A stretch of 64,000 bases of DNA, taken from the IMG/VR virus record IMGVR_UViG_3300033388_002430, positions 1,997-65,996 of that record; one strand, 5' to 3'. The notes beneath the pieces are model-generated. The model saw only the letters and a list, made by a program, of their open reading frames with translations. It had not been told where the DNA came from and ran no database searches. This DNA comes from a virus (lineage: Duplodnaviria > Caudoviricetes). Positions 1 through 64,000 of the stretch are shown here, piece by piece (the stretch's first letter is position 1; every line of letters begins with the position of its first letter). The position numbers and the translations under genes were made by a program.

Positions 1-328
1 ATTTTTTCGGGGAAATAAGACTATCTATTTCATTGATTAAATCAATGCTTGCTTGTTCTGGTACAGGATCTGATCTGTCATCATAAGCACAGCCTGGAAA
101 ATATTTGGGATTGTCCCATAATTTATTCTTCATTCCGTATCCAGTCTCTAGCACTCTAAATACAATGCCCTCTGAAGTTTCAAACCATTGAATATCAATT
201 CCCTCTGGAGCAATAAGGTCTAGAGAATATTTATCAATACTTGCCGAAGTAATTTTTCGAATATATCGCACTTGTTTAGTAAAGTGTATTCTGTTTTTTG
301 ATCTGAATCCATAAAATACAATACTCAT
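1..328 (-). CDS. partial hypothetical protein (runs off window start)
   Basis: ATG at 328 with GGAG RBS; frame MSIVFYGFRSKN... stays open to position 1. Confidence 0.6.
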   Translation of the reverse strand, partial: MSIVFYGFRSKNRIHFTKQVRYIRKITSASIDKYSLDLIAPEGIDIQWFETSEGIVFRVLETGYGMKNKLWDNPKYFPGCAYDDRSDPVPEQASIDLINEIDSLISPKK

Positions 329-442
329 ATTATCTCCCCATCCACATCTTTCTATATCGTTTCCATCTCATAGGTATTAATCCTTTATCACGAGCTTTTA
401 TACAATACCAGATATAGTCGAACCAACAATTAATTAGACTAA

Positions 443-679
443 TCATTTACTCCTCTCAATAGTGATCCTAACCTTGATAACCTTTGATCTTGGAAAAGTC
501 CCCCTCGTTTTAGATAAAACATTCCTAGCCGCTCTTCTGGTGCAGAACAGAGCTATAGGGTGTCCTTCCATATGTGCTGGAATAGGGGTATATTCTTCAT
601 CAAACCACCAATAACGACCTATCAATCCATGCCCTTCTTTTGATTGTGTATCTATTGCCCATCCATAATATTCATTCAT
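443..679 (-). CDS. hypothetical protein
   Basis: ORF with ATGA overlap to upstream gene. Confidence 0.6.
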   Translation of the reverse strand: MNEYYGWAIDTQSKEGHGLIGRYWWFDEEYTPIPAHMEGHPIALFCTRRAARNVLSKTRGTFPRSKVIKVRITIERSK

Positions 680-1113
680 AACTTTTTAGTCTCCTCGTCT
701 GGATGCCAATTACAATCATCATTGTTACACCACCACATGCTTTCATAGTAGTCAAAGTCCATATCTTCACCACACTTCGGGCATTTCTTTTCTTCTGTTG
801 ATATAACAAATATATCATTTTCATACTCTTGTTTTATAACAAGATCTTTGGTGTTAATGTAAACCATACCCTCGTTTGGTGGAGTGGGGAGTTCTACTAG
901 CGGGTGTTCTTTCAACTGTCCACAATTATCACAGTCATACCAGCCCTTCACCCAAAACACTTCGGCTTGACATATAGGACAAAAATACTTCTCCCCCTCT
1001 TGTGCGGTGAGAGCTTCATCCATTCGGGCATATATTCTTACCGAGGTCTCGCTAGGAACTCTAAGGTCTATCAATGCTTTCTGCAACTCTTTCAGTATCG
1101 CTTGTGTGTTCAT
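676..1113 (-). CDS. mosaic Zn-ribbon protein, NTQAILKE family copy 1
   Basis: CxxC pairs; shares NTQAILKE / AQEGE / LPTPP.EG blocks with 7973..8317 and part of them with 63664..63873. Confidence 0.7.
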   Translation of the reverse strand: MNTQAILKELQKALIDLRVPSETSVRIYARMDEALTAQEGEKYFCPICQAEVFWVKGWYDCDNCGQLKEHPLVELPTPPNEGMVYINTKDLVIKQEYENDIFVISTEEKKCPKCGEDMDFDYYESMWWCNNDDCNWHPDEETKKL

Positions 1114-1610
1114 AATTTTCTAGCCTCCAGTACAAATTTTTCTAGTGTCATCCTGACCTCACCAACAGTGCCGTAAAATACAGATGATGGATTTGGACAT
1201 GCCATTACTTTACCTGAGAAATATGGTGTTTCTATGACTAATCCGGCTAGTTGCATCACAGAATGATCTGTAAAGAATTTGACCGTATCAGACCCTAGAA
1301 GTAATATCAATTCTTTATCCTTACCCAATTTTAGTAAACTTTCCAGTCCAGTGTTGAAACACTCCTCATTATCATTCTTCTCGTGTAACCACAGATTAGT
1401 AAGTAAAGCATTGTGCAGATTAAATCCTAACTTTCCAAGCTCTGTTTTCAATACTCTGCCGGATTTACCTACAAATGGTCTACCAACTTTCATCTCATCT
1501 TCCTCAGGCGATTCTCCAACTATCAATATGGAAGAATTAGGATTACCATAGGGCAATACCAGGTCTGTTCTTCCACAACTCTTGCAAGTAAAATCTTCAA
1601 CTGTTTTCAT
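1110..1610 (-). CDS. uracil-DNA glycosylase, family-4/SPO1-pol-associated type
   Basis: GESPxxxE-GRPFVGKSG motif; adjacent to PolA. Confidence 0.85.
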   Translation of the reverse strand: MKTVEDFTCKSCGRTDLVLPYGNPNSSILIVGESPEEDEMKVGRPFVGKSGRVLKTELGKLGFNLHNALLTNLWLHEKNDNEECFNTGLESLLKLGKDKELILLLGSDTVKFFTDHSVMQLAGLVIETPYFSGKVMACPNPSSVFYGTVGEVRMTLEKFVLEARKL

Positions 1611-3289
1611 TATTTACCTCCGCTCCAGTCTTGGCACACAACGACATGTGCAAAGAACCTCACACCTGGACACATCTTCTGAGCCACATCTTCCATAGTT
1701 CCTCGAATAAACTCAGCAATTTTATCAGCACAATGTTTAGGCACATCTGCAATGATTTCATCATGGATCTCAGCTACAACTCCGTACTCGCACAAATCAG
1801 TAGGCCAGTTCTTATGTATCTCTCCTAGAGATGCCTTTAGTTGATCTCCTGCACTTGATTGAATAGGAGCATTACGAGTATGTCTTTCCCTTTGATAGCT
1901 ATAAGAATTAAGATGAAATTTCCGACCTACTACGGATTCTACATAACCATGGATCAATTCTTGTTTAGATACCCAATTCTGAATATCAGGGAATAATTTG
2001 AAAAATGTGGCTAATCTTTCTTTAGCCTCTTTTACAGAAACGTTATATTTCTGAGCATATCCCTTAACAGATAATCCATATCCAGCGGCTAGAATAATTT
2101 CTTTAGCCTCATCTCTGAACGGATCACTTTTAGTAATCTCTTTGTCATACATTTTTTTCACAATTTCGATATAAATATCATTACCAGTATTACATATCTC
2201 AATCAAGTTCTTATCCTGAGATAGATATGCCATTATTCTAGGTTCTTGTGCGGAGTAATCAGCTACGACCAAAGAGTTTCCTTCTTTAGGAATAAAGCAC
2301 TCTCTAAATACTGGAGTACTTCTTACTGGAATGTTTTGACAATTCGGCTTACTAGATGATGTTCTTCCGGTACTTGCCCCAATTACATAATAGTCGGAAT
2401 GTACACATTCATCTTCTTCAATATATTTTTCTGCCCAATTTAGTCCATAGGTAGAGGATAATTTCTTCTTTTTTCTAAATTGTAATACTCGTTCTGCCAT
2501 ATCAGAGATATCACTGTCAGGATTTTTCTTTATGAGTTCTTCCAGAGCCTCTTCATTAGTAGATTTTATTCCTTTTACTCCTAATTCTACCAATTTCTCT
2601 TTGACCTGTTTAGGGCTTGCCGGATTAATCTCAAAGGTTTCTTTGTATTCCTGTGCAAGTCTTTCATTCTCCTCTGCCAATTCTTTCCACTTCTCCACAT
2701 CTACTCTAAATCCTTTGAAATCTTTGATTGCCCAGAGAGCGGGAAGATCTATTTCTTTCCAAACTTTGAAATCATTCTTATCCGCTATCTTTCTCTGCAC
2801 TTGACAAACTTTCAATGTGTAGTATGGATCTTTAGCACTATATTCTAATAACTCCGGTGTTAGTTCTGTAGCAGTTTCAAATCCTTCTCTGATCTCTTTT
2901 TCTAATAAAATATTTAGATGCCTACGAACCAGATCTGCTAAAGAAAAGTTAGTAAAGTATCCTCCATAGAGAATACGATCTATTAGCATGATATCCCATA
3001 TCTTAGTTTCTCTGCTAATCTCTGCCCATCTACTGAGATGTGCCAGATCAAATTTAGCATTCATCAATGCCCAGATACAATTATCAACTCTCTGAAGCAT
3101 AATAGGTACAATGTTTTCATCCGTAGTGATATAAACATCTTCCCCAATCGCTACCTGTAAAGATGCAAATGTTCCATTATCAGGTCTATGCAGTCTAGCC
3201 TTGTCCATTCCGAATAGTTCTGTGTCTACTCCTATCCAGGTATTATCCGGCTGTCTCGATGGAAGTTTATCTACATATATATTCATCAA
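1610..3289 (-). CDS. polA: family A DNA polymerase with 3'-5' exonuclease
   Basis: Exo motifs VDTE, NAKFD, YSAKD; motif A DYSAQEPR, motif B KEIILAAGYG, motif C IHDE. Confidence 0.95.
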   Translation of the reverse strand: MMNIYVDKLPSRQPDNTWIGVDTELFGMDKARLHRPDNGTFASLQVAIGEDVYITTDENIVPIMLQRVDNCIWALMNAKFDLAHLSRWAEISRETKIWDIMLIDRILYGGYFTNFSLADLVRRHLNILLEKEIREGFETATELTPELLEYSAKDPYYTLKVCQVQRKIADKNDFKVWKEIDLPALWAIKDFKGFRVDVEKWKELAEENERLAQEYKETFEINPASPKQVKEKLVELGVKGIKSTNEEALEELIKKNPDSDISDMAERVLQFRKKKKLSSTYGLNWAEKYIEEDECVHSDYYVIGASTGRTSSSKPNCQNIPVRSTPVFRECFIPKEGNSLVVADYSAQEPRIMAYLSQDKNLIEICNTGNDIYIEIVKKMYDKEITKSDPFRDEAKEIILAAGYGLSVKGYAQKYNVSVKEAKERLATFFKLFPDIQNWVSKQELIHGYVESVVGRKFHLNSYSYQRERHTRNAPIQSSAGDQLKASLGEIHKNWPTDLCEYGVVAEIHDEIIADVPKHCADKIAEFIRGTMEDVAQKMCPGVRFFAHVVVCQDWSGGK

Positions 3290-3498
3290 AATATTACTCC
3301 TCCTACTGGTATTATTGGTCTCAGAGTTTCCGTATCATAGTTTGGGAATGAGACGCAACCAACAAAACCACTACCCCTCATAATCATATGTTCATACTCT
3401 TCTGGAACCCGTAAATCAGGTAATGGTGCACCACATTGAGTACAAATTGTTTTTTCAGCATCTATATGGCACGTGCAATATCTACATTGAATTTTCAT
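3286..3498 (-). CDS. small Zn-ribbon protein
   Basis: CxxC...CxxCG. Confidence 0.6.
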   Translation of the reverse strand: MKIQCRYCTCHIDAEKTICTQCGAPLPDLRVPEEYEHMIMRGSGFVGCVSFPNYDTETLRPIIPVGGVIF

Positions 3499-4027
3499 CT
3501 TTCCATTCCTCTATTTTTCTTTGTATAAGATCAGAAAATAAAATATCGAAATAAAATTTACCTTTCCACCAACCAATAGAAAAGAGGGTTGCTGGATAAT
3601 TATTAGCGTTCTTGAATTGACATAATACCAGATTAATATAATCCCATCGTTTTTTATATCCTGTATCTGGCATGAATTCTATATCTAATAGATGAAATTT
3701 TCCGTACATATTTATCCTCTCCCCTGTGCTAGGTCTTGTTCTTCTCTCCATTCATCTAAGGCATCCTCACTCATCTGTTGTTGTAATAACCACCATTCTG
3801 CACATTGATCTACATAGTGACAATTCGTACAATCATCTGGATCACAGTTCCAAGGTCTTAATTCTTCAGATACATTAATTTTATTCATCATCTTCTCCGA
3901 AACAAACTGTATTCCATTTACAATTATCACATCCCTCAGCATTATTACAAAGAATTTTATCTTCTGCTGGAATATCCTCATATGTCATATCTTCTAATTC
4001 TAAATAATCAAACATTTTTATTCTCCT

Positions 4028-4648
4028 CTAATTTCCATAATGATCTGCCCAATCATTCATATCTTTGAACTTAGAATAATACTTTTTCCCATTAATTACA
4101 ATGTGCCATTTGTCCCATTCCGCAAAATCCCCGGATAGCTCAGACCCTCCGGCTCGTTTATCACTGGAAAGAATATTCCAGACTTCTACTGTTCCACCAA
4201 AAGGCTCAAGTCCTGCATTGTCCAGAATAGAGAATCCATGTTCGAGAATATCTAAACATTTCTCTTTAGTATATTTTCCCTCCAGATACATCATATATAA
4301 TCTTCCACTATGAATAAAGTTATGACAGGAAGAGCAGAGAGCAACTATTTCTTCTAACTTTGCTTCACCTTTCTTATAATTAATCTGGTAACTCTCATGC
4401 CCTTCTAACCATTGATGATACTTAGCATTATATTTAGATATTCCACATGCCCAACAGCAGTAATTATTCTTAGCATATGCTTCTTTACGCTTCTCATTCC
4501 ACCATGCCTGACCTAACACTGTGCGTGGATTCATCCCATGTAAAGGCTTAGGAATATTAGGATGGGTCAGATAGATAGGATTAGAAAATTTTGCCTCTTC
4601 TATTTTTCCCTTTACCATTCCCTTTCTAGGTGGTGTATATTCACTCAT
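4028..4648 (-). CDS. HNH-type endonuclease
   Basis: CxxC...LEGHE...ALCxxCHxxIH. Confidence 0.7.
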   Translation of the reverse strand: MSEYTPPRKGMVKGKIEEAKFSNPIYLTHPNIPKPLHGMNPRTVLGQAWWNEKRKEAYAKNNYCCWACGISKYNAKYHQWLEGHESYQINYKKGEAKLEEIVALCSSCHNFIHSGRLYMMYLEGKYTKEKCLDILEHGFSILDNAGLEPFGGTVEVWNILSSDKRAGGSELSGDFAEWDKWHIVINGKKYYSKFKDMNDWADHYGN

Positions 4649-5019
4649 TTATATTTTCCTTTTTCCAGTGTTTTACCAGTTTGAATCCTGCCTTGATAGT
4701 ATAATCTTCACAGAACTCTTTTTTACACGCCTCACATCTATATAGTGTACAGTATTCATTCCAATCAATCGGTGTCAATTTCCATGTTTCTTTACATTTA
4801 GGACATTGGATATGATACATTATTCTGCCTTTACTGTATCCACTATTATTGGAGTAAGTCCAAATGGTTTCATGTCACTGTACTCACCGTCTAACCATGC
4901 TACTAGATTATTTTTAGTTATTCCTGCCACCCGCTGTAATGTTTCCTCTTCAGATTCATTATTAGTATCAAATATAATCTGAGTATTAAGACATATAGTA
5001 ATTTTTACATTTTTAGTTT

Positions 5020-6180
5020 TCATGAATATTTCCTTAAACTAAACCATTCTCCTTTATCCGTATGTTTCCAACCATGATTACCTATAAATGGTATCTGAAT
5101 CGCACCAGGACTATCATCTCTATGCTGTCTAAATCCTCCTCTACAGAGCCACGCAATTAGGTATGCTCTGTTCTCAACAATTGGAATCTTATCAGCGTCT
5201 TGCTCAGCAAAATAATCAATGCTCGGATTATATACCATCAGAACCATGTAGGCCAATGCCTCGGCTAATCTTGTCCATCTCAAATGATGTGGTCTAGGAA
5301 TACCACCTCTATAACCTGAGAGTTGTGCTAGGAGAACAATAGGTACTCTCAATTTCTTAGCTCCCATCATCAGTATTCGATACATATCACTTACCGTAGA
5401 TACACTTGTTTCACCCTCAATAATTAGATCTGCAAAGTCAATAATAACAAGTCCTAAATCTTCCATTCGAGCAGAGTCGGATATAATCTTGGAAGCCGTC
5501 ATTGGTTCATCACATATCTCAATTCTAGTTTCCTCATCCTCAGTAAGATTAATTACTTCCCGTGACCGTGCGGCGTATTGACTAGCTAACATCTCAATGC
5601 TATAAACCGCCACTTTCTCGTCTTTATGCTCTCTCGCATATGTTCCTGCTAAAGCCCCTGCAAATGATGTCTTACCGCTCTTAGGAGCACCCCCTACTAC
5701 GACTAGACCTACTTCGGGTAATCCACCTAAATGATTATCTATCGGAGCAAATCCACACTTCTTATAAGGAATCTCATCTCCCTCTACCTGATTTAAAGGA
5801 GTTCTAAGAGATGCTCCATATTCAGCCTTACCCACAATTTCTACTATTTCTGACAAATCTACAAATTCTCCCTGCTGTAATTTTCTGGAATATTTCTCTA
5901 ATCTGTGTCCTGCCTGATATAGACTTGCAGATTTCTCTAATATTCCTAACCAATCCGCTTTAGATGTTAATCCGTTCAAACTCTTAGCCGCATCCATAGC
6001 TGATTGTACAGGATGTATTCCTATCTGCTCCACCAGATCGCCCACAGTTTTCTCCGACTTTAATCCTTTAATAATTTCATCATATGGTGGTATCAATAGC
6101 TCTGATCTAATTGCGTTAAGCGATAACTCTTTGTTGATTGCTAATCCTGCTACTATCTCGCTGGAACTTGACCAATCCAT
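5020..6180 (-). CDS. DnaB/RecA-fold replicative helicase
   Basis: Walker A GAPKSGKT, Walker B VIIDF, LAQL motif; next to primase. Confidence 0.85.
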   Translation of the reverse strand: MDWSSSSEIVAGLAINKELSLNAIRSELLIPPYDEIIKGLKSEKTVGDLVEQIGIHPVQSAMDAAKSLNGLTSKADWLGILEKSASLYQAGHRLEKYSRKLQQGEFVDLSEIVEIVGKAEYGASLRTPLNQVEGDEIPYKKCGFAPIDNHLGGLPEVGLVVVGGAPKSGKTSFAGALAGTYAREHKDEKVAVYSIEMLASQYAARSREVINLTEDEETRIEICDEPMTASKIISDSARMEDLGLVIIDFADLIIEGETSVSTVSDMYRILMMGAKKLRVPIVLLAQLSGYRGGIPRPHHLRWTRLAEALAYMVLMVYNPSIDYFAEQDADKIPIVENRAYLIAWLCRGGFRQHRDDSPGAIQIPFIGNHGWKHTDKGEWFSLRKYS

Positions 6181-6997
6181 GTACTATCTCCTCTAACACT
6201 TCTGGTTTCTTTGTTAATAAATCATTTACATCTTTAGTTCCATAGGGATATTTTATTTTTATGACATTTCCTCTCCAACCTAATTGAGATGCTAATAGAT
6301 GTGCTTCTTTTTCTTCTCCGCTGTCAGGAATAATATAAATATTCTTTCTAATCGTATCAAACAATCTGGGATCTAATCTTTTACCTAATGTACCTGTTAC
6401 TGCTGGAACTCCTAATACTTCTAAAGACACCGCATCAATCGTTCCATACACCACAATCAAGTTCCTAGAATTTATTACTCTATCCCAATTTGGACAATAC
6501 AGCATCATTTCTTGTCCGGCAGGTGTCATATATCTCAATCTACTTTTATTGTCACTATTCCTAGCAACCGCCCCTATAATTTTTCCTTTAGGTGACAACA
6601 CTGGAAAGATATACCAACCGTCTCTATATCCTATCATTAGTCGAGAAATAATCTTCTCTGTTATTCCCCGCCTGTGCAGATAGGTACCCATTTGTGGGTG
6701 TTTCCATAATAGCTTAGACGAGGCAGACCATAATTCATAAAGACTAAATTCTTGTAACCATTTAGTAAATGGATTTTTACTGTAGGCTAGCTTAGGTCTT
6801 GGTCTAAAACTCTTATCTAATTTTCTGAGTAATTGTTCTGGCTTTCCTTGCTTACCACAGCTCTTACAGATATAGAAATCTTCGTAAACAAAGAAGGATG
6901 GATTTTGGTCATCGTGAAACGGACAAAGAGATACTATATAATTTCCATATCTGGATACTCGATCTAATCTATCCGCTATTCTATCTAGATAACTCAT
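6116..6997 (-). CDS. DNA primase (CHC2 Zn finger + TOPRIM)
   Basis: CPFHDD..PSF..CKSC zinc finger; G.IDA, PDSG, KDVND TOPRIM-like motifs. Confidence 0.9.
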   Translation of the reverse strand: MSYLDRIADRLDRVSRYGNYIVSLCPFHDDQNPSFFVYEDFYICKSCGKQGKPEQLLRKLDKSFRPRPKLAYSKNPFTKWLQEFSLYELWSASSKLLWKHPQMGTYLHRRGITEKIISRLMIGYRDGWYIFPVLSPKGKIIGAVARNSDNKSRLRYMTPAGQEMMLYCPNWDRVINSRNLIVVYGTIDAVSLEVLGVPAVTGTLGKRLDPRLFDTIRKNIYIIPDSGEEKEAHLLASQLGWRGNVIKIKYPYGTKDVNDLLTKKPEVLEEIVHGLVKFQRDSSRISNQQRVIA

Positions 6998-7331
6998 TCT
7001 TTATCTCCGCTAAACTCTTTCCATTTTCTAATTTATTCATGATTTTCAGTATCCTATTCCCATTAGTAACACTGTGTCTGGCTAGTCCAAACACGTCTAC
7101 ATCTTCCCATCGTTCCCAGAGAGGCAAATATTTTCTATATTTCTTTTCCAGGTACTCAGCAAACTTTACCGCCTCATCTCGATCACTGAATGGAGAATTT
7201 ATTAGCTTTCTTCCAGTCCTGACCTTATAGATAAAAGCATCTTGAGTAACTGCTAAATATTCACCTACTCTGATACCCTCTCTTTTCTGTGAACAATTCG
7301 TAGTTTTATCGGTGAAAGTTATTATCTGCAT
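6981..7331 (-). CDS. hypothetical protein
   Basis: ORF overlapping primase start. Confidence 0.55.
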   Translation of the reverse strand: MQIITFTDKTTNCSQKREGIRVGEYLAVTQDAFIYKVRTGRKLINSPFSDRDEAVKFAEYLEKKYRKYLPLWERWEDVDVFGLARHSVTNGNRILKIMNKLENGKSLAEIKNELSR

Positions 7332-7871
7332 TGTTTATCATATCATATTTTTATTTTTGTAAGATTAAAAATTACTCTTAATTAACGATTAATTTAGTAA
7401 TCTCATAGATCATATAGATACCAAATACAATTACTAAGAACCATCTATAATCTAATTTACTATTCATCTCTTTTCTCCTGTCTCATCTCTTCTTCCCAAT
7501 ATTGATATTCCTGTTCTCGTTCTAATATCTGATGTTCTTCTCTTTCCTGTTGTTGTCTCTCATATCTCTCAGAATCTTCATCATAATATCTCTGTTTTTC
7601 CACGATCCGGCTGATACAATTAGCCGGAAGTACACAATAGGGTCTGGGAAAATCTGGCCTACTCATTCTTCTTTCTCCTCTAATCGCTTATCCCAGACCT
7701 CATCACTAATAGGCTCTCCATACACATCGTAAAGACTGCGTGTTGTTAGTTCTTTTTCTTCTCTTTCAAGGTTGTCAAGCCTCTCTTGCTTGAGTATATC
7801 GTTGCCAAGCGACATCATTCACCCTCCTCTGCTAGTTCCCAAGGATATCCATTCGCCTGATAATCGTGGTC

Positions 7872-7973
7872 TTATTCACATTCATCAGCTTCTTCTTCTA
7901 AAAAATAGGCTGCGCCACAATAGTTGCAATGATACATTTGTTCTTCAAATTCTCCCTCTTTTGTGTAAACCAT
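7872..7973 (-). CDS. 33-aa CxxC micro-protein (MVYTKEGEFEEQMYHCNYCGAAYFLEEEADECE), not in ORF track
   Basis: ATG overlaps stop of 7973..8317; its MVY start matches the internal MVY of 676..1113 at DNA level. Confidence 0.55.
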   Translation of the reverse strand: MVYTKEGEFEEQMYHCNYCGAAYFLEEEADECE

Positions 7974-8317
7974 CATTCACCTTCCTTTGGCGGAGTAGGG
8001 AGAGCGTATTCCCATAATTTCGGATTTCTCAAAAAGCGTTCTAGCTTCCGAATGGGCACGATATACGAATTAGTGTATTCTTTTTCTGGTTCACAAGCTC
8101 TTTCAACCCATTCAACTAATTGGTCAATCGTTACGGTTACGTCTGACGGTTTTGCCAGCCTATGCCTTCTACCGTCAGTTCCGTAAATAAACCAATCATC
8201 CGCTTCATCTTCCCCCTCTTGTGCGGCGAGGAGTTGTTCAAGTTCACTTGTTGTTACGGGAGTCATACGTGACCTTGAAAGTTTGTCGTACTCTTTTAGT
8301 ATCGCTTGTGTGTTCAT
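7973..8317 (-). CDS. mosaic protein, NTQAILKE family copy 2
   Basis: Shared DNA and protein blocks with 676..1113. Confidence 0.7.
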   Translation of the reverse strand: MNTQAILKEYDKLSRSRMTPVTTSELEQLLAAQEGEDEADDWFIYGTDGRRHRLAKPSDVTVTIDQLVEWVERACEPEKEYTNSYIVPIRKLERFLRNPKLWEYALPTPPKEGE

Positions 8318-8360
8318 TTGTTTTCCTTATTGCGCTTTGTATTACGTCATAGTCATATTG

Positions 8361-8524
8361 CGTCACTAATCCATGAAAAGTGACGAATAGTTGGGTGGGC
8401 TGACTTGGGAATCAGCCTGTACTCTTCAGCATCGCATAATGGACGAAGTAGCACCCAACTAAGGAAACATGAATACTGTGCGTACTAATAAACTGAGAAG
8501 AGTATAAATAACACAGTACTCATG
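8361..8524. ncRNA. structured intergenic element (three adjacent stem structures), probable RNA on the minus strand
   Basis: Stems 8361-8367/8379-8385; 8388-8397/8452-8461 enclosing 8398-8403/8412-8417; 8468-8480/8512-8524. Confidence 0.45.
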
Positions 8525-8536
8525 ATATCCACTAAA

Positions 8537-9331
8537 TTATTCCCACTCCACACCATCATCTTCTTTCTTTTCCTGACTAACTTCAATAGTTTCATCTCCT
8601 TCTTCCCAAGGAGGATCTCCACTATCATCATAATCAGCGATCTCATAGATATGCTCTACCCAGCCACCGTTGAGAACAACGTTAAATTCTCGCTCTAATC
8701 GAAGGATACGGCTCTCAAGTTCTGGTAGAATATTCTCCGACCATTCAATAGCTCCAAATTCCCAAAGACCCGTAGCGTCACAAAAATCAGATAACATATC
8801 ACAATGCTTACTATTACCAGGAGCAGATGAAAAACCTGTTTCCTTCTTACCTCTTTCCTCAGTAAAAATGGGCACAAATTTCTCATAGAACAGTTGCATA
8901 GGAAGTGTTAGACCTAAGACCTCTAGAGGAGATACGATTTCTAACACAGAGTTGAATTTAATCATGTCACCAAATTTACCCGTATAAACTTTAGGCTTTG
9001 GATCTTCTCCCTCTGGTGAGGGGAAATTCTTTACTTTCACTCTGAATTGACCATTAGCCGGATGGAAATTAACAATTGCTGATTTGTCAGGACTAAAACT
9101 GATCTGAAATTCTCCCTCATATTTCTGTTTGATCACCTGCATAATATCTTCCTGCACACCTTCTGCACAGTCAGATAATTTTACAGTTTCAGATTTTGTT
9201 TCACCATCATCTGTTTTCCAGAGAACCTTAATTCCTTTTTCTTCCTTGATCTTGACAGGGCGGAATTTTCCATTTACTCGTTCTCCAACTTCAAATTCAC
9301 TCTTATTTCTTGGGGGTAAATATTTACTCAT
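8537..9331 (-). CDS. putative ssDNA-binding protein
   Basis: Very acidic C-terminal tail ending in an aromatic residue (DDSGDPPW...GVEWE); upstream of primase/helicase. Confidence 0.55.
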   Translation of the reverse strand: MSKYLPPRNKSEFEVGERVNGKFRPVKIKEEKGIKVLWKTDDGETKSETVKLSDCAEGVQEDIMQVIKQKYEGEFQISFSPDKSAIVNFHPANGQFRVKVKNFPSPEGEDPKPKVYTGKFGDMIKFNSVLEIVSPLEVLGLTLPMQLFYEKFVPIFTEERGKKETGFSSAPGNSKHCDMLSDFCDATGLWEFGAIEWSENILPELESRILRLEREFNVVLNGGWVEHIYEIADYDDSGDPPWEEGDETIEVSQEKKEDDGVEWE

Positions 9332-9332
9332 T

Positions 9333-9728
9333 TCATTTCTCCTTTGTCTTTACTAACTCATTTACAATTTTATCTGTCACAACTTTAAATTCTTCTTGAA
9401 ACAATGAGTTTACTTTTTTGTTGATTGCTTCTTTAATAGTTCTTTTTACATCATAAGAACTACTCATTTTTTCCTTAAACTCTTGTTTAAACATAGATTC
9501 AAAAGAAGGCCATGTCTTTTTCTTTCCATAACCATCATTTGTTTCAATGGGCTCAGAAAAGAAAATCTCTATTTCAGTGGTGATAATCTCATCAATCTTG
9601 GTTCTTACAACAGTGGACATTTGCCGTTTTATGTCACTACTAATTTCCTTATGAATCTCTTGCTTTACTAAATAGCCAATATCTAATTCTTCTAATGCGC
9701 CTTTGATATAATCATTTACATCAAACAT
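9333..9728 (-). CDS. hypothetical protein
   Basis: ORF with AGGAG RBS. Confidence 0.6.
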   Translation of the reverse strand: MFDVNDYIKGALEELDIGYLVKQEIHKEISSDIKRQMSTVVRTKIDEIITTEIEIFFSEPIETNDGYGKKKTWPSFESMFKQEFKEKMSSSYDVKRTIKEAINKKVNSLFQEEFKVVTDKIVNELVKTKEK

Positions 9729-10270
9729 TTCATCTCCTTTATTCGATAAAGTCTTTTATTTCTTTCCAATCATCTAGTAGATAGAAATCATAGATTTCAC
9801 AATAATGTAAGAAAAGATCCTTAAACGTTCTAAACGTCAAATGGTCTTGTCGATTCAATGATGGTAGATGGATAAGTACCAGCACACTCCTATGATTTTT
9901 TGATATACGAACAACAATATTGGGATCACCATATAAGGTATTATTATATTTCGCAACAATCAAATCATTCCATTGAATATCTGCCGGATATATTAAATTG
10001 TGATCTTTCTGGGAAATTATTTTTTTCATTTACCAACCCTCCTCAATATCTTCTTCTGAATAATCATCTACTTTTTCTTTTCGTAACACTGTGCTAAGTC
10101 TTTGTTCTAGATATGCTAACCCATCAGGGGTGAGATATATTATACCATCATCATCGGGATATCCCACGACATATTCTGATGGAACATCTACTTCCAGATC
10201 AATTTCAGGGATATGAAAGAACGAATATGATAACTTTCCTGGAATACGTAACTCAGTCTTTACATGGATT

Positions 10271-10657
10271 TTAGTCATTTTTCTCCTTATTTCTCTTATC
10301 ACATTCGGCCTGTGCTTCCTCTTTGGTCATAAATAGTTTTTCTACGGGCCATAACATACCTCCTCCTGAAGATCTGAGCCAACTCATGTATTGTTCTTCT
10401 CGATATTTTTCTGCATCAATCCTAACACTTATTTGCCTCACAACTATTGATCCAGAGATAGCCCATGCAAGTTGGTTATATTTTCTAATCTTTCCAGAAT
10501 GACGATTATAACATTCTGGACAATACCTTTTTGCCCCATCTTTTCCAACTATTTTACCTGTTCCGCCACAAAACGGACAATCCTCATAGTATTCTTCACG
10601 TTTTGTTGTTATGCAATAAAGCGTATCTCCAAGATCAAATTTTGTTTTTATATTCAT
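10271..10657 (-). CDS. protein with DnaJ-type CxxCxGxG zinc finger
   Basis: CPFCGGTG...CPEC. Confidence 0.6.
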   Translation of the reverse strand: MNIKTKFDLGDTLYCITTKREEYYEDCPFCGGTGKIVGKDGAKRYCPECYNRHSGKIRKYNQLAWAISGSIVVRQISVRIDAEKYREEQYMSWLRSSGGGMLWPVEKLFMTKEEAQAECDKRNKEKND

Positions 10658-11300
10658 TTATTCTCCAGTATGATAAATAGGGAATCTTCTGGCGCCACAC
10701 GTTTTAGTTTTTCATTGAATTGCTCTAACTGTTCAGCAATAGCAATTAAGGCATTGAATAATATAACATCTTTAGCCATCAGTCCACTACTTCTTGTACT
10801 TTGCCCTGTCAAGTTATCAAGTTGATTCTTTGCTTCTTGTAAATGCATTTTATCCTCCCAGATTTAGCCAAGTAGATCCATCTTCTCTAACTTCTAACTT
10901 TTGTCTATTAGTTTTTGGTACATTTGCTCTATCAGGATTATCAAGTTTCCACTGTTTTGAATATTTCATAATCTTATCTTTATGATCCTGATAATACTGC
11001 TGATAATAATGTTGTTTACAAAGACCTTTTGCATAATTTGCATTATTACAGATCTTACATCTCATAATTCTAATTCTTTACATGTATAGCAGACAGTATG
11101 TTCAGTACAAGTTATTTCTTCCCTGTTGAAATTGTCATAGGTGAATACTCCACAATCTCCACACAATGGCTTACCACATATCTCACAAAATCTATCAGCT
11201 ACTTTGAAGTGCAGGATAGTACCAAGTTTACGTTGCCACTCTTCTGGTAAGTCTTTCCCATTGACTTGATACTTAGGCTTTGGGCAATCACATCTATGTT

Positions 11301-11849
11301 TCATTTATAAATACTCCCATCCTCATCAAATTCAAATTCATTTGCTACGAAGAAGTCAGCTATATATTCATCGGTATAGCAACTATCCCAATCCGCTACA
11401 TAGGCTTTTACCCATAACATAACGCCTTTATTAATAAGTTGTTCCATCGTATGATCCGCCGGATCTTTCAAGTATTCCCGCATAGGATCAAGCAGGTATT
11501 CATCCATATGATAACCCGTGAAGGGACAACAAGTTTCAATTATTTCTTGATTATCATGAATCCAATCAAGGGGTTGGTACGAATCTTCAGACCTATATTC
11601 TTTGTTATCCTCTGTTAGATAATCAGGAAGATCAGTTATTCTTGCTCCTGAGTGTCCATAGCCGGACAGTTGCACTTCCCAACTTGCTTTACCACCTAAA
11701 AGTTTTGCAAATTCTTTCAAACTCTTAATATTATCATTATGTGAGGGATAAAAATTGACCCAATTCTCACGTACATATTCGCAAGTATTTTGCTGAGATT
11801 CTTCGGATAATTCGTCAAAGTTATAAATAGTTTTTGTAATAGTTCTCAT
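11301..11849 (-). CDS. acidic early protein (MRT..Y.FDELS...ANE.EF.EDG family)
   Basis: Terminal motifs typical of a widespread phage/plasmid early protein; GAGGAG RBS. Confidence 0.6.
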   Translation of the reverse strand: MRTITKTIYNFDELSEESQQNTCEYVRENWVNFYPSHNDNIKSLKEFAKLLGGKASWEVQLSGYGHSGARITDLPDYLTEDNKEYRSEDSYQPLDWIHDNQEIIETCCPFTGYHMDEYLLDPMREYLKDPADHTMEQLINKGVMLWVKAYVADWDSCYTDEYIADFFVANEFEFDEDGSIYK

Positions 11850-13303
11850 TGCTCACTCTCCTCTAGGGTATATAACTCATTGCCCATTCACCGAAGCCAA
11901 ATAACAAATTATTCACTTCCCGGCTTTGATAAATATATTCGCCGTATTTATCATTCAATTTTCTAAGCTCTTTTTGCCCAAAATTTTCATATAAACCTTT
12001 AGACTTTGCCTGACCTATGAGTTTAATTTTATATTTCCTGATATCACTTCGCAGGTTTGATACAGCATTTTCAGGTACTCCATTCATGATAAACTCTCCT
12101 CTTTGCTGATATTAGTATATAAAAGTTTCTTATTTGCTGGTAGTGATAAATGTCACATTAATTTATTACTTTCGGCTTAACACTGTGTTATTCGCAGGAT
12201 AAAGCCACAGCTTCACCAGATATATCAATACTATTTGGGGCTGGTGTTAGTTCGATTTGCACAGATTTTCCACATTTTAAGCATTCGCAATACGCATATT
12301 TAGACCAGGAATGACGCCCCTCGATCCATTCACCCATTACATGGCCTCTTTGCTTTGTGGCTTGCAACGCTTCAGATTTTAGATCATTAAATTTATCCAT
12401 TATATCTACCTTTGCTAGTGTATTATTACCCCACTAGCAGGGATATAAAATTAACTATTCCATTCCTGGATCATTTGCTGACCCTGTTTTGTTCTCTTTA
12501 ATTTACTATGAGCTTTTACAGATAATTCACCACCACTTGATCTATAAGCTATGAGATACTCCTGTAATAGCTTATTAGCCTCTTTGCCTGTTTGCACTTC
12601 ATCAATAATCTCAGGATCATTACCAGGATATTTATATACGATATATTTAAATTCGTTCATTTTGCCCATCCTCTATATAAAATAGATAATCCGAATAGAT
12701 CCAGGGAATAATTCATATACGGATAATATTCCCATATATCTACCTTAAATTTAGATCCATATCGCCATAGTTTAAGTCCCCATAGTTGGAATAGTAAATA
12801 TCTATCATCTTTGAACGTAATACAGATCTGTTTATAGCCCTTACACTGTGATTTTTCTATGTTCATTGCATAAGCTCCACATAATCCGTATTATCTAAAA
12901 AATATTGAGCTTCTTTACTACTTATTTTTTGTACAATATCTTTACAATAATAAGCTCCAATAGATCTGCCATAAAGATATTCATATCTTAATCGATGGAT
13001 TGCTGTCATACCTATTTGTGGCCCCTCTTTATGTCTAGATTTTAATCCTTTAATCATTCCCTCAAAGATGTATTGAACTGTGAAAAGTTTAGCGGCAATA
13101 TTCTTTGATATTCCACAAGTCGAATCTCTACCAGATCTATGTTGTTTTTCAGATTCCAGAGATAATTTATATATCTTATTCCTGTACGCTGTCCAGGTAT
13201 AGTTATTCAAGATATGGAGCTTATCATAGTACTCATTAATAAGATTTATTTGTTCTTTTTTATTCATTGTATTAACTCTCCTCTATTCTAATAGTCTGAT
13301 TTA

Positions 13304-13789
13304 TTAACTTTGCATGGGCATTATAAGTGCCTCAGCTTTATCATATGAATCTGGTGCAATTACTTTAATAGGTTCATTCTCACTAGTGAATTTTAGTATA
13401 ATCATATCACTGCTACCTGTCGGCATTGTAGATAAATCTGCTAACAGTTTCTTATCAACTGCTATTTGGAAAATAGCCTCCTTATTAGCTAATCTCTCTT
13501 CGATTAATTCCCAGTCTGGATAATCTCCGTCAATCTCCTCATATTCCACAGGTTGAGGATTAACAGGAATATTATTTAATGGCTTCAAGGTTTTTTGATT
13601 ATAACTTTGCAGGATTGCAGGAGTTTCTATTTTATGTAGTCTGTGTCCATCCACTGCTACCAGGTTATTATTATCAATTCTGATTGTATTTAATATTTGA
13701 CGTGATTTATCTCTAGATCTTGCTAAACTTACCCATTTTACCGCTCTTGAATCTTCTTTATTATCTAACTTAATTATATGTGTTTGCAT
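13304..13789 (-). CDS. truncated beta sliding-clamp-like protein
   Basis: RQILNTI...LVAVDGHRL, G.YPDW and C-terminal LIMPM resemble DnaN motifs. Confidence 0.6.
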   Translation of the reverse strand: MQTHIIKLDNKEDSRAVKWVSLARSRDKSRQILNTIRIDNNNLVAVDGHRLHKIETPAILQSYNQKTLKPLNNIPVNPQPVEYEEIDGDYPDWELIEERLANKEAIFQIAVDKKLLADLSTMPTGSSDMIILKFTSENEPIKVIAPDSYDKAEALIMPMQS

Positions 13790-15370
13790 AATATACTCTC
13801 CTCTATTTGCTGGTTTATTTGCACACTTTCCAGAACTTTATATAGCCGTTTACACGTGTTTTTATTGTGATATCGCCGGATCTATGATTAATAACCTTTT
13901 CAACTATAATAGGATAGTTAGGATCAATTCCTTGCTTTGCACGGCATTCTGATCCTGGAGTAGGTATAGACCTATTACAGAATGATACTAAATCATAATC
14001 AGGATCATTGCATAGTCGTTTATATGTATTATTCATGTGCTGTATCCTGGTTTAATAAGGATTGCTTATATTCTTTGAGATAATAGTATATTAATTCAAT
14101 ATCCCCGTTATAAAGCGTGGTTCTTGCATGGTTATTCTGTGTTGATATTGTGTTATCTCGAATTATCCTAAATAAAATATTTATGTTATCTATTCTTATT
14201 TTATCCCGTGACATTGTATTTTATCCTTATAATGCTATGTTTTTATTTATGTCCTAACATATAATAATTTATAGCAGTTAATAGACCCTCTTGAGTACTG
14301 AAAATGGCAGATTTTTTACCTTGTTCAGATATAGCATAATAATTACCGTCATCAGTCTGGTATATGTCAAATCCCATATAATTAGTTATTTGTTCATCCA
14401 TGTTTATATACTCCTTATATAACACTGTGTTTAGTAAATTGATGGATTAATCGCCGTTATTCTGAAATTATCAGGTATTACCCGATTATTCTTATCCAGA
14501 ATATGTACCAGGAGCATTCTATAGCAAGTAGGGCCATAATACAGATATCCGATTATTCTACCAGCGTTATATCTGATCTGGATCTTATCGGGTTCGGTGC
14601 ATATATTAGTTATCTTAACCATTTTATTACCTCTTTTTATAATAATTCTTTTATTATTTGATTTGCTTCAATTCCATAAGTATTAATAATATAATCTGAT
14701 GTGCTTGTACCATCAGGAGTATTTAACCATGTATCAAATTCAACTATATCAAGGCCAAATATATTATCAAAGAATTTATTAAGTGGAATATTAAATATTG
14801 ATTCAAATTCTAGATAGTATGCTTTATACATTCTTTTCATTTTATCCATTCTTTTTTTCATAGTATTACCTCTTATTTGCAGGTTAAATTATAATAACAC
14901 TGTGTTTGTAGGAATTATTTATACTGGTAATAAGTTATCTCCTCTGATCCATATCCGGGTATTATCAAGGGTTATTACCATATAACCATTACCCACACCG
15001 GCATAGTACCAGGCATAAAATCCTGTCAAGGTGACTATAGAATTATATAAATGATCTGGTAGGTTCTGGAATGAGAGTACTTTACATCGGATATCTTTAC
15101 GTTTAGGATTATATCGGATCTGATTATGGTTAGGTATGTGCATAATATAGCCTCATTTAATAATATTTATGATATAAATGATAAAATTCAATTTATATAA
15201 TATTGGATCTTTAAATGTCCCAGGGATATGAATAATGTTTTATTATATGTGGGTAATTTTACGTACCATTTAGAATAAGAATGATAAGATATAGTTATTC
15301 GTTTATGATCCAGCAATAGTTTATACATATAAGCTCCTTATTAGTATACTGACCCAATAGAATAATACCG

Positions 15371-15772
15371 TTATATATCATTATGATCAATCACGGCTTG
15401 CTTCAATTGATCCAGGTCATAGTCAATACTTAATCCATATCCAACGTTTAGATAAGCAAGATCGCCGTCAATATACCAGTCATCGAGTTCCACTAATTGT
15501 GATATGTCTTCAAATTGTACTTCAATCTCTGATACGTTAAGCCATATGCCGTCACTAGCACTAGCAGGTGAGCCGTTAAACCAGGCCTCATAATCCACAC
15601 ATGATAGAATATCCCCCCGCTTGCTATATTCTATGGGTAACAACAGATCCTGGATATCCTTGCTGCAATAACGCTTCAAGAATTCATTGGTTAATTCTAT
15701 CTCATATCCGATAGCCTCAACTAACATATTCTTTTCAGATTCTAGCGTGTTCTCAACAGTGATTTTATACAT
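15371..15772 (-). CDS. highly acidic early protein (probable start MYKIT)
   Basis: AGGAG RBS before ATG at 15772; strong D/E excess. Confidence 0.6.
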   Translation of the reverse strand: MYKITVENTLESEKNMLVEAIGYEIELTNEFLKRYCSKDIQDLLLPIEYSKRGDILSCVDYEAWFNGSPASASDGIWLNVSEIEVQFEDISQLVELDDWYIDGDLAYLNVGYGLSIDYDLDQLKQAVIDHNDI

Positions 15773-16825
15773 TGTATACGCTCCTCTAAACACAGTGTTT
15801 ATTGAATTATGTGACGTAAAGCCGTGTTCATATGGCTATCGTTTAAATAATCGTACAATCCGGTAATAAATGAATAATCCTCTTTATTGTTATTACGTGA
15901 CCAGTCACATGTTATATGGTATATATCCCAGTTATAACGCGTCTCACTAATATCATAATCAGAACGTGGGCCTATGTTGTTACGTCCAATAGCATCTGTT
16001 ATTAGTACTTCCAATCTAGCATAATCAGTCTTATTTATTTTCATTTTATCCTCATTGTTTATAAATAGTTCGATATACTTCCATTGCTTCAATCCCATCA
16101 TCCAGGAATATTACATCAGCCCTGATATACTCCTTAGTTTCTTGATGTATTCTTACAATCCGCGCGATACCTTCAAATTTCAATTCAGTGAAGGGATCTT
16201 CATATACTCTTACATTAGTTCCAATTAATTTGTTCATTCTATACCTCACTTGATAAGATTGACAATATCCTGGATCATAGTAGTACTACGAACCAGGAAC
16301 CATAGAATATATAAACTAATCCCGGTAACAACTAATTGTGGCAGTTTATTAATAAGCTTCATATTGACATACTCCTTGGAGTTTAATTGACTCTGATAAC
16401 GTTAAATAAGATTCACACCCTAGAATAGTTATATCGGATCTGAATTTATACTTATCCAGGATGGCCCTAAACTTGTCAATTCCCGCTATGATGTGATAAC
16501 TATTCTTATCCTGACAATCCTCCTGTAGTACTAGTCTATAATACATATAAGCTCCTCATAACACAGTGTTTATTCTTACTATTATAGTATCATAGGTTAT
16601 GTAATATGATGTCATAAATAATTAAGTCGAATGTCATAAAACATATGTTCTATAATATCCCCCTGGTAGGGCCCTGGATAGAATAGTATGTATAATAAGT
16701 ATGATATTTATAATAAGTATTATATAAGAGGATAGTTAGAATGTGTGAGCTACCGAGGGATATATAAGAGTGTAGAATAGCGGTAAAGCGGAATGACATC
16801 TGTAGAGTATGCACGGGCAATAGTT

Positions 16826-17392
16826 AATTATGCTCCGAATTTTATATCAACCCTGAAACTTTATAACTTCTTTCTCTGAATAGTAACAATTTTTGGATAT
16901 TGTTTAATTCGAGTTAAGATAACAATTATTTCTTCCATATCACAATCAATTAGTCTTGGAACGATATAATTGTGCATTATTCCAATTCTACCTCCAGGAG
17001 TTGTACATCGAACCATTTCTCGTGTCCACACTGACCACTCTGGATACTCCGTATTATATAAATTTTTTGCAAATTCTTTACTATAAGGAGGATCTGCCAT
17101 AGCCCCAGGAAAATGATTCGTAGGAAATGGAAGTGAATGAACATCAGCCACAACATGAGGATTTACATCTGGTGAGATATCAATTTTAATACCTGTATCG
17201 GCCATACCACCAAATAAATGTAAATAATTATTTGTCTCTAATATATCGGGTAATTTCCTCTCAAACCAGAGCGGATAGCATCCAGGATATTTCTTTGCTG
17301 GCCTTGGTAAGTATAAAACTGATGTTTTTAATTTTCCCATAATATCCTCTTTTAATTTGAATTATGTTCCGAATTTTAGATCAATTCTGAAA
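16826..17392. repeat. 33-bp direct repeats (16826-16858, 17360-17392) flanking the methyltransferase gene
   Basis: aattatgCtccgaattttaTatcaaCCctgaaa vs aattatgTtccgaattttaGatcaaTTctgaaa, 29/33 identical. Confidence 0.75.
16861..17340 (-). CDS. small DNA amino (N6A/N4C)-methyltransferase-like protein
   Basis: LHLFGG SAM-binding motif, DPPY catalytic motif, PGG. Confidence 0.75.
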   Translation of the reverse strand: MGKLKTSVLYLPRPAKKYPGCYPLWFERKLPDILETNNYLHLFGGMADTGIKIDISPDVNPHVVADVHSLPFPTNHFPGAMADPPYSKEFAKNLYNTEYPEWSVWTREMVRCTTPGGRIGIMHNYIVPRLIDCDMEEIIVILTRIKQYPKIVTIQRKKL

Positions 17393-17393
17393 A

Positions 17394-17600
17394 TTATTCC
17401 TCATCATACTCTAATTTCATCGGCAAAGGGCGTCTTTTGATCTCATACATTCTTAAGAGACCACGTACACATGCTTGCATATCCGAATGACTTTTGGGAT
17501 AGTTTAAATCTGATCTCCATTCGTGCAATCCAGCAATCATCATAGTAATCATATCCCTTTCTTGTTGTGCTAATAGTTCTCTCAATGGTGATTTTGGCAT
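17394..17600 (-). CDS. hypothetical protein
   Basis: ORF with RBS. Confidence 0.5.
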   Translation of the reverse strand: MPKSPLRELLAQQERDMITMMIAGLHEWRSDLNYPKSHSDMQACVRGLLRMYEIKRRPLPMKLEYDEE

Positions 17601-17653
17601 CGTTACCTTCCTTTCTACTCAACCTCAAAATTTTATAGTATTTAATCAAAGAT

Positions 17654-18202
17654 TTATATCATATCTGTACTATACCAATAATAAGGTGGTTTAGTCCAAA
17701 TATTTATCTCTCCTGAAATATCTAATGCTCGTAGAAGTATTTCAGGAATATATTTATTATTACCATGCCGAATCAAAGCCATTAAACTGGCAAGTGCTGT
17801 ATCTCCACCTGATCCAATAGCGGCTATTCCATTGAGATATTCCTCTACCTGAAAATCTGTATCAATTTCAAATAACTCACCCCGGATTCCAATAAGTAAA
17901 TTTCCACCTGTTTCTACATTGTTCTCTATTTTAGTATATCCCCCGGATCGTAGTACTTCTCGGATAACCGGAATAACTTTTAGAATGATTTGAGATATAA
18001 GATTTGAACCAGAGATATGTGGTAATTCACAAGTTCTCAATATATCTCCCATTCTTGTGCTGGTCGTGTATCCAATTAAATAATTACCATTTTTAAATAT
18101 TTTTTCTTTTTTGGTTATTCTATATGTCCCATTTGCAGAAACACAGGAATCTCCAGCCATATAAACCTTATTCTTATGTACCATTCCAATTATACAAGTC
18201 AT
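17654..18202 (-). CDS. Ntn-hydrolase, HslV/proteasome-beta-like peptidase
   Basis: MTCIIG...AGDS start with Thr2 nucleophile; AIGSG motif. Confidence 0.8.
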   Translation of the reverse strand: MTCIIGMVHKNKVYMAGDSCVSANGTYRITKKEKIFKNGNYLIGYTTSTRMGDILRTCELPHISGSNLISQIILKVIPVIREVLRSGGYTKIENNVETGGNLLIGIRGELFEIDTDFQVEEYLNGIAAIGSGGDTALASLMALIRHGNNKYIPEILLRALDISGEINIWTKPPYYWYSTDMI

Positions 18203-18236
18203 TATCTATCCTTATGTTTATATTTTTCAATACTAA

Positions 18237-18611
18237 TTACCAAATACAATCCTGTGCTATTCCTACGAGCCGTACAAATACCTCATCTTTTACTTTCTCT
18301 TTCGGATCTAATTTGTCATATGAAATCATATCGGGATGTATCTTGTTTTCAAGATCATACGTATCACCATAAACCCACCCCATTTCAAAATATTTGTCAG
18401 TCCAAGAATCATGAGCCTCTTCAAAATCTTGAAACTCCCTCTTACCCGAACACAGATCATTGATAAGTCCCACGAACTGAGATGTAAATTCCTCCTCCCT
18501 ATCCTCCCAAGAAGCAGGAATGACTGGACACTCAAGCTGAGTAGCATGAAGCCTAGCCCCCTCATAAACAAATTTTGCTCTACGTTCTTCCATTATTATC
18601 TCCTTGTCCAT
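18237..18611 (-). CDS. RyR-domain protein
   Basis: HDSW...GWVYG...KIHPDM.SYD.L...EK.KD. Confidence 0.8.
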   Translation of the reverse strand: MDKEIIMEERRAKFVYEGARLHATQLECPVIPASWEDREEEFTSQFVGLINDLCSGKREFQDFEEAHDSWTDKYFEMGWVYGDTYDLENKIHPDMISYDKLDPKEKVKDEVFVRLVGIAQDCIW

Positions 18612-18658
18612 ATATCATGACTTGTTTTTAATCACAACTTCTCTTATATAATCAAGTA

Positions 18659-19387
18659 TTATTCCTCAACAGATCTGACAGAGAATAGCGGAGTATTATA
18701 CGATCCTTTTTCTACTACGCACCATTTCTCTATGGTTTGCAGATTTCTACAAATACATTGTAGGGCTGATCTTTCATGAGCATAATGTAATGATCCCAAA
18801 GCATCTATGATTTGTTTCCCAGAACTCTTAGGATTCTTAGCAAGATACTCCTTGATTTCCAGCATTGATTGTTTATATCGAGTCCAATATCCCCCACCAC
18901 GTGTCCCCGCCACTCCATAGTTATCGACCAATCCTGTATTTATCAAATCGAATAATCGTTTCTTAGTACTTATCCAATGAGATTGAGTATTATTCAGATC
19001 ATACCTAACACTGTGTTTTACAAATATTGATGAGTATTCTCCTAAGTAATGGGTCTGCACATGTCCAGATTTAGAAACAGTCATACTACTAATATTCATC
19101 TCCTTACCCAAATAGCCTATCCAGAACTGATGATTATTACTAGCACTATCCGATTCAACCCTGGGAAAAGCTATGGTACGGAAATCCACATCCCATTTAT
19201 AGGCTTGCCTAATCACATTTAGAGATAGAGTCGTTTTTAATTCTATGATCCATATCAAATCTTTTAATACACAAACAATATCAGCTACTTTACCGCCTCT
19301 CGGAGATAACTCTTGATATATCTTCCAGTCAGGTCTATTCTTTTCCAGCCATTCAATTATTGTTTTTCCCAGATCAGTCTCTTTCAT
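18659..19387 (-). CDS. PD-(D/E)xK nuclease-like protein
   Basis: YQE...ADIV...IIELK. Confidence 0.6.
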   Translation of the reverse strand: MKETDLGKTIIEWLEKNRPDWKIYQELSPRGGKVADIVCVLKDLIWIIELKTTLSLNVIRQAYKWDVDFRTIAFPRVESDSASNNHQFWIGYLGKEMNISSMTVSKSGHVQTHYLGEYSSIFVKHSVRYDLNNTQSHWISTKKRLFDLINTGLVDNYGVAGTRGGGYWTRYKQSMLEIKEYLAKNPKSSGKQIIDALGSLHYAHERSALQCICRNLQTIEKWCVVEKGSYNTPLFSVRSVEE

Positions 19388-19432
19388 CTCATCCTTTTGT
19401 ATTCATAATATGTTGGTGATTAACCTATAAAA

Positions 19433-19516
19433 TAGGTCATATGACCTAATATATTGTGAGTTATGTTGATAATAACCCCTCTTAATGTTGATAATCTTTT
19501 CCACTATTGTTGATAA
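19433..19516. promoter_or_regulatory. 16-bp palindrome plus three TGTTGATAA repeats at 22-bp spacing (candidate origin)
   Basis: TAGGTCATATGACCTA 19433-19448; repeats start at 19464, 19486, 19508. Confidence 0.55.
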
Positions 19517-19622
19517 AATATGCTACTTTACTATATAATCCAAGCTAAAAATTTTTTGAAGTTAATGTTTATAGTGAAGTTCAAAAATATGCCACTTTTC
19601 ATAATTAGTGGTAAATCTTTAC

Positions 19623-20141
19623 CTATAAATGATCCAAATCGAAATATTCCAATACAGTGTTACCTAGTAATGCTTCTCTTGCCCATTCCCTTGCTTTCCC
19701 CCTGGAAAATCTAAAGATATGATCTAACCAATTACTTTTATTATTAAATTCTTTAACCAACCTATTAATGGTTATTTCATATGTCTTTATTTCTTCAGCA
19801 AATTCTTCAGGAGTAATATCTAAAGAAGTTATACCTGCCGAACTCATAAATACTATATCTAAAAGTTCTTGATATTTATCCATAACTAGTATTTCAGCAA
19901 CGGCCTCTCTTATCCTGGCATAATGCTCCTCAAGAACATACTCCGCAGATGTAGTAGGCTTGCTGAATTTATAATTAGAGATCTCTAAATAAACCTTAGA
20001 AACTTCTTCCATCACTACCCAGAAATCATACAATTCTTTTTTGATCTGACTTAAATTAAGTCCTTCTGGATCTTCAATAATATCTTTCCAGAACTCGTCA
20101 TATACCGAATCTACTGCGGATTGTTTAGTAAGACTCATCAC
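19623..20141 (-). CDS. hypothetical protein
   Basis: ORF in minus-strand operon. Confidence 0.6.
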   Translation of the reverse strand: MMSLTKQSAVDSVYDEFWKDIIEDPEGLNLSQIKKELYDFWVVMEEVSKVYLEISNYKFSKPTTSAEYVLEEHYARIREAVAEILVMDKYQELLDIVFMSSAGITSLDITPEEFAEEIKTYEITINRLVKEFNNKSNWLDHIFRFSRGKAREWAREALLGNTVLEYFDLDHL

Positions 20142-20906
20142 ATCTCCTACAAATCATAATCTCTTTAGCAATTTCCCATCCAGATCCACCACCATCAATA
20201 ATCTCATCATCAATCTCTATTCGAGGATAGAATTTGTTCCTTGTCTCTATAACTTTCATAATAGGTTTGGATCGTGGTGGTTGTGCTTGCCCACATTTTT
20301 CACATCTAAAACTCATGGATATTTTACTCCTCATAAATATTTATGTATAATTCTAGATAATCTACCAAATCCCCACTTATTTAGTTGTAAATAAATAGAG
20401 AGCCAAATAGGATTATAATAATCTTGTCTAATTTGTTTTGGCATTCTTCTATAAAGACGTTGCGTTCTAAATATTTTTTTCATTTATAATTCTCTCCCTC
20501 ATTAATACAATATATCGTGACTTTATTTGACCAATATAATTTTCTACCACAATATTCACACTCATAAGGATCATCTTTATAAATACTAATAGAAAATTCC
20601 CATAAAGGAAACTTATGCCCACAGACACATTTTGTTATTGGTAAAAGCTCACCATCAATTCCACCAAATTCTATATCTTTTGTAACATCTATCATTAGAA
20701 CCAATTTCCTTGACTATCTTGCATCACTTCCTTACCACATTTGGAGCATATAGCGTGAAGAGAACAACCATCAGAACTAATTTTTCCACTATTACCATCG
20801 TGCCATCCAAATGTTTTACAAGAAATATACGTACCAAATATTTTATCGTAAAGACATAGGCCAAATGGTGTAATAAATAATCCGACAAGTAATACAAAAA
20901 TAATTT

Positions 20907-21101
20907 TCATTCGTCCTCCTGATCTATTGGATCACCATTTTCATCTAAGTACTGAATAAGAGATAAGTCTTTTCCACCGGCTCTCCAATAATCATCTCCA
21001 CCATCAATAAAAGTTTCATTTTCACATCCACATGTTACCCAATCATGGACATGTTTACTTTCTAGCACAGTGTTACAACCTAAACATCTAGCTTTACTCA
21101 T
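20907..21101 (-). CDS. small Zn-binding protein
   Basis: CxxC...H.HD..CxC...DGG. Confidence 0.6.
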   Translation of the reverse strand: MSKARCLGCNTVLESKHVHDWVTCGCENETFIDGGDDYWRAGGKDLSLIQYLDENGDPIDQEDE

Positions 21102-21650
21102 TTATTTTTTCAATAATTCTTTTATGCCACTGAATATAAAACTGATTACACATTTGGTTTAATAATCTAGTAAGATCATGGTTTGTAAGATTATTTTGAA
21201 TAAATATATCTCCATAATTACTAATAGAAAGTAAAATTTCATCTTTCTTATATGGCCGTAAAGTTAAGGCTGGATTTTCTTTTTCCATGTATTTTTCTAT
21301 ATCTATTGTTTTACTCATTTACACTCCTCTGTACTAATTATCCATTTTGTGCCATGACCCATATCAAATTTATATAAGCTATTTACACCATGGTATTTTG
21401 CCCATGCTAAAGCGTTCTTCTCAGCATTTTCTTGATTCATAGTAGTTTCGTAAATATATCTGTCAAATTTGATTTTAGTCAATTTCCTGATCTGAATTAT
21501 TTTCATAAAGATACTCATATATCACGTTATAAGTGTTTGCTCCAATTTGACCCTCTCGTACCAATTCCAGTATAAATTCATGTTTCTCATCTTTAGTCAT
21601 TTTTCTCCTAACATTATTTAGATTATTATAATTTGCATATGGCTTATTTA

Positions 21651-21911
21651 TTATAAAGAACCAAACCTAAACCAAATTATTTCCGTCTTATTACTCGGAT
21701 GACTATCTATATGAATAAATTTGAAATCTTCCCAAGAATTATAAATACCCAGACTAGAAACACCGTGTTTATCAATATCTGTTCTCCAACATACAATTAC
21801 CTGTCCAGTATGAAAAACAATACCATCTAGGACTCTGCCAGTTCCACTAACTCCAGATTCATCCTGATTTCTCACCACTGTAAATAGTCTGGGTTCTTTA
21901 CTCATAACCAT
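21651..21911 (-). CDS. conserved phage hypothetical protein
   Basis: RxxDESGVSGTGxV.xG motif common in phages. Confidence 0.6.
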   Translation of the reverse strand: MVMSKEPRLFTVVRNQDESGVSGTGRVLDGIVFHTGQVIVCWRTDIDKHGVSSLGIYNSWEDFKFIHIDSHPSNKTEIIWFRFGSL

Positions 21912-22927
21912 TCTGGATGTTCCATCATCCAGCTCACCACCTTCTCAATCGTTCTTTTCAAATTAAATGGTGCTGTCCATCCAAGATGTGCAATCTTTGT
22001 TCCATCAAGACCATAATGAAGATCATGACCTGGTCTAAAACTATGGAAATCTTCATATTGAAGGTTGAGATCCTTCTCTTTACCCATCACTTTTGCAATT
22101 AATATGGCTAATTTATCTACTGGCATCCATTCTCCAGTCACGTTATACGCCTCACCAATCTTTCCATTCTCCAGTAAGAAAACAATAGCACTTGCATGGT
22201 TTTGAGCATGGAGCCAACACCGACTCGAAACATCCACAACTACATCATCTTCTATCTTACAATGAACAATAACTGGCTCATTAGCAAGAATTTTCTTTAC
22301 AACCATGGGGAAGAATTTCTCACTGTCCTGCCTCTCACCAATATTATTCATCGTTCTGCTAATTATTACTGGTAAATCATAAGTATTATGATAGGCAGTA
22401 CAAAAATCCTCTCCCGCCGCCTTACTCGCAGAGTACGGATTACTTGGCTTATGCGCTTCTCCCTCTTTATGTAAATCACCATCATATGCTGGCCCATATA
22501 CCTCGTCAGTCGAAACATAAATTATTTTTTCTAGATCATGCCCATTTGATAATGTTTTTGCAAGCTCTAAAATATTTACTGTTCCTAATACATTAGATTC
22601 TATAAATGGATAAGGATCTGTAATTGATCTATCTACATGAGACTCCGCACCCATATGAATTATATAATTTATTTTTCCAAATAATCTGAGTAGTCCAAAT
22701 ACTTTTCCAACATCAAATTTTGCTCGGAAATCATGATAATAAAATTTTACTCTACCGCTAGAATAAGCATCTGGAAATATATCAACATCCATTAATCTAT
22801 TTAGATTTCCAGCATAAGAAAGTCTGTCCAGAATAATAATATTCCAGTCGGTATTTTCCAAGATATATTCAGTCGTGTGATGCCCAATAAATCCAGCACC
22901 ACCAGTTAATAAAACAGTTTTATTCAT
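21902..22927 (-). CDS. rmlB: dTDP-glucose 4,6-dehydratase
   Basis: TGGAGFIG, AESHVDRSI, STDEVYG, YSASK, RPGHD. Confidence 0.92.
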   Translation of the reverse strand: MNKTVLLTGGAGFIGHHTTEYILENTDWNIIILDRLSYAGNLNRLMDVDIFPDAYSSGRVKFYYHDFRAKFDVGKVFGLLRLFGKINYIIHMGAESHVDRSITDPYPFIESNVLGTVNILELAKTLSNGHDLEKIIYVSTDEVYGPAYDGDLHKEGEAHKPSNPYSASKAAGEDFCTAYHNTYDLPVIISRTMNNIGERQDSEKFFPMVVKKILANEPVIVHCKIEDDVVVDVSSRCWLHAQNHASAIVFLLENGKIGEAYNVTGEWMPVDKLAILIAKVMGKEKDLNLQYEDFHSFRPGHDLHYGLDGTKIAHLGWTAPFNLKRTIEKVVSWMMEHPEWL

Positions 22928-23227
22928 TTTCCTCCTCTGAATACGATTCGATATGACATACGTAAAATTGATCGTTTTGAACGTCTCCAGATCTTTTTAG
23001 CGTTTGATCTTTTTGTTCCAGAATCTACAGCACTAGTTATAAATTTTTTCCTGATATAAACGAAAAATGTCAGATAGCTGATAAGTATCGCACTGACAAA
23101 AATTGTTCCAAACGTTATTAAAAGTATTTTAAACATTTTAATATTTCCTTTTAATTAATATATTAATTAAGTATTTATTTAATTATTATTTAACTCTTAT
23201 TAACCCTTTACAGTTTTAATAACTTAG

Positions 23228-23256
23228 ATTATAATCATAAATGTAAGAACTGTCAA
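23228..23256 (-). promoter_or_regulatory. consensus sigma70 leftward promoter
   Basis: TTGACA (23256-23251) -17 nt- TATAAT (23233-23228) at the divergence point. Confidence 0.8.
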
Positions 23257-23289
23257 GGGTTAAAGTAAGATTAGTTTTGGAGGATAAAG

Positions 23290-23676
23290 ATGCCATTAAC
23301 AAGACATAGAGAATTACAAATGGATGAAAGTGAATGTTTTCATCTCTGGCTGGAATTAGGAGCTTTGAGTAAGGTCAGTAAGAGATTATTCAATGAGGGT
23401 AAATATAATCAAGACACTGGAAGGCCATTTACTCCTGGTGGGATTAGAAACTCTGCGTTACGATACATAATTTATAATCCAGATGATGCTTTTGCAAAGA
23501 TGAAAGAAGTTGATCCAGTATCTCCTTATTTGAAAGATGAAGAGACTTGGTATAGATATTTGATTCGTCATGCCATAGAAGTATTTCATAATCGAGCCAA
23601 TGATGCTGATATTTTTGCTTGGGCTGAACAATATAAGATTCCACAGAGATATATAGATGAAGCATTGGACATCTGA
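23290..23676 (+). CDS. putative DNA-binding protein, first gene of the rightward arm
   Basis: VSKRLFNEG..N..TGRPFTPGGIR resembles a recombinase-type winged-helix segment. Confidence 0.45.
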   Translation: MPLTRHRELQMDESECFHLWLELGALSKVSKRLFNEGKYNQDTGRPFTPGGIRNSALRYIIYNPDDAFAKMKEVDPVSPYLKDEETWYRYLIRHAIEVFHNRANDADIFAWAEQYKIPQRYIDEALDI

Positions 23677-23911
23677 AGAATTATCCCTTCTGGATCAGTT
23701 TAATCATAGATGTGTCAAATGTCAAAGATTGTGTGATACGATACATGAATGTGTTCCTAGAAGCCATGGCAAAGACTCAATGTTAATTGCAAATAGAGTT
23801 CCGATTTGTGCGAGTTGTCATGATTGGGCACATAGAGTGGGAACAAAAGTATCAGCTCCTATTCTATTAAATTTCAGAGCAATGAGGTTATCTCGATATG
23901 ACAATGACTAG
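23657..23911 (+). CDS. small HNH protein (terminase-associated)
   Basis: CxxC...IHE...N.VPICxxCH; directly upstream of terminase. Confidence 0.7.
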   Translation: MKHWTSEELSLLDQFNHRCVKCQRLCDTIHECVPRSHGKDSMLIANRVPICASCHDWAHRVGTKVSAPILLNFRAMRLSRYDND

Positions 23912-24452
23912 AAATGTATCACCTGCTCCGTATAGTCAGAACTATAAAAATTTAGCTTTTTATATCTGGTATCAAAATGGGCGACCATCAATGCCAGATC
24001 TTGCCCGTAAATTAGATGTGAGAGAGGATGGAACGAAGCCGGCACATCTTACTGTTGGTAAATGGAAACGAGATAATAATTGGGAGCAGAAAGCTGATGA
24101 GTTAGATCAAGAAGCGGCGATTCAGATTCAAAAGAGATTGATAGATGATAGAGTAAAGATGTTTGAAGAGCATGCCGAACTTGGTGAGGCTCTGAGAGTT
24201 GAGGCTCTTTATTGGTTAGGAGAACACGGTGTTACTACTGCTAATGAAGCTATGCGACTTCTAACAATTGCTGTAGATATAGAAAGAGAAAGCATTGGAT
24301 TATCTGACATTATTGCTAAGATTAAGGATATGGATGATAGTGGTTTGAAAGATAGAATTGCTTATTTGATGAAAAAGGGTAGATTGACCGATCTGGATAC
24401 AAAAACAGTAGAAAAAGGTGAGGATGTCGAATCAACTGAGTTTATTGAATAA
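23898..24452 (+). CDS. terminase small subunit
   Basis: N-terminal HTH with WKRxxNW; directly upstream of large subunit. Confidence 0.75.
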   Translation: MTMTRNVSPAPYSQNYKNLAFYIWYQNGRPSMPDLARKLDVREDGTKPAHLTVGKWKRDNNWEQKADELDQEAAIQIQKRLIDDRVKMFEEHAELGEALRVEALYWLGEHGVTTANEAMRLLTIAVDIERESIGLSDIIAKIKDMDDSGLKDRIAYLMKKGRLTDLDTKTVEKGEDVESTEFIE

Positions 24453-25914
24453 AGAAGAGGAAGAATTAAAAGTTCTTTTAGCTGAAGCGGATCGTAGAGG
24501 AATAGAATTAGATAAAGTTGATTCTAACTGGACACGGGAATTTATCCTTGGATCAAATGGTTATTTTGTAAAGAAAAATGGAAATTTATATATTCCAACA
24601 GTCCCACAAAAAGCGTTCATAGAATCTAGGGCACGTTTTAGTCTTTTTTATGGGAGTCGTGGGAGTGGTAAAAGCGGAAGTGGAAGTCAGAAAGCTCTTT
24701 TCAAAATCATGCAGGGAGAGTCCGGTGCGATTTATAATCCTGATTTTGAAAATCTAAAAACAGCTACATGGCCTGAATTTCGTGAGTGGGTTGATTGGAA
24801 CATGGTTGTTCCTAATCAGAGATATCGAGGAGAAAAAGATTGGGAACCAGTCAGACCGTTTACTCTAAACTTCAATAATGGTGCAGAAGTAAGAATCAAA
24901 GGTGTCAAAGATCCTGATGCGGCTCGTGGCCCTAATATTAACTGGCTCTGGTATGATGAGGGGAGTCGAGATAAGACTGGAGAATCTTTTCAGATCGCCG
25001 TTGCTTCAGTTCGTGTTGGAAAAGACCCTCAAGTATGGGTAACGGCCACACCCGCTGGTATGGATCATTGGATGTATGATTTCTTTATTGAACAAAATAT
25101 TCCAGAAGAAGCACTTGAGGCGTATGAAGAGGCTGGACTAGATAATTCTCTTATTGAATCTTTTTACGGAACTATCAAAGATAATAAAGATAATCTTGAT
25201 CCAGGATTTTATGCTTCTATGCTTACGGCTTATTCTGATGGGTGGCTGAAAGAGCAGGAAATTGGTGGTAAGTTTGTGGAGCAGGGAGGAGTACTCGGAA
25301 ATCGAGACTGGTTTGCAGGAAAGATTATTCCCTATCCAGAAGATTTACTTATTAAGAAACGTGTCAGATATTGGGATTTAGCCGCATCTGAAAAGAAGAA
25401 GTTCAAAGGTAAAAGAAATGATCCTGATGAATCTGTAGGCACTTTAGAATCCTACACAGAAGATGAATCTGGAAGAAAATATTATATAGAGGATCAACAT
25501 GGAGGACATTGGGAATATGCACAGCTCAGAGAAAATATTATGAGTACAGCTATGCGAGATGGTCCAACTGTTCCTATTATTTTAGAAGAAGAACCCGGTT
25601 CTGGCGGTAAGAATCAAATAGCGGCAATAAAAGAATGGATGGATAAGGTATGTGAAAAGAAAGGTATTCCGAGATTCCAAATTGAGGGCTGGCGACCACC
25701 TAATGATCGTGTGATTCTTGCAAATATTTGGTTTGCAGAGGCATCAAAAGGTAAGGTATATCTTGTCAAGGGAGACTGGAATGATGGATTCTTGAATCAA
25801 ATATCTAGCTTTCCAATTGGGCGACATGATGATAAAATTACATCAGTGAATGGGGCAAGATTAAACGTTGCCCCAATTAGAGAATGGTCAGCCCCAAAAT
25901 TCTTATCTGTATGA
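24418..25914 (+). CDS. terL: terminase large subunit
   Basis: Q motif, GSRGSGKS, RG, WYDE, TATP; nuclease WDLA...FP.GRHDD. Confidence 0.95.
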   Translation: MRMSNQLSLLNKEEEELKVLLAEADRRGIELDKVDSNWTREFILGSNGYFVKKNGNLYIPTVPQKAFIESRARFSLFYGSRGSGKSGSGSQKALFKIMQGESGAIYNPDFENLKTATWPEFREWVDWNMVVPNQRYRGEKDWEPVRPFTLNFNNGAEVRIKGVKDPDAARGPNINWLWYDEGSRDKTGESFQIAVASVRVGKDPQVWVTATPAGMDHWMYDFFIEQNIPEEALEAYEEAGLDNSLIESFYGTIKDNKDNLDPGFYASMLTAYSDGWLKEQEIGGKFVEQGGVLGNRDWFAGKIIPYPEDLLIKKRVRYWDLAASEKKKFKGKRNDPDESVGTLESYTEDESGRKYYIEDQHGGHWEYAQLRENIMSTAMRDGPTVPIILEEEPGSGGKNQIAAIKEWMDKVCEKKGIPRFQIEGWRPPNDRVILANIWFAEASKGKVYLVKGDWNDGFLNQISSFPIGRHDDKITSVNGARLNVAPIREWSAPKFLSV

Positions 25915-25920
25915 TATAAT
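25912..25920 (+). promoter_or_regulatory. extended -10 TGATATAAT; identical copies at 32496, 32536 and 60827
   Basis: Same 9-mer lies just upstream of the portal gene, the ncRNA cluster and 60854. Confidence 0.6.
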
Positions 25921-25937
25921 AATTGAGGCAGTATACT

Positions 25938-27713
25938 ATGGCAAAAACTACACCACCTAAACTTAGTAAAAAGCCTGGTCAGCGTTCTACTGATGTGGCT
26001 CCATATCTTTATAGATTTACACCGACATGGAACCAGCCAGAGTGGTATTCAGCTACCGCTTGGAGAAATATTGTTAGGGCACAGCCAGTAGCTATAACCT
26101 GTAGGGAAACCCTTACAGCTAATATTGTTGATTTGGATTGGAAAATAGATCCAAGAGAAAGCAATGATCGTGATGAACTAAAGTCTGAAATAGATTACTA
26201 TACCAGACTTCTTCAGTATAATGGAGAAATTAATTGGATATCTTTCATGGAACTGCTTATGCAGGACTATTTAGATCTCCCATTTGGTGCAGGATTTGAA
26301 TTAGGATATGAAAATGATGATCCAGAACAAAGACTTGCTTGGTATCAGCATTTAGATGGTTCTACATTATTCCCAACCCGTGTTCCAGAATGGCCTGTTG
26401 GTCAATATGTTCCACAAGCCATGACAGACTTTAATCAGCCTGTTTATTTTCCTAGGCATGCTATAAATCGTATGTATATGTCTCCGAGACCTGAGATTAT
26501 TCGAGAGGGTTGGGGAATGGCTCCACCGGAGAAAATCTATTTAGCATTGAGAATGATTTCTACTGGAGATGTTTATTATGCTAATTTGCTTATAGATACT
26601 CCAGAAGCAGGTCTGTTAGATCTTGGAGATATGAGTGAGGAAGCGGCTACGAAATGGGTCGAATCATTTAGGTCTGTAGTAACAGGAGTAGATGCGTTCA
26701 AAATTCCTGTACTTTACGAGCATAATGAAGCGGCTACATGGATACCATTTGGTCGTCCACCATCGGAGCTATCTTATAACAGTGTGACTACAAGATATAT
26801 GGCAATGGTGTGTGCTGGATATGGGATGTCTCTTAGTGATATTGGACTTCAGGCAACTTCATCTGGTGGAGAGACTCTTGCTGGATCTATTCGACAAGAG
26901 CGTAGGACAAGAAAAACTGGATATGGTAGAGCTAAAAAATCAATAAAATATTTTATTGATAGAATGATTGATCCCAGACTTAAGTTTGATTGGATAGATA
27001 TGGATGATGAACTTAATGTTGCTTTGGGAAGAGCAAGATTGGCAAATGCAACAGCTATGAATCAGTATATTGCTAGTGGAATGATTACTGATGATGAGGC
27101 TAGATTACAGATGATCGCTGATGGAATGATGACTATTCCAATGAAAGAAACTCTGGATGACAATGAGAAACAATCCAATATTGATAAAAATGCTCCTGAA
27201 CGCCCCGGTATACTTGATAGACCAAGAGCACCTTCTAGTGGTGGGCGGGGAGAGGTAAAACAAAGCCTTATAGAAAGTGCTGATAAGTATTTTAATCTTG
27301 ATACTTGGAAATCTCTAATTAGCAATTCAATTCCACATGTGCGGGAATATCTAAACACAGTGTTTGACTCTATAGTTGGTGAGGATTTAGATAATTGGGA
27401 TGATAATTTTGGATCTATGTTATTTGAAAAGAGTCTCCCGGATAATCTAAATATTTCTATTGCTCATTTTAATAAACAAGAGGTTCCAGAAGATCTATTA
27501 TCTATTCCTAATCTAAATGATGTTATTGAACAATCAATAATTTTTGCTATAAAGGAAAATATTATAAAATCTATAAAGGAGAAAGAGCTTGACATAAATG
27601 ATATTATGATTGATAATACAATAGAGAATAGCATATTGTCTGATATGGAAATATGCCTGACAGAAATAAAAGATACAATATTAGGTACGTATAAGGAGAA
27701 TACTAATGAATGA
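25938..27713 (+). CDS. portal protein
   Basis: Follows TerL; G..P.E, YGMS..DIG, G.IT.DEAR portal-like motifs. Confidence 0.85.
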   Translation: MAKTTPPKLSKKPGQRSTDVAPYLYRFTPTWNQPEWYSATAWRNIVRAQPVAITCRETLTANIVDLDWKIDPRESNDRDELKSEIDYYTRLLQYNGEINWISFMELLMQDYLDLPFGAGFELGYENDDPEQRLAWYQHLDGSTLFPTRVPEWPVGQYVPQAMTDFNQPVYFPRHAINRMYMSPRPEIIREGWGMAPPEKIYLALRMISTGDVYYANLLIDTPEAGLLDLGDMSEEAATKWVESFRSVVTGVDAFKIPVLYEHNEAATWIPFGRPPSELSYNSVTTRYMAMVCAGYGMSLSDIGLQATSSGGETLAGSIRQERRTRKTGYGRAKKSIKYFIDRMIDPRLKFDWIDMDDELNVALGRARLANATAMNQYIASGMITDDEARLQMIADGMMTIPMKETLDDNEKQSNIDKNAPERPGILDRPRAPSSGGRGEVKQSLIESADKYFNLDTWKSLISNSIPHVREYLNTVFDSIVGEDLDNWDDNFGSMLFEKSLPDNLNISIAHFNKQEVPEDLLSIPNLNDVIEQSIIFAIKENIIKSIKEKELDINDIMIDNTIENSILSDMEICLTEIKDTILGTYKENTNE

Positions 27714-28083
27714 TGACGTAAATGCTACACCTGGAGCACTTGAATTGGCTGAAGAGGCTGGAGTTGATCTGGCTAATGTGGAAGGTACTGGTGCTGAAGG
27801 TAAAGTTTATAAAACAGATGTCGAAGTATATTTAGCAAAAGATGTTGGGCCGGCACCACAGCCTAAAGAACGTGCGAGCGATCAGGATATTGATTTTCAT
27901 ACTATTGTGCGTGTGATTTCAAAAAGTAATGCTATGAGTCCTAATGCCGCTGCATTTCCAAGTGTACAAGTCGATGCTTATGTCGCATCTTTTTTGAGGG
28001 GTGGATATGAGCTGGAAAACACACATTATCTGGGAGAACTCCCCGAAGGTTATATGATGATGTATGTGCTTGTAAAGAAATGA
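27706..28083 (+). CDS. protein with E3-binding (peripheral subunit-binding) domain
   Basis: ATPGALELAEEAGVDLANVEGTGAEGKVYKTDV matches the PSBD consensus. Confidence 0.8.
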   Translation: MNDDVNATPGALELAEEAGVDLANVEGTGAEGKVYKTDVEVYLAKDVGPAPQPKERASDQDIDFHTIVRVISKSNAMSPNAAAFPSVQVDAYVASFLRGGYELENTHYLGELPEGYMMMYVLVKK

Positions 28084-28376
28084 TTCTAGAATATTTCTTA
28101 TTTTTATTGGTGGGAAGATTATTTATTTATTTGATGCGACTCTTCCCACCAATAGTAAGATTGTTAGAAAAACATGAAGATACGAAGAAACTATTGAATT
28201 GTGATTTATGTATAGGGGTTTGGACATATACAATTCTTTCTGGTATAATGAATATTCAGATAATAGATAATATGAATATTTTTGGATATTTATTAACTGG
28301 TTCCGTATCTTCTTTTATTATGTATCTTGTAGTAGAGGGATGGAATCAGGTATTTAGAGAGTACGTAATAAACTAA
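28080..28376 (+). CDS. membrane protein (DUF1360-like)
   Basis: Hydrophobic helices around LLxCxxCxGVW. Confidence 0.55.
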   Translation: MILEYFLFLLVGRLFIYLMRLFPPIVRLLEKHEDTKKLLNCDLCIGVWTYTILSGIMNIQIIDNMNIFGYLLTGSVSSFIMYLVVEGWNQVFREYVIN

Positions 28377-28377
28377 T

Positions 28378-30108
28378 ATGCCTATTTCAAAGAAAGATGC
28401 TCCAGATGTATTGCCCGATGGGGCGAAGAATATTTACGTATCAGCCTTTAATGGTGCTTATAATGGTACGTGTAAAGATCGTGATGATCGTGATGAGTGT
28501 GGAGCTAAGATTGCTTGGTCTGCCGTGAAAAATAAGTTCAAAAAAGAGGGGGATAAGTGGGTAAAAAAGTCTGATTCTGTAAGAGAGCTTTCCCTTTATA
28601 TTAGTAAAGCAAGTTTTGATAAGAAGAGTCAGCAGATGCGATGTTTAGCCGTTGCATCTGATACTGATGATGATCTTTATGGGGATTCTATGTCAGCGGA
28701 TTTATTTGCTGATTTTATTTCTAGGATTGAAACAAAAGAGTTAGTGCCAGAAAAATTCCGGTCTGATTATTGGGAAAGTGGGATGCCTTACTTATCCATA
28801 TCTCACTATTCAGATCAGGAAGGTAAAGGAGTACCAGGAAAAATTGAGTCTATTTATGTCGATGGTAATAGACTTAAAATCAAATTTATTTTGGAAGACA
28901 CTGAAATAGGTCGAGCTATTTTCAAGTCCATAATGGATGATCTTTATGGGGATAACCCTGAATATGAGGAACCTGTACGGATATCAATAGCATTTCTTGA
29001 TTATGAACATGAACATAAAAATGGTGGATATATATTTGTTAGAAACTCATTTAGTAAGCCGTGTCCAGAGTGCCTAAAAGGTAATGAGCATGTGATATAT
29101 CTTAAGGGACATTTAATTCACTGTGCGTTTACAAGAGTTCCAGTTAATCCCCGAACAGAGATTGTAGATTTAGAGGAGCGTTCTATGAAAGAGATCAAGA
29201 CCAAACGAGACGATGCCGCTTCTATTGTGGGAGATGATGTTGCCGAGGAGTTGGAGCAGAATGAAACAATAATTGGCAAATCAGAAGTTTTAGTCGTAAA
29301 ATCTGAAGAAGTGTCTGAAGATGAGGCTGAGGCTGTCGTTGAAGCAGAAGTAGTAGTTAAAGAAGAAGAAGTTATAGAAGATGAAGAATCTGAAGAGATT
29401 GTTGAGGAAGAGGAAGTAGAGGAAAAATCTACTGCTACATCTATTGCTGACATGCTTGGAGAGAGGGAAGCGGCTCAAGAAATGAATCGTATTACCGATC
29501 TATTCTATATGTTTAGTGATGTTGTATACAATATTTTCAGAAGTGAAGAAGTTGAGGATAAACAGAGTAAAATATCTAGTGCTACAGAGGAGTTCAAAAA
29601 TATGCTAAAAGCAAAATCTATGCTGATTGAGGAAGATCAGGGATCTGTTTTGGCAAAAGCATGGAAAGAATTTTCTGATGCCTATGGCGAGCTTCCAGAG
29701 GGTGTGTCTAAAGATGAGAAACTGCGTAGTATTCAATCCGCATTTGAATCTTTAGGTGAAGCAGTCGTTGAAAGTTTTGAGGAGGATGTTGTTGCTGAAA
29801 ATGCAGAGCTTCCAGAAGGTAGTTTAGATGTCAAGTCATTAGCTAAAGCTATGGAAATTGCGCTTCAGCCAATGCTTAATAAACTCTCTTTGCTCGAAAC
29901 CGCCATATCTAGCAATCAGAAAAGTGCTTCTGTCATTCCTACTAGGCGAAGTATTAGTCCTAGTTTAGTACCACAAGCAGTTGTTACCGATATAGCCCCT
30001 AAAGAGACTAAAAAACTATCTCAGATATCTCAATTAGTTAATAAGTCTGTCGGATTACCCGATGGTTATGTAAGACCTGGGGTTGTTATTAAGGAAGAAG
30101 AAAAGTAA
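28378..30108 (+). CDS. ChaB-domain + prohead protease + acidic scaffold fusion
   Basis: N-terminal LP..AK.IY..AFN.AY...AWSAVK.KF.K...W (ChaB); AS....D..GD, SI.F, T..PVNPRT protease-like motifs; Glu-rich coiled coil; precedes capsid. Confidence 0.75.
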   Translation: MPISKKDAPDVLPDGAKNIYVSAFNGAYNGTCKDRDDRDECGAKIAWSAVKNKFKKEGDKWVKKSDSVRELSLYISKASFDKKSQQMRCLAVASDTDDDLYGDSMSADLFADFISRIETKELVPEKFRSDYWESGMPYLSISHYSDQEGKGVPGKIESIYVDGNRLKIKFILEDTEIGRAIFKSIMDDLYGDNPEYEEPVRISIAFLDYEHEHKNGGYIFVRNSFSKPCPECLKGNEHVIYLKGHLIHCAFTRVPVNPRTEIVDLEERSMKEIKTKRDDAASIVGDDVAEELEQNETIIGKSEVLVVKSEEVSEDEAEAVVEAEVVVKEEEVIEDEESEEIVEEEEVEEKSTATSIADMLGEREAAQEMNRITDLFYMFSDVVYNIFRSEEVEDKQSKISSATEEFKNMLKAKSMLIEEDQGSVLAKAWKEFSDAYGELPEGVSKDEKLRSIQSAFESLGEAVVESFEEDVVAENAELPEGSLDVKSLAKAMEIALQPMLNKLSLLETAISSNQKSASVIPTRRSISPSLVPQAVVTDIAPKETKKLSQISQLVNKSVGLPDGYVRPGVVIKEEEK

Positions 30109-30167
30109 GTTTAATTGTCTGGTAAAGCCAGTGTTGGCGACAGAATCATACTAAGTAAGGAGTAAAA

Positions 30168-31343
30168 ATGTTACCTAATGATATAACTGGCGAACAAGTA
30201 TTAGATCCGTCTACGGGAGAGGCTTTTATTGCTCGTGCTACTGATCCTAATATTACGCCACAGCCTTATTCGTCACCTGCTGATTTTGCGGCTCAGTTCC
30301 CAACACCCCTTGACACTACCGAGCTTATCGCTATGTGTGAAGAGGTTACTGTATTACAGACTATCCCAGAAATTGAGACTGGTCTGAAACAGGAGACTTG
30401 GCGAGAACTAAATGAGCTGGCATTTACCAGTGGATCTAGCTATATTTCTTTTGCAGATGGGGCTTGTCCCGAAGAGTATAGTCATGATGGTGATAATACC
30501 ACTATCACTTTGAAAAATATTGGTGCTAAGAAAACCCTATCTATTTCTGACATCAAGCACTCTGCGGCTGTTGCCGCCGCTGGTTGGAATGGTATCAACA
30601 AACTTGTCGGTGCAATTCCTGGTAGTGCAGGACTTCCTGGGGGAGCAGAACAGGGAACTTTCCTACAGCAAGTCGTAGGAGATGTAAAAGAGAAAGAAGT
30701 TAGATTGGCCTCTACCATGGTCTTGAATGGTTGGGATCGTTTATTGGTCGAGGGCAGTTCTAGTGATAATTCTCTGGAGTTTACTGGTATTGAGCAATGG
30801 GCAACCGTTCAGGCATGTTCTATGAATACCAATGACAATTCTAGTTCTGGATCTTTCTCATCTACCACATATGACAGATTCTTAGCAGAGAGCTGTGCTA
30901 AACCGACTCATATCTTTGGTCATCCTCAAGCTATTCAGGAAATGCTTTCGGGCTATTTCCAGCTTGGATATCAGGGATCTCAGATCGTAAACTTTAGTAC
31001 TGGAGATAGGGTAGTTCCTGGATTCAACTTTGCCGGATTTGTGAATACTGGAGTTGGGCGGCTGACTGTTGTGGCTGATATCAACTTCAATGTTACTGAT
31101 ATGGGGAATGGGGCTTTCCAGGCTCATCTCTATGGTCTCCGTATGACTCATAATGGAGTACCGCTGGTTTATCGCACCACTCAGATCCCATTCTCAATGC
31201 GAGATTTGGTTCCTGGTTGTACTGCGGTAAGTTTCCAGGTCTGGGCTAAGACAGCGTTGATTATAAAACATTGTTGTAGCCACTCAGACTTTACCGGACA
31301 GTTTGCCGGTCGTTCACAGAGCACGTGCCCGATAATTGGTTAA
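30168..31343 (+). CDS. major capsid protein
   Basis: Position, 391 aa, strong RBS, LEFTGI motif, downstream terminator. Confidence 0.8.
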   Translation: MLPNDITGEQVLDPSTGEAFIARATDPNITPQPYSSPADFAAQFPTPLDTTELIAMCEEVTVLQTIPEIETGLKQETWRELNELAFTSGSSYISFADGACPEEYSHDGDNTTITLKNIGAKKTLSISDIKHSAAVAAAGWNGINKLVGAIPGSAGLPGGAEQGTFLQQVVGDVKEKEVRLASTMVLNGWDRLLVEGSSSDNSLEFTGIEQWATVQACSMNTNDNSSSGSFSSTTYDRFLAESCAKPTHIFGHPQAIQEMLSGYFQLGYQGSQIVNFSTGDRVVPGFNFAGFVNTGVGRLTVVADINFNVTDMGNGAFQAHLYGLRMTHNGVPLVYRTTQIPFSMRDLVPGCTAVSFQVWAKTALIIKHCCSHSDFTGQFAGRSQSTCPIIG

Positions 31344-31361
31344 GCAGTCAAGATAAGACAC

Positions 31362-31390
31362 TTGACAACTAAATAGTTTAGTGATAAAAT
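31362..31390 (+). promoter_or_regulatory. sigma70 promoter for the HNH gene
   Basis: TTGACA-17-TAAAAT with TG extension. Confidence 0.7.
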
Positions 31391-31421
31391 GAGTAGTGTA
31401 AAAGCTACTCATTTTGTTATT
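31386..31421 (+). terminator. intrinsic terminator after capsid gene
   Basis: AAAATGAGTAG / CTACTCATTTT hairpin followed by a T-rich run. Confidence 0.65.
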
Positions 31422-31433
31422 TAAGGAGATGAT

Positions 31434-32443
31434 ATGAATTTAGAAGATTATGAATATAAGAAATCTGGTCGAGGATATAAAGTCAAGATTGCTTGCTTGA
31501 GTTGTGGGGAAGAGATGTGGCAACCCTGGAACGTTGTAAAAGATGGTAGGGGTAAGTATTGTAATTCTACTTGTTATAACGAGCATAGGCATCATACAGA
31601 AGAATTGGATCAATATGAACAAAGAATATCTCCATCTCGCCACATAGAAGTAAAAATTAATTGTGAGTGGTGTGGAGCAGAGACTTGGGTAAAATGGGTC
31701 AGACGAAAGAAGGGTCAGGGAAGATTTTGTAATCAAGAATGTTCTCAGGAATATGCTAGAAATGAGGGGAAAAAGACTTGGGGAAAGGAAAATGCTGTCT
31801 TTTGTTGGAATAAATCTAGTCAGCATTGGGGAGCTTTCTGGAAGGATGAAAATGGTATTCAACGAAGCACTACAAAAGCTCACTGGTTATGGGAGAGGGA
31901 TAAAAGAGAAATCCCAGACGGGTATTGGATTACATATATAGATGAGAACCGAGAAAATTGTGTTTTGGAGAATTTGAAAGCAGTTCCAAAAGGGGAAATA
32001 ATGAGTAAAGCTCTTATGGGACATAAACATTCTGAAGAAGCAAAGAAGAAAATGTCAGAATCTCATATAGGGAAAACCCTTTCTGAAGATCATAAGCATA
32101 AAATTAGTGCATCATTAGTAAAACGATGGAAATCTGGAGAGTTTGAATCTATTCATTGTGGAGAAAATAGTCAATATTGGAGAGGTGGCATAGATCAAGA
32201 ATATCCCCCAGAATTTAATGATAAATTAAAGCAAAAAATAAAAGAAAGAGATGAATATAAATGCAGGATTTGTTCTGATGGTGATGCTGATTAGATGTTC
32301 ATCATATAGATGGAGAAAAAACTCATAATAATTTAAATAATTTGCTTGTTTTATGTATTCACTGTCATCACAAAGTCCACGGAATAAAAGATAATCCAGA
32401 CCCAGTTATTTCTATGCTTCGTTCCTTGCTTTATTGGAATTAG
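31434..32443 (+). pseudogene. NUMOD3/HNH homing endonuclease with frameshifted C-terminal HNH domain
   Basis: ORF stops at 32294; LDVHHIDG...NNL..LCIHCH.KVH continues in the -1 frame 32291-32443. Confidence 0.8.
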
Positions 32444-32466
32444 AGTAGGTATATATACCTACTCTA
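32441..32466. repeat. perfect 26-bp palindrome
   Basis: TAGAGTAGGTATA|TATACCTACTCTA. Confidence 0.85.
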
Positions 32467-32633
32467 TAGTGATTTAACCCAATGACTAACTGTCTTGATA
32501 TAATCATTAAATGTTATATGTTTAGTAACAAATCATGATATAATAGTTTCAATACACCCCTGAAGTCTCTTGTATGCAGAACCTATGGTATTTGCTAAGG
32601 TTTTACACACAATGCTGAAATGTTAGGGGTCTT

Positions 32634-32730
32634 GGGGATGCAAGGTGTCGATTGACTTGATGGTGGCTTTATAAGTCCACTGCCAGAAATGGGCAAGCAA
32701 TATCCGGGTTCGATTCCCGGCATCTCCACC
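32634..32730 (+). ncRNA. mini tmRNA-like RNA (tRNA-like domain only, Ala identity)
   Basis: Acceptor GGGGATG/CATCTCC with G3:U70 and A discriminator + CC; GGTGTCGA D-loop; P2a TTGACTTG/CAAGCAA; T arm CCGGG-TTCGATT-CCCGG. Confidence 0.75.
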
Positions 32731-32909
32731 TGATGTAGTTTTATGCAAACCGTTTCTACGCTGGATGGAAAGTCCATATTATCAAAAAACGGGTCTTTTT
32801 TAGTGTATTATAAGTGTTGAATAAAGACATATTTGGTGTATATAACCTAAATAGGTTACACAAGTGTAAAGACTTGTAAGTAATAAATACAAGTATTTAG
32901 AGTTGTTCC

Positions 32910-32949
32910 TTGACATAATTCACTTTTCAGGTTATATTCGTGGTATAAT
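32910..32949 (+). promoter_or_regulatory. promoter(s) for holin and downstream block
   Basis: TTGACA-17-TATATT, and TGGTATAAT at 32941. Confidence 0.6.
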
Positions 32950-32984
32950 GGTTTAGATAGAAAACTTAGTATAGGAGAATATTA

Positions 32985-33185
32985 ATGAATGAAGTAAAAC
33001 CTGGAATTTCTACATCAGAATTTTGGCTCGTTATTGTAAACACAGTGTTGATGGTACTAGCCGCATTTAAACTTCTGGATCAGTCGGAAGTGGATCAACT
33101 CAAAGCTCTATTAGCTCCTTTCATTGGGGCATTGGTTCCGATTGCCCTGTATGTTTGGGGTCGAGTCAAAGTAAAGACATCTTAA
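32985..33185 (+). CDS. putative holin (2 TM)
   Basis: KPG..TSEFW N-terminus, two hydrophobic helices, basic tail. Confidence 0.6.
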   Translation: MNEVKPGISTSEFWLVIVNTVLMVLAAFKLLDQSEVDQLKALLAPFIGALVPIALYVWGRVKVKTS

Positions 33186-33488
33186 CCGATGTCTTTATTC
33201 TTAATCATATATAAAGGAATAGCATGAAAAAAGTTTCAGATATGTATTTAGTAGGAACTTTTCTAGCTCTGGAAGTTCCATACACAGAGATCGAAGAGCA
33301 GGGCAATGGTAGAAAGCAATTTGTATTTGAGGAAGATGCTTTTAACATTGTTATTTTGGAGAATGGTGAGCCAATTCTAAAAGAAACTATGACTTTAGAT
33401 GATCTAGAGGCGTATCACGCAAGTGGAAATTTATTGATACCGTCTGACAGATTATGTGCCGCTATCCGAAATGTGAAGAGCATTATCC

Positions 33489-33731
33489 ATGCTAGAAAAT
33501 AATCAGATACCATTAGTATATTATCAATGTGTACAAAAATTAGTAACGGTGAGAAAGAAGCAATACGTATTCACAATTAGACATAACATATCCTTAGCTT
33601 ATATAGATCTGGAGTATGTAGATGACATTCTAAATATACGTGGGGGATGTTGTGGAAATAAAAAACCGGGTGTATTTAGAAATGCTTCGGAACAAGAGAT
33701 ACGGATATGGAACGGAGAGGCTGATAGATGA
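33489..33731 (+). CDS. small CC-motif protein, probable paralog of 48310..48657
   Basis: KQYVF ... D...L ... CC.....K..F pattern shared. Confidence 0.55.
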   Translation: MLENNQIPLVYYQCVQKLVTVRKKQYVFTIRHNISLAYIDLEYVDDILNIRGGCCGNKKPGVFRNASEQEIRIWNGEADR

Positions 33732-34048
33732 GTAAACACGACTACAATAGTGATTTGACGGGAAATATTATTAAGAAGGTAAAATCAGAAATTGATAAGA
33801 GGGTTAGTGGGGGGAATGTTGATGGTGATACTGATCTTTGGGTACTCCTACTAATCTCTGATATTCATAGTCGTGTCCATGGAATAGAAAAAAATCCTGC
33901 CCTTATTCTAGGAACATGGTTCAGGGATTATCCAAGTCTATCTTGGATAGTATTTGGTATAACATCTTTGATATCAATTGGAAGTATTTTAGCTATAATA
34001 GTTACGTTTATGAATAAGGTAGGATTAGCAGTAATCGTTCAACCATAG
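33728..34048 (+). CDS. membrane protein with C-terminal TM helix
   Basis: Hydrophobic C-terminal segment. Confidence 0.55.
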   Translation: MSKHDYNSDLTGNIIKKVKSEIDKRVSGGNVDGDTDLWVLLLISDIHSRVHGIEKNPALILGTWFRDYPSLSWIVFGITSLISIGSILAIIVTFMNKVGLAVIVQP

Positions 34049-34061
34049 AAATGGAGATTAG

Positions 34062-35384
34062 ATGAATATAGACGAGTTCGACTCTCATGTCTTAGACCAA
34101 ACAGGAAATGCACAAGATATTATGCAGGACTTGTATGGTAGCAGTATTGGATTAAATAATGCAGAGAAACAATTAGCAGGGATTCGTAAGCACCTAAAAT
34201 ATAAGCAATCTAATAGTAATGATGATACTCTTCCAGCCCATAGAAAATATAAGGTTGAGGCAGATGGTGTTCAGGTCAGAGAGAAATTAGTTCTCTTATC
34301 TGAAGATGATATGCAAGATCCGTCTACTGTTTTGCAGAAGATGGGACTTGATCCTGTTCAATGGGAACTGCTCACAGCAGAGTTCGATGCTAAGTCGTGG
34401 GATGTCACGATGAAGCTGTATAAATCTGCATATGCCGGATCAAACCCTGAAACTGGAATAGATAAGCAAATTAGACTTGATGATGAGCCGCATAAAGAAA
34501 CTAATTGGGGATATTCTTGTAAGATCAGAACAAAGCCTACTAATACACCAATAACCTTAGATGTAATGAGGGGTGTATTTGAAGGGCTTAAAGTTCCGAA
34601 GCATAAAGAATATAAGTATAGTCCGAGTGAGTTGATGTGGGAAATGCCACTGATGGATATTCATTTTGGAAAACAGGCATGGGCAGATGAGACTGGTGAA
34701 GATCATTATGATGTTAGGATAGCGGATAGGCGTAGTAGAGCAACCGTAGAAGATTTTCTTAGCAAAGCAAAATCGTACGAGCGTATACTTTTTCCAATCG
34801 GTCAGGATTTTTTCCATATTGATAATGTGGAAAATACAACAACGGCTGGAACTAGAATGGATGTTGATGGGAGATGGGAGAAAATATTTGATGTTGGAAC
34901 TAAGTTCTTGTATTGGGCAATAAATGAATTAAGAAGATTAGCTCCAGTAGATGTTTTCTATATTCCTGGTAATCATGATAAAATGCTTTCTTATTGTGCA
35001 GTTGAGGCTATGTTTTATGCCTTTAAAGATACGGAAAGTGTTATAGTAGATTTATCACCCTCACCCAGAAAGTATCGTCAGTTTGGTCTGGGAATGGTTG
35101 GATTTTCTCATGGTAAAGAGGGCAAAAGAATAGAAAAATTAATGCAGGTCGAACAACCCGAAATGTGGGGGAATACAAGATTTAGAGAGTTTCATCTAGG
35201 TGATTTGCATCATGAGCGTGTGTGGGAAGATGGGGGAATTACATTCAGGAGAATACCTACAATAACATCTACAGATGCGTGGCATAACGATAAGGGCTTC
35301 AAAGGTGCTATTAGAAAAGCGCAGGCATTTGAATGGGATAAGAAGTTAGGAATCGTAAATATTCATAATAGTGTAGTGACGTAA
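34062..35384 (+). CDS. calcineurin-like metallophosphoesterase
   Basis: DIHFG, GQD, GNHD, SHG, GDLHH. Confidence 0.85.
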   Translation: MNIDEFDSHVLDQTGNAQDIMQDLYGSSIGLNNAEKQLAGIRKHLKYKQSNSNDDTLPAHRKYKVEADGVQVREKLVLLSEDDMQDPSTVLQKMGLDPVQWELLTAEFDAKSWDVTMKLYKSAYAGSNPETGIDKQIRLDDEPHKETNWGYSCKIRTKPTNTPITLDVMRGVFEGLKVPKHKEYKYSPSELMWEMPLMDIHFGKQAWADETGEDHYDVRIADRRSRATVEDFLSKAKSYERILFPIGQDFFHIDNVENTTTAGTRMDVDGRWEKIFDVGTKFLYWAINELRRLAPVDVFYIPGNHDKMLSYCAVEAMFYAFKDTESVIVDLSPSPRKYRQFGLGMVGFSHGKEGKRIEKLMQVEQPEMWGNTRFREFHLGDLHHERVWEDGGITFRRIPTITSTDAWHNDKGFKGAIRKAQAFEWDKKLGIVNIHNSVVT

Positions 35385-35406
35385 GATACATGTGAAGGAG
35401 GATAGG

Positions 35407-36249
35407 ATGAAGAGAGCAGTAACAGGATATGATGGAAATATAGGTTCTGAATTTGTTCAGCGTGGTTATATTCCTATTAAGTCCAACATTTTAGATAAAG
35501 ACACAGTGTTTCAGGAAATTCAAAATATCAATCCTGATGTTATTGTTCACTGCGCCGCATTAACAGATGTTGGGTATTGTGAAGAAAATGATCGTAAAGC
35601 GTTTGAAACTAATGTTCGTGGAATGTTAAATGTTTTGGATAGTTTTAGTGGGCTATTTGTTTATCCCTCTACCTGTCATGTCTTTTCAGGTACGCATCCG
35701 TGGGCATATAATGAGCGTCATACACCATCCCCTGTAAATGCTTATGGACTAACAAAATATATGGCAGAGGGACTTGTTCAATCCGGCATTAGACATGCTA
35801 AAGGTCTTATTATTAGAACTTCTAGGGTGTTTACAAAGAAAGATGTGTTAGATATAGTAAAGAAATTGGAAGATGGGGAAAGTATTGAGGTAACTGATCT
35901 TATTACTCGTTCCTTTATATATGTGCCTCATTTTGTGAGTAGTGTGGAAGATACTATTCAGAAAAAGATTGGTGGTAAATTACCAGAAGATTTGATTCAT
36001 ATCGCCGGAAATTATGTTGAATCTTATTATGGTTTTTATTGCCAAATCGCTAGAATATTCGGATTTGATTCAGATCTGATTGTTCCACGAAGAACTAAAC
36101 TAGAAAATGAGTTCCCTCGACCCTTCAAAGGTGGATTAAATGTAAATATGGCGGAGGTATATGGCATAAAGCTATATGCTAGTCATCAAGGATTACAGGA
36201 GATACGAGATGAATATGAAATTCTCAATAATCATCACAACTCTGAATAA
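35407..36249 (+). CDS. rmlD: dTDP-4-dehydrorhamnose reductase-like SDR
   Basis: TGxxGxIG, HCAALTDV..CE, ST..VF.G, YGLTK, RP. Confidence 0.85.
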   Translation: MKRAVTGYDGNIGSEFVQRGYIPIKSNILDKDTVFQEIQNINPDVIVHCAALTDVGYCEENDRKAFETNVRGMLNVLDSFSGLFVYPSTCHVFSGTHPWAYNERHTPSPVNAYGLTKYMAEGLVQSGIRHAKGLIIRTSRVFTKKDVLDIVKKLEDGESIEVTDLITRSFIYVPHFVSSVEDTIQKKIGGKLPEDLIHIAGNYVESYYGFYCQIARIFGFDSDLIVPRRTKLENEFPRPFKGGLNVNMAEVYGIKLYASHQGLQEIRDEYEILNNHHNSE

Positions 36250-36907
36250 GTACCAATTTATTCAGCAAAGACTTTTTGAGATTTATAAATATGTTCCGGC
36301 AGAATATATTGAAGAAGTCATTATTACTAATGATGATAGAACCTCTAAAGAATTAATTGATGTTGTGGATAAACATATTCAAATTAATGATGAATATCCC
36401 ATCATTCTTTTAGATCATCCACATTCCACATCATTCTCTGCTAATGTGAATCGGGGTGTAGATTATTCTATGGGAGAACGAATTATAATTACTCAGGATG
36501 ATGTTAGAGTTTGTGGGAATTTCATGTTAAGTCTTGAGGAAACCGTAAGGAATAGTTGGAATAGTATTATTGGAAGAGTTCTGGATTATGATACGGGTTG
36601 GAATAATATCCATGGTTGGATTATTCCTTATATAGAGGGATGGTTCATTGTTTGTCCACGGGGGATGTGGGATAATATTGGTGGGATGGACGAGGAAATA
36701 AAGCCGTATGATGCGGAAGATATTGAGTGGGCTATTCGTGTAAAACAGAACGGCTATGGTTTTGTGAATTACAGCAGTATTTATCTCCAACATATACGAG
36801 GTCAAACAATTCAGATGGATGAGCATAGACGTAAGATTACTGAAAAGAATATTGAATATATCAGGAATAAGTGGTCAAGAGAAGAATTAGGTAGGATTTA
36901 TGGATAA
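36176..36907 (+). CDS. glycosyltransferase family 2
   Basis: SIIITT, N.G, QDD, GGMDE...ED. Confidence 0.85.
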   Translation: MLVIKDYRRYEMNMKFSIIITTLNKYQFIQQRLFEIYKYVPAEYIEEVIITNDDRTSKELIDVVDKHIQINDEYPIILLDHPHSTSFSANVNRGVDYSMGERIIITQDDVRVCGNFMLSLEETVRNSWNSIIGRVLDYDTGWNNIHGWIIPYIEGWFIVCPRGMWDNIGGMDEEIKPYDAEDIEWAIRVKQNGYGFVNYSSIYLQHIRGQTIQMDEHRRKITEKNIEYIRNKWSREELGRIYG

Positions 36908-37814
36908 GAAAGTTGTAATGTTAAGTCAGATTAATTATCCTGTTAGTATTGGGAGATATTTTGAGAGGGCATTGGAACGTAGAGAGGATGTTGAGCTTTA
37001 CACTATTGGGCCATATACCGGAACATGGATACCCTGGAATGGGGGAATGAATCTACCAGAGAAATATGCTAAAGCCCCCACAATTCCATTGGATAGACAA
37101 GTTCCTAGTGGTATACAAGCTCCAAAAGGATTAATAGAGGAAAAGATTGGAAAACCTATTGATATTTGGATCAGTGTAGATGCTGGATTTTATTTCAATG
37201 ATATACCAGCAGAGGTAACCTGTTTGGTACAGACAGATCCTCACGTTCTGGATTATAATCATCAACGTACTACTCATGATTATTCTTTTTGTATGCAGAA
37301 ATGTTATGCTAATCCGATAGATATTTATTTGCCTTATGCCGTAGATCAGACTGTGCATTATCCTATTGAAGATATGAAGAAAGAATATGACGTTGTGATG
37401 ATCGGGTTGCAGTATCAGAACAGGACAGAATTAGCAAATATTCTTAAATCAGAGGGTATAAGGGTTTACTACTCTATTGGAGAATCTTTTGATGAATATC
37501 GAGAAATTTATAATAAGAGTAGAGTAGGAGTTTCTTGGTCTAGTAAGGATGATTTGATTGCCAGAGTATTTGAGCTTATGGGAATGAAAATTCCTCTGGT
37601 TACAAATAATGTTCCTGATCTTCCTTTACATTTCGATGAGGGTGCTCATTATCTAGGTTTTGATAATATTTATGAGGCTGTGGAGCGTATTCAACGAATA
37701 TTATATAATCCAGAAAAGTATGTGCAGATGCGAGATCAGGCGTATGATTTGGTAATTGCTGAACATACTTACGATCATAGAATACAGCAGATATTTGATA
37801 CAATAGGAGCATAG
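36900..37814 (+). CDS. GT-B glycosyltransferase (CgeB/Glyco_trans_1_2-like)
   Basis: YLPYA.D, RVFELMG, HTYDHR. Confidence 0.8.
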   Translation: MDKKVVMLSQINYPVSIGRYFERALERREDVELYTIGPYTGTWIPWNGGMNLPEKYAKAPTIPLDRQVPSGIQAPKGLIEEKIGKPIDIWISVDAGFYFNDIPAEVTCLVQTDPHVLDYNHQRTTHDYSFCMQKCYANPIDIYLPYAVDQTVHYPIEDMKKEYDVVMIGLQYQNRTELANILKSEGIRVYYSIGESFDEYREIYNKSRVGVSWSSKDDLIARVFELMGMKIPLVTNNVPDLPLHFDEGAHYLGFDNIYEAVERIQRILYNPEKYVQMRDQAYDLVIAEHTYDHRIQQIFDTIGA

Positions 37815-38410
37815 AATGAATGCTGAAAATGAAAATATTGATCCGATGAGCATTGAAGCGGTTCAACAGGGAGTTCTTACTACAATAAGTTATATCTTTG
37901 AGCGATATAAGATGTTGAATTGTTTATTAGGATATATCATTGAAAATGATTACGATGGTAGATTTATCATGTCACTGGATGAATGGGATAAGAATATTAT
38001 GGAGCATAACTTCACAACTGGTTGGATAGTAAATAATGAAGATGAAAATATTCATATCGTTGGTAAGGAGAATGGATGACTGATATAAAAGATATTTCGT
38101 TTTCAATAATCAAACAGCATGGAGATCCTAATAAAGCTGTGACTGTGGATGGATTTACAATCACTAGACAGGAAAAGTTATTTATTCCTGAATATCAAAA
38201 ATTTGTTATGTGTGCTCCATATAGCTCTCATTTTATTTATCTAGACCCATCTGGAAAGCCTGGAAGATGGTTTGCTATGTGTACGTGTGGTGCGCCGAGT
38301 GTCATTACTGGATATAGTGGATATAAACAAGATGCTTCTAGTAATGAGGGGGCTATGCTTGTTTGTTTATATCATGCTCAACATGGACATCATCAGAATG
38401 AGGGAAGTAA

Positions 38411-38758
38411 ATGGGAATGAAAAAAGTTTATGTAGCAGGTGCTTATAGTGCGGATAATGTTCTCGATGTTCTTAAGAATATTGGTCGTGGACAATATTAT
38501 TCAGCAGAAATATTTATGATGGGACATGCCCCGTTCTCACCATGGTTAGATAAAGAATATGTTATAAGGAATTGGGACAAAGAGTTTACTGTTGAAATGT
38601 TTTATAACTATTCAATGACATGGTTAGAATGTTCCGATATTATGTTTGTTGTTCCTGGATGGGAAAAATCTAGGGGAACAAAAGCAGAAATAGCAATAGC
38701 GAAAAAATTAGGAATACCCATAATATATGAAGATTTAGAGGAACTAAATGAATACTAG
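38411..38758 (+). CDS. nucleoside 2-deoxyribosyltransferase-like (DUF4406/DUF1937)
   Basis: VYVAG, PGWEKSRG..AE..IA..LGIP. Confidence 0.75.
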   Translation: MGMKKVYVAGAYSADNVLDVLKNIGRGQYYSAEIFMMGHAPFSPWLDKEYVIRNWDKEFTVEMFYNYSMTWLECSDIMFVVPGWEKSRGTKAEIAIAKKLGIPIIYEDLEELNEY

Positions 38759-39416
38759 AATTTTCGTTATGGCTCAAGGAAAAGGAACACGGTGGTTGAG
38801 AAATGATAGAACTACTATTGAAAATCCTTGTGAGTATAAACAAATAATTCCTATTACAGAAGATGAAAATCTTATTTGTAGAACTATTCGACAATTAGGA
38901 AAAGATGCGAATATTAAAGTGATTTGTAACGAAGAGTTTTCTAATTATCTTCCCGTTGATATAGAGATAGAATCATTTAAAGAGCCTATTCAGCCTATTT
39001 TACATGGTATTTGGAGCACAAAGAAGGAATGGATTAATTATGATAGTGTTCTAATTATTCTTGGAGATGTAGCATTTAGTAATTCTGGGATGCAAAAGAT
39101 TCTAAATGCTAACAAAAATTTGCGTGATAACAAAGATAATGTTACGATATTTGGAAGATTAGGTAATAATAAGGTTAGTGGGAAAGAAGCAAGAGAAATA
39201 TTTGCTGTTTCTATTCTACCGCCGAAATATGTAGAAGTTAAAAATAATATGGCAGTACTCTGGGAAATTGGACATCAAAAGTTATGGGATTATTATAAAA
39301 TATTTGATCCCAAATTTATAGAAATAGATGATTATACTGATGACGTGGATAGTCTTGAGGCCTATGTAAAGTTCTGGCCTAAGATGCTAGAAAAGATATT
39401 GGAGGATGATAAATAG
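38748..39416 (+). CDS. sugar-phosphate nucleotidyltransferase-like protein
   Basis: MAQGKGTRW, K..I.I, LGDV, DDVDS. Confidence 0.75.
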   Translation: MNTRIFVMAQGKGTRWLRNDRTTIENPCEYKQIIPITEDENLICRTIRQLGKDANIKVICNEEFSNYLPVDIEIESFKEPIQPILHGIWSTKKEWINYDSVLIILGDVAFSNSGMQKILNANKNLRDNKDNVTIFGRLGNNKVSGKEAREIFAVSILPPKYVEVKNNMAVLWEIGHQKLWDYYKIFDPKFIEIDDYTDDVDSLEAYVKFWPKMLEKILEDDK

Positions 39417-40101
39417 TATGAGAATTTCAGTGATAGATAAGATTCTAAATAGATGTATAGAGAATATTGATGGGTGTTTATTGTATCCAACATCTGCATC
39501 TTCTATTTGGGTAGATGGAAAAATGTTATCACTTTCTACAATAATTTATGAATATTACATTGGTCAGCTTCCTTATAGAAATAGAATAGATAGGACTTGT
39601 AATAATGGAAAATGTTTAAATCCTTTACATATGCTCTCATTAACTCCAGAAGATAAATTTTGGAGAAGAGTTGATATTGAAGCAAATGAAATATGTTGGA
39701 ATTGGTTAGGTGCTGTAGATGGTGGTAATTACGGAATATTTAGATCTTCAATATTTTCTGAGATTAAAACTCATAGAATTTCTTGGTATTTAACTTATGG
39801 AAAGATTCCTCAAGATATGTGGGTACTTCATAAATGTGATAATCCTATCTGTTGTAATCCTCAACACTTATTTCTAGGAAATAATCAAGATAATATAAAT
39901 GACAAAGTATTAAAAAATAGGCAGAGTAGATTATTTGGGGAAAGAAATGGTAGAAGTAAATTGACTATAAGAGATATAAAGGAGATAAGAAAATTGCACA
40001 TTAATGGTTATAGCTATAGAGATATTACGTCTGTGTTTCCAATATCTTTTACTCAAACTGCTAGAATAATCCGAGGGGAGAGTTGGTCATGGGTAAATTA
40101 G
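39406..40101 (+). CDS. HNH homing endonuclease (tandem HNH + HTH)
   Basis: CWNW, HRISW, LHKCDNPICCNPQHLFLG..DN, GERNGRSKLT. Confidence 0.9.
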   Translation: MINSMRISVIDKILNRCIENIDGCLLYPTSASSIWVDGKMLSLSTIIYEYYIGQLPYRNRIDRTCNNGKCLNPLHMLSLTPEDKFWRRVDIEANEICWNWLGAVDGGNYGIFRSSIFSEIKTHRISWYLTYGKIPQDMWVLHKCDNPICCNPQHLFLGNNQDNINDKVLKNRQSRLFGERNGRSKLTIRDIKEIRKLHINGYSYRDITSVFPISFTQTARIIRGESWSWVN

Positions 40102-41132
40102 TTATTGATTTAATTTGTAATGATGGGAGTCCATTGGGAGTTACGATGAAAACTCTATATGGACAAGATCCACATCAGATTGGCTGTGGGGGAGCCGAGA
40201 ACGCACTTCTAACGATGTGCGAGGAATGGCATAACACTGGATATGACATAACTCTTTATAATAATCCTAGAATTGGTGATGGCTCTCCGTTTAGACAGAG
40301 AACATTAAATGAATTTAATCCTAATGAAGATAGGGATTTTCTCATTACTTTTAGATCACCGAATGTGCGATCTGCCGGAGCTAAAGGAAAACATATTTGG
40401 TGGAGCACAGATCAATTCACTGTTGGAGATTTCAAGGCATTTGGTCAAACAGCGGATAAGATTGTTGTGATTTCAGAGTTTCATGCAAAACATTTCAAAG
40501 ATACTTATGGTCTTGATGACACTATAATTATTGATTTACCAGTTAGATTGAATGATTATAAGATTGATGTGGAAAGAGTCCCTAATAGATTTATTTTTTC
40601 ATCTATTCCTGATCGTGGATTATTTGAAATGGCTCAAGTATGGGATATGATGAGGGGCAGATTACCAGAGGATGCTTCTCTTATCGTAACTTCTGATTAT
40701 CGTCTGTGGGGAGTAGGTGCTCCTAATAATGAAAAATATAAAATGATGTTGATTGGCAAACCAGGAGTTGAGTTTATTGGTGCAGTCCCTAGAGAAAGAT
40801 TAGTGTTAGAGCAGAGAAAGGCTGATATTCACGCCTACCCCTGCACATATAGCGAACTTTTTTGTATTTCTGTTGCGGAAAGTCAAGTAGCTGGAGCATA
40901 TACAATTACATCTGATGTGGGAGCACTAAAAACAACAACAATGGGAACTATTATAGAGGGGCATCCCACTGGAAATGGCTGGCTGGAAAAGTTTACAAAT
41001 TCTATACTTGAATATGTACAAAATCGAGAAGACTTGGAATATTATAGAAAATCTATGCAAGAATGTGCTATACAAAGATTTGATCCTAAACGAATTATAA
41101 AAATGTGGGATGAGAAGGTGTTCAATGAATAA
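40083..41132 (+). CDS. glycosyltransferase family 4
   Basis: GGAE, SS.PDRGL, ELFCISVAESQ.AG (E-x7-E). Confidence 0.88.
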   Translation: MVMGKLVIDLICNDGSPLGVTMKTLYGQDPHQIGCGGAENALLTMCEEWHNTGYDITLYNNPRIGDGSPFRQRTLNEFNPNEDRDFLITFRSPNVRSAGAKGKHIWWSTDQFTVGDFKAFGQTADKIVVISEFHAKHFKDTYGLDDTIIIDLPVRLNDYKIDVERVPNRFIFSSIPDRGLFEMAQVWDMMRGRLPEDASLIVTSDYRLWGVGAPNNEKYKMMLIGKPGVEFIGAVPRERLVLEQRKADIHAYPCTYSELFCISVAESQVAGAYTITSDVGALKTTTMGTIIEGHPTGNGWLEKFTNSILEYVQNREDLEYYRKSMQECAIQRFDPKRIIKMWDEKVFNE

Positions 41133-42282
41133 AAAAATAGTATGGCTAACTGATATGGACATAAATGGTAGTGGCTATCGTAATATTTCTATTCCTTTAT
41201 GTAGGGGGCTATCTGAAGCAGGTCATGATGTAAAGGTTATTGGTCTAATGTATAAAGGTGAGGAACATTTTGAGCCTTTTAGTATTATTCCGGCAAAGAA
41301 TTTGCAAGAATCTTTTGGCATGATTCATAATTTCAGAGAGATGTGGGATTTCGATGAATTAATTGTTGCTCTTGATATTCCTATTCAGGAAAGGATATTA
41401 GCAACATTTCCTAATAGATCATTCAAATATACTGGAATTTTCCCCATAGAGGCAGATCCACTAACAGATAGTTGGGCAATGCTTTTACAGCAGATGGATA
41501 GACAATTTATTATTTCTAAATTTGGTACTGAGGAGGCGTATTACGCAGGAGTTGGATCAGCGGAACATATTGAAATTGGCGTAGATACTGAATCTTGGAG
41601 ATTTCCAACGGGGGATGAGAGAGACCAAATACGATCTTCTTTTGGTCTATCTAAAGATACATTCTCTGTTCTAACAGTTGCGGATAATCAGGAAAGAAAG
41701 CATTTATCTCGTAGTATGGAGATTTTTGCAGATTTTTTATATGATTATCCAGGTGTGAATAGAAGGATTATTAAAGAAAAAAAATTATTACCCAAAATAG
41801 ATGCTAGATATTCTTTAGTAACACGGGAACATAATCCTGTGGGATGGCAACTCAGGGATTATGCAAGATATTTAGGAATACAGGCTCAATTTATGATATT
41901 TGAACGTGGCATAGAATTTAATAAATTTTGGTCATTATACGCTATGAGTGATGCTTTTCTTCTTACTAGCAAATCGGAAGGGCTTGGAATGCCTATTTTA
42001 GAGGCTATGGCTGTTGAACTTCCTTGTATTGCAACGAATTGTACAGGAATGAGGGAGAGTTTATCTGAGAACCGTGGATATCTAATAGATGTGGATTATG
42101 TCCATGTAGACCCCTTTGGAAATGGTAATAGATATTTTGCAAGTAGAAAACACGGTGTTGAATTATTGAAAAAAGTTCGTAGCGGAGAGTTGCCAGATAT
42201 TAAGAAAGCTAGGGAATATATAGAAACAAAAAAGTGGCAAAATGCTGTGAATCAATTATGTGGAGCAATAGAAAATGATTGA
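41110..42282 (+). CDS. glycosyltransferase family 4
   Basis: NQERK, EGLGMPILEAMA. Confidence 0.9.
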   Translation: MRRCSMNKKIVWLTDMDINGSGYRNISIPLCRGLSEAGHDVKVIGLMYKGEEHFEPFSIIPAKNLQESFGMIHNFREMWDFDELIVALDIPIQERILATFPNRSFKYTGIFPIEADPLTDSWAMLLQQMDRQFIISKFGTEEAYYAGVGSAEHIEIGVDTESWRFPTGDERDQIRSSFGLSKDTFSVLTVADNQERKHLSRSMEIFADFLYDYPGVNRRIIKEKKLLPKIDARYSLVTREHNPVGWQLRDYARYLGIQAQFMIFERGIEFNKFWSLYAMSDAFLLTSKSEGLGMPILEAMAVELPCIATNCTGMRESLSENRGYLIDVDYVHVDPFGNGNRYFASRKHGVELLKKVRSGELPDIKKAREYIETKKWQNAVNQLCGAIEND

Positions 42283-42856
42283 TAGTGTAACAATTCCTTT
42301 TGGAATAAAGACCAGTCATACATGGCATGAAGTGGGTGCAATTTTTAGGGTTATTAATAATTATAAAATAGAGTTCTTTGTAGAGCTAGGAACATATCAA
42401 GGAGGATTATTATCATTACTCAACGCTCGTAGTAGATATGATAATAAATTTAAATGTATAAGTTTTGAGAATAATGTTGGAATGATACACCCAAAATCTT
42501 ATTCTGAACTTGCAAATATTATTATAATTGGGGATTGTCAGAGTGCAGAACATGTACAAATGGTTAGAGATAAAATATCTTCCCATCATAAATCTATTAT
42601 TTATTGTGATAATGGTAATAAGGTGAAAGAAGCAGGACTTTATGCTCCTGTACTAAAATCTGGAGATATTTTACTTATCCATGATTATTTACATGATTGG
42701 GCTGTACGGGATATTCCGAATTATGGAGAAATAGATTTTCCTACACCAGAAGTATTTGCAAAGGATTTGGATTTCTTATTTGATGACTTATCATTTGAAA
42801 TACTTCCAGAAGAATATTTGAGGGGAACTAGAATTATGGGATTTGAAAAGATATGA
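42275..42856 (+). CDS. class I SAM methyltransferase (CmcI-like)
   Basis: VELGTYQGG, CDNG, GD..LIHD. Confidence 0.75.
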   Translation: MIDSVTIPFGIKTSHTWHEVGAIFRVINNYKIEFFVELGTYQGGLLSLLNARSRYDNKFKCISFENNVGMIHPKSYSELANIIIIGDCQSAEHVQMVRDKISSHHKSIIYCDNGNKVKEAGLYAPVLKSGDILLIHDYLHDWAVRDIPNYGEIDFPTPEVFAKDLDFLFDDLSFEILPEEYLRGTRIMGFEKI

Positions 42857-43557
42857 AAGTAATTGTGATTGTTCGTACTAGAGAGGAAGAAAAAAACATA
42901 GAGCGATTTTGTATGAATTATCAATGGGCAGATCAAATTCTTGTGGCTGATGGTGGAAGCAGAGATGATACTGTGAAGACTGCTAAGAATATGCCTAAGA
43001 CCTTTGTAAAATCTTTTCATGTTAGGAAGCAGATGGAAAATGGTCTTTGGAGAAATCCAGAGGCAGATCACCTTAATTTCCTTGTTTATTGGGCAGAGAG
43101 ATGTGGGGCTGATTGGATCATATTAGATGATTGTGATTGTTTTCCTAATCATAAGTTAAAGCAAAATGCTAGAACATTGTTAGAAACAACACAATTTGAT
43201 TTTGTATATGCGGTTCGTTTGTATCTTTGGAAAGGTAATACTCATTTTCCTGATATGGCAAAACCTGGAAAGAAACATGATAAATGGGAAGCATCTCTTT
43301 GGGCTTGGAGAGCTAATTTAGGGCTAAGATTTGAAGATACTGATATGGCCTATACATGGGAACCAAAAGTTGATGAATCTTTTTTACGATTAGACCTGAT
43401 GCCCCCGTACTGCCTACTACATACGTCATGGCAAGACGAGGATATTCTAAGAAAAAAATTAAATTTCTATCATAAATCTGGACAAATCCCAAATATCAAG
43501 TATCCTCTGGACTACGCTGGACATATTGAGGATTTACCAGATTGGGCATATGAGTGA
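42853..43557 (+). CDS. glycosyltransferase family 2
   Basis: RT.EE, DGGS.D.T, LDDCD. Confidence 0.85.
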   Translation: MKVIVIVRTREEEKNIERFCMNYQWADQILVADGGSRDDTVKTAKNMPKTFVKSFHVRKQMENGLWRNPEADHLNFLVYWAERCGADWIILDDCDCFPNHKLKQNARTLLETTQFDFVYAVRLYLWKGNTHFPDMAKPGKKHDKWEASLWAWRANLGLRFEDTDMAYTWEPKVDESFLRLDLMPPYCLLHTSWQDEDILRKKLNFYHKSGQIPNIKYPLDYAGHIEDLPDWAYE

Positions 43558-43565
43558 GGTAATAA

Positions 43566-44105
43566 ATGAACTTAGTTGAGATTAGGAAAATAGCCGAAGA
43601 AATAAGAGATGCTGGACATGGTTATGATTATTTTCTTCAAAAGTTAATATCATTTTATAATTTCAGGACTGTTTTGGAATGTGGTACAGGTGGTGGGGGA
43701 AGCAGTATGAGAATGAGTGAGGGAAATGATGATGTATCAATTATTACTATTGATAGAACTTTACATCCAACGACAAGAGAACATTTGATTAAACATTTTC
43801 CAAACATTGCAATAGTAGAGGGAGACACTGGAGTAGTTGTGGAGGAAGTAGAAAAACTTTTATCTGGAAGAACAGTAGATTTATTATTTCTTGATTCTAC
43901 TCATGATGGGGAGACTGCTAAAAGAGAATTTGATCTTTATTCCAAATATTTATCTGATATTGCATTAGTAACAGCTGATGATATTTCACTTTCTCCTCCA
44001 ATGGAAGATTTTTGGGTTTCTATGATTGGAGAGAAAATAGACTTTTTATATTTGCATCCTCAACATCATGCAGGGTTTGGAGTCTCTATAATTAGAAATG
44101 AGTAG
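43566..44105 (+). CDS. class I SAM methyltransferase (Methyltransf_24-like)
   Basis: LECGTGGGGS, LFLDSTH, ADD. Confidence 0.8.
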   Translation: MNLVEIRKIAEEIRDAGHGYDYFLQKLISFYNFRTVLECGTGGGGSSMRMSEGNDDVSIITIDRTLHPTTREHLIKHFPNIAIVEGDTGVVVEEVEKLLSGRTVDLLFLDSTHDGETAKREFDLYSKYLSDIALVTADDISLSPPMEDFWVSMIGEKIDFLYLHPQHHAGFGVSIIRNE

Positions 44106-44805
44106 ACTTTTATTGACTTCATTACATAAATCTGGAACTGCTATGCTGACTCAGGCAATTGGAGATGGTCTAGTATTCAATGGTATGGTAGATTGGAAAG
44201 ATAAGCATCCACATCCGTATTGTATTGAACAATTCGATAATTTTGATCGTTTTGCTAGAGCACATATGCCTCATGCTTCGGAGTATGTAGAGATTTTTAG
44301 GGAAAAAGGAATTAAAACAATTTTCTTATATAGAGATCTTAGAGATACTATTGTTAGTTGGGCTTATTGGATTGATAAAATAAAAGATTATAAAGGGTGG
44401 ATAAATTTAGAAATAGATCAAGGAAAAGTACGACTAGAAGATTTAAGTATTCCAAATAGAATAAATGCTATTTTAGATGTTGCTGAAAAGAATTATTCTA
44501 GATATGTAGGATGGTTAGATACTCCAGATGATATTGTTTTCAAATTATGTTATGAAGATATGAGAGATGACAGAGAGAAAACATTTCTAACATTAATTGA
44601 GTGGATGGGGAAAGACTTAGCAGATAAAATGGGCTGTCCTATTCCAGGGGTAATGATAAATAGAATAGACCCCCAAAATTGCAGTACGTTTAGGCATGGG
44701 ATAATCGGAGACTGGAAAAATCATTTCACGGAGGAAAATATAGAATTATTCTGGACAACTTGTGGGTATTTAATGGAGAAATTTGGCTATGAGAAATTAT
44801 CATAA
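44098..44805 (+). CDS. PAPS-dependent sulfotransferase
   Basis: KSGT 5'-PSB loop, RDLRDTIVS 3'-PB motif, FR.G..GDWKNHF. Confidence 0.9.
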   Translation: MSRLLLTSLHKSGTAMLTQAIGDGLVFNGMVDWKDKHPHPYCIEQFDNFDRFARAHMPHASEYVEIFREKGIKTIFLYRDLRDTIVSWAYWIDKIKDYKGWINLEIDQGKVRLEDLSIPNRINAILDVAEKNYSRYVGWLDTPDDIVFKLCYEDMRDDREKTFLTLIEWMGKDLADKMGCPIPGVMINRIDPQNCSTFRHGIIGDWKNHFTEENIELFWTTCGYLMEKFGYEKLS

Positions 44806-45442
44806 TTTTGATAAATACTTAAATAATATCTATTCTGATATTTATGAGCAGCCACCGGATGATGGGCATACCTTATTTGCATCAGTGGCAATTAATTGGG
44901 CAAATCAAAATTCTAATATCCAAAATGTTTTAGATGTTGGATGTGGTCAAGGATTTTGTCGAAACTTATTTATAGATAAAGGTGTACCGTGGAGGGGCAT
45001 AACCACTGGAAAAGATTATACGATTTGTCAAAGAATGGGATTTCCCGTAATGGACAATCCGGTCACTTTCCTAGACTTGAAAGATGATGAAGTAGACACT
45101 GTGTTTGCTAGACATATCTTGGAACATTCCCCATTTCCCATTCTTACTCTGATGGAATGGAAAAGAGTTTCTACCGGAGACCTAATTCTGGTCTATCCCG
45201 CATATGAGTATTGGGGAGTAGGTGGAAGAAATCATTATTATGTGCTGGATAAAGAAAGACTCTGGTATAATCTAACTAGGGCAGGTTGGTGGCCTATACA
45301 TGAAAGATCTCTTATGACTACTGATCCATTATTTGATAGTCAGTATCCCTCTAGAGAGTCTAATAAAGAGAAATATCCCGGCGCACCTAGACCTGTGGAG
45401 TATTGGTACATATGTAAACAAGGTGAGGAAAGGATAGATTAA
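44783..45442 (+). CDS. class I SAM methyltransferase
   Basis: LDVGCGQG, RHILEHSP. Confidence 0.85.
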   Translation: MAMRNYHNFDKYLNNIYSDIYEQPPDDGHTLFASVAINWANQNSNIQNVLDVGCGQGFCRNLFIDKGVPWRGITTGKDYTICQRMGFPVMDNPVTFLDLKDDEVDTVFARHILEHSPFPILTLMEWKRVSTGDLILVYPAYEYWGVGGRNHYYVLDKERLWYNLTRAGWWPIHERSLMTTDPLFDSQYPSRESNKEKYPGAPRPVEYWYICKQGEERID

Positions 45443-45443
45443 T

Positions 45444-46220
45444 ATGACAGAAATGGTAAATATTGTTATCCCAGCTTGGAATGATTTTGAGTTCTTAACA
45501 CCGTGTTTAGAATCAATTCCAAAGGCTTGTCAAGACAATTCATTCTTTATTACGATTGTGGATAATGGAAGTGATAAGGCTAAAGCAGATAAATTTTATG
45601 GATATTTGAAAGATGAGGATTATATTCATGTCCATAGGAATAAAGAGAATATGGGTTTTCCTATTGCTTGTAATATAGGGGCAAAGAGAAAAGCATCTCC
45701 ACTTATTTTCTTTCTCAATGCTGATGTTGTTTTATACGAACATGCTATTGATAATCTTATAATGAGCATGGATGATCCAGAAGTCGGAATTGTGGGAATG
45801 AAATTATTATTTGCAGAAAACTCTCCACATGGACCAAATGGAAGGATTCAACATGCTGGACTAGCTATGGGTATTCGTGCTAATCCATATCATTTATTTC
45901 TAGGTTGGACAGAGGATAATCCTAAAGTAGTTGCTATGGATAATGCTTGGGCTGTTACGGGTGCGGCTCTGATGATAAGGAGAAGTTTATGGAATAAAGT
46001 TGGAGGATTTGATGAACAATATAGTCCGGGAACCTACGAAGATCTATCGTTATGCTTGACTATAAGTGAGTTAGGGTATAAAATTAAGATAAATATGGAA
46101 GCTGTTGGTACGCATCATGTTGGGCATTGTAAAGCTCAATTCCCACTAAATAGGAATCATCAAATATTTATGTCTAAATGGGGACAAAAGGTGAAATGGA
46201 ATGAATACAAATATCTCTGA
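45444..46220 (+). CDS. glycosyltransferase family 2 (rhamnosyltransferase-like)
   Basis: VDNGS, N.GF...CN.G, FLNAD, TGAAL, GGFDE, YED. Confidence 0.9.
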   Translation: MTEMVNIVIPAWNDFEFLTPCLESIPKACQDNSFFITIVDNGSDKAKADKFYGYLKDEDYIHVHRNKENMGFPIACNIGAKRKASPLIFFLNADVVLYEHAIDNLIMSMDDPEVGIVGMKLLFAENSPHGPNGRIQHAGLAMGIRANPYHLFLGWTEDNPKVVAMDNAWAVTGAALMIRRSLWNKVGGFDEQYSPGTYEDLSLCLTISELGYKIKINMEAVGTHHVGHCKAQFPLNRNHQIFMSKWGQKVKWNEYKYL

Positions 46221-46451
46221 AAATCAAAAAGAAGAAAAAGTAAGAAGTTATATTCATATCGAATTTACTGAGGCTGGATCAGCATTATTTGATTTAGGAA
46301 TAGAGAACGTATCTCCTAATCAGATCTCAGCGGCAATTGGTTATTTAGATGCTTATTCTAGAGTATTTTATACTGACCAAATAGTTGCAAATTTGAGGGC
46401 GGCACAGGAACAGAAACTCTCTGTTCCAAAACCGAATATACAGGTAGCTAA

Positions 46452-47126
46452 ATGAGAGCCATAACATATCCGTACAATTATCCAATTATCCTAAATGATG
46501 CTGATTTCATTACTTATGGTGGAGAAACTGGAACGTCTACTCAAGCACAGAGGACAGCCGCTTATATGGCGGCGGAGAAGAGAGTAACTGCTTTTCTAAG
46601 AACCTTTTTGCTCCCAACAACCGTAACTGGAACATATTTTATTGATCCAATGCGGAATTTGGTAACGGAGTATGGATATGTTCATAGTGTTAATTCTGTA
46701 ATTGTTCGGGCTAGAGATTTTAGTAGTTCATGTGGTATCACAGAAACATCTAAATGTGCATATATTCGAGACGATGGATATGGTGTTTTGGATGTTAATT
46801 ATCTTGGATCTTTCTGTGGATGTGCCGATGCTTATGGTGCTTATCAAGTAGAGATATCATATACAGCAGGACTATCCACTGGAACAATCAATCAACCGGA
46901 TTATCTTGCATATCTCGTAGCATTAGCAGATATTCATCTAAAAGAGATCAGTGGTGATGGGGGTAATGAGGGAGTTGGAGATATAGGTATTCAATCATTT
47001 GGTGAGGATGGATATTCTGAGAAAAGATTCCCACTCAAAAATACTACACTTGGAAACTCTGCAAGAACTCAATGGATTGCAAATGGATTAATGGCACTGA
47101 GAAAATCAAGAGGTATCTATTTATGA
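46452..47126 (+). CDS. head-tail adaptor
   Basis: Position; V.I.YTAG and I.S...DGYS motifs. Confidence 0.65.
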   Translation: MRAITYPYNYPIILNDADFITYGGETGTSTQAQRTAAYMAAEKRVTAFLRTFLLPTTVTGTYFIDPMRNLVTEYGYVHSVNSVIVRARDFSSSCGITETSKCAYIRDDGYGVLDVNYLGSFCGCADAYGAYQVEISYTAGLSTGTINQPDYLAYLVALADIHLKEISGDGGNEGVGDIGIQSFGEDGYSEKRFPLKNTTLGNSARTQWIANGLMALRKSRGIYL

Positions 47127-47509
47127 CCGCTGGTCTAAATGTTCGATTCGATGTGTTTCGGATGGAAAGTGTTATAGATGATGAGGTTGGTGGAGCACAG
47201 GTCACTGGAACATTGATTTATAATAGAATACCCGGAAGATTAACCGAAGAAAATCCAGAATTATTGGTGCTTCAGCAGGGATTAGAAACTACAAAGATAT
47301 TTACAGCACGGCTCTTAGATCAAAAACCAATTGGTATGGATATTCGAGAGCGGGATGAATTAGAGATTATAGAGCCATATAATCATTATTACAAAGATGA
47401 TCGGTTTAGAGTTATTGGTACTCCCAGAGTTAGTATTCATCCAAGTGACAGACGAGCCACATTACGTATGAATGTTACTAGGAGTGTAAGGGCACATGCC
47501 AATCAATAA
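47123..47509 (+). CDS. head-closure protein
   Basis: DDEVGG, I.ERD.L motifs; synteny. Confidence 0.6.
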   Translation: MTAGLNVRFDVFRMESVIDDEVGGAQVTGTLIYNRIPGRLTEENPELLVLQQGLETTKIFTARLLDQKPIGMDIRERDELEIIEPYNHYYKDDRFRVIGTPRVSIHPSDRRATLRMNVTRSVRAHANQ

Positions 47510-47987
47510 TGAGATATTGGCAGGATTAACCAGAGCGGCATTTATTTTTGCTAAAGAGGTACGAAATAATCTTAGAAGAGGTAAATATCCTGATGAGATT
47601 ACTAAAGGCATCAAGGTAGACTCTGCTAAAGCATCTGGTGATGGTGCAAGTATTGAGATCGTATTCGATGCTCCTATGGCAAGAGCATTTGAGATAGGAT
47701 CTGGGGAACATGGGCCAGAGAGAGAAAAGTATGAGATTAGACCTAAGAGTGGTAAGGCTCTGGCGTTTGAATGGGATAAGACTCCAGCAGGGCCAGGAGA
47801 GAAATTCATAGGCAGTCTCCCAGATGGGAGGTTAATGTTTAGATTTGTGGATCATCCTGGTATTGAGGCTAGACCATATATTGAGCCAGCACTTATAGAT
47901 AAAAATGAGGAGATGAAAAAAGCTATAGGAGCATCATTTATAGCAATAATTGGTCGAGGACAGAAAAAGCGAGTAGTGTTAAAATGA
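47496..47987 (+). CDS. neck protein (HK97 gp10-like)
   Basis: A.AFE.G, V.HPG..ARPYI.PA. Confidence 0.7.
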   Translation: MPINNEILAGLTRAAFIFAKEVRNNLRRGKYPDEITKGIKVDSAKASGDGASIEIVFDAPMARAFEIGSGEHGPEREKYEIRPKSGKALAFEWDKTPAGPGEKFIGSLPDGRLMFRFVDHPGIEARPYIEPALIDKNEEMKKAIGASFIAIIGRGQKKRVVLK

Positions 47988-48400
47988 CTCAGATGGTTCA
48001 TAACAATACAGTACAAAAAGCACTCGTAGCTTATGCGAAATCTAAGGCTACTATTCTTGCTAAATTAGACGATGCCGATGAGATTCGGGAAGATCAGTGG
48101 CAAGGAAGAGAATTTTCTTATCCAAATATTAGAGTAAGAATTACTAGAAATGAGCCAAATAATTCGTGTCATCAAGATGTTGAGTTTTCCTTTCAAATAT
48201 TTTCAGAGGAAAGTTCTTCTAAGCAAGCAGATGATATTTGTGGTACAATAAATGATGAGTTTCATGATAAAAGTTTTAGTCAAAGTGGCGTAAGGTTCAC
48301 AGGTGTAATATGTCAAAATCTATCACCAGCTATGAGAGTAGATCAGAGGACTTGGAGATCGGAAGCGTTCTTCAAAGCGATAGTAAGTCCAGTAAGCTAA
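47984..48400 (+). CDS. tail terminator
   Basis: YP.I.V and FQIFS pattern; synteny. Confidence 0.65.
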   Translation: MTQMVHNNTVQKALVAYAKSKATILAKLDDADEIREDQWQGREFSYPNIRVRITRNEPNNSCHQDVEFSFQIFSEESSSKQADDICGTINDEFHDKSFSQSGVRFTGVICQNLSPAMRVDQRTWRSEAFFKAIVSPVS

Positions 48401-48662
48401 GATCTAAACCTAAATCTAAACCTGCTAGTAAGACTGTATCTAAACCTACAACTGTGTTGGTAAAGCTACTCAAAAATTCTACATATAAAATTGTAGGTGA
48501 AAGCGGCAAACAGTATGTATTTCAAGGTTCTGGATCAGTTCTTGCAGTTGAGAAAGAAGATATAAAAACACTTATGGAGAAAAATAACAATAGACCAAAT
48601 TCTTGTTGTTCAGGAACTCTTGGTAATAAGATATTTGAATTAGTTAGTAAGGAGTAAAAATT

Positions 48663-49295
48663 ATGGCAATGACGACAGGGACTCCAGGTGGTTCAATCAC
48701 GACCTCTGAGGATATATATTTAGAGGGTGCACCTACATTATATATTCAGGATCATGAGGCCGATCCACTAAATAACCCGGATAGTGACGGATTTTATTGG
48801 GGATTAAGCGGAACCAGTGTATATCCTGCAATTGAGATCGGATGTGTTACTGATGTATCTCTGGGTGAAGATATCACTATGAATGATGTGCTTTGCGATA
48901 ACGTAGGAGTAAAGGATACGTTACAGCAACGAAACTACGTAGAATTTAGTTTCACCGTACAATCCTTCTTCCCCTTCGATGTGCTTACTGAAATCCTTAA
49001 GGGTGGAACAGTAACAGAAAATGCTGTAGAACATACACAGAAGTTTGGTTTGGGCAAGATTGATAATGCTCAAAAGTGGATGGTCTATGCTCCGAAGGTC
49101 TATGATGAATCTGTGGGAGACTATGTTGTGATCCATCTTCATAAAGCAAAGTTTGTAGATGCTTGGGAGATCAGCATGCCATTTGGTTCTCCGTGGCAAG
49201 CAACAGGTATCCTTTTGAGAGGATTCGCAGATACGGATAAACCTTCTGCACAGCAATTTGCTACACTTATCAGAGCAGATGCTTCGGTAATCTAA
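48663..49295 (+). CDS. major tail tube protein
   Basis: Strong RBS, 210 aa, precedes chaperones and tape measure. Confidence 0.7.
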   Translation: MAMTTGTPGGSITTSEDIYLEGAPTLYIQDHEADPLNNPDSDGFYWGLSGTSVYPAIEIGCVTDVSLGEDITMNDVLCDNVGVKDTLQQRNYVEFSFTVQSFFPFDVLTEILKGGTVTENAVEHTQKFGLGKIDNAQKWMVYAPKVYDESVGDYVVIHLHKAKFVDAWEISMPFGSPWQATGILLRGFADTDKPSAQQFATLIRADASVI

Positions 49296-50196
49296 TGGGT
49301 AAAAGGGCCACATTATATGAGTGGCTTCAAATAGAAGAGATTAAAGAAAATTTATTCTCAGCAGTAGAAGATAGACGAAATGATGAGTTTTTAGATCATC
49401 TATATCTTTATCTTTCTACTGCTGTAGATAAGGAAAAGGATTGGTCTGATATTCCATGGATAAAACTCCGAGATTTATTTGTGGAAACCGAAGAAGCAAA
49501 TGCTCCGACCAAGCCTTTTCCTATTTTATTTAGTCGTAAGGATAATAAACCTGGGTGGGGATATGTGGGCAGAACGTGGTATTTCTGGCTAAACATATTT
49601 GCTTATAATTACGGCTGGAAAATTGAATATATAAAACAATTAGATATTGATGATGCGATTGCTTTATTACAGGAGATACTGCTGGATGAGCAGAGAAATC
49701 GAGATTTTATTTGGTCTACTGCTGAAGTAGCATATGAATATAATGCTAACACCAAGAAATCTAAATTCAACGCATTGGATAAGCCTGACTGGATGGGAAT
49801 AGGATTTTCTATTGATAAAGAAGAGCCAAACGAGAAAAAGATTAAGATTAGAAGAGATTTCTTACCAGTTGGTAGAATAGTTTCTTGGAATAGGAAATGA
49901 TTAACATAGAAAAAGGACTAGAATTATATCTAAAATTATCTCCATATCTTCCAGAAGATTCTGAGGATATGTCATCCCTTGATTATTTACAAAGTATTTT
50001 TTCTAAAATAAAAGATGGAAATCCACGAGATTATGTAGACACACTGAAAATTATGTATGATCTAACTATAAAAGATCTTAAGAAATATTCTACGGAAGAA
50101 ATCCTTGAGATGTTTATAGAAGGTCTAAAAGAAAATAAATTCTTTAGTCTATGTACCTTTTTAGGGTCTTTTGGATATGGCAAACAAACAATCTGA
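49295..50196 (+). CDS. two putative tail assembly chaperones (49295-49900, 49897-50196)
   Basis: Synteny between tube and tape measure. Confidence 0.5.
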
Positions 50197-52663
50197 TGAA
50201 GAATATGTTGTAAAACTCTCTGTTGAAACAGATGAAGCTCTTTCTGCTATAAAAAAGTGGAGAGAGGAGGTTGATGCGACTAAGAAGGAACTATTAGAAT
50301 TACGAAATTTATCTAAAGAACCACTTAAAACTGTAGCTAAGGGATTTTTAGATGCAAAAGATTCAGCACAGATGTTTGGAGAAGAACTTAAGCGTGTTAA
50401 ACAGGCCACATCTGCGGCGGTTCAAGAAATTAATGCAGAAGATAGAGCACTAGAAAAAACCAATCAAACTATGGGGGAATCTACGGCCCAAACTAAAGGG
50501 TTTGGTACAGTAATCCAAACCGCATTTGGATTTTCTTTAGGTACAATTGCTGTAAAAGCTATACGGAAATTTATTGCTGTTCTACGAGAGGGAATGGAAG
50601 CCGCTGGTGAGTTCTCTATGGATGTGGCTAGATTAGAAGTAAATCTTAGAGCATTTCAAAGAACTGGTGGAGATCTACAATTCTCTGATATGATTAATTT
50701 AATGGAAGATTTGAGGGAACAATATAAAATCTTCTCTGAGCAAGAGATGGTATCTGCTACTCAAGAGATACTTCATTGGGGCAGACAACTAGATTTAACT
50801 GGTCAGCAAGTAAAAGACCTTCTTGCTGTTTCTACACAGATGTCTGTTATTATGGGACAAGACTTACCTACATCAATTCGACAGGTAACTACAGCGGCGA
50901 TTACCGGAAGAACACAGAGTTTACGTCCATATGGTGTAGCCTTAGACGGAACAAAAATTAAAACATTGGCATTGGAACAGGGATTAATCGGAGTAGGAGA
51001 AGAGCTTACTAATAATGATAAATTAACAATTATTCTTCAAGCAACACAAAAAGTTCTTAATGAAACTGCTGGAGAAACTGTAGAGATATTGAACAATCTT
51101 GGTGGATCTCAGAAAATAGTTTCTATTGCATGGCAAAACCTTAAGAAAGATATGGCTGAGGGTTTTGCTCCAGCCGCAAAAATAGTACTTGATTGGGTGG
51201 GTAAACTTATTGAGGGATTTAATGCGTTTGTAAATACATATAAAAAAGTCAGTATATTTCTAAACACATCTTTAGTAGTCTCCCTTAAAGGAGCCACAGT
51301 AGCGTTTCAAAACTTCTGGAACGCTGTAAAAGGGAGTGATGAAAGAATAGATTTTGATTTCTTTGATGAATTTGATAAGAGATTCAAAGAGCTAGAGAAA
51401 AGATTTTTCCCATTAGAAGGCTTAATAAATGAAGATATTGGAGCAGAGGATATTTTTCCAGTTTTAGATCCTAATGCTGTGGAAGATACTGGAGAAGATA
51501 TAGTTAATAAATATAAAGATTTAGGTATTAAGATTAGAGAAACACTTATTGATGAGCAGGATAAGCTAGAAGAAGCTGAAGAGAATCATTTAGAAAAATT
51601 AGATGAATTAAATGCGAGATATTTAGAGAATAAAGAGCAGTCAGAAATAAAGCATGATAATGATATTGCACAGATCAATCGAAAATTTAATGATGAATTA
51701 GCAGATAAAAATGATGATTTTAGAGATAGAGAATTGGGTGCAGAAGAAGATTTTCAGGAAAAACTTAGAAAATTACGAGAAGATTTTCTGCTTGATCTTG
51801 AAGATGCTCTTAGAGAGCGAGATGCTAAACAAGTATTATCTCTAATCAGACGATTTAATCTTAGAGAGAAACAACTCAAGCGTCAAGAAGATATTAATAA
51901 GAAGCAAAGAGCACGAACATTCCAAGATCAGATATCAGATATAAAACGTAGACGAGATATACGGATTAGAGAGGCTGAATTTGAGTTTGCTGAAAGACGG
52001 GCATTGGCTCAACGAGACCATAATTTCCAAACAGCACTGGAAAATCAAAGGTTTGAACAAAGAAAAGCGGACATTATGGAAGAAACTCAGATAAGAATAG
52101 ATGAACTTATTCGTAGATTTGAGGATGAAGCCGCTATTACTGAGGATGGTGCTAAACAAGTACGAGATATTTTACAAGAATATTTTGGTGCTGGTGGTGA
52201 AACAGATAAAATTTATAATCATCTAATATCAAAAACTGCTGGCACTCTTAGTGCGGTTTCTACTATGATTTCTATGATGGCACAACAACTTGCATCTATA
52301 GGTGGTACTCCAATGGCAGAGCAGGCTGATTTTATAAAAGCAGAGTCAGAAATGGCTTGGAGAGATTGGATGCGAAATAGTGCTAAAGGTAAATCTGGCA
52401 CAGGATTTGCAGAGGGTGGAACTTTACTTGCTATGAAACCCACAACTGTCCAATTCGGTGAGAAAGAGCCTGAAATAGCCACATTCTCTCCCTTGAGCAG
52501 GATAGGTAGGAATGAGGGCAAGACATTTGTAAACGGTAATGGATCTGGTGGTGGTAATAGCAAGGTTCAGATCGAACTATTACTTTCACAGGATTTGATT
52601 GCAAGAACTGAGAATAAAGTTCTTTCTGGAGCCGCTGAGATCATTATGAGGAAAAGTAGATAA
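50177..52663 (+). CDS. tape measure protein
   Basis: Long helical/coiled-coil protein; C-terminal FAEGG...GE.EPE motif. Confidence 0.85.
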   Translation: MANKQSDEEYVVKLSVETDEALSAIKKWREEVDATKKELLELRNLSKEPLKTVAKGFLDAKDSAQMFGEELKRVKQATSAAVQEINAEDRALEKTNQTMGESTAQTKGFGTVIQTAFGFSLGTIAVKAIRKFIAVLREGMEAAGEFSMDVARLEVNLRAFQRTGGDLQFSDMINLMEDLREQYKIFSEQEMVSATQEILHWGRQLDLTGQQVKDLLAVSTQMSVIMGQDLPTSIRQVTTAAITGRTQSLRPYGVALDGTKIKTLALEQGLIGVGEELTNNDKLTIILQATQKVLNETAGETVEILNNLGGSQKIVSIAWQNLKKDMAEGFAPAAKIVLDWVGKLIEGFNAFVNTYKKVSIFLNTSLVVSLKGATVAFQNFWNAVKGSDERIDFDFFDEFDKRFKELEKRFFPLEGLINEDIGAEDIFPVLDPNAVEDTGEDIVNKYKDLGIKIRETLIDEQDKLEEAEENHLEKLDELNARYLENKEQSEIKHDNDIAQINRKFNDELADKNDDFRDRELGAEEDFQEKLRKLREDFLLDLEDALRERDAKQVLSLIRRFNLREKQLKRQEDINKKQRARTFQDQISDIKRRRDIRIREAEFEFAERRALAQRDHNFQTALENQRFEQRKADIMEETQIRIDELIRRFEDEAAITEDGAKQVRDILQEYFGAGGETDKIYNHLISKTAGTLSAVSTMISMMAQQLASIGGTPMAEQADFIKAESEMAWRDWMRNSAKGKSGTGFAEGGTLLAMKPTTVQFGEKEPEIATFSPLSRIGRNEGKTFVNGNGSGGGNSKVQIELLLSQDLIARTENKVLSGAAEIIMRKSR

Positions 52664-52664
52664 A

Positions 52665-53015
52665 ATGCCATATAAGATTAATGGAGTACAATTACTAATA
52701 GAACCAACGGCAGGGAAATGGTCTCCTAGAGATCAGTTTGGGATAGATGGAAATGGTCATTCTATTTATTCTTCTGTTAGACAATTTGAGATCAATTTTG
52801 GTTTCCTCACACCGGAACAGCAGAACCAACTTCAAGGATTTTTCAATTCTGTTATAACTACTGGTACTGCTGTGGTTGAGCTTCCCGAATACGGTGCATC
52901 TACCTATGTGTTCAAATCTTATTCTGGTTGTGTGCTTAGAGAACCAGAGCAGGGTCAGTACTTTATTGAGAATATTGCAGAAACCACACTATTAATTACA
53001 AATATATCTACATAA
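52665..53015 (+). CDS. distal tail protein
   Basis: Directly after tape measure; Y.ING start. Confidence 0.6.
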   Translation: MPYKINGVQLLIEPTAGKWSPRDQFGIDGNGHSIYSSVRQFEINFGFLTPEQQNQLQGFFNSVITTGTAVVELPEYGASTYVFKSYSGCVLREPEQGQYFIENIAETTLLITNIST

Positions 53016-53019
53016 TATT

Positions 53020-55461
53020 ATGGGAATAACTCCGCAGGAACTTCAGCTTTTAGAGACTAGACCACATCGGACTAAATTGTGGCTATCAATTTATAATCCA
53101 AACACTGTGTTAGCTTGTCGTGTTAATGATGCTGGCATTGAGAAGGGTGCTAGAACAATTATATATGATAGTGTTACTGCTGGATCATATCTACTTGTAG
53201 AAAATGCCATGGTGATGTATGTAGGAAGTTCTGCTGGTGATGATGATCTGGGCAGAATTAGAGTACGAAGTATTACCGACACAGAGATTACAATTGCGGA
53301 GAACTCTCATATTGAATGGGAAGATAATTTATACCTGACCGTTGTAAATTTCTATGAAATAACTGCAATCTATCCTAGAATTATTCAAGATCCAGTAGAT
53401 GCTACAAAAGTTATTTTCTATAAAGATTATGATATTGAGTATACGGATCAGAATACAATTCTTGGTTCCTTTGTAAATATGGGGCCGCACTACGCCGGAT
53501 TTGTAGATGTTGCTACTGGAGAAGATGATATTTATTATTCTGCTTCGGGAACACATTATGTGGGAGTAAGCGGAACTACTCTGAGTTATTATTGGTGGTT
53601 TCAAGGGGGAGATCCTACAGGCTCACACAGTCATACCCCTGGTTACATTACTTATGATACTCCGGGGCATTACACAACCAGATTAGTTGTTAGTGGTAGT
53701 AATGGTGCTGGAGATTCTTCTTATCGTCACATATCTATTTATGATAAACCTGGGGAGGGTAGTAATGTTCCTGTTCTATCTTGGGAATTAAATTCTTTAC
53801 ATGGTGACAGAGAGAGTGGGGGATATACTGGTCAAATAACAATTCGTGAAGATATCCCCGAAGAGACAATAAAAGATGGTAGCCTTGTAGTTATCTTTGC
53901 AGAGGATTGGTACGGAGAGACCAAACAAAGTATTGGTGGAAATGCTCAAAATAGATCCAGCATTGTTTTTGCCGGATATATCATTGATGGAACAATAATA
54001 TATGATTGGCAAGATAAAACTGTAGATTTTTCTATTGGAAGTCCTACGGAGATAATGAAGAATATTGAAGGATTCTCCGTTTCTGTGGAGAGTAAAAATG
54101 TTCCTGTGACATGGTTTCAATTATATGATATGAATAATGAAAAAGCTCTATATCATTATTTGAGATGGCACTCCACAGTATTGAAAACAGCAGACTTTGA
54201 ATTTCCAGATGAGGATTTTAGAATCCAATATTTTGATTCTGATAGAGAATCTTTATATAGTGCGATCAATACCTTAATGGATGGAACTCTTCTGGGGAAT
54301 ATTGTTTCGGATCGTCAAGGTAAGATATGGGCAGAAATAGATACATCAGCTATTAACTCTCCGGCAACGTACAAAGAAACCTCTAAACTTATTCTAAGTA
54401 ATAGTGCGTGGCGTAGCTCACCCATAATTGAAGAACAACAAACTGCCATAGTTTCATATCTAGAGATGGGAGGTATATCATATCTTGGCCCACCTACCCA
54501 TGTATCCACTGCACTTATGTCAGAGGCTCCTGGTAGTGCTCCGAACTATCGTGGAAGGGTAGAGAGGCATCAAGGACTTGCCCTGACCTCTCAGGGACAA
54601 TTAAATACACTAACTGGAAATATACTTGCTTATAACAATGCTAGATATCCTTTTAGTACATATGCTTTATCTGGGAATTTTAGAAATTATGATATTGCTC
54701 CTCAATCACTTGTACCAATAACAATATCTCCTGAAGATACTCCCAGAAGAATTACATTTAATAATAAACTGTTTACAATTGAAGAAATGGAATTTGAATA
54801 TAATCCAGAAAGTGAAATATTTCTTTCCTCTATCGGAGCTACAGAAGTAACTAGTGGAGATGATGGAGAAACCATAATTATTCCTGCTGTGCCACCAACA
54901 TCAGGTGAAGATGGTGGAGGATTTAGTATACCGCCATTTATAGTTCCCCCATTTCCCACTACATATAGTCTAAATAATTACGCATCTGCTAGTGAACTGT
55001 CTTTTGGAGATTATCCAACAGATGATCCAAATTTCCCTGGATTTGATATTGATGCTGGAGAATGGGGAAGTGTTAGGATTCATAGTGGAATCTTAGGTGG
55101 CTCATATCCTGGTTGGAGACATAATATTGGGCGTAGTATTGGAAATAGTGGTAAGGGATATTGGGTTGCACAGTTTACTGGAAAATATCATGTAAATGTT
55201 CTATTTAATAATAGTGATTTAAAGGAAGTAACAGTTGCGTTATCTACTAATAATCTTGCGGATTGGACAGCAGTAGCACCAAACCAAAAAAGAGAGATAG
55301 CTAAATCTAGTGATTTGTACATTAATGCGGATTGGACTATTCATCTAACTGCTGGAACTTTTTTAACTGTTTTATTGTATAATGGAGATGTGGCTAATGT
55401 CCTTAGTGGGACTGTGGATTGTCACATTATGTTAATAGATTTATATCCGGGGACAGGATAA
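53020..55461 (+). CDS. tail tip/hub protein with PKD-like domain
   Basis: YYWWF.GG...ITY.TPG.YT.RL.V PKD-like signature; synteny. Confidence 0.65.
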   Translation: MGITPQELQLLETRPHRTKLWLSIYNPNTVLACRVNDAGIEKGARTIIYDSVTAGSYLLVENAMVMYVGSSAGDDDLGRIRVRSITDTEITIAENSHIEWEDNLYLTVVNFYEITAIYPRIIQDPVDATKVIFYKDYDIEYTDQNTILGSFVNMGPHYAGFVDVATGEDDIYYSASGTHYVGVSGTTLSYYWWFQGGDPTGSHSHTPGYITYDTPGHYTTRLVVSGSNGAGDSSYRHISIYDKPGEGSNVPVLSWELNSLHGDRESGGYTGQITIREDIPEETIKDGSLVVIFAEDWYGETKQSIGGNAQNRSSIVFAGYIIDGTIIYDWQDKTVDFSIGSPTEIMKNIEGFSVSVESKNVPVTWFQLYDMNNEKALYHYLRWHSTVLKTADFEFPDEDFRIQYFDSDRESLYSAINTLMDGTLLGNIVSDRQGKIWAEIDTSAINSPATYKETSKLILSNSAWRSSPIIEEQQTAIVSYLEMGGISYLGPPTHVSTALMSEAPGSAPNYRGRVERHQGLALTSQGQLNTLTGNILAYNNARYPFSTYALSGNFRNYDIAPQSLVPITISPEDTPRRITFNNKLFTIEEMEFEYNPESEIFLSSIGATEVTSGDDGETIIIPAVPPTSGEDGGGFSIPPFIVPPFPTTYSLNNYASASELSFGDYPTDDPNFPGFDIDAGEWGSVRIHSGILGGSYPGWRHNIGRSIGNSGKGYWVAQFTGKYHVNVLFNNSDLKEVTVALSTNNLADWTAVAPNQKREIAKSSDLYINADWTIHLTAGTFLTVLLYNGDVANVLSGTVDCHIMLIDLYPGTG

Positions 55462-58400
55462 TGGGATTGGGCAGACATAAATTTCAACGGGCGTTTAGCA
55501 CATTTAGTGATACGAAGAGAGATGAGGATATCATTCTCTCCGGTATTCTTGGATTACCAACTGGTATTGGACAAAATACGGTTGAGGTAGAAAGTAGAAC
55601 TGGATTTGTTTATGTCAGATTAAGGGATAATCTGAATGAAGTTATTCAGGCGTATAACGATCAGGTTAGTCCTGTATATGGCTTACCCGTATTAATTACT
55701 AGGGATAGTGTTAATAAAAACTATTATCGTATTGTTAGGCGAGATGTTGGGAGATATGATGATTGGGGATCTATTTCTCCATATCTGGCGAAACATGGTA
55801 ATCAGCACAGATTCAAGCCAGAAATAGGTGGTGGGGGAGATGTAGTATTTGTAGAGGGTAGGCAGTTTGTTCCTCTTATGCTTACACCTTCTGGAAGCTC
55901 TGGATCTGGAAATGTAATCATGGAAGGATCTCATTTCTATACGGGGGGAACATGGAAATGGGCAGGAACTACTGGTACTCCAGATCTTCTTGCTTATAGA
56001 CCTACAAATAATAAATCTACTGTAATTCTTGTCTATATAGATGGAGCAGATAATAATCCGAAACTTATAGCAGGTGATGAATTTGATGTTTCTATCTCTG
56101 GTACGGCTCATATCATTCCATTCTTACCCCCTGTCCCTACGAGTGAGGATGTTCCATTAGGGGCTATTCAATTATATTCGGGAACACAGCGAATTGCTTG
56201 GGAACAGATATATGATCTCAGACCTTATATTGTGGGTAGTGCATTTATTCCTACAGGAACTTATGGGCATACCATTAGAGATGATGGTATGGATATGTCC
56301 CAACGTTCACATCTAAACTTTATTGGAGAGAATGTTTGGATAAATGATGATCCTGGAAATGACGAGACTGAAGTTATTATTTCTGGTTCTGCTGGGGGTG
56401 GGGGAGATACTAGACGAGTAATAAAAGATGAGGGCGTTGCAGAAGCAGACAGAGATAATCTAAACTTTATTGGTAATGGTGTGTTTATCAATGATGATGT
56501 TGGAAATAATGAATTAGAGATTATCATTTCTGGATCATCTGATAAATATGGAATTAGAGATGGGGGTGCTCCACAAACCCCTAGAAACTGGCTGAACTTT
56601 ATAGGTGATGGAGTTATTGTAAATGATGATCCGGCTAATGATGAGATAGAAATCATTATCACAGGATCGACTGGTGGAGCGGCCGGTAATCCTGCTGGCA
56701 TCAACACTTATATACAATATAATAATTCTGGATCTTTTGGTGCTGATTCTGGACTTACGTGGAAATGGAATGATGATTTTGTTCATATATATCATATTCT
56801 TAAGGCAGATGGGCAAATACAAGTATTTGATGGTTCACAAGTATTGCCATCATACACATTTGTATCTGACCATAATACGGGAATGTATCTAGATAGCTTT
56901 CAAGTTTTAGGGTTTGTAGCGGGTAATCATCAAGTAATTAGGGCTAGTACATCTGAAGTAGATATCCTGAAAGATTTGGATATGAATAATAATGACATTA
57001 TTAATGTAAAGGATCTTAGTGTTAGTGGAACATCAAATCTAAATGGTGCTGGTGGTGTATTTGTACGTGGAGGAGATTTAACTGTAGAAACTCAACTTGA
57101 TATGGATGAAAATTCTATAATCAATATAGAGAGACTTATCTTAGATACTACCCCAGCAACCACTGGAACCTCTGCCGGAACTATTTATTGGAACGACACA
57201 GAATATACTATTAATATAATTACTGGTCAGGGTCCAGTATTGCAAGTCGGGCATGAAATATATACTCTTGTTTATAACAATACTGGAGTACAGATTGATA
57301 ATGGAACCGCTGTATATCCCGTAGGTGCTGTAGGAATATATCCGTCTGTAGCAGAGGCAGATGCTACATATTTCAATACAGTAGATAAAGTTGTTTTTAT
57401 GACTACCATGGATATTCTAGATGGTCAGGTTGGACTTACAGCTACATTTGGTAAGATTCATGATATAGATACCAGTGGATTCAATCTTGGAGATACGATT
57501 TATGTAGCTCCAGATGGTACAGCAGTTGTTAATAATCTTACAAATGTTAGACCAGAATTTCCAGATTATGAGATTCAGTTAGGTGGTATTGTTAAAGTAG
57601 ATGCTGTTGACGGCATTATAGAGCTAGCTATCAGAGATGATCTTTATAACACTGTGGATAACTTCTGGAATGGAGCAATCAGAGAAAGTTTTGATTTCAG
57701 AACAGTATCTACTGGAGGAATAGTTAGCGGTACATTAACAGCACCAACTGGAACTCTTACTAGAGATCTAACAATGATGTTTAGTGATGGCTTCACATTA
57801 TTAGATACAAGTCCAGGTGCTTCAATTGTTCTAACTCCTGGTCTTGATGATACGCCGCAAGTAAATTATATTTATATTCCTCGAAGTACAAAAGTACTCA
57901 CTAAAAGTACATCTGATTGGCCTACAACAGAGCATATTAGAATAGCAGAAGTTTTATTACAATCCGCCGCTACAACTGCTACTGATGGAGCATTGAGAAA
58001 TCAGAACTGGAATGACCACTTAGCAAGTACTATTTCACAACAAGGTCATTTATCTCATATCGGAGCTAGAATAAGGGCTTTGAGTTCGGAATGGCATTCA
58101 GGTGTGGCGGGAACTCTTTCTGGAGCTCCAAGTGATGTCTATATTAGCACAACTGCTGGTAAAGTATTTCAAATGCACCTGCAAATATTCCCTGCTCAAG
58201 ATATGTCCGCTGGAGATAAGATTAATGTAGTAAATGATTCGGTTAGTCCATATAGATCTACGGCAAATCTTAACGATATCACTGATGATGCTGATGGAGA
58301 TACGCTAAATAACCGTTGGTTCACATTAGTTATTTGGGGAGTTGCTAATAAATCTGGAGAGACATCACATCTTATGTGTAATCTTCCCAATGGAAGTTAT

Positions 58401-60218
58401 ACAAGTGAATCAAATGCTATTAGTGATGCTTTTGGTAGGGCGGTTTATACTATTCCTGATGCTTTCAAAGGTGTTGGATTCCTGATCGGGGCATTTACAC
58501 TTAGAAAATCTGGTGCTACCTTCACTTATAATGGTGGAGATGCTTATCAAGATTTACGTGGATTTGTTCCTAACTCTACTGCTGGTACGGGTGCTGGTGG
58601 TTCTGGCATTACAGAGTTTACTACCTTAACAGATACTCCAAGTTCTTATATTTCAGAGGCTAAGAATGTTACAGTAGTAAATGCTGGAGAAACCGCTTTA
58701 GAGTTTAGCTCATTACTTGGTCTGGTAGATTTGACTAATCCTGATACTGATAGGATATATTTCTGGGATGATAGTGAATCAAAGTCTAATTGGCTCGTAC
58801 CGGATCAGCACCTATCTATTAGTGGAACCAGTCTATATGTTCTGGATGATTTCCTTCTGAATACTGGCGATACTATGGAAGGGTCATTTATCATAGATAA
58901 CACGGATACAGAAGCATTTCTGGTTCGTCTAGACGGTGATGGTGGAAATGTATTTATTATTGATACGACTAATGTAGAGATTGAGCTACATGCACTTACC
59001 GAGATACATCAGGTAGCGGATAGTGCGGGGCTAATTATTTATGGATATGATGATGTTAGTGCTTCAACCGTAGAGTTATCCATTGATTCTGCTGGTGATA
59101 CTCAATTAACTGCTACTGGCAATATTATAGTTAATCCAACGAATAGTGTAATCATAGATAACACGGCTATCGAAGCTTTACTCATAAGAAAAAATGGTGA
59201 TGGTGGTGATGTTTTCATTGTTGATACGACAAATTCTCTTGTAAAAGCAAGCGGAGATCTGAGACTAGGTGATGGTTCAGCGAAAGACATATCATTAGTT
59301 TTTGATGATGGAATAGATAGAAAACTTTATTGGGACGATAACGAAGGAACATTGAGAACAGATCAACCGTTTGTTGCAGATGGTGGATTACTTGCAGGTG
59401 CAACCGCAACTGGCGATGATTTTATAAAATTTGTTTATACACCGATTAACGACACGGCTGCAAATCTAATGAATTTTAGTTTTTATCCAACCTGCACAGA
59501 CGATTTATTAATAAGTCAGCGTGGAATGAACGTACTTATGCAGCCCACAATTTCTGCGGGAAAAGCAAATACTGGAAAATTATGGGCGATGCACCTCTCT
59601 AGCTTAGACAGGGGAGACATGGAGGGTGACCTTACAGAAATGAAAGCCGTAAACGTCCTTGCCGGAAAATACAACGATGGTGGAGGGGGAACAATTACTG
59701 ATGTTTACGGGCATGCTATAAAAATGTATTACCAAGTAGGAACAGTTACCAATGGTTATGGATTTTATATCAACGCCCCCTCAACTGGCGGAACCGTTAC
59801 TAATGAGTGGGCTATGTATATAGCAGACAACGCACTTAGTTATTTTGTTGGAGATATTTCTGCCCAAAACGTAACAGACAGAACGCCTTATTATGACGGT
59901 AATGCACTAGAAGAAATCAAAAAAATAAAAAGTGAAAACGAAAAGATTGACCACGATACATTACCGGATTTTGTTACTGTAAAAAGAAAAAGAAAAGTAG
60001 CACTAAAGAAAATTATCGTCCCAGATGATGATGGTGGTACACTTGTTGAGAAGGGAGAGACTATACACCAAGGAGCCGAACAACTAAAGAAGGGGGTTGA
60101 TTACGAGGAAATAGAAGTCAAGGAAAGAAATCTTGGCGCTATGATTTCAGTATTAACGTCAGCCGTTCAGCAACTTATTAGCAGAGTAGAAGAAATAGAA
60201 AAAGCCTCTTTGAAATAG
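55461..60218 (+). CDS. large tail fibre / receptor-binding protein
   Basis: Gly/Thr-rich, internal repeats, C-terminal intramolecular-chaperone-like helix (LTSAVQQLISRVEEIE); TAATG overlap sets the start at 55461. Confidence 0.8.
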   Translation: MGLGRHKFQRAFSTFSDTKRDEDIILSGILGLPTGIGQNTVEVESRTGFVYVRLRDNLNEVIQAYNDQVSPVYGLPVLITRDSVNKNYYRIVRRDVGRYDDWGSISPYLAKHGNQHRFKPEIGGGGDVVFVEGRQFVPLMLTPSGSSGSGNVIMEGSHFYTGGTWKWAGTTGTPDLLAYRPTNNKSTVILVYIDGADNNPKLIAGDEFDVSISGTAHIIPFLPPVPTSEDVPLGAIQLYSGTQRIAWEQIYDLRPYIVGSAFIPTGTYGHTIRDDGMDMSQRSHLNFIGENVWINDDPGNDETEVIISGSAGGGGDTRRVIKDEGVAEADRDNLNFIGNGVFINDDVGNNELEIIISGSSDKYGIRDGGAPQTPRNWLNFIGDGVIVNDDPANDEIEIIITGSTGGAAGNPAGINTYIQYNNSGSFGADSGLTWKWNDDFVHIYHILKADGQIQVFDGSQVLPSYTFVSDHNTGMYLDSFQVLGFVAGNHQVIRASTSEVDILKDLDMNNNDIINVKDLSVSGTSNLNGAGGVFVRGGDLTVETQLDMDENSIINIERLILDTTPATTGTSAGTIYWNDTEYTINIITGQGPVLQVGHEIYTLVYNNTGVQIDNGTAVYPVGAVGIYPSVAEADATYFNTVDKVVFMTTMDILDGQVGLTATFGKIHDIDTSGFNLGDTIYVAPDGTAVVNNLTNVRPEFPDYEIQLGGIVKVDAVDGIIELAIRDDLYNTVDNFWNGAIRESFDFRTVSTGGIVSGTLTAPTGTLTRDLTMMFSDGFTLLDTSPGASIVLTPGLDDTPQVNYIYIPRSTKVLTKSTSDWPTTEHIRIAEVLLQSAATTATDGALRNQNWNDHLASTISQQGHLSHIGARIRALSSEWHSGVAGTLSGAPSDVYISTTAGKVFQMHLQIFPAQDMSAGDKINVVNDSVSPYRSTANLNDITDDADGDTLNNRWFTLVIWGVANKSGETSHLMCNLPNGSYTSESNAISDAFGRAVYTIPDAFKGVGFLIGAFTLRKSGATFTYNGGDAYQDLRGFVPNSTAGTGAGGSGITEFTTLTDTPSSYISEAKNVTVVNAGETALEFSSLLGLVDLTNPDTDRIYFWDDSESKSNWLVPDQHLSISGTSLYVLDDFLLNTGDTMEGSFIIDNTDTEAFLVRLDGDGGNVFIIDTTNVEIELHALTEIHQVADSAGLIIYGYDDVSASTVELSIDSAGDTQLTATGNIIVNPTNSVIIDNTAIEALLIRKNGDGGDVFIVDTTNSLVKASGDLRLGDGSAKDISLVFDDGIDRKLYWDDNEGTLRTDQPFVADGGLLAGATATGDDFIKFVYTPINDTAANLMNFSFYPTCTDDLLISQRGMNVLMQPTISAGKANTGKLWAMHLSSLDRGDMEGDLTEMKAVNVLAGKYNDGGGGTITDVYGHAIKMYYQVGTVTNGYGFYINAPSTGGTVTNEWAMYIADNALSYFVGDISAQNVTDRTPYYDGNALEEIKKIKSENEKIDHDTLPDFVTVKRKRKVALKKIIVPDDDGGTLVEKGETIHQGAEQLKKGVDYEEIEVKERNLGAMISVLTSAVQQLISRVEEIEKASLK
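56265..56680 (+). repeat. three ~43-aa repeats in fibre (I.D.G.....R..LNFIG..V..NDD..N.E.E.II[ST]GS)
   Basis: Visible in translation; two more IIDNT..EA...R..GDGG.VFI.DTTN repeats near 58890 and 59150. Confidence 0.85.
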
Positions 60219-60231
60219 GGGGCTTGATTTT
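60202..60231 (+). terminator. hairpin at end of fibre gene
   Basis: AAGCCTCT / GGGGGCTT followed by GATTTT. Confidence 0.45.
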
Positions 60232-60426
60232 AGTTTTCCCTGTATACGGTACAACTTGATCCGTTGTATATAATAAAATAAATCTAAAAGATTGGAATGA
60301 AAAATTTAAACAAAAAAAAGAAGGTAGAGATATGGAAATTGAAGAATATATAACAGAAGATAATCCAAATACATTTCTAGCAAACCAAATTATATAATTC
60401 TAAATTAAGTATAGAGGAGAAATAAA

Positions 60427-60822
60427 ATGATGGAAAAACTATCATATCAGAAAATTCTTAATGCTTTTGATGCGTTTAGAAATGATCTGGCAGAGGCAAA
60501 ATTAGGATGGAAACTTAGTTTATATATTTCTAAAAATATAGATTATTTATCACCACATGTAGAGCATTATAATAAGGCAAATGCCGAAATCATTATGGAA
60601 TATAGTATTGAGACTGAAGTAGAGGGAAAAGTTGCAAGAGTAGTTGAATCTAAAAATATTGCTCAATTTCAAACAAATACTCAAGAATTGCTAAACACAG
60701 TGGTAGAAATTGATTATGATAAGATTGATATTAATTCTTTGAGTGTGCAAGATCAAGAAAAATTAGATGAATTTGTAACGCCTAAGATTCTACAGAGCAT
60801 AAAATATACATTCAAAGAATAA
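60427..60822 (+). CDS. conserved post-fibre phage protein
   Basis: GAGGAG RBS; helical protein typical of this position. Confidence 0.55.
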   Translation: MMEKLSYQKILNAFDAFRNDLAEAKLGWKLSLYISKNIDYLSPHVEHYNKANAEIIMEYSIETEVEGKVARVVESKNIAQFQTNTQELLNTVVEIDYDKIDINSLSVQDQEKLDEFVTPKILQSIKYTFKE

Positions 60823-60853
60823 ATTGTGATATAATTAATATTCGGAGGATTAT

Positions 60854-61141
60854 ATGCCAGGACTAAAAGAATATTACGAAAACCCGTTCAATGGGGATTG
60901 GTTCGGAGTGGTGAGTGGAACTGCATCTGCCCAACCCTTTCCATCTGGTACAGCGTCTCTAGCCAGATTCAAAGCTGACACGTCTAATCAGGGAGATATT
61001 TTCTTTGGTAATGATGGAGAAGTAATATTTCCACTAGATGCGGGTCAAGACACTGGATGGTTCGCACCTTCGCAGGGCAGATTAGAGAATTATCACTACG
61101 TAGGAAATAATCAAGTTCTAAGATTTTGGGTACAACGTTAA
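60854..61141 (+). CDS. small putative virion protein
   Basis: Own TGATATAAT promoter and GGAGG RBS; KA..SN.G.I..G jelly-roll-like motif; two SGT motifs. Confidence 0.55.
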   Translation: MPGLKEYYENPFNGDWFGVVSGTASAQPFPSGTASLARFKADTSNQGDIFFGNDGEVIFPLDAGQDTGWFAPSQGRLENYHYVGNNQVLRFWVQR

Positions 61142-61149
61142 TAAAATAA

Positions 61150-61217
61150 CTCTGATTATCGTAACGTAGTGGCCCATGGCACTATCAAAAGCCACAGAAC
61201 TGTTACGATAATCAGAG
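61150..61217. terminator. long hairpin at the convergence of the late arm and the lysin gene
   Basis: Perfect 16-bp stem CTCTGATTATCGTAAC / GTTACGATAATCAGAG with inner GTGGC/GCCAC. Confidence 0.65.
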
Positions 61218-61261
61218 ATATTAGCAGGATATTCTCTACTTTCTTTTTTCTCAAAACTAGA

Positions 61262-62473
61262 CTACGATCTCCTACTAGTCTTTCCCGTGAACAGCCACCT
61301 TATTCGCTGTCCAAACGTACCGCCTACTGGCTCGACATGGGAATGATCATCAATCTCTTTATACAAATTTCTCACCTTATCCTCAAAGTAGTCACCTGTT
61401 TCTTCAATTTTGTCATGTAATTGTTTATCCGAGTCAAGTAAAAGGTTAGTTTGTTTAACTGTTTTCTTATCCAACTCATTAAGCTTATCCACCAACTTAT
61501 TATGGTTATCAATGTTTAAGTCCCAAAAGATAGCTTCTGCTTCAATTTCTTTGATCTTATTCTCATATCCAAGTCCATTCTCCACAAGCTCTATCTGTCC
61601 TTGCTGTAGAGTTTCAAATCTTCTAGCGAGTTCAGCAATACCTAACGAATTAGTGTTTGTAAGCGTTTGTAATGCGTCAAAGTTAAGCCTGTCAGTTGCA
61701 ATGTCTTTCTTCAATGCTTCAATCTCAGATGTGTTAGTATTGATTCTGTTATGATTATCAACTACTGTTAATTCCAAATCCTCACAACAATCAGTAGGCT
61801 CAACTGGCTCCTCAATTCCAAGCCATTCATCCATGAAATCCTTGAGTTCTTCTTCACCACCAAGTAAGAACCTATCACGATCCACATTTCCACTACCAGG
61901 ATATAGCTCTGCCTTAGCTGTGGTTTGCTGAAGGGCTATCCTATCAATGTCAATCTTGTCCGGTAGCATCATGGAATATCCATCGTCTTCATCATCGTCA
62001 CCATCACCATAAGCCGCAAGTACCCACCAGTGTTCATTCAACCATTCTTCTGAAGCGAATGGAATGAGGTAGTCCATCAAGAAGTAATAAGCACCGTACA
62101 TCCATGGGCGTTTGCCAGTACGCTCTAAGATTGAATCTGATTCAATAACAATAGCCTCCGCAACCTCTTTTGGGGGTAGATCATTGTGGAGTTCAGCATC
62201 CAGCATGTGAATATATCCATCAGGGTCTACTTCCATCCATCTATCAACTTGAGTAAATACACTATACATAGGCCATAATGCATGATAACTACCCCTATAT
62301 AACTTGTTCCAATCATAATAATTATCAAAGGCTACGAAATCTACATCTTTATTCAGACCAACTGTGGCCCTCATAATTACACCAAGTACTTCTCCAGCAA
62401 CAGACTTATTCAAATCAAGATATGTCTGATGAGAAGAAATATCTATAAATAAAGGTCTTTCTGACATTATCAT
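61262..62473 (-). CDS. GH25 muramidase endolysin with coiled-coil C-terminus
   Basis: IDISSHQ, RAT.G...D..F, LDAE (DxE), W.A.Y, QT, VD.D. Confidence 0.85.
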   Translation of the reverse strand: MIMSERPLFIDISSHQTYLDLNKSVAGEVLGVIMRATVGLNKDVDFVAFDNYYDWNKLYRGSYHALWPMYSVFTQVDRWMEVDPDGYIHMLDAELHNDLPPKEVAEAIVIESDSILERTGKRPWMYGAYYFLMDYLIPFASEEWLNEHWWVLAAYGDGDDDEDDGYSMMLPDKIDIDRIALQQTTAKAELYPGSGNVDRDRFLLGGEEELKDFMDEWLGIEEPVEPTDCCEDLELTVVDNHNRINTNTSEIEALKKDIATDRLNFDALQTLTNTNSLGIAELARRFETLQQGQIELVENGLGYENKIKEIEAEAIFWDLNIDNHNKLVDKLNELDKKTVKQTNLLLDSDKQLHDKIEETGDYFEDKVRNLYKEIDDHSHVEPVGGTFGQRIRWLFTGKTSRRS

Positions 62474-62766
62474 TTGTTCTCCTTACAATTAGGACACATA
62501 GTTTTCCACCAGCCATGCCTAAGAATTTGACCAGCTTTCCCGCATTGCTCACATATATTTTCACTCATCCATTCCGCAGTACTGAGAAGATCTAAAAATT
62601 CTTCTGTCGATCCATTGGTGTAAATTCTTAATGCGCCATACTTCTCCTTGACCTGACATATCACTGTATCATCTGGCTTAGCATCAAATACAACCTCTAA
62701 TAGTTTAGACCAACCCTTTCCCACAGAAGCCTTTGCTGTTTCTAAATCATATCCGGTATATTCCAT
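62470..62766 (-). CDS. conserved phage Zn-binding protein
   Basis: GW..L, QVKEK.G.LR.Y, CEQCG...CPNC. Confidence 0.7.
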   Translation of the reverse strand: MEYTGYDLETAKASVGKGWSKLLEVVFDAKPDDTVICQVKEKYGALRIYTNGSTEEFLDLLSTAEWMSENICEQCGKAGQILRHGWWKTMCPNCKENK

Positions 62767-62768
62767 GA

Positions 62769-63185
62769 TTAATCTCCTCCCCGATTCTTTCCCGAATTAC
62801 CAGGATCACAATCTAGTATCCCCTCTGAACCATTCCCTCTACCCGAATTACACTTAGATTTCTCAGTCTTAGTAGGTTTCGGTGTTTTAGTTGGCTGTGG
62901 ATTATTTGTTGGTTTTGGAATGTCTGTTGGATACACAGTTTCACTAGGAATGAGCTTTTCAGCAGTTGGTGAAATATTTGCTTCCAGTGAAAATTCACAG
63001 TTATCGCACGGACAAAAACATTCAAGTCCTACATCTGATAGCACACATACATGATCTTCAACCTTAAATACAACTACGCTTTCGGGTAATCCATTACTTG
63101 CTCCAACAGCTTTGGGTAAAAACATCATCGCTATAAAAATCAATAGCAATAAAAAGATAATCCATGATATATAATTCTTTTTCAT
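62769..63185 (-). CDS. exported/membrane protein with Pro-Thr linker
   Basis: N-terminal TM/signal, PT repeats, CNSGRGNGSEG..DCDPGNSG tail. Confidence 0.65.
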   Translation of the reverse strand: MKKNYISWIIFLLLLIFIAMMFLPKAVGASNGLPESVVVFKVEDHVCVLSDVGLECFCPCDNCEFSLEANISPTAEKLIPSETVYPTDIPKPTNNPQPTKTPKPTKTEKSKCNSGRGNGSEGILDCDPGNSGKNRGGD

Positions 63186-63287
63186 TTGTTCTTATCTCCC
63201 TTTTGTCCACAGTAAATACATTTTGTCTGACCATTCTCAGGATCATAGTTCCAAAACAAACCACATTTACATCTTATAGTTCTTATT

Positions 63288-63677
63288 TTACCACTTGTTT
63301 TCGTTTTCTTCACCAATACGATGTGCTTTCTCTCCACTATCACTCCCTAAGAATTTTCTAAGAATTTGCTTGAACATATCAAAAGGAATAATCACATAAG
63401 GGTCTTCGTAATGCGGATTGACCAGAACTATATCATACTTACCAGTCTTACCGCTGGCACTTTGTACTTGATCCAACATATCTCTAATTCCTTTATATGT
63501 GTAACTCTTTCCTCCTTTTATCTCTATATTGAATGGATCAGTCTTTATCAGGTCTACTCCACCACCTCTGGGTTGATTCAGATTTCGCCCCGCTTCTGGG
63601 AAAAATTCTTTCAATTCATCTCTGAAAAATCTTTCTACTCTATTTCCTTTTGATTTATTAGAATTAGAGATTGTCAT
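63288..63677 (-). CDS. Holliday junction resolvase (PD-(D/E)xK, Hjc-like)
   Basis: KSKG.R.ER...DL......IEIK. Confidence 0.75.
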   Translation of the reverse strand: MTISNSNKSKGNRVERFFRDELKEFFPEAGRNLNQPRGGGVDLIKTDPFNIEIKGGKSYTYKGIRDMLDQVQSASGKTGKYDIVLVNPHYEDPYVIIPFDMFKQILRKFLGSDSGEKAHRIGEENENKW

Positions 63678-63873
63678 TACACTTCACACTTTCCTTTGGC
63701 TGAACATTCTCGCAATTCATGCAGTACAATCGTATATTATCGCTTCCACACCACTTACACCCCACCTCTTGGGTGGTGAGGATTTGTTCAAGGTCTTTTA
63801 TATCAATCATCCCCGTATTGTCAAACGTTTCTGTTTCTGCACACTCTTTCAGTATCGCTTGTGTGTTATCCAT
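63664..63873 (-). CDS. mosaic protein, NTQAILKE family copy 3
   Basis: GGAGG RBS before MDNTQAILKE; 25-nt identity with 1086-1110. Confidence 0.65.
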   Translation of the reverse strand: MDNTQAILKECAETETFDNTGMIDIKDLEQILTTQEVGCKWCGSDNIRLYCMNCENVQPKESVKCNDNL

Positions 63874-64000
63874 GTAAAGCCTCCAAGAATGGCTCGAAGA
63901 ATTTATCATCACCTTCTTTAGCCTTTTCAACAATGGTAGAAATTCTGCCATAGCTCTCATCACCAATCTTTACAGTAGTTCCACGACTGATAGGACATTT

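Follow-up and report, generated by a model that had tools for sequence, protein, structure and literature searches.

Modular theory is attributed to Botstein and colleagues, and Clark and colleagues reportedly extended it to lambdoid phages. In Gram-positive surface proteins, the 'recer' interdomain sequences of de Chateau and Bjorck are said to have been proposed to promote intron-less module shuffling. Two models of phage mosaicism are described in PMC3029335: homologous exchange at short conserved boundaries, and illegitimate recombination followed by selection. According to the same source, support for the boundary-sequence model is rare, since the joints usually lack conserved sequences. 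Other comparable systems are the gp38 adhesins of T-even phages, with hypervariable segments between conserved glycine-rich motifs (PMC3157838), the mosaic Ea22 proteins of Lambda and Stx phages, for which DUF551 is described as a portable domain (PMC10834534), and PeSLs, the mobile regulatory cassettes of T4-type phages (PMC2839356, PMC4122927).

The analyzed window is a 64,000-nt stretch of DNA from an uncultured marine phage, and three of its small early or replication-region genes (A, B and C) carry short in-frame linkers around exchangeable segments. The best reading, to which we assign a probability of about 0.68, is homologous exchange at these linkers, a known form of phage mosaicism seen here in a new family. 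As in modular theory, short nucleotide-conserved sequences flank the modules, identity shifts sharply and general recombination enzymes would suffice. Unlike in modular theory, two of the three joints are intragenic, in frame and at the ends of a 36-aa domain, and the modules are 20–70 codons long instead of being genes or operons. The recer sequences are likewise in-frame, nucleotide-conserved and interdomain, but they belong to bacterial surface proteins and not to phage genes. With gp38, as described in the source cited, the family shares conserved in-frame motifs, which in gp38 are thought to form a structural core, and variable segments between them that are shuffled among phages. However, there is no sequence relationship, and gp38 is an adhesin of the virion for which host range is the known selective driver, whereas the present family comprises small early-region proteins in which whole domains, not loops alone, are swapped. 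The Ea22 proteins, in the published description, also have a constant N-terminal part and unrelated C-terminal domains including DUF551, and are products of early accessory genes. They differ in that A, B and C gave no Ead/Ea22 or DUF551 match in Pfam, their long coiled coil is replaced here by a short hairpin as the N-terminal module, and the phages are of a marine lytic type and not lambdoid prophages. PeSLs, in the accounts cited, are short conserved gene-boundary sequences with expression signals, through which modules are shuffled; linker 3 is comparable in the signals that it carries. However, PeSLs are intergenic promoter/stem-loop units, whereas linker 3 is coding and contains neither promoter nor hairpin, and linkers 1 and 2 have no counterpart in the PeSLs described there.

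Genes A, B and C and their linkers

The features of the window considered here are as follows:

676–1113 (−): gene A, 145 aa; N-terminal hairpin, zinc-ribbon cargo, LPTPPNEG tail and an in-frame fused MVY/zinc-ribbon module
1086–1110 (−): linker 1 of A (NTQAILKE), start of helix 1
992–1011 (−): linker 2 of A (LTAQEGE), end of helix 2
892–954 (−): zinc-ribbon cargo of A; compared with a G002 gene, 85.7% nucleotide identity (63 nt) and 24/31 aa
858–891 (−): linker 3 of A (LPTPPNEG plus ATGGTTTACA), fused form; the copy of B is 5 nt longer
7973–8317 (−): gene B, 114 aa; N-terminal hairpin module, 69-aa cargo of unknown fold and LPTPPKEGE tail
8290–8314 (−): linker 1 of B, with a single silent change (CTA for CTG)
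8211–8230 (−): linker 2 of B; the block in common with L016 has its left edge here
8003–8238 (−): cargo cassette of B; 93.6% nucleotide identity over 236 nt to metagenome contig L016, with both flanks unrelated
7964–8002 (−): linker 3 of B; DUF551-type tail LPTPPKEGE, Shine-Dalgarno-like AAGGAAGG, stop and overlapping start of the micro-gene
7872–7976 (−): MVY micro-gene, 34 aa, with a Cys-x2-Cys motif; translationally coupled to B
63664–63873 (−): gene C, 69 aa; N-terminal hairpin module and zinc-ribbon cargo, tail absent; overlapped by neighbours at both ends
63843–63867 (−): linker 1 of C
63761–63780 (−): linker 2 of C (LTTQEVG), degenerate
63866–64000 (−): 3' end of a RecA/UvsX-like recombinase gene that runs across the record end; its stop overlaps the start of C
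63288–63677 (−): RusA-like Holliday-junction resolvase gene, overlapping the end of C

All three linkers were found where a sequence-only reading of the window had placed them, at a frequency far above chance. Linker 1 (25 nt) occurs three times in the window, exactly in A and C and with one mismatch in B; none of 100 shuffles matched it, and there were no extra copies elsewhere across the full 65,996-nt record. For linker 2, present in A and B, the expected count was 0, and the degenerate copy in C is 80% identical. Linker 3, together with TGTAAACCAT, was confirmed in A and B. The cores of linkers 1 and 2 are confined to genes of the family and lie on the sense strand throughout, both in this sequence and in four other contigs. 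Linkers 1 and 2 form the two ends of a predicted helical hairpin of about 36 aa, while linker 3 is a DUF551 C-terminal motif joined to the stop and to the ribosome-binding site and start that serve the gene behind it. The claim that the MVY part is reached by read-through in copy A, whereas copy B stops and restarts, was also borne out: B contains 5 extra bases after GGT, which produce a stop and an overlapping restart, so that there is no read-through in B.

The start of gene A overlaps the stop of a UDG-like gene (ATGA), and gene C sits between the RecA/UvsX-like and RusA-like genes. Pfam scans of 97 proteins (58, 7 and 32) revealed no reverse transcriptase, integrase, invertase or serine/tyrosine recombinase family. 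The statement that the window encodes no reverse transcriptase or invertase thus agrees with the scans, but it passes over the RecA/UvsX-like recombinase and the RusA-like resolvases, of which there are two in all. No tRNA or Rfam family was found in the window, and the RNA folds of four start regions were no better than those of shuffled sequences (z from +1.2 to −0.3).

The protein family and its predicted structure

The products of genes A, B and C are part of a family of small phage proteins that is rare and has no name. It has 16 members, namely 3 in the window, 8 on four other contigs and 5 available as proteins only; DNA comparisons cover 11 genes. Two of the four other contigs were found using nucleotide-specific patterns, and one linker copy in each is therefore biased. 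Contig G001 was located via the codon-agnostic pattern EQILTAQE; it was the sole family member among 4 matches and carries the frozen codons described below, while other codons are used in the three unrelated matches. Codon-agnostic patterns for linker 1 (viral contigs) and for ILTAQEG[DE] gave 12 and 7 stretches, respectively, with no family members among them, and a combined linker-1/linker-2 pattern yielded nothing beyond three contigs already found. No related loci were found in viral contigs using the DNA polymerase or the family alignment, nor in genome contigs using B and P0002. In the phage collection, window positions 1–9000 had no nucleotide match and gene A had no tblastn match; the polymerase showed less than 30% identity among the matches listed and less than 60% across all 4,908 records matched. 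Word-based protein searches with A and C returned self-matches only. When G001 was searched with a profile of the short N-module, genes that are present there were missed; the method was too insensitive for that model. The profile-search matches P0010, P0012 and P0013 are repeat proteins and were dropped as spurious.

AlphaFold modeling of the N-terminal module of B with an 11-sequence alignment predicted helices at residues 3–16 and 23–34 (pLDDT 87.2); in this single hairpin, helix 1 begins with linker 1 and helix 2 closes with linker 2. The model of A obtained without an alignment was unusable (pLDDT 37.7). A Foldseek search with the hairpin model gave no match at E ≤ 0.001, and a search of the ESM Atlas with B gave no lead (best score 0.86, TM ≤ 0.42). 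Pfam and PHROGs produced weak zinc-ribbon matches for A and none for B and C. DUF551 (PF04448; gathering score 22 bits) was absent from A, B, C and the micro-gene in Pfam even at E ≤ 1, as was the Ead_Ea22 signature from the matches of A, B and C at the same threshold. DUF551 was matched in the family proteins P0003 (52.5 bits, residues 36–105) and G2a (53.4 bits), and in P0003 the model extends to ..PLPTPPK. Genes A and B carry the tail LPTPP(N/K)EG, as in the C-terminal ..PLP.PP.. motif of DUF551, on non-DUF551 cargos; the tail is thus DUF551-derived, and A and B are not DUF551 members.

Mosaic segments and frozen codons

The segments between the linkers had been described as lacking visible similarity, and no significant similarity was detected among the three N-terminal interiors (shuffle p 0.05–0.84) or ten cargo pairs (p 0.04–0.94). 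The intervening segments do not align as ordinary diverged paralogs would, and module combinations are not fixed among relatives. When the 16 family proteins were segmented at the linkers and a local score of at least 45 was used as the cut-off, nine segment pairs were retained and every other pair fell below it. The N-terminal interior of B matches that of P0003 (19/20 aa), while the cargo of B matches L016 (64/70 aa) and the cargo of P0003 matches G2a (54/63). The interior of G1a matches P0006 (23/23), the cargo of A matches the G002 gene listed above, which lacks the N-terminal module, and two Cys-rich module genes of G002 match each other (45/52). The three remaining pairs are weaker (12/23, 13/28 and 14/24). 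Segments are thus near-identical or else unrelated, and neighbouring segments pair with different partners. Note that linker 1 of P0003 deviates (MNMKAILKE) despite the close match of its interior to that of B.

The same picture was obtained at the nucleotide level. Identity between the B locus and L016 is at noise level (about 35–45%) upstream of position ~8245, reaches 90–100% from ~8236 to 8026 and returns to noise below ~8010, i.e., it steps up at linker 2 and down at linker 3. When the whole 66-kb record was compared by BLASTN with four other contigs (about 120 kb in total), genes A, B and C accounted for 10 of the 12 matches (E ≤ 0.05), and core or shared proteins of the compared phages were just 21–58% identical. 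The genes therefore show conserved short junction sequences, abrupt changes of identity (B and L016, the cargo of A and G002) and varied module combinations, as in mosaic boundaries. One marine sequencing run, the only one with part of the window, contains 9% of the sampled words, and its contigs match the linkers and then diverge into unlike sequence on both sides. Three such joints, matched at 80% likeness, have short sides (22 and 27 letters) or low likeness; they are most likely other family members in other phages and not recombinants of this phage. Where this run covers the window, none of its contigs links copies A, B and C with each other.

Linkers 1 and 2 retain the same, often rare, codons across the compared phages. 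The linker 1 core CAA GCG ATA is identical at 26/26 codons compared, a count that excludes reference copy A and one bait copy, and GCG accounts for 3–22% of Ala codons in these contigs. In linker 2, CTC encodes 13/13 Leu residues (usage 2–8%), ACC 13/13 Thr and GAG 13/13 Glu. Given the same peptide, the probability of the same 8 linker-1 codons is 3e-5 for a second copy in this genome. Silent sites of linker 3, in turn, vary freely. Within linkers 1 and 2 the freezing is uneven: the third positions of Leu (linker 1) and of Ala and Gln (linker 2) vary, but the silent sites next to them are invariant (Fisher p = 0.016 and 1.9e-4, respectively, with copies that are not independent). The flanks of linker 1 are alike at 12.1 of 18 nt within a genome versus 11.0 between genomes, a difference that is not significant (p = 0.11), so there is no sign of intragenomic gene conversion.

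Probable exchange at the linkers and its alternatives

Three other explanations were weighed against homologous exchange. If A, B and C were ordinary paralogs diverged by point mutation, with the linkers as conserved protein motifs of a shared domain, joint conservation of linkers 1 and 2 would be expected at the protein level, since they end one predicted hairpin; linker 3 does evolve in this manner. However, rare codons are retained in every copy, neighbouring segments have discordant partners and are near-identical or unrelated, the identity profile against L016 is step-like, and the cargos have different folds (zinc ribbons, DUF551 and an unknown one). This explanation is already contradicted and is considered very unlikely. 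Programmed diversification by a diversity-generating retroelement, by shufflon-type inversion or by a dedicated linker-specific recombinase appears the least probable of all, even though several copies with identical short sequences occur per genome and copy C is embedded among recombination genes. Neither a retroelement nor a shufflon agrees with the Pfam results given above; moreover, the copies differ by replacement of whole segments and not by adenine-specific substitutions, and the linkers are all direct. A crossover between A and B would also delete the polymerase, helicase and primase genes.

The linker nucleotides might instead act in cis as a DNA or mRNA element, the modules having been joined by illegitimate recombination and kept by selection. 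Candidate roles are a translation-initiation element just past the start codon for linker 1 and a putative binding site for a phage protein. In 11 of 12 copies, linker 1 comes immediately after the start codon; the start regions are unstructured, and P0003 retains the interior of B but not linker 1. Silent sites that vary alternate with others that never do, as would those of a recognition motif, and a sequence-specific cis function accounts for this uneven pattern no less well than homogenisation by recombination does. Nevertheless, linker 2 is internal and just as frozen, additional internal copies of linkers 1 and 2 occur in G3c, P0006, G1a, G1b and G3a, and the boundaries of identity fall at the linkers. 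Since neither an Rfam match nor a stable fold was found, no factor is known, and the five sequences have no cores outside the family genes, a cis element remains unlikely, though it is less so than the two explanations above.

Homologous exchange is therefore preferred. In this reading, each protein has a two-helix N-terminal hairpin with constant ends (linker 1, ..QAIL.., and linker 2, ..LTAQE..) and a variable middle, followed by an exchangeable cargo (zinc ribbon, DUF551 or unknown fold) and frequently by the DUF551-type tail LPTPPKEGE, whose codons double as ribosome-binding site, stop and start for the following gene. New combinations most likely arise when co-infecting phages, or paralogs, exchange sequence by homologous recombination or gene conversion. 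Crossovers would fall inside the short, nucleotide-identical, in-frame linkers, so every product would be in frame with an intact hairpin. We infer that the crossovers are homologous and are performed by the RecA/UvsX-like and RusA-like proteins of the phage or by host recombination enzymes. More speculatively, the hairpin could be a shared docking or oligomerisation module, with the cargo providing specificity. The sequence-only reading had proposed sub-gene module shuffling at in-frame microhomologies as a diversification mechanism; the mosaic evidence supports the shuffling, and the pattern resembles classical mosaicism between phages at conserved boundary sequences, not a programmed diversifier. 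It is conceivable, but improbable, that linkers 1 and 2 are more than remnants of homology and are under selection as cis sites for a dedicated system of cassette exchange, by which marine phages reassort early accessory cargo at high frequency during co-infection. The RecA/UvsX-like and RusA-like enzymes of the phage, or the family protein itself, would then act at these sites, and the family proteins may be counter-defence or host-takeover proteins. Such a system, if real, would be a population-level generator of diversity needing neither reverse transcriptase nor invertase.

These three small early genes, built of interchangeable pieces, are a clear new example of the swapping of gene parts in phages. 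The joints are visible, in frame and intragenic, and two of the three linkers are frozen even at silent codon positions in phages with no other nucleotide similarity, so the choice between the two models of phage mosaicism becomes testable. The results also define a family of small marine-phage proteins, encoded in replication and recombination regions, that combine a constant helical hairpin with a swappable cargo, and they show that the DUF551 tail also serves as a portable gene end with translation signals.

Genome setting and the three mosaic genes

The source IMG/VR virus record comprises 65,996 nt and has a 114-nt terminal direct repeat, so the window, which covers positions 1997-65996 of it, represents nearly the whole genome; its GC content is 36%. 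A run of minus-strand genes extends from ~23,000 down to 1 and continues over the record end to ~61,000. It contains a UDG-like gene, genes for a family-A DNA polymerase, a DnaB-like helicase, a DnaG-like primase and an HNH endonuclease, two RusA-like resolvase genes, an endolysin-like gene (61262-62473) and many small open reading frames. On the plus strand are terminase and structural genes as well as a sugar-modifying enzyme cluster. Nothing close to the window was found in the phage collection, with zero nucleotide matches for 1-9000; the DNA polymerase identity was <30% among the matches listed and <60% across all 4,908 records matched. One marine metagenome run contained 9% of the region's sampled words.

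Some other features of the genome were recorded. The sugar-modifying cluster (35392-46220, plus strand) encodes an RmlD-like reductase, several GT1 and GT2 glycosyltransferases, a sulfotransferase and a methyltransferase; with the GDP-mannose-dehydratase-like gene of the early region (21902-22927, minus strand) added, the glycan toolkit is unusually large for a phage of 66 kb. Three HNH-endonuclease-like genes were found (4028-4648, minus strand; 31434-32294 and 39406-40101, plus strand), one of which is located between the polymerase and helicase genes; the gene at 39406-40101 showed 39% identity to a protein of contig G002. A contig of the marine run omits 212 bases of the window, 3282-3493 (joint 3281 to 3494, side 69), corresponding to a 70-aa zinc-ribbon gene (3286-3498), which some relative apparently lacks.

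The genes under study are as follows:

676-1113, minus strand: gene A
7872-7976, minus strand: micro-gene of 34 aa (MVY reading frame)
7973-8317, minus strand: gene B
63664-63873, minus strand: gene C

The sequence-only reading had described these genes as short conserved linkers flanking unrelated modules, and its placement of every linker was borne out. Linker 1 (25 nt) is present in three copies with 0, 1 and 0 mismatches, and no match was obtained in 100 shuffles. Linker 2 is present in two exact copies and in an 80% copy in C, and linker 3 plus the following ATGGTTTACA was found in both A and B. The segments between the linkers, namely the interior of the N-terminal module (N-interior, between linkers 1 and 2) and the cargo (between linkers 2 and 3), indeed showed no significant similarity (shuffle p values: N-interiors, 0.05-0.84; ten cargo pairs, 0.04-0.94).

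Note that the 219-nt intergenic stretch upstream of B (8318-8536, minus strand) has a very stable predicted RNA fold (-68.7 kcal/mol, z=-5.8; matched by 0/200 shuffles), consisting of a long hairpin and then a multi-branched part. No tRNA was found in it, and the sole Rfam match was noise (E=0.19).

Family members and module combinations

Word-based protein searches with B revealed only two relatives, P0002 and P0003, and those with A and C revealed none. An exhaustive profile search with the N-module against 1.84 billion representatives (E<=0.001) returned ten proteins: A, B, five new real members (P0006, P0007, P0008, P0009 and P0011) and three repeat proteins, which were discarded. All clusters looked up (7/7) were singletons, and thus the family is rare. 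Family DNA was available from the metagenome contig bearing P0002 (L016), G001 (two tandem genes, found via a codon-agnostic pattern for EQILTAQE), G002 (two genes) and G003 (three tandem genes); a combined linker-1/linker-2 pattern gave no additional contig across the 2.9 million contigs of the collection. Pfam revealed no domain above noise in the family proteins except P0003 and the G002 gene G2a. In L016 (540-640), a terminator-like hairpin and a near-consensus sigma-70-type promoter (TTGACT, 17 nt, TAGAAT) are located ahead of the P0002 gene, the neighbours of which have a higher GC content (0.49); this cassette may occupy a different kind of element.

Sixteen proteins were cut at the linkers and all segments were compared. 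Nine pairs reached the cut-off and every other pair was below it.

Segment pairs with a local score of at least 45
B and P0003, N-interior: 19/20 identical
G1a and P0006, N-interior: 23/23 identical
G3c and P0011, N-interior: 12/23 identical
B and L016, cargo: 64/70 identical
G2a and P0003, DUF551 cargo: 54/63 identical
A and a G002 gene without the N-module, Zn-ribbon cargo: 24/31 identical
G2b and P0006, cargo: 14/24 identical
G2b and P0009, cargo: 13/28 identical
Two G002 genes with a Cys-rich module, whole genes: 45/52 identical

The partners of the segments were discordant. For B, the interior comes from the lineage of P0003 and the cargo from that of L016, while P0003 itself has its cargo from the lineage of G2a. 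Gene start and linker-2 variant are common to G2a and G2b, G2b has a cargo type in common with P0006, and one interior is shared by P0006 and G1a. Linker types always follow the same order (linker 1, then the interior, linker 2, the cargo and linker 3), and units can be repeated: G1a, G1b and G3a each have a second linker 2, G3c has a second linker 1, and P0006 contains two complete N-modules after a zinc ribbon.

The Cys-rich module (KCVWTRCDD..CCFCGK, 45/52 aa) is common to the genes at 1296-1664 (plus strand) and 18692-19003 (minus strand) of contig L067 (G002). It is preceded by the linker-2-like ..LTAYEGE in one of them and by ..SVREGE in the other, and the second gene also has the zinc-ribbon cargo of A without the N-module.

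The boundaries of similarity were also visible in the DNA. Between the B locus and L016, identity in 30-column windows was at noise level (~35-45%) upstream of ~8245, 90-100% from ~8236 to 8026, and at noise level again below ~8010; BLASTN gave a block of 93.6% over 236 nt (8003-8238). The block is thus delimited by linker 2 (3' edge) and linker 3 (5' edge). When the whole record was compared with ~120 kb of the four other contigs, 10 of the 12 matches at E<=0.05 were located in A, B or C; the phage proteins common to the window and these contigs showed only 21-58% identity. Outside the family genes, a 19/19-nt match was found between 32738-32756 and G001 36337-36355 (E ~0.01-0.05).

Structure and codon conservation of the linkers

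AlphaFold modeling of the first 36 residues of B with an 11-sequence family alignment led to a helix (3-16), a loop and a second helix (23-34) with a mean pLDDT of 87.2. In this model, linker 1 corresponds to the start of helix 1, and linker 2 to the end of helix 2, so the two linkers are predicted to be the two ends of a single small helical hairpin, the far end of which is variable in sequence and length.

Linker 3 differs in nature from linkers 1 and 2. The Pfam DUF551 model spans from just past linker 2 to ..PLPTPPK in P0003 and G2a, which identifies LPTPP as the DUF551 C-terminal motif; the same tail is found on the non-DUF551 cargos of A and B. Behind the tail, the codons (AAG GAA GGT GAA TGA TG and its variants) provide a Shine-Dalgarno-like sequence, a stop and, overlapping the stop, the start of the following gene, a different one in every case. 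Five additional bases in B after GGT, relative to A, create this stop and overlapping restart, so that B terminates at ..LPTPPKEGE and the MVY frame is separate, whereas in A the tail and the MVY frame are joined in frame, as had been read from the sequence. Of seven genes that have the tail and for which DNA was available, five (B, L016, G1b, G2a and G2b) stop directly behind it, and the proteins P0003 and P0006 likewise end there; A and G1a continue past it. For this reason, A looks like the derived, fused form.

The core of linker 1, CAA GCG ATA, was the same in 26/26 codons compared, a count that excludes the reference copy, A, and the one copy that served as bait. GCG accounts for just 3-22% of Ala codons in the contigs compared.

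Codons at the linker cores (all copies)
Linker 1 Gln: CAA 11/11
Linker 1 Ala: GCG 10/10
Linker 1 Ile: ATA 12/12
Linker 1 Leu: CTG 9, CTA 2, CTT 1
Linker 2 Leu: CTC 13/13 (usage 2-8%)
Linker 2 Thr: ACC 13/13
Linker 2 Glu: GAG 13/13
Linker 2 Ala: GCA 6, GCC 6
Linker 2 Gln: CAA 10, CAG 2

Amino acids change freely in the codons adjoining the cores, and other codons were used in unrelated proteins with EQILTAQ[DE] (3/3 matches) or ILTAQEG[DE] (7/7 matches). The p values from the codon comparisons (3e-5; 0.016 and 1.9e-4) are indicative only, because the copies share ancestry. In five sequences, the cores were found exclusively in family genes and always on the sense strand. The silent sites of linker 3 vary (CCC/CCT/CCA, ACT/ACC, CCA/CCG/CCC) as in an ordinary conserved peptide.

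A similar patch was observed elsewhere. The initial part of a 59-aa zinc-ribbon gene (4641-4820, minus strand) includes 20 bases encoding QCPKCKET (4789-4808) that are 20/20 identical to G001 33941-33960, within a small zinc-ribbon gene that is otherwise unrelated; the same kind of freezing may be at work in a different small-gene family.

Origin of the mosaic

The discordant partners, the all-or-nothing similarity of segments and the boundaries at linkers support the earlier proposal of module shuffling by recombination at in-frame linkers. Together with the nucleotide identity of linkers 1 and 2, they make homologous exchange within the linkers the most likely explanation: crossover or conversion would have occurred repeatedly between co-infecting phages. 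The linkers are in frame and code for both ends of the hairpin and for the end of the gene, so each product would be a whole protein. A crossover between copies of one genome would delete essential genes, and exchange must therefore have taken place between genomes or via conversion. Genes for recombination are located nearby: the stop of a RecA/UvsX-like gene (Pfam RecA 43.3 bits, cut-off 27; phrog_97 E=7e-21) overlaps the start of C, a RusA-like gene overlaps its end, and weak recombinase homologues (24-25% identity) are present on G001 and G003 a few kb from the family genes. No recombinant was seen among the marine-run contigs; at the joints 1011 to 1087 and 8002 to 8291, the sides measure 22 and 27 letters with 80% likeness, and these joints most likely derive from other family members. 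Within-genome similarity was not raised in the linker flanks (p=0.11).

A sequence-specific cis role of the linkers fits the codon data as well, as frozen and free silent sites are interleaved in them; linker 1, located directly behind the start codon, may also act in translation, although RNA structure was not predicted there. As for the proteins, it may be guessed by analogy with Ea22 (PMC10834534) that the hairpin is a shared docking or oligomerisation module with variable cargo.

'Recer' sequences are one comparison case for the linkers. In the consulted parts of the literature, the closest concept to homologous exchange within linkers is exchange at short conserved boundary sequences, described there as seldom demonstrable (PMC3029335). 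The nearest sub-genic case is the gp38 adhesin, with conserved motifs alternating with hypervariable segments (PMC3157838), and PeSL cassettes are an analogue of linker 3 at gene boundaries (PMC2839356, PMC4122927). One feature, namely two in-frame linkers frozen at the nucleotide level, stands out as unexplained, and the system is best regarded as an unusually clean new case of known phage mosaicism.

What the first reader, a model, noticed from the sequence alone, without database searches (positions are those of the whole stretch)
7068..60704. Genome-wide palindrome AACAC-N-GTGTT in coding DNA and at early gene junctions
There are 13 perfect copies plus one-mismatch copies at 7068, 10085, 19651, 21064, 35500, 38786, 45095 and 60694. 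A rough composition-based expectation for perfect copies is well below one. The longest form is TAAACACAGTGTTTA (15787-15801). In the early array, copies at 14421, 15789 and 16560 sit directly upstream of a GAGG/AGGAG RBS, and those at 12179, 14421 and 15789 overlap the preceding stop codon. Elsewhere they lie inside structural and GT genes. Inference: the binding site of a dimeric protein, acting as a stoperator-like silencing network, a parS/matS/Noc-like genome-organising site, or a host-enriched motif the phage mimics. The early copies could also be cassette-exchange junctions.
Basis: partly seen in the sequence, partly recalled or inferred. Interest (0 to 1): 0.78.

Follow-up and report, generated by a model that had tools for sequence, protein, structure and literature searches.

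The report
Genome-wide palindrome sites in a phage
An uncultured tailed phage keeps 13 copies of one short DNA palindrome, even inside its genes; related phages keep their own versions, and the sites are most likely docking points for a small phage DNA-binding protein that has never been studied.

Summary
AACAC-N-GTGTT occurs 13 times in the window, against 0.02 expected. Eight copies lie in coding DNA in all three frames; a codon-preserving null gives 0.22. The half-sites alone are not enriched, and the sites do not fold as RNA.

The motif belongs to a lineage-wide family. Phages that share the capsid module carry 4-17 copies of their own odd-centred palindromes with the core ACA-N3-TGT. Examples are TTACACNGTGTAA, TGACACNGTGTCA, AAACAGNCTGTTT and TACATNATGTA. 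Other relatives carry none. Two orthologous sites are conserved while their flanks have diverged.

Dispersed sites occur only in genomes that encode the gp23290 family (window 23290-23676): 13 of 15 with it, 0 of 11 without. This 128-aa protein has a predicted helix-turn-helix. It has no annotation and is the first gene of the packaging operon.

A primase/helicase module co-occurs almost as well. However, two primase-bearing relatives without gp23290 have only a lambda-like origin iteron array. Phylogenetically independent contrasts are too few for a formal test.

I found no integrase, ParB or matching methyltransferase.

Best reading (0.45): the sites form an operator-like network for a dimeric phage protein, probably gp23290. 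Its function is unproven. The closest published analogue is the 17-bp palindrome of Cluster O mycobacteriophages, whose function is also unknown.

The parts
12179..12189 (.). perfect site AACACTGTGTT at an early gene junction; overlaps the stop codon of ORF 12188-12400(-)
14421..14431 (.). perfect site between the stop of 14431-14622(-) and the RBS AAGGAG of the next gene
14896..14906 (.). perfect site, intergenic, early region
15789..15799 (.). perfect site (15-bp form TAAACACAGTGTTTA, 15787-15801), between a stop codon and the RBS GAGGAG; part of a 29-nt cassette repeated at 16546-16574
16560..16570 (.). perfect site directly upstream of the RBS GAGGAG, at the end of a 290-bp intergenic region
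19007..19017 (.). perfect site inside early gene 18659-19387(-), frame 1
21759..21769 (.). perfect site inside early gene 21651-21911(-), frame 1
24223..24233 (.). perfect site inside the TerS-like gene 23898-24452(+), frame 1
27354..27364 (.). perfect site inside the portal gene 25923-27713(+), frame 0
33039..33049 (.). perfect site in small ORF 32985-33185(+), frame 0; the ORF itself is doubtful, so the site may be intergenic
42149..42159 (.). perfect site near the 3' end of glycosyltransferase gene 41110-42282(+). G015 has a site in the same alignment column; G003 and G027 have sites within 26 columns
45497..45507 (.). perfect site near the 5' end of glycosyltransferase gene 45444-46220(+), frame 2
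53101..53111 (.). perfect site near the 5' end of tail gene 53020-55461(+), frame 0
7068..60704 (.). span holding the ten one-mismatch copies, which start at 7068, 8943, 10085, 19651, 21064, 35500, 38786, 45095, 50911 and 60694
   Evidence: 23 sites with at most 1 mismatch against 1.18 expected
23290..23676 (+). gp23290: 128 aa, all-helical, with a predicted N-terminal helix-turn-helix. First gene of the rightward packaging/structural operon. Best candidate for the protein that binds the sites
23207..23235 (+). sigma-70-like promoter TTTACA-17 nt-TATAAT, 55 nt upstream of the gp23290 start codon (read by eye)
23657..23911 (+). HNH endonuclease (84 aa) between gp23290 and the TerS-like gene; context only, not the determinant
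23898..24452 (+). 184-aa TerS-like protein (HTH plus coiled coil; assigned by position and architecture). Its N-terminus resembles that of gp23290
6116..6997 (-). DnaG-like primase (zinc finger plus TOPRIM); rival candidate that co-occurs with the motif
5020..6180 (-). DnaB-like helicase adjacent to the primase; co-occurs with the motif but is also present in motif-free G005

Best explanation
AACAC-N-GTGTT is this phage's own version of a family of 11-15-bp odd-centred palindromes with the core ACA-N3-TGT. A clade of uncultured, apparently non-integrating tailed phages keeps these at about 4-17 dispersed copies per ~65 kb genome, under selection at the DNA level.

The sites are most likely recognised on double-stranded DNA by a phage-encoded dimeric protein. 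The best candidate is gp23290 (window 23290-23676). This 128-aa helical protein has an N-terminal helix-turn-helix like that of the neighbouring small-terminase-like protein, and it is read from a sigma-70-like promoter at the head of the rightward operon.

I infer that the bound protein acts as a genome-wide operator or roadblock network. The sites are densest between the small leftward early genes, wedged between a stop codon and the next ribosome-binding site. In 6 of 13 relatives a site also lies just upstream of the gp23290 gene. The flanking bases of the site co-evolve with the protein from lineage to lineage.

Shown: the enrichment, the selection in coding DNA, the conservation and drift among relatives, and the co-occurrence with gp23290.

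Inferred: binding, dimerisation, and the regulatory consequence.
For: 1. Enrichment. 13 copies against 0.02 expected. 8 coding copies against 0.22 under codon shuffling, maximum 3 of 500. All three frames are used.

2. The dyad is the unit. AACAC occurs 48 times against 43 expected and GTGTT 72 against 60, so the half-sites are not enriched alone. Five sites folded as RNA give 0 to -3.9 kcal/mol, no better than shuffles.

3. Lineage-wide family with drifting flanks:
- G003: TTACACNGTGTAA x7
- G029: TACACNGTGTA x10
- G016: TGACACNGTGTCA x9
- G043: TGACACNGTGTCA x10
- G019: AAACACNGTGTTT x11
- G020: AAACACNGTGTTT x10
- G021: AAACAGNCTGTTT x8
- G027: TACATNATGTA x10
- G012: TAACACNGTGTTA x4
- G015: AAAACANNNTGTTTT x6

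4. Purifying selection. Two orthologous coding sites in G019 and G020 are 12/13 and 13/13 identical, while their flanks are 28% and 60% identical.

5. Co-occurrence among 26 genomes or contigs. 15 are gp23290-positive, and 13 of these have dispersed ACA-N3-TGT palindromes. Of the other two, G045 has the related TGATACNGTATCA x3 and G047 has none. 11 are gp23290-negative, and 0 of these has dispersed sites.

6. Co-occurrence among 80 terminase-related loci. The 18 gp23290-positive loci (292 kb) hold 52 13-mer palindromes. The 62 negative loci (679 kb) hold 9, and 4 of those 9 are in two fragments cut just upstream of TerL.

7. The motif state is scattered on the capsid tree. G000 groups with the motif-free G001, G022, G002, G011 and G025.

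8. Decoupling from the primase. G006 and G023 have the primase and helicase but no gp23290: hhalign gives at most 4% probability for 43 G006 ORFs of 90-200 aa, and 0.5% for the 322-aa initiator gene. They have no dispersed sites, only a tandem iteron array.

9. The gp23290 structure. The AlphaFold2 model has pLDDT 87. Residues 8-60 match HTH DNA-binding domains weakly, at Z 4-5. hhalign to the N-terminus of the TerS-like family gives 83% probability, E 9e-6.

10. Sites upstream of gp23290. 6 of 13 gp23290 genes have a site within 650 nt upstream, against 1.63 expected (P 0.003; the window was chosen after seeing the data).

11. Intergenic bias. 46 of 138 sites (33%) in 10 genomes touch the ~5% of DNA that is intergenic.
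Against: - No binding or dimerisation evidence exists. The one complex-prediction job never ran.
- The primase co-occurs nearly as well: 12 of 14 primase-positive genomes have the dispersed motif. Only one lineage (G006/G023) separates the two genes.
- The formal independent-pairs test on the capsid tree has no power: 3 pairs on supported branches, sign test p 0.5. The association could therefore still be shared ancestry or linkage.
- gp23290 is very divergent, at 14-28% identity to G000 among the relatives found by the capsid gene, while the ACA/TGT core stays fixed. Motif classes do not map cleanly on its tree.
- G047 (34 kb, 42% complete) has gp23290 but no motif.
- G000 itself has no site within 1.5 kb upstream of gp23290.
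- All fold matches are weak (Z under 5.3; Foldseek found nothing at E <= 0.001).
- Sigma-70-like promoter matches in the early region are no more frequent than chance, 30 against 36, so a transcriptional role is not shown.
- The authors of the closest published analogue thought a transcriptional role unlikely for their repeats (PMC4351075, section 8 read).
Confidence: 0.45

Rival explanations
1. Replication-linked sites. The palindromes are recognised by the phage primase/helicase module. They could be head-to-head priming sites or helicase-loading sites that allow bidirectional starts at many places.
For: - The primase family is present in all 12 sufficiently complete genomes with the dispersed motif. 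It was found in none of the 9 gp23290-negative genomes that lack any such palindrome, apart from a weak 2e-8 zinc-finger hit in G046.
- The half-site 5'-GTGT(T/A/C)-3' resembles the recognition sequences recalled for the T7 (GTGTC) and T4 (GTT) primases. This is memory, not a tool result.
- Relatives G006 and G023 use a palindrome with the same core (GACAAGTTGTC) as origin iterons.
Against: - The half-sites are not enriched on their own, and a single-strand primase site needs no dyad.
- G006 and G023 have the primase but no dispersed sites.
- The G000-type primases lack the canonical TOPRIM 'EG' glutamate, carrying Y/F-G instead (alignment).
- G003 has an O-like initiator, yet none of its 14 sites lies in that gene.
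- G000 has no tandem array; its closest perfect sites are 475 bp apart.
Confidence: 0.17
2. Packaging-linked marking. gp23290, a relative of the small-terminase DNA-binding domain, binds the sites to mark or organise phage DNA for the terminase (several pac-like entry points or self-recognition), not to regulate transcription.
For: - gp23290 always lies just upstream of (HNH)-TerS-like-TerL.
- Its N-terminus aligns with the TerS-like N-terminus and weakly with the G20C small-terminase HTH, Z 4.5.
- One G000 site lies inside the TerS-like gene.
Against: - G004 and G005 have the same TerS-like/TerL type without gp23290 or the motif, so the terminase does not need the sites.
- Only G000 has a site in the TerS-like gene.
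- The intergenic bias towards early gene junctions is not expected for packaging.
Confidence: 0.12
3. Host-factor site. The palindromes are targets of a host DNA-binding protein (a global regulator or nucleoid protein) that the phage exploits or mimics.
For: No direct evidence. The core ACA-N3-TGT stays constant while gp23290 diverges strongly, which would suit a conserved host protein.
Against: - The motif is present or absent among phages with closely related capsid modules, and it follows phage gene content.
- The flanks differ between relatives.
- The host is unknown, so host genomes could not be scanned.
Confidence: 0.1
4. Restriction-modification, methylation or nicking target. The sites are recognised by a phage or host methyltransferase or nuclease (HNH).
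For: - Variable palindromic specificities among relatives recall restriction-modification diversity.
- G000 encodes a small methyltransferase-like protein (16861-17340) and several HNH nucleases.
Against: - Nuclease targets are normally avoided, not enriched.
- The methyltransferase-like gene is found in only 3 of 11 genomes.
- The HNH gene next to gp23290 is absent from the complete motif-bearing G020 and present in G021, which lacks the ACACNGTGT form.
Confidence: 0.05

Closest known systems
17-bp palindromic repeat of Cluster O mycobacteriophages (5'-TGTTCGGNNNCCGAACA; Corndog), PMC4351075 (abstract, matched passages and section 8 read)
   Same: - An odd-centred inverted repeat dispersed over the whole genome.
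- Copies in short intergenic regions, concentrated in the leftward early operon, and also inside genes (14 intergenic and 11 clearly coding of 34 in Corndog).
- Invariant arms.
- Absent from the host genomes checked.
- Thought to bind a dimeric protein; function unknown.
   Different: - Different sequence and arm length: 7-3-7 against 5-1-5 (core 3-3-3).
- 34 copies against 13.
- One uniform motif in five closely related phages, against a motif that drifts among distant relatives here.
- No candidate protein was singled out there; here one gene family co-occurs with the sites.
Stoperators of Cluster A mycobacteriophages (L5 gp71, Bxb1 gp69); PMC9283540 and PMC6550527 (search listing and abstracts only)
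   Same: Many copies of one short repressor site spread over a phage genome, beyond promoters; specificity evolves among relatives.
   Different: - Stoperators are asymmetric and oriented with transcription.
- They are bound by a monomeric immunity repressor of temperate phages.
- Here the sites are symmetric and two thirds are coding.
- No integrase was found in 12 of 12 genomes.
Asymmetric 22-bp repeats of T1-like phages (T1, Stevie), PMC4319613 (one passage read)
   Same: 16-20 copies of a short repeat in a lytic phage, of unknown role.
   Different: Those repeats are asymmetric, mostly intergenic and oriented with transcription.
Lambda-type origin iterons bound by an O-like initiator
   Same: A palindromic site for a dimeric phage protein that can lie inside a gene. 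Relatives G006 and G023 have exactly this, with the related core GACAAGTTGTC.
   Different: Iterons are 3-4 tandem copies at about 22 bp spacing in one place. The G000 sites are dispersed over 41 kb, and G000 has no O-like initiator hit.

Membership tests
Stoperator system (Cluster A mycobacteriophages) | Asymmetric site oriented with the direction of transcription | tested here: not met
   The site is a perfect palindrome. The central base shows no strand preference (A6, T3, G3, C1 on the transcribed strand).
Stoperator system (Cluster A mycobacteriophages) | Temperate phage with an integrase and an immunity repressor | tested here: not met
   PF00589 found in 0 of 12 and PF00239 in 0 of 12 motif-bearing genomes. 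No repressor-like Pfam or PHROG hit in G000.
Stoperator system (Cluster A mycobacteriophages) | Many sites beyond promoters across the genome | tested here: met
   13 perfect and 10 one-mismatch sites over 53 kb.
Dispersed palindromic repeats of the Cluster O type (descriptive class) | Odd-centred inverted repeat with invariant arms, many dispersed copies, in both short intergenic regions and coding DNA | tested here: met
   Compared with PMC4351075, section 8.
Dispersed palindromic repeats of the Cluster O type (descriptive class) | The same sequence (TGTTCGGNNNCCGAACA) or a related phage lineage | tested here: not met
   The motif is different. The phage-record searches with TerL and with two gp23290-family proteins returned no Mycobacterium phage.
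ParB-parS / Noc / matS genome-organising sites | A ParB-family (or MatP/Noc) protein encoded with the sites | tested here: not met
   PF02195 found in 0 of 12 genomes.
ParB-parS / Noc / matS genome-organising sites | 16-bp even palindrome of the parS type | tested here: not met
   11-15 bp with a single central base. The parS consensus is recalled from memory.
Lambda-type ori iterons | Three or more tandem sites at about two helical turns, within or next to an initiator gene | tested here: not met
   G000: the closest perfect sites are 475 bp apart, there is no array in 8400-9500, and there is no phrog_6493 hit. The feature is met in relatives G006 and G023.
Restriction-modification or methylation target | A cognate methyltransferase or nuclease that co-occurs with the motif | tested here: not met
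   The methyltransferase-like gene 16861-17340 is in 3 of 11 genomes. The HNH gene is absent from the complete G020. Methylation itself cannot be tested with these tools.
Primase recognition site (T7/T4 type) | A short single-strand recognition word used on its own | tested here: inconclusive
   Half-sites are not enriched alone (48 against 43; 72 against 60). Resemblance of GTGT(T/A/C) to the T7/T4 words is recalled only. The primase co-occurs with the motif.
Helix-turn-helix DNA-binding proteins (for gp23290) | A three-helix HTH fold | tested here: inconclusive
   The AF2 model has pLDDT 87. VIA Z is 4-5.2 to the HTH domains of a transposase, G20C TerS, a resolvase, DeoR and ParB. Foldseek found no match at E <= 0.001. 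hhalign to the TerS-like N-terminus gives 83%.

The most novel reading that the evidence does not exclude
The gp23290 family is a small protein resembling the terminase-small-subunit DNA-binding domain. The profile search found 446 members at E <= 0.001 in a library of 50%-identity cluster representatives from metagenomes. It has no PHROG, Pfam or PDB match.

The novel reading is that this family is a widespread, undescribed class of phage 'genome-marking' proteins. Each lineage would write 10-20 co-evolving palindromes into its own genes. The protein would use them to tell phage DNA from host DNA, or to couple replication (it travels with a primase-helicase module) with packaging, rather than to regulate transcription.
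Probability: 0.2. Interest if true: 0.8.

Novelty: new member of a known kind. Interest (0 to 1): 0.56.

Why it matters
Dispersed palindromes written into phage coding DNA have been reported before (Cluster O mycobacteriophages), but without a known binder or function.

This clade offers a natural experiment. Related phages either lack the sites or carry variants that differ in the flanking bases, and one unannotated gene family follows the sites. That makes the open question directly testable: one 128-aa protein, one 11-bp duplex, and ready-made specificity swaps (AACAC, TACAC, GACAC).

If the protein is confirmed, it would give a function to a sizeable family of phage 'hypothetical proteins'. 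It would also provide a model for how a DNA-binding protein and dozens of its sites co-evolve under coding constraints.

Tried and rejected
- HNH endonuclease 23657-23911 as the determinant. Rejected: it is absent from the complete, motif-bearing G020 and present in G021, which lacks ACACNGTGT.
- TerS-like and TerL genes as the determinant. Rejected: both are present in the motif-free G004 and G005.
- Helicase as the determinant. Weakened: it is present in the motif-free G005.
- Methyltransferase-like gene 16861-17340. Found in only 3 of 11 genomes.
- RNA hairpin reading. Rejected.
- Sigma-70 promoter scan of 11800-17500. 30 matches against 36 expected and no terminators, so it was uninformative.
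- Iteron or origin array in G000. None found.
- Close relatives of G000 for synonymous-site tests. Single-protein scans with TerL, DNA polymerase and the HNH gene found none in viral contigs.
- Widening the gp23290 set. The alignment was too diverse for the scan. Narrower alignments gave 1 viral locus and 8 mostly 1-5 kb metagenome contigs, which were of no use.
- Cultured phages with gp23290. No tblastn match in 50,697 records with two queries.
- Sequencing runs. None was listed, so read ends and expression could not be examined.
- Complex prediction for a gp23290 homodimer. The queue was full at every attempt and the job never ran, so there is no verdict.
- Independent-pairs test. Too few supported contrasts.
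- The uniform 11-mer statistic first flagged G006 (and G023 as borderline) as motif-bearing. Inspection showed tandem origin iterons instead.
- Literature strings for the motif. 15 papers held one of the six strings (14 listed), all through the 7-letter string CACNGTG alone (V(D)J signal sequences, insect systematics, one on neural-network motif learning); none concerned this motif.
- tRNA and Rfam scans of the window. Nothing found.

Full report
**Observation**

The window is bases 1997-65996 of a 65,996-bp IMG/VR virus record with direct terminal repeats. Dinucleotide-preserving shuffles give a mean of 0.02 and a maximum of 1. Allowing one mismatch gives 23 sites against 1.18 expected.

The expectation from the half-site counts (AACAC 48, GTGTT 72) is 0.054. 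So 13 of the 48 AACAC words are followed by N-GTGTT. The half-sites themselves are at their maximal-order Markov expectation, 48 against 43 and 72 against 60. The dyad, not the word, is what is enriched.

Five copies lie at junctions of the small leftward early genes. Three of them (14421, 15789, 16560) sit 2-4 nt before AAGGAG/GAGGAG on the transcribed strand. Three (12179, 14421, 15789) touch the preceding stop codon.

Eight copies are fully coding and use all three reading frames. I shuffled synonymous codons within each gene, which keeps the proteins and each gene's codon usage. This gives 0.22 coding copies on average, with a maximum of 3 in 500 shuffles.

Five sites with 10 nt of flank on each side fold as RNA at 0 to -3.9 kcal/mol, no better than shuffles. 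A 5-bp stem with a one-base loop is not a hairpin.

**The phage**

Genes run leftward from about 23136 to 1 and rightward from 23290 to about 61400.

The leftward arm holds many small unannotated genes. Behind them comes a replication block: a 264-aa unknown, a DnaG-like primase (6116-6997), a DnaB-like helicase (5020-6180), a family A DNA polymerase (1610-3289) and a UDG.

The rightward arm starts with gp23290. It continues with an 84-aa HNH protein, a 184-aa protein with an HTH and a coiled coil that I take to be the small terminase (from position and architecture), TerL, the portal and the capsid gene. Next comes a large glycosyltransferase and sugar-modification cluster (35392-46220), followed by tail genes.

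There are no tRNAs and no Rfam matches.

**Relatives**

Single-protein scans with TerL and the polymerase found nothing in viral contigs. The putative major capsid protein found 10 relatives, and a profile of it found 48.

None of the first 10 relatives has the exact 11-mer. An unbiased scan for enriched palindromes then showed that many relatives have their own versions:

| Genome | Enriched palindrome and copies |
|---|---|
| G003 | TTACACNGTGTAA x7 (ACACNGTGT x14) |
| G029 | TACACNGTGTA x10 |
| G016 | TGACACNGTGTCA x9 (TGACANNNTGTCA x16) |
| G043 | TGACACNGTGTCA x10 |
| G044 | TGACACNGTGTCA x4 |
| G019 | AAACACNGTGTTT x11 |
| G020 | AAACACNGTGTTT x10 |
| G012 | TAACACNGTGTTA x4 |
| G021 | AAACAGNCTGTTT x8 |
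| G027 | TACATNATGTA x10 |
| G031 | TTACATNATGTAA x3 |
| G015 | AAAACANNNTGTTTT x6 |
| G045 | TGATACNGTATCA x3 |

The shared core is ACA-N3-TGT, and the flanking and inner bases drift.

G001, G002, G004, G005, G011, G018, G022, G025 and G047 show nothing of the kind.

In a pattern search of 32 further records, ACACNGTGT occurred at least 7 times in 5 of them. The reversed control pattern occurred 0-3 times per record.

**Where the sites lie**

In 10 motif-bearing genomes, 46 of 138 sites (33%) touch intergenic DNA, which makes up about 5% of these genomes as I called ORFs. In G003, as in G000, the intergenic sites lie between the stop codon and the RBS of early genes.

Most sites are not positionally homologous between genomes. 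G019 and G020 do share two orthologous coding sites. There the 13-mer is 12/13 and 13/13 identical, while the 58 nt on either side are 28% and 60% identical. Four genomes have a site within 26 alignment columns of each other near the 3' end of the glycosyltransferase homologous to 41110-42282.

These results show selection on the DNA word itself, together with turnover of positions.

**What goes with the motif**

G000's early arm has no tblastn match in five relatives that share its structural genes. On the capsid tree, motif-bearing and motif-free genomes are interleaved, and G000 groups with five motif-free genomes. So the motif follows something outside the structural module.

I clustered the ORFs of 16 genomes and ran iterative profile searches. 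A richer profile, built from 148 library hits of a search that found 446 at E <= 0.001, sharpened the result. Two gene families track the motif.

Over 26 genomes or contigs (with for the weaker motifs):
- gp23290 is present in 15. Of these, 13 have dispersed ACA-N3-TGT palindromes. G045 has the related TGATAC form, and G047 (42% complete) has none.
- gp23290 is absent from 11, and none of these has dispersed sites.
- The primase is present in 14, and 12 of these have the dispersed motif.

The two primase-bearing exceptions are G006 and G023. A uniform 11-mer statistic flagged G006 (and G023 as borderline) as positive. Inspection showed 3 and 4 tandem GACAAGTTGTC copies at 22-23-bp spacing, inside a gene that matches DnaD-like/O-like replication initiators (phrog_6493, E 7e-35). 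This is a classical lambda-type origin, not a dispersed network.

G006 has no gp23290 homologue: hhalign gives at most 4% probability for 43 ORFs of 90-200 aa and 0.5% for the initiator, while positive controls score 96-98%. So the one lineage that separates the two genes favours gp23290 over the primase.

Other candidates fail:
- The HNH gene is absent from the complete G020.
- The TerS-like and TerL genes are present in the motif-free G004 and G005.
- The helicase is present in the motif-free G005.
- The methyltransferase-like gene is in 3 of 11 genomes.

An independent sample of 80 terminase-related loci agrees. There are 52 13-mer palindromes in 292 kb of gp23290-positive loci and 9 in 679 kb of negative loci. 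Four of those 9 lie in two fragments cut just upstream of TerL, where gp23290 would be.

One caveat matters. The formal independent-pairs test on the capsid tree finds only 3 contrasts on supported branches (sign test p 0.5). The association is therefore strong as a table but not demonstrated as independent events.

**The candidate protein**

gp23290 (128 aa) is modelled with confidence as seven helices, at pLDDT 87. Evidence on its fold and relatives:
- Foldseek finds no PDB match at E <= 0.001.
- The exhaustive aligner gives only weak matches (Z 4-5.2) of residues 8-60 to helix-turn-helix DNA-binding domains. These include an IS transposase, the N-terminal HTH of the G20C small terminase, Tn3 resolvase, DeoR and ParB.
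- The ESM Atlas gives weak leads (TM under 0.45) to the DNA-binding 'Recombinase' domain of serine recombinases.
- A profile-profile comparison aligns residues 14-55 of the family with the N-terminus of the neighbouring TerS-like family (83% probability, E 9e-6).
- The family has no PHROG match (1 of 60 members, at E 0.008), no PDB sequence match and no hit in 50,697 phage records.

In all ten genomes first examined, gp23290 sits directly upstream of (HNH)-TerS-like-TerL. In G000 it follows TTTACA-17 nt-TATAAT (read by eye).

In 6 of 13 genomes a motif site lies within 650 nt upstream of its start, against 1.63 expected (P 0.003; the window was chosen after seeing the data). G000 is not one of the six.

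The family is very divergent, and the motif classes are only partly clustered on its tree. By eye, the two residues at the start of the putative recognition helix repeat within motif classes: RN in G000 and G020, AM in G029 and L168, and W(K/S) in G043 and G044. There are exceptions (G019, G003, G016). This is a lead, not a result.

**Lifestyle and rival families**

No tyrosine integrase, serine recombinase or ParB was found in 12 motif-bearing genomes (0 of 12 each); the control genomes scored as expected. This argues against a prophage-silencing stoperator system and against a parS-like system.

A sigma-70 consensus scan of the early region gives no more matches than chance. A transcriptional role is therefore an inference from position only.

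The replication rival rests on the primase co-occurrence and on a recalled resemblance of GTGT(T/A/C) to the T7/T4 primase words. Four points count against it:
- The half-sites are not enriched alone.
- G006 and G023 have the primase without dispersed sites.
- In G003, which has an O-like initiator, none of the 14 sites lies in that gene.
- The G000-type primases lack the canonical TOPRIM glutamate.

**Comparison with what is known**

The closest published case is the 17-bp palindrome of Cluster O mycobacteriophages. It has 34 copies in Corndog: 14 intergenic, mostly in the leftward operon, and 11 clearly coding. The authors proposed a dimeric binder, doubted a transcriptional role, and left the function open (PMC4351075, section 8 read).

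Stoperators are asymmetric and belong to temperate phages (PMC9283540 and PMC6550527, abstracts only). The repeats of T1 and Stevie are asymmetric and oriented (PMC4319613, one passage read).

No paper in the library holds the motif strings.

Earlier notes of this scan list several other phages with genome-wide palindromes, one of them GGACA-N3-TGTCC. These notes are unchecked; I used them only as a pointer to the Cluster O paper.

**Verdict**

The finding is real and is a clear case of DNA-level selection for a dyad site. It is a new member of the known but unexplained kind 'dispersed palindromes in phage genomes'. Two things are added here: a family of drifting variants among relatives, and a specific, testable candidate binder.

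I put 0.45 on 'operator-like network of a phage-encoded dimer, probably gp23290'. The remaining weight is split between replication-linked, packaging-linked, host-factor and modification readings.

Noticed in passing
L027 (G006) 9665-9720; G023 43972-44050: Three (G006) and four (G023) tandem GACAAGTTGTC palindromes lie at 22-23-bp spacing inside a DnaD-like/O-like replication initiator gene, between the primase and helicase genes in G006. This is a lambda-type origin within the initiator gene.
   Followed up: partly
G019 (L100-L103), whole record: A second, unrelated enriched motif, GAATTCNNNNNNGAATTC, occurs 13 times against 0.03 expected, beside the AAACACNGTGTTT sites.
   Followed up: no
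window 6116-6997 (-) and homologues in G012, G015, G016, G021, G027, G029: In the alignment, these DnaG-like primases carry Y/F-G where the G003/G006/G019/G020 group has the canonical TOPRIM 'E-G'. They also carry PD-x-(G/N)-EE in place of DxD. Their catalytic mechanism or activity may differ.
   Followed up: no
window 35392-46220: A block sits inside the structural operon and is conserved in relatives. It holds about ten sugar-modifying genes: RmlD-like and GDP-mannose-dehydratase-like enzymes, GT2 and GT4 glycosyltransferases, two methyltransferases and a sulfotransferase. An HNH and a DUF4406/deoxyribosyltransferase-like gene are inserted in it. This suggests virion or DNA glycosylation.
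   Followed up: no
window 15775-15803 and 16546-16574: A 29-nt cassette (site plus RBS, 90% identical) is repeated at two early gene junctions. It could promote recombination between junctions.
   Followed up: no
window 1-23136 and 60427-64000: The whole early/replication arm has no tblastn match (E 1e-4) in five relatives that share 25-73% identical structural proteins. This is strong modular mosaicism.
   Followed up: partly
G046 (L256-L258) and L182: Other terminase-related contigs have different strongly enriched palindromes. ATAANNNNNNTTAT occurs 18 times in a 41-kb contig of 59.5% GC, and ACGTNNNNACGT 11 times in 9.8 kb.
   Followed up: no
window 32295-33224: After the HNH gene 31434-32294 there are about 930 bp with only a doubtful 66-aa ORF. 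One motif site (33039) lies in this stretch.
   Followed up: no
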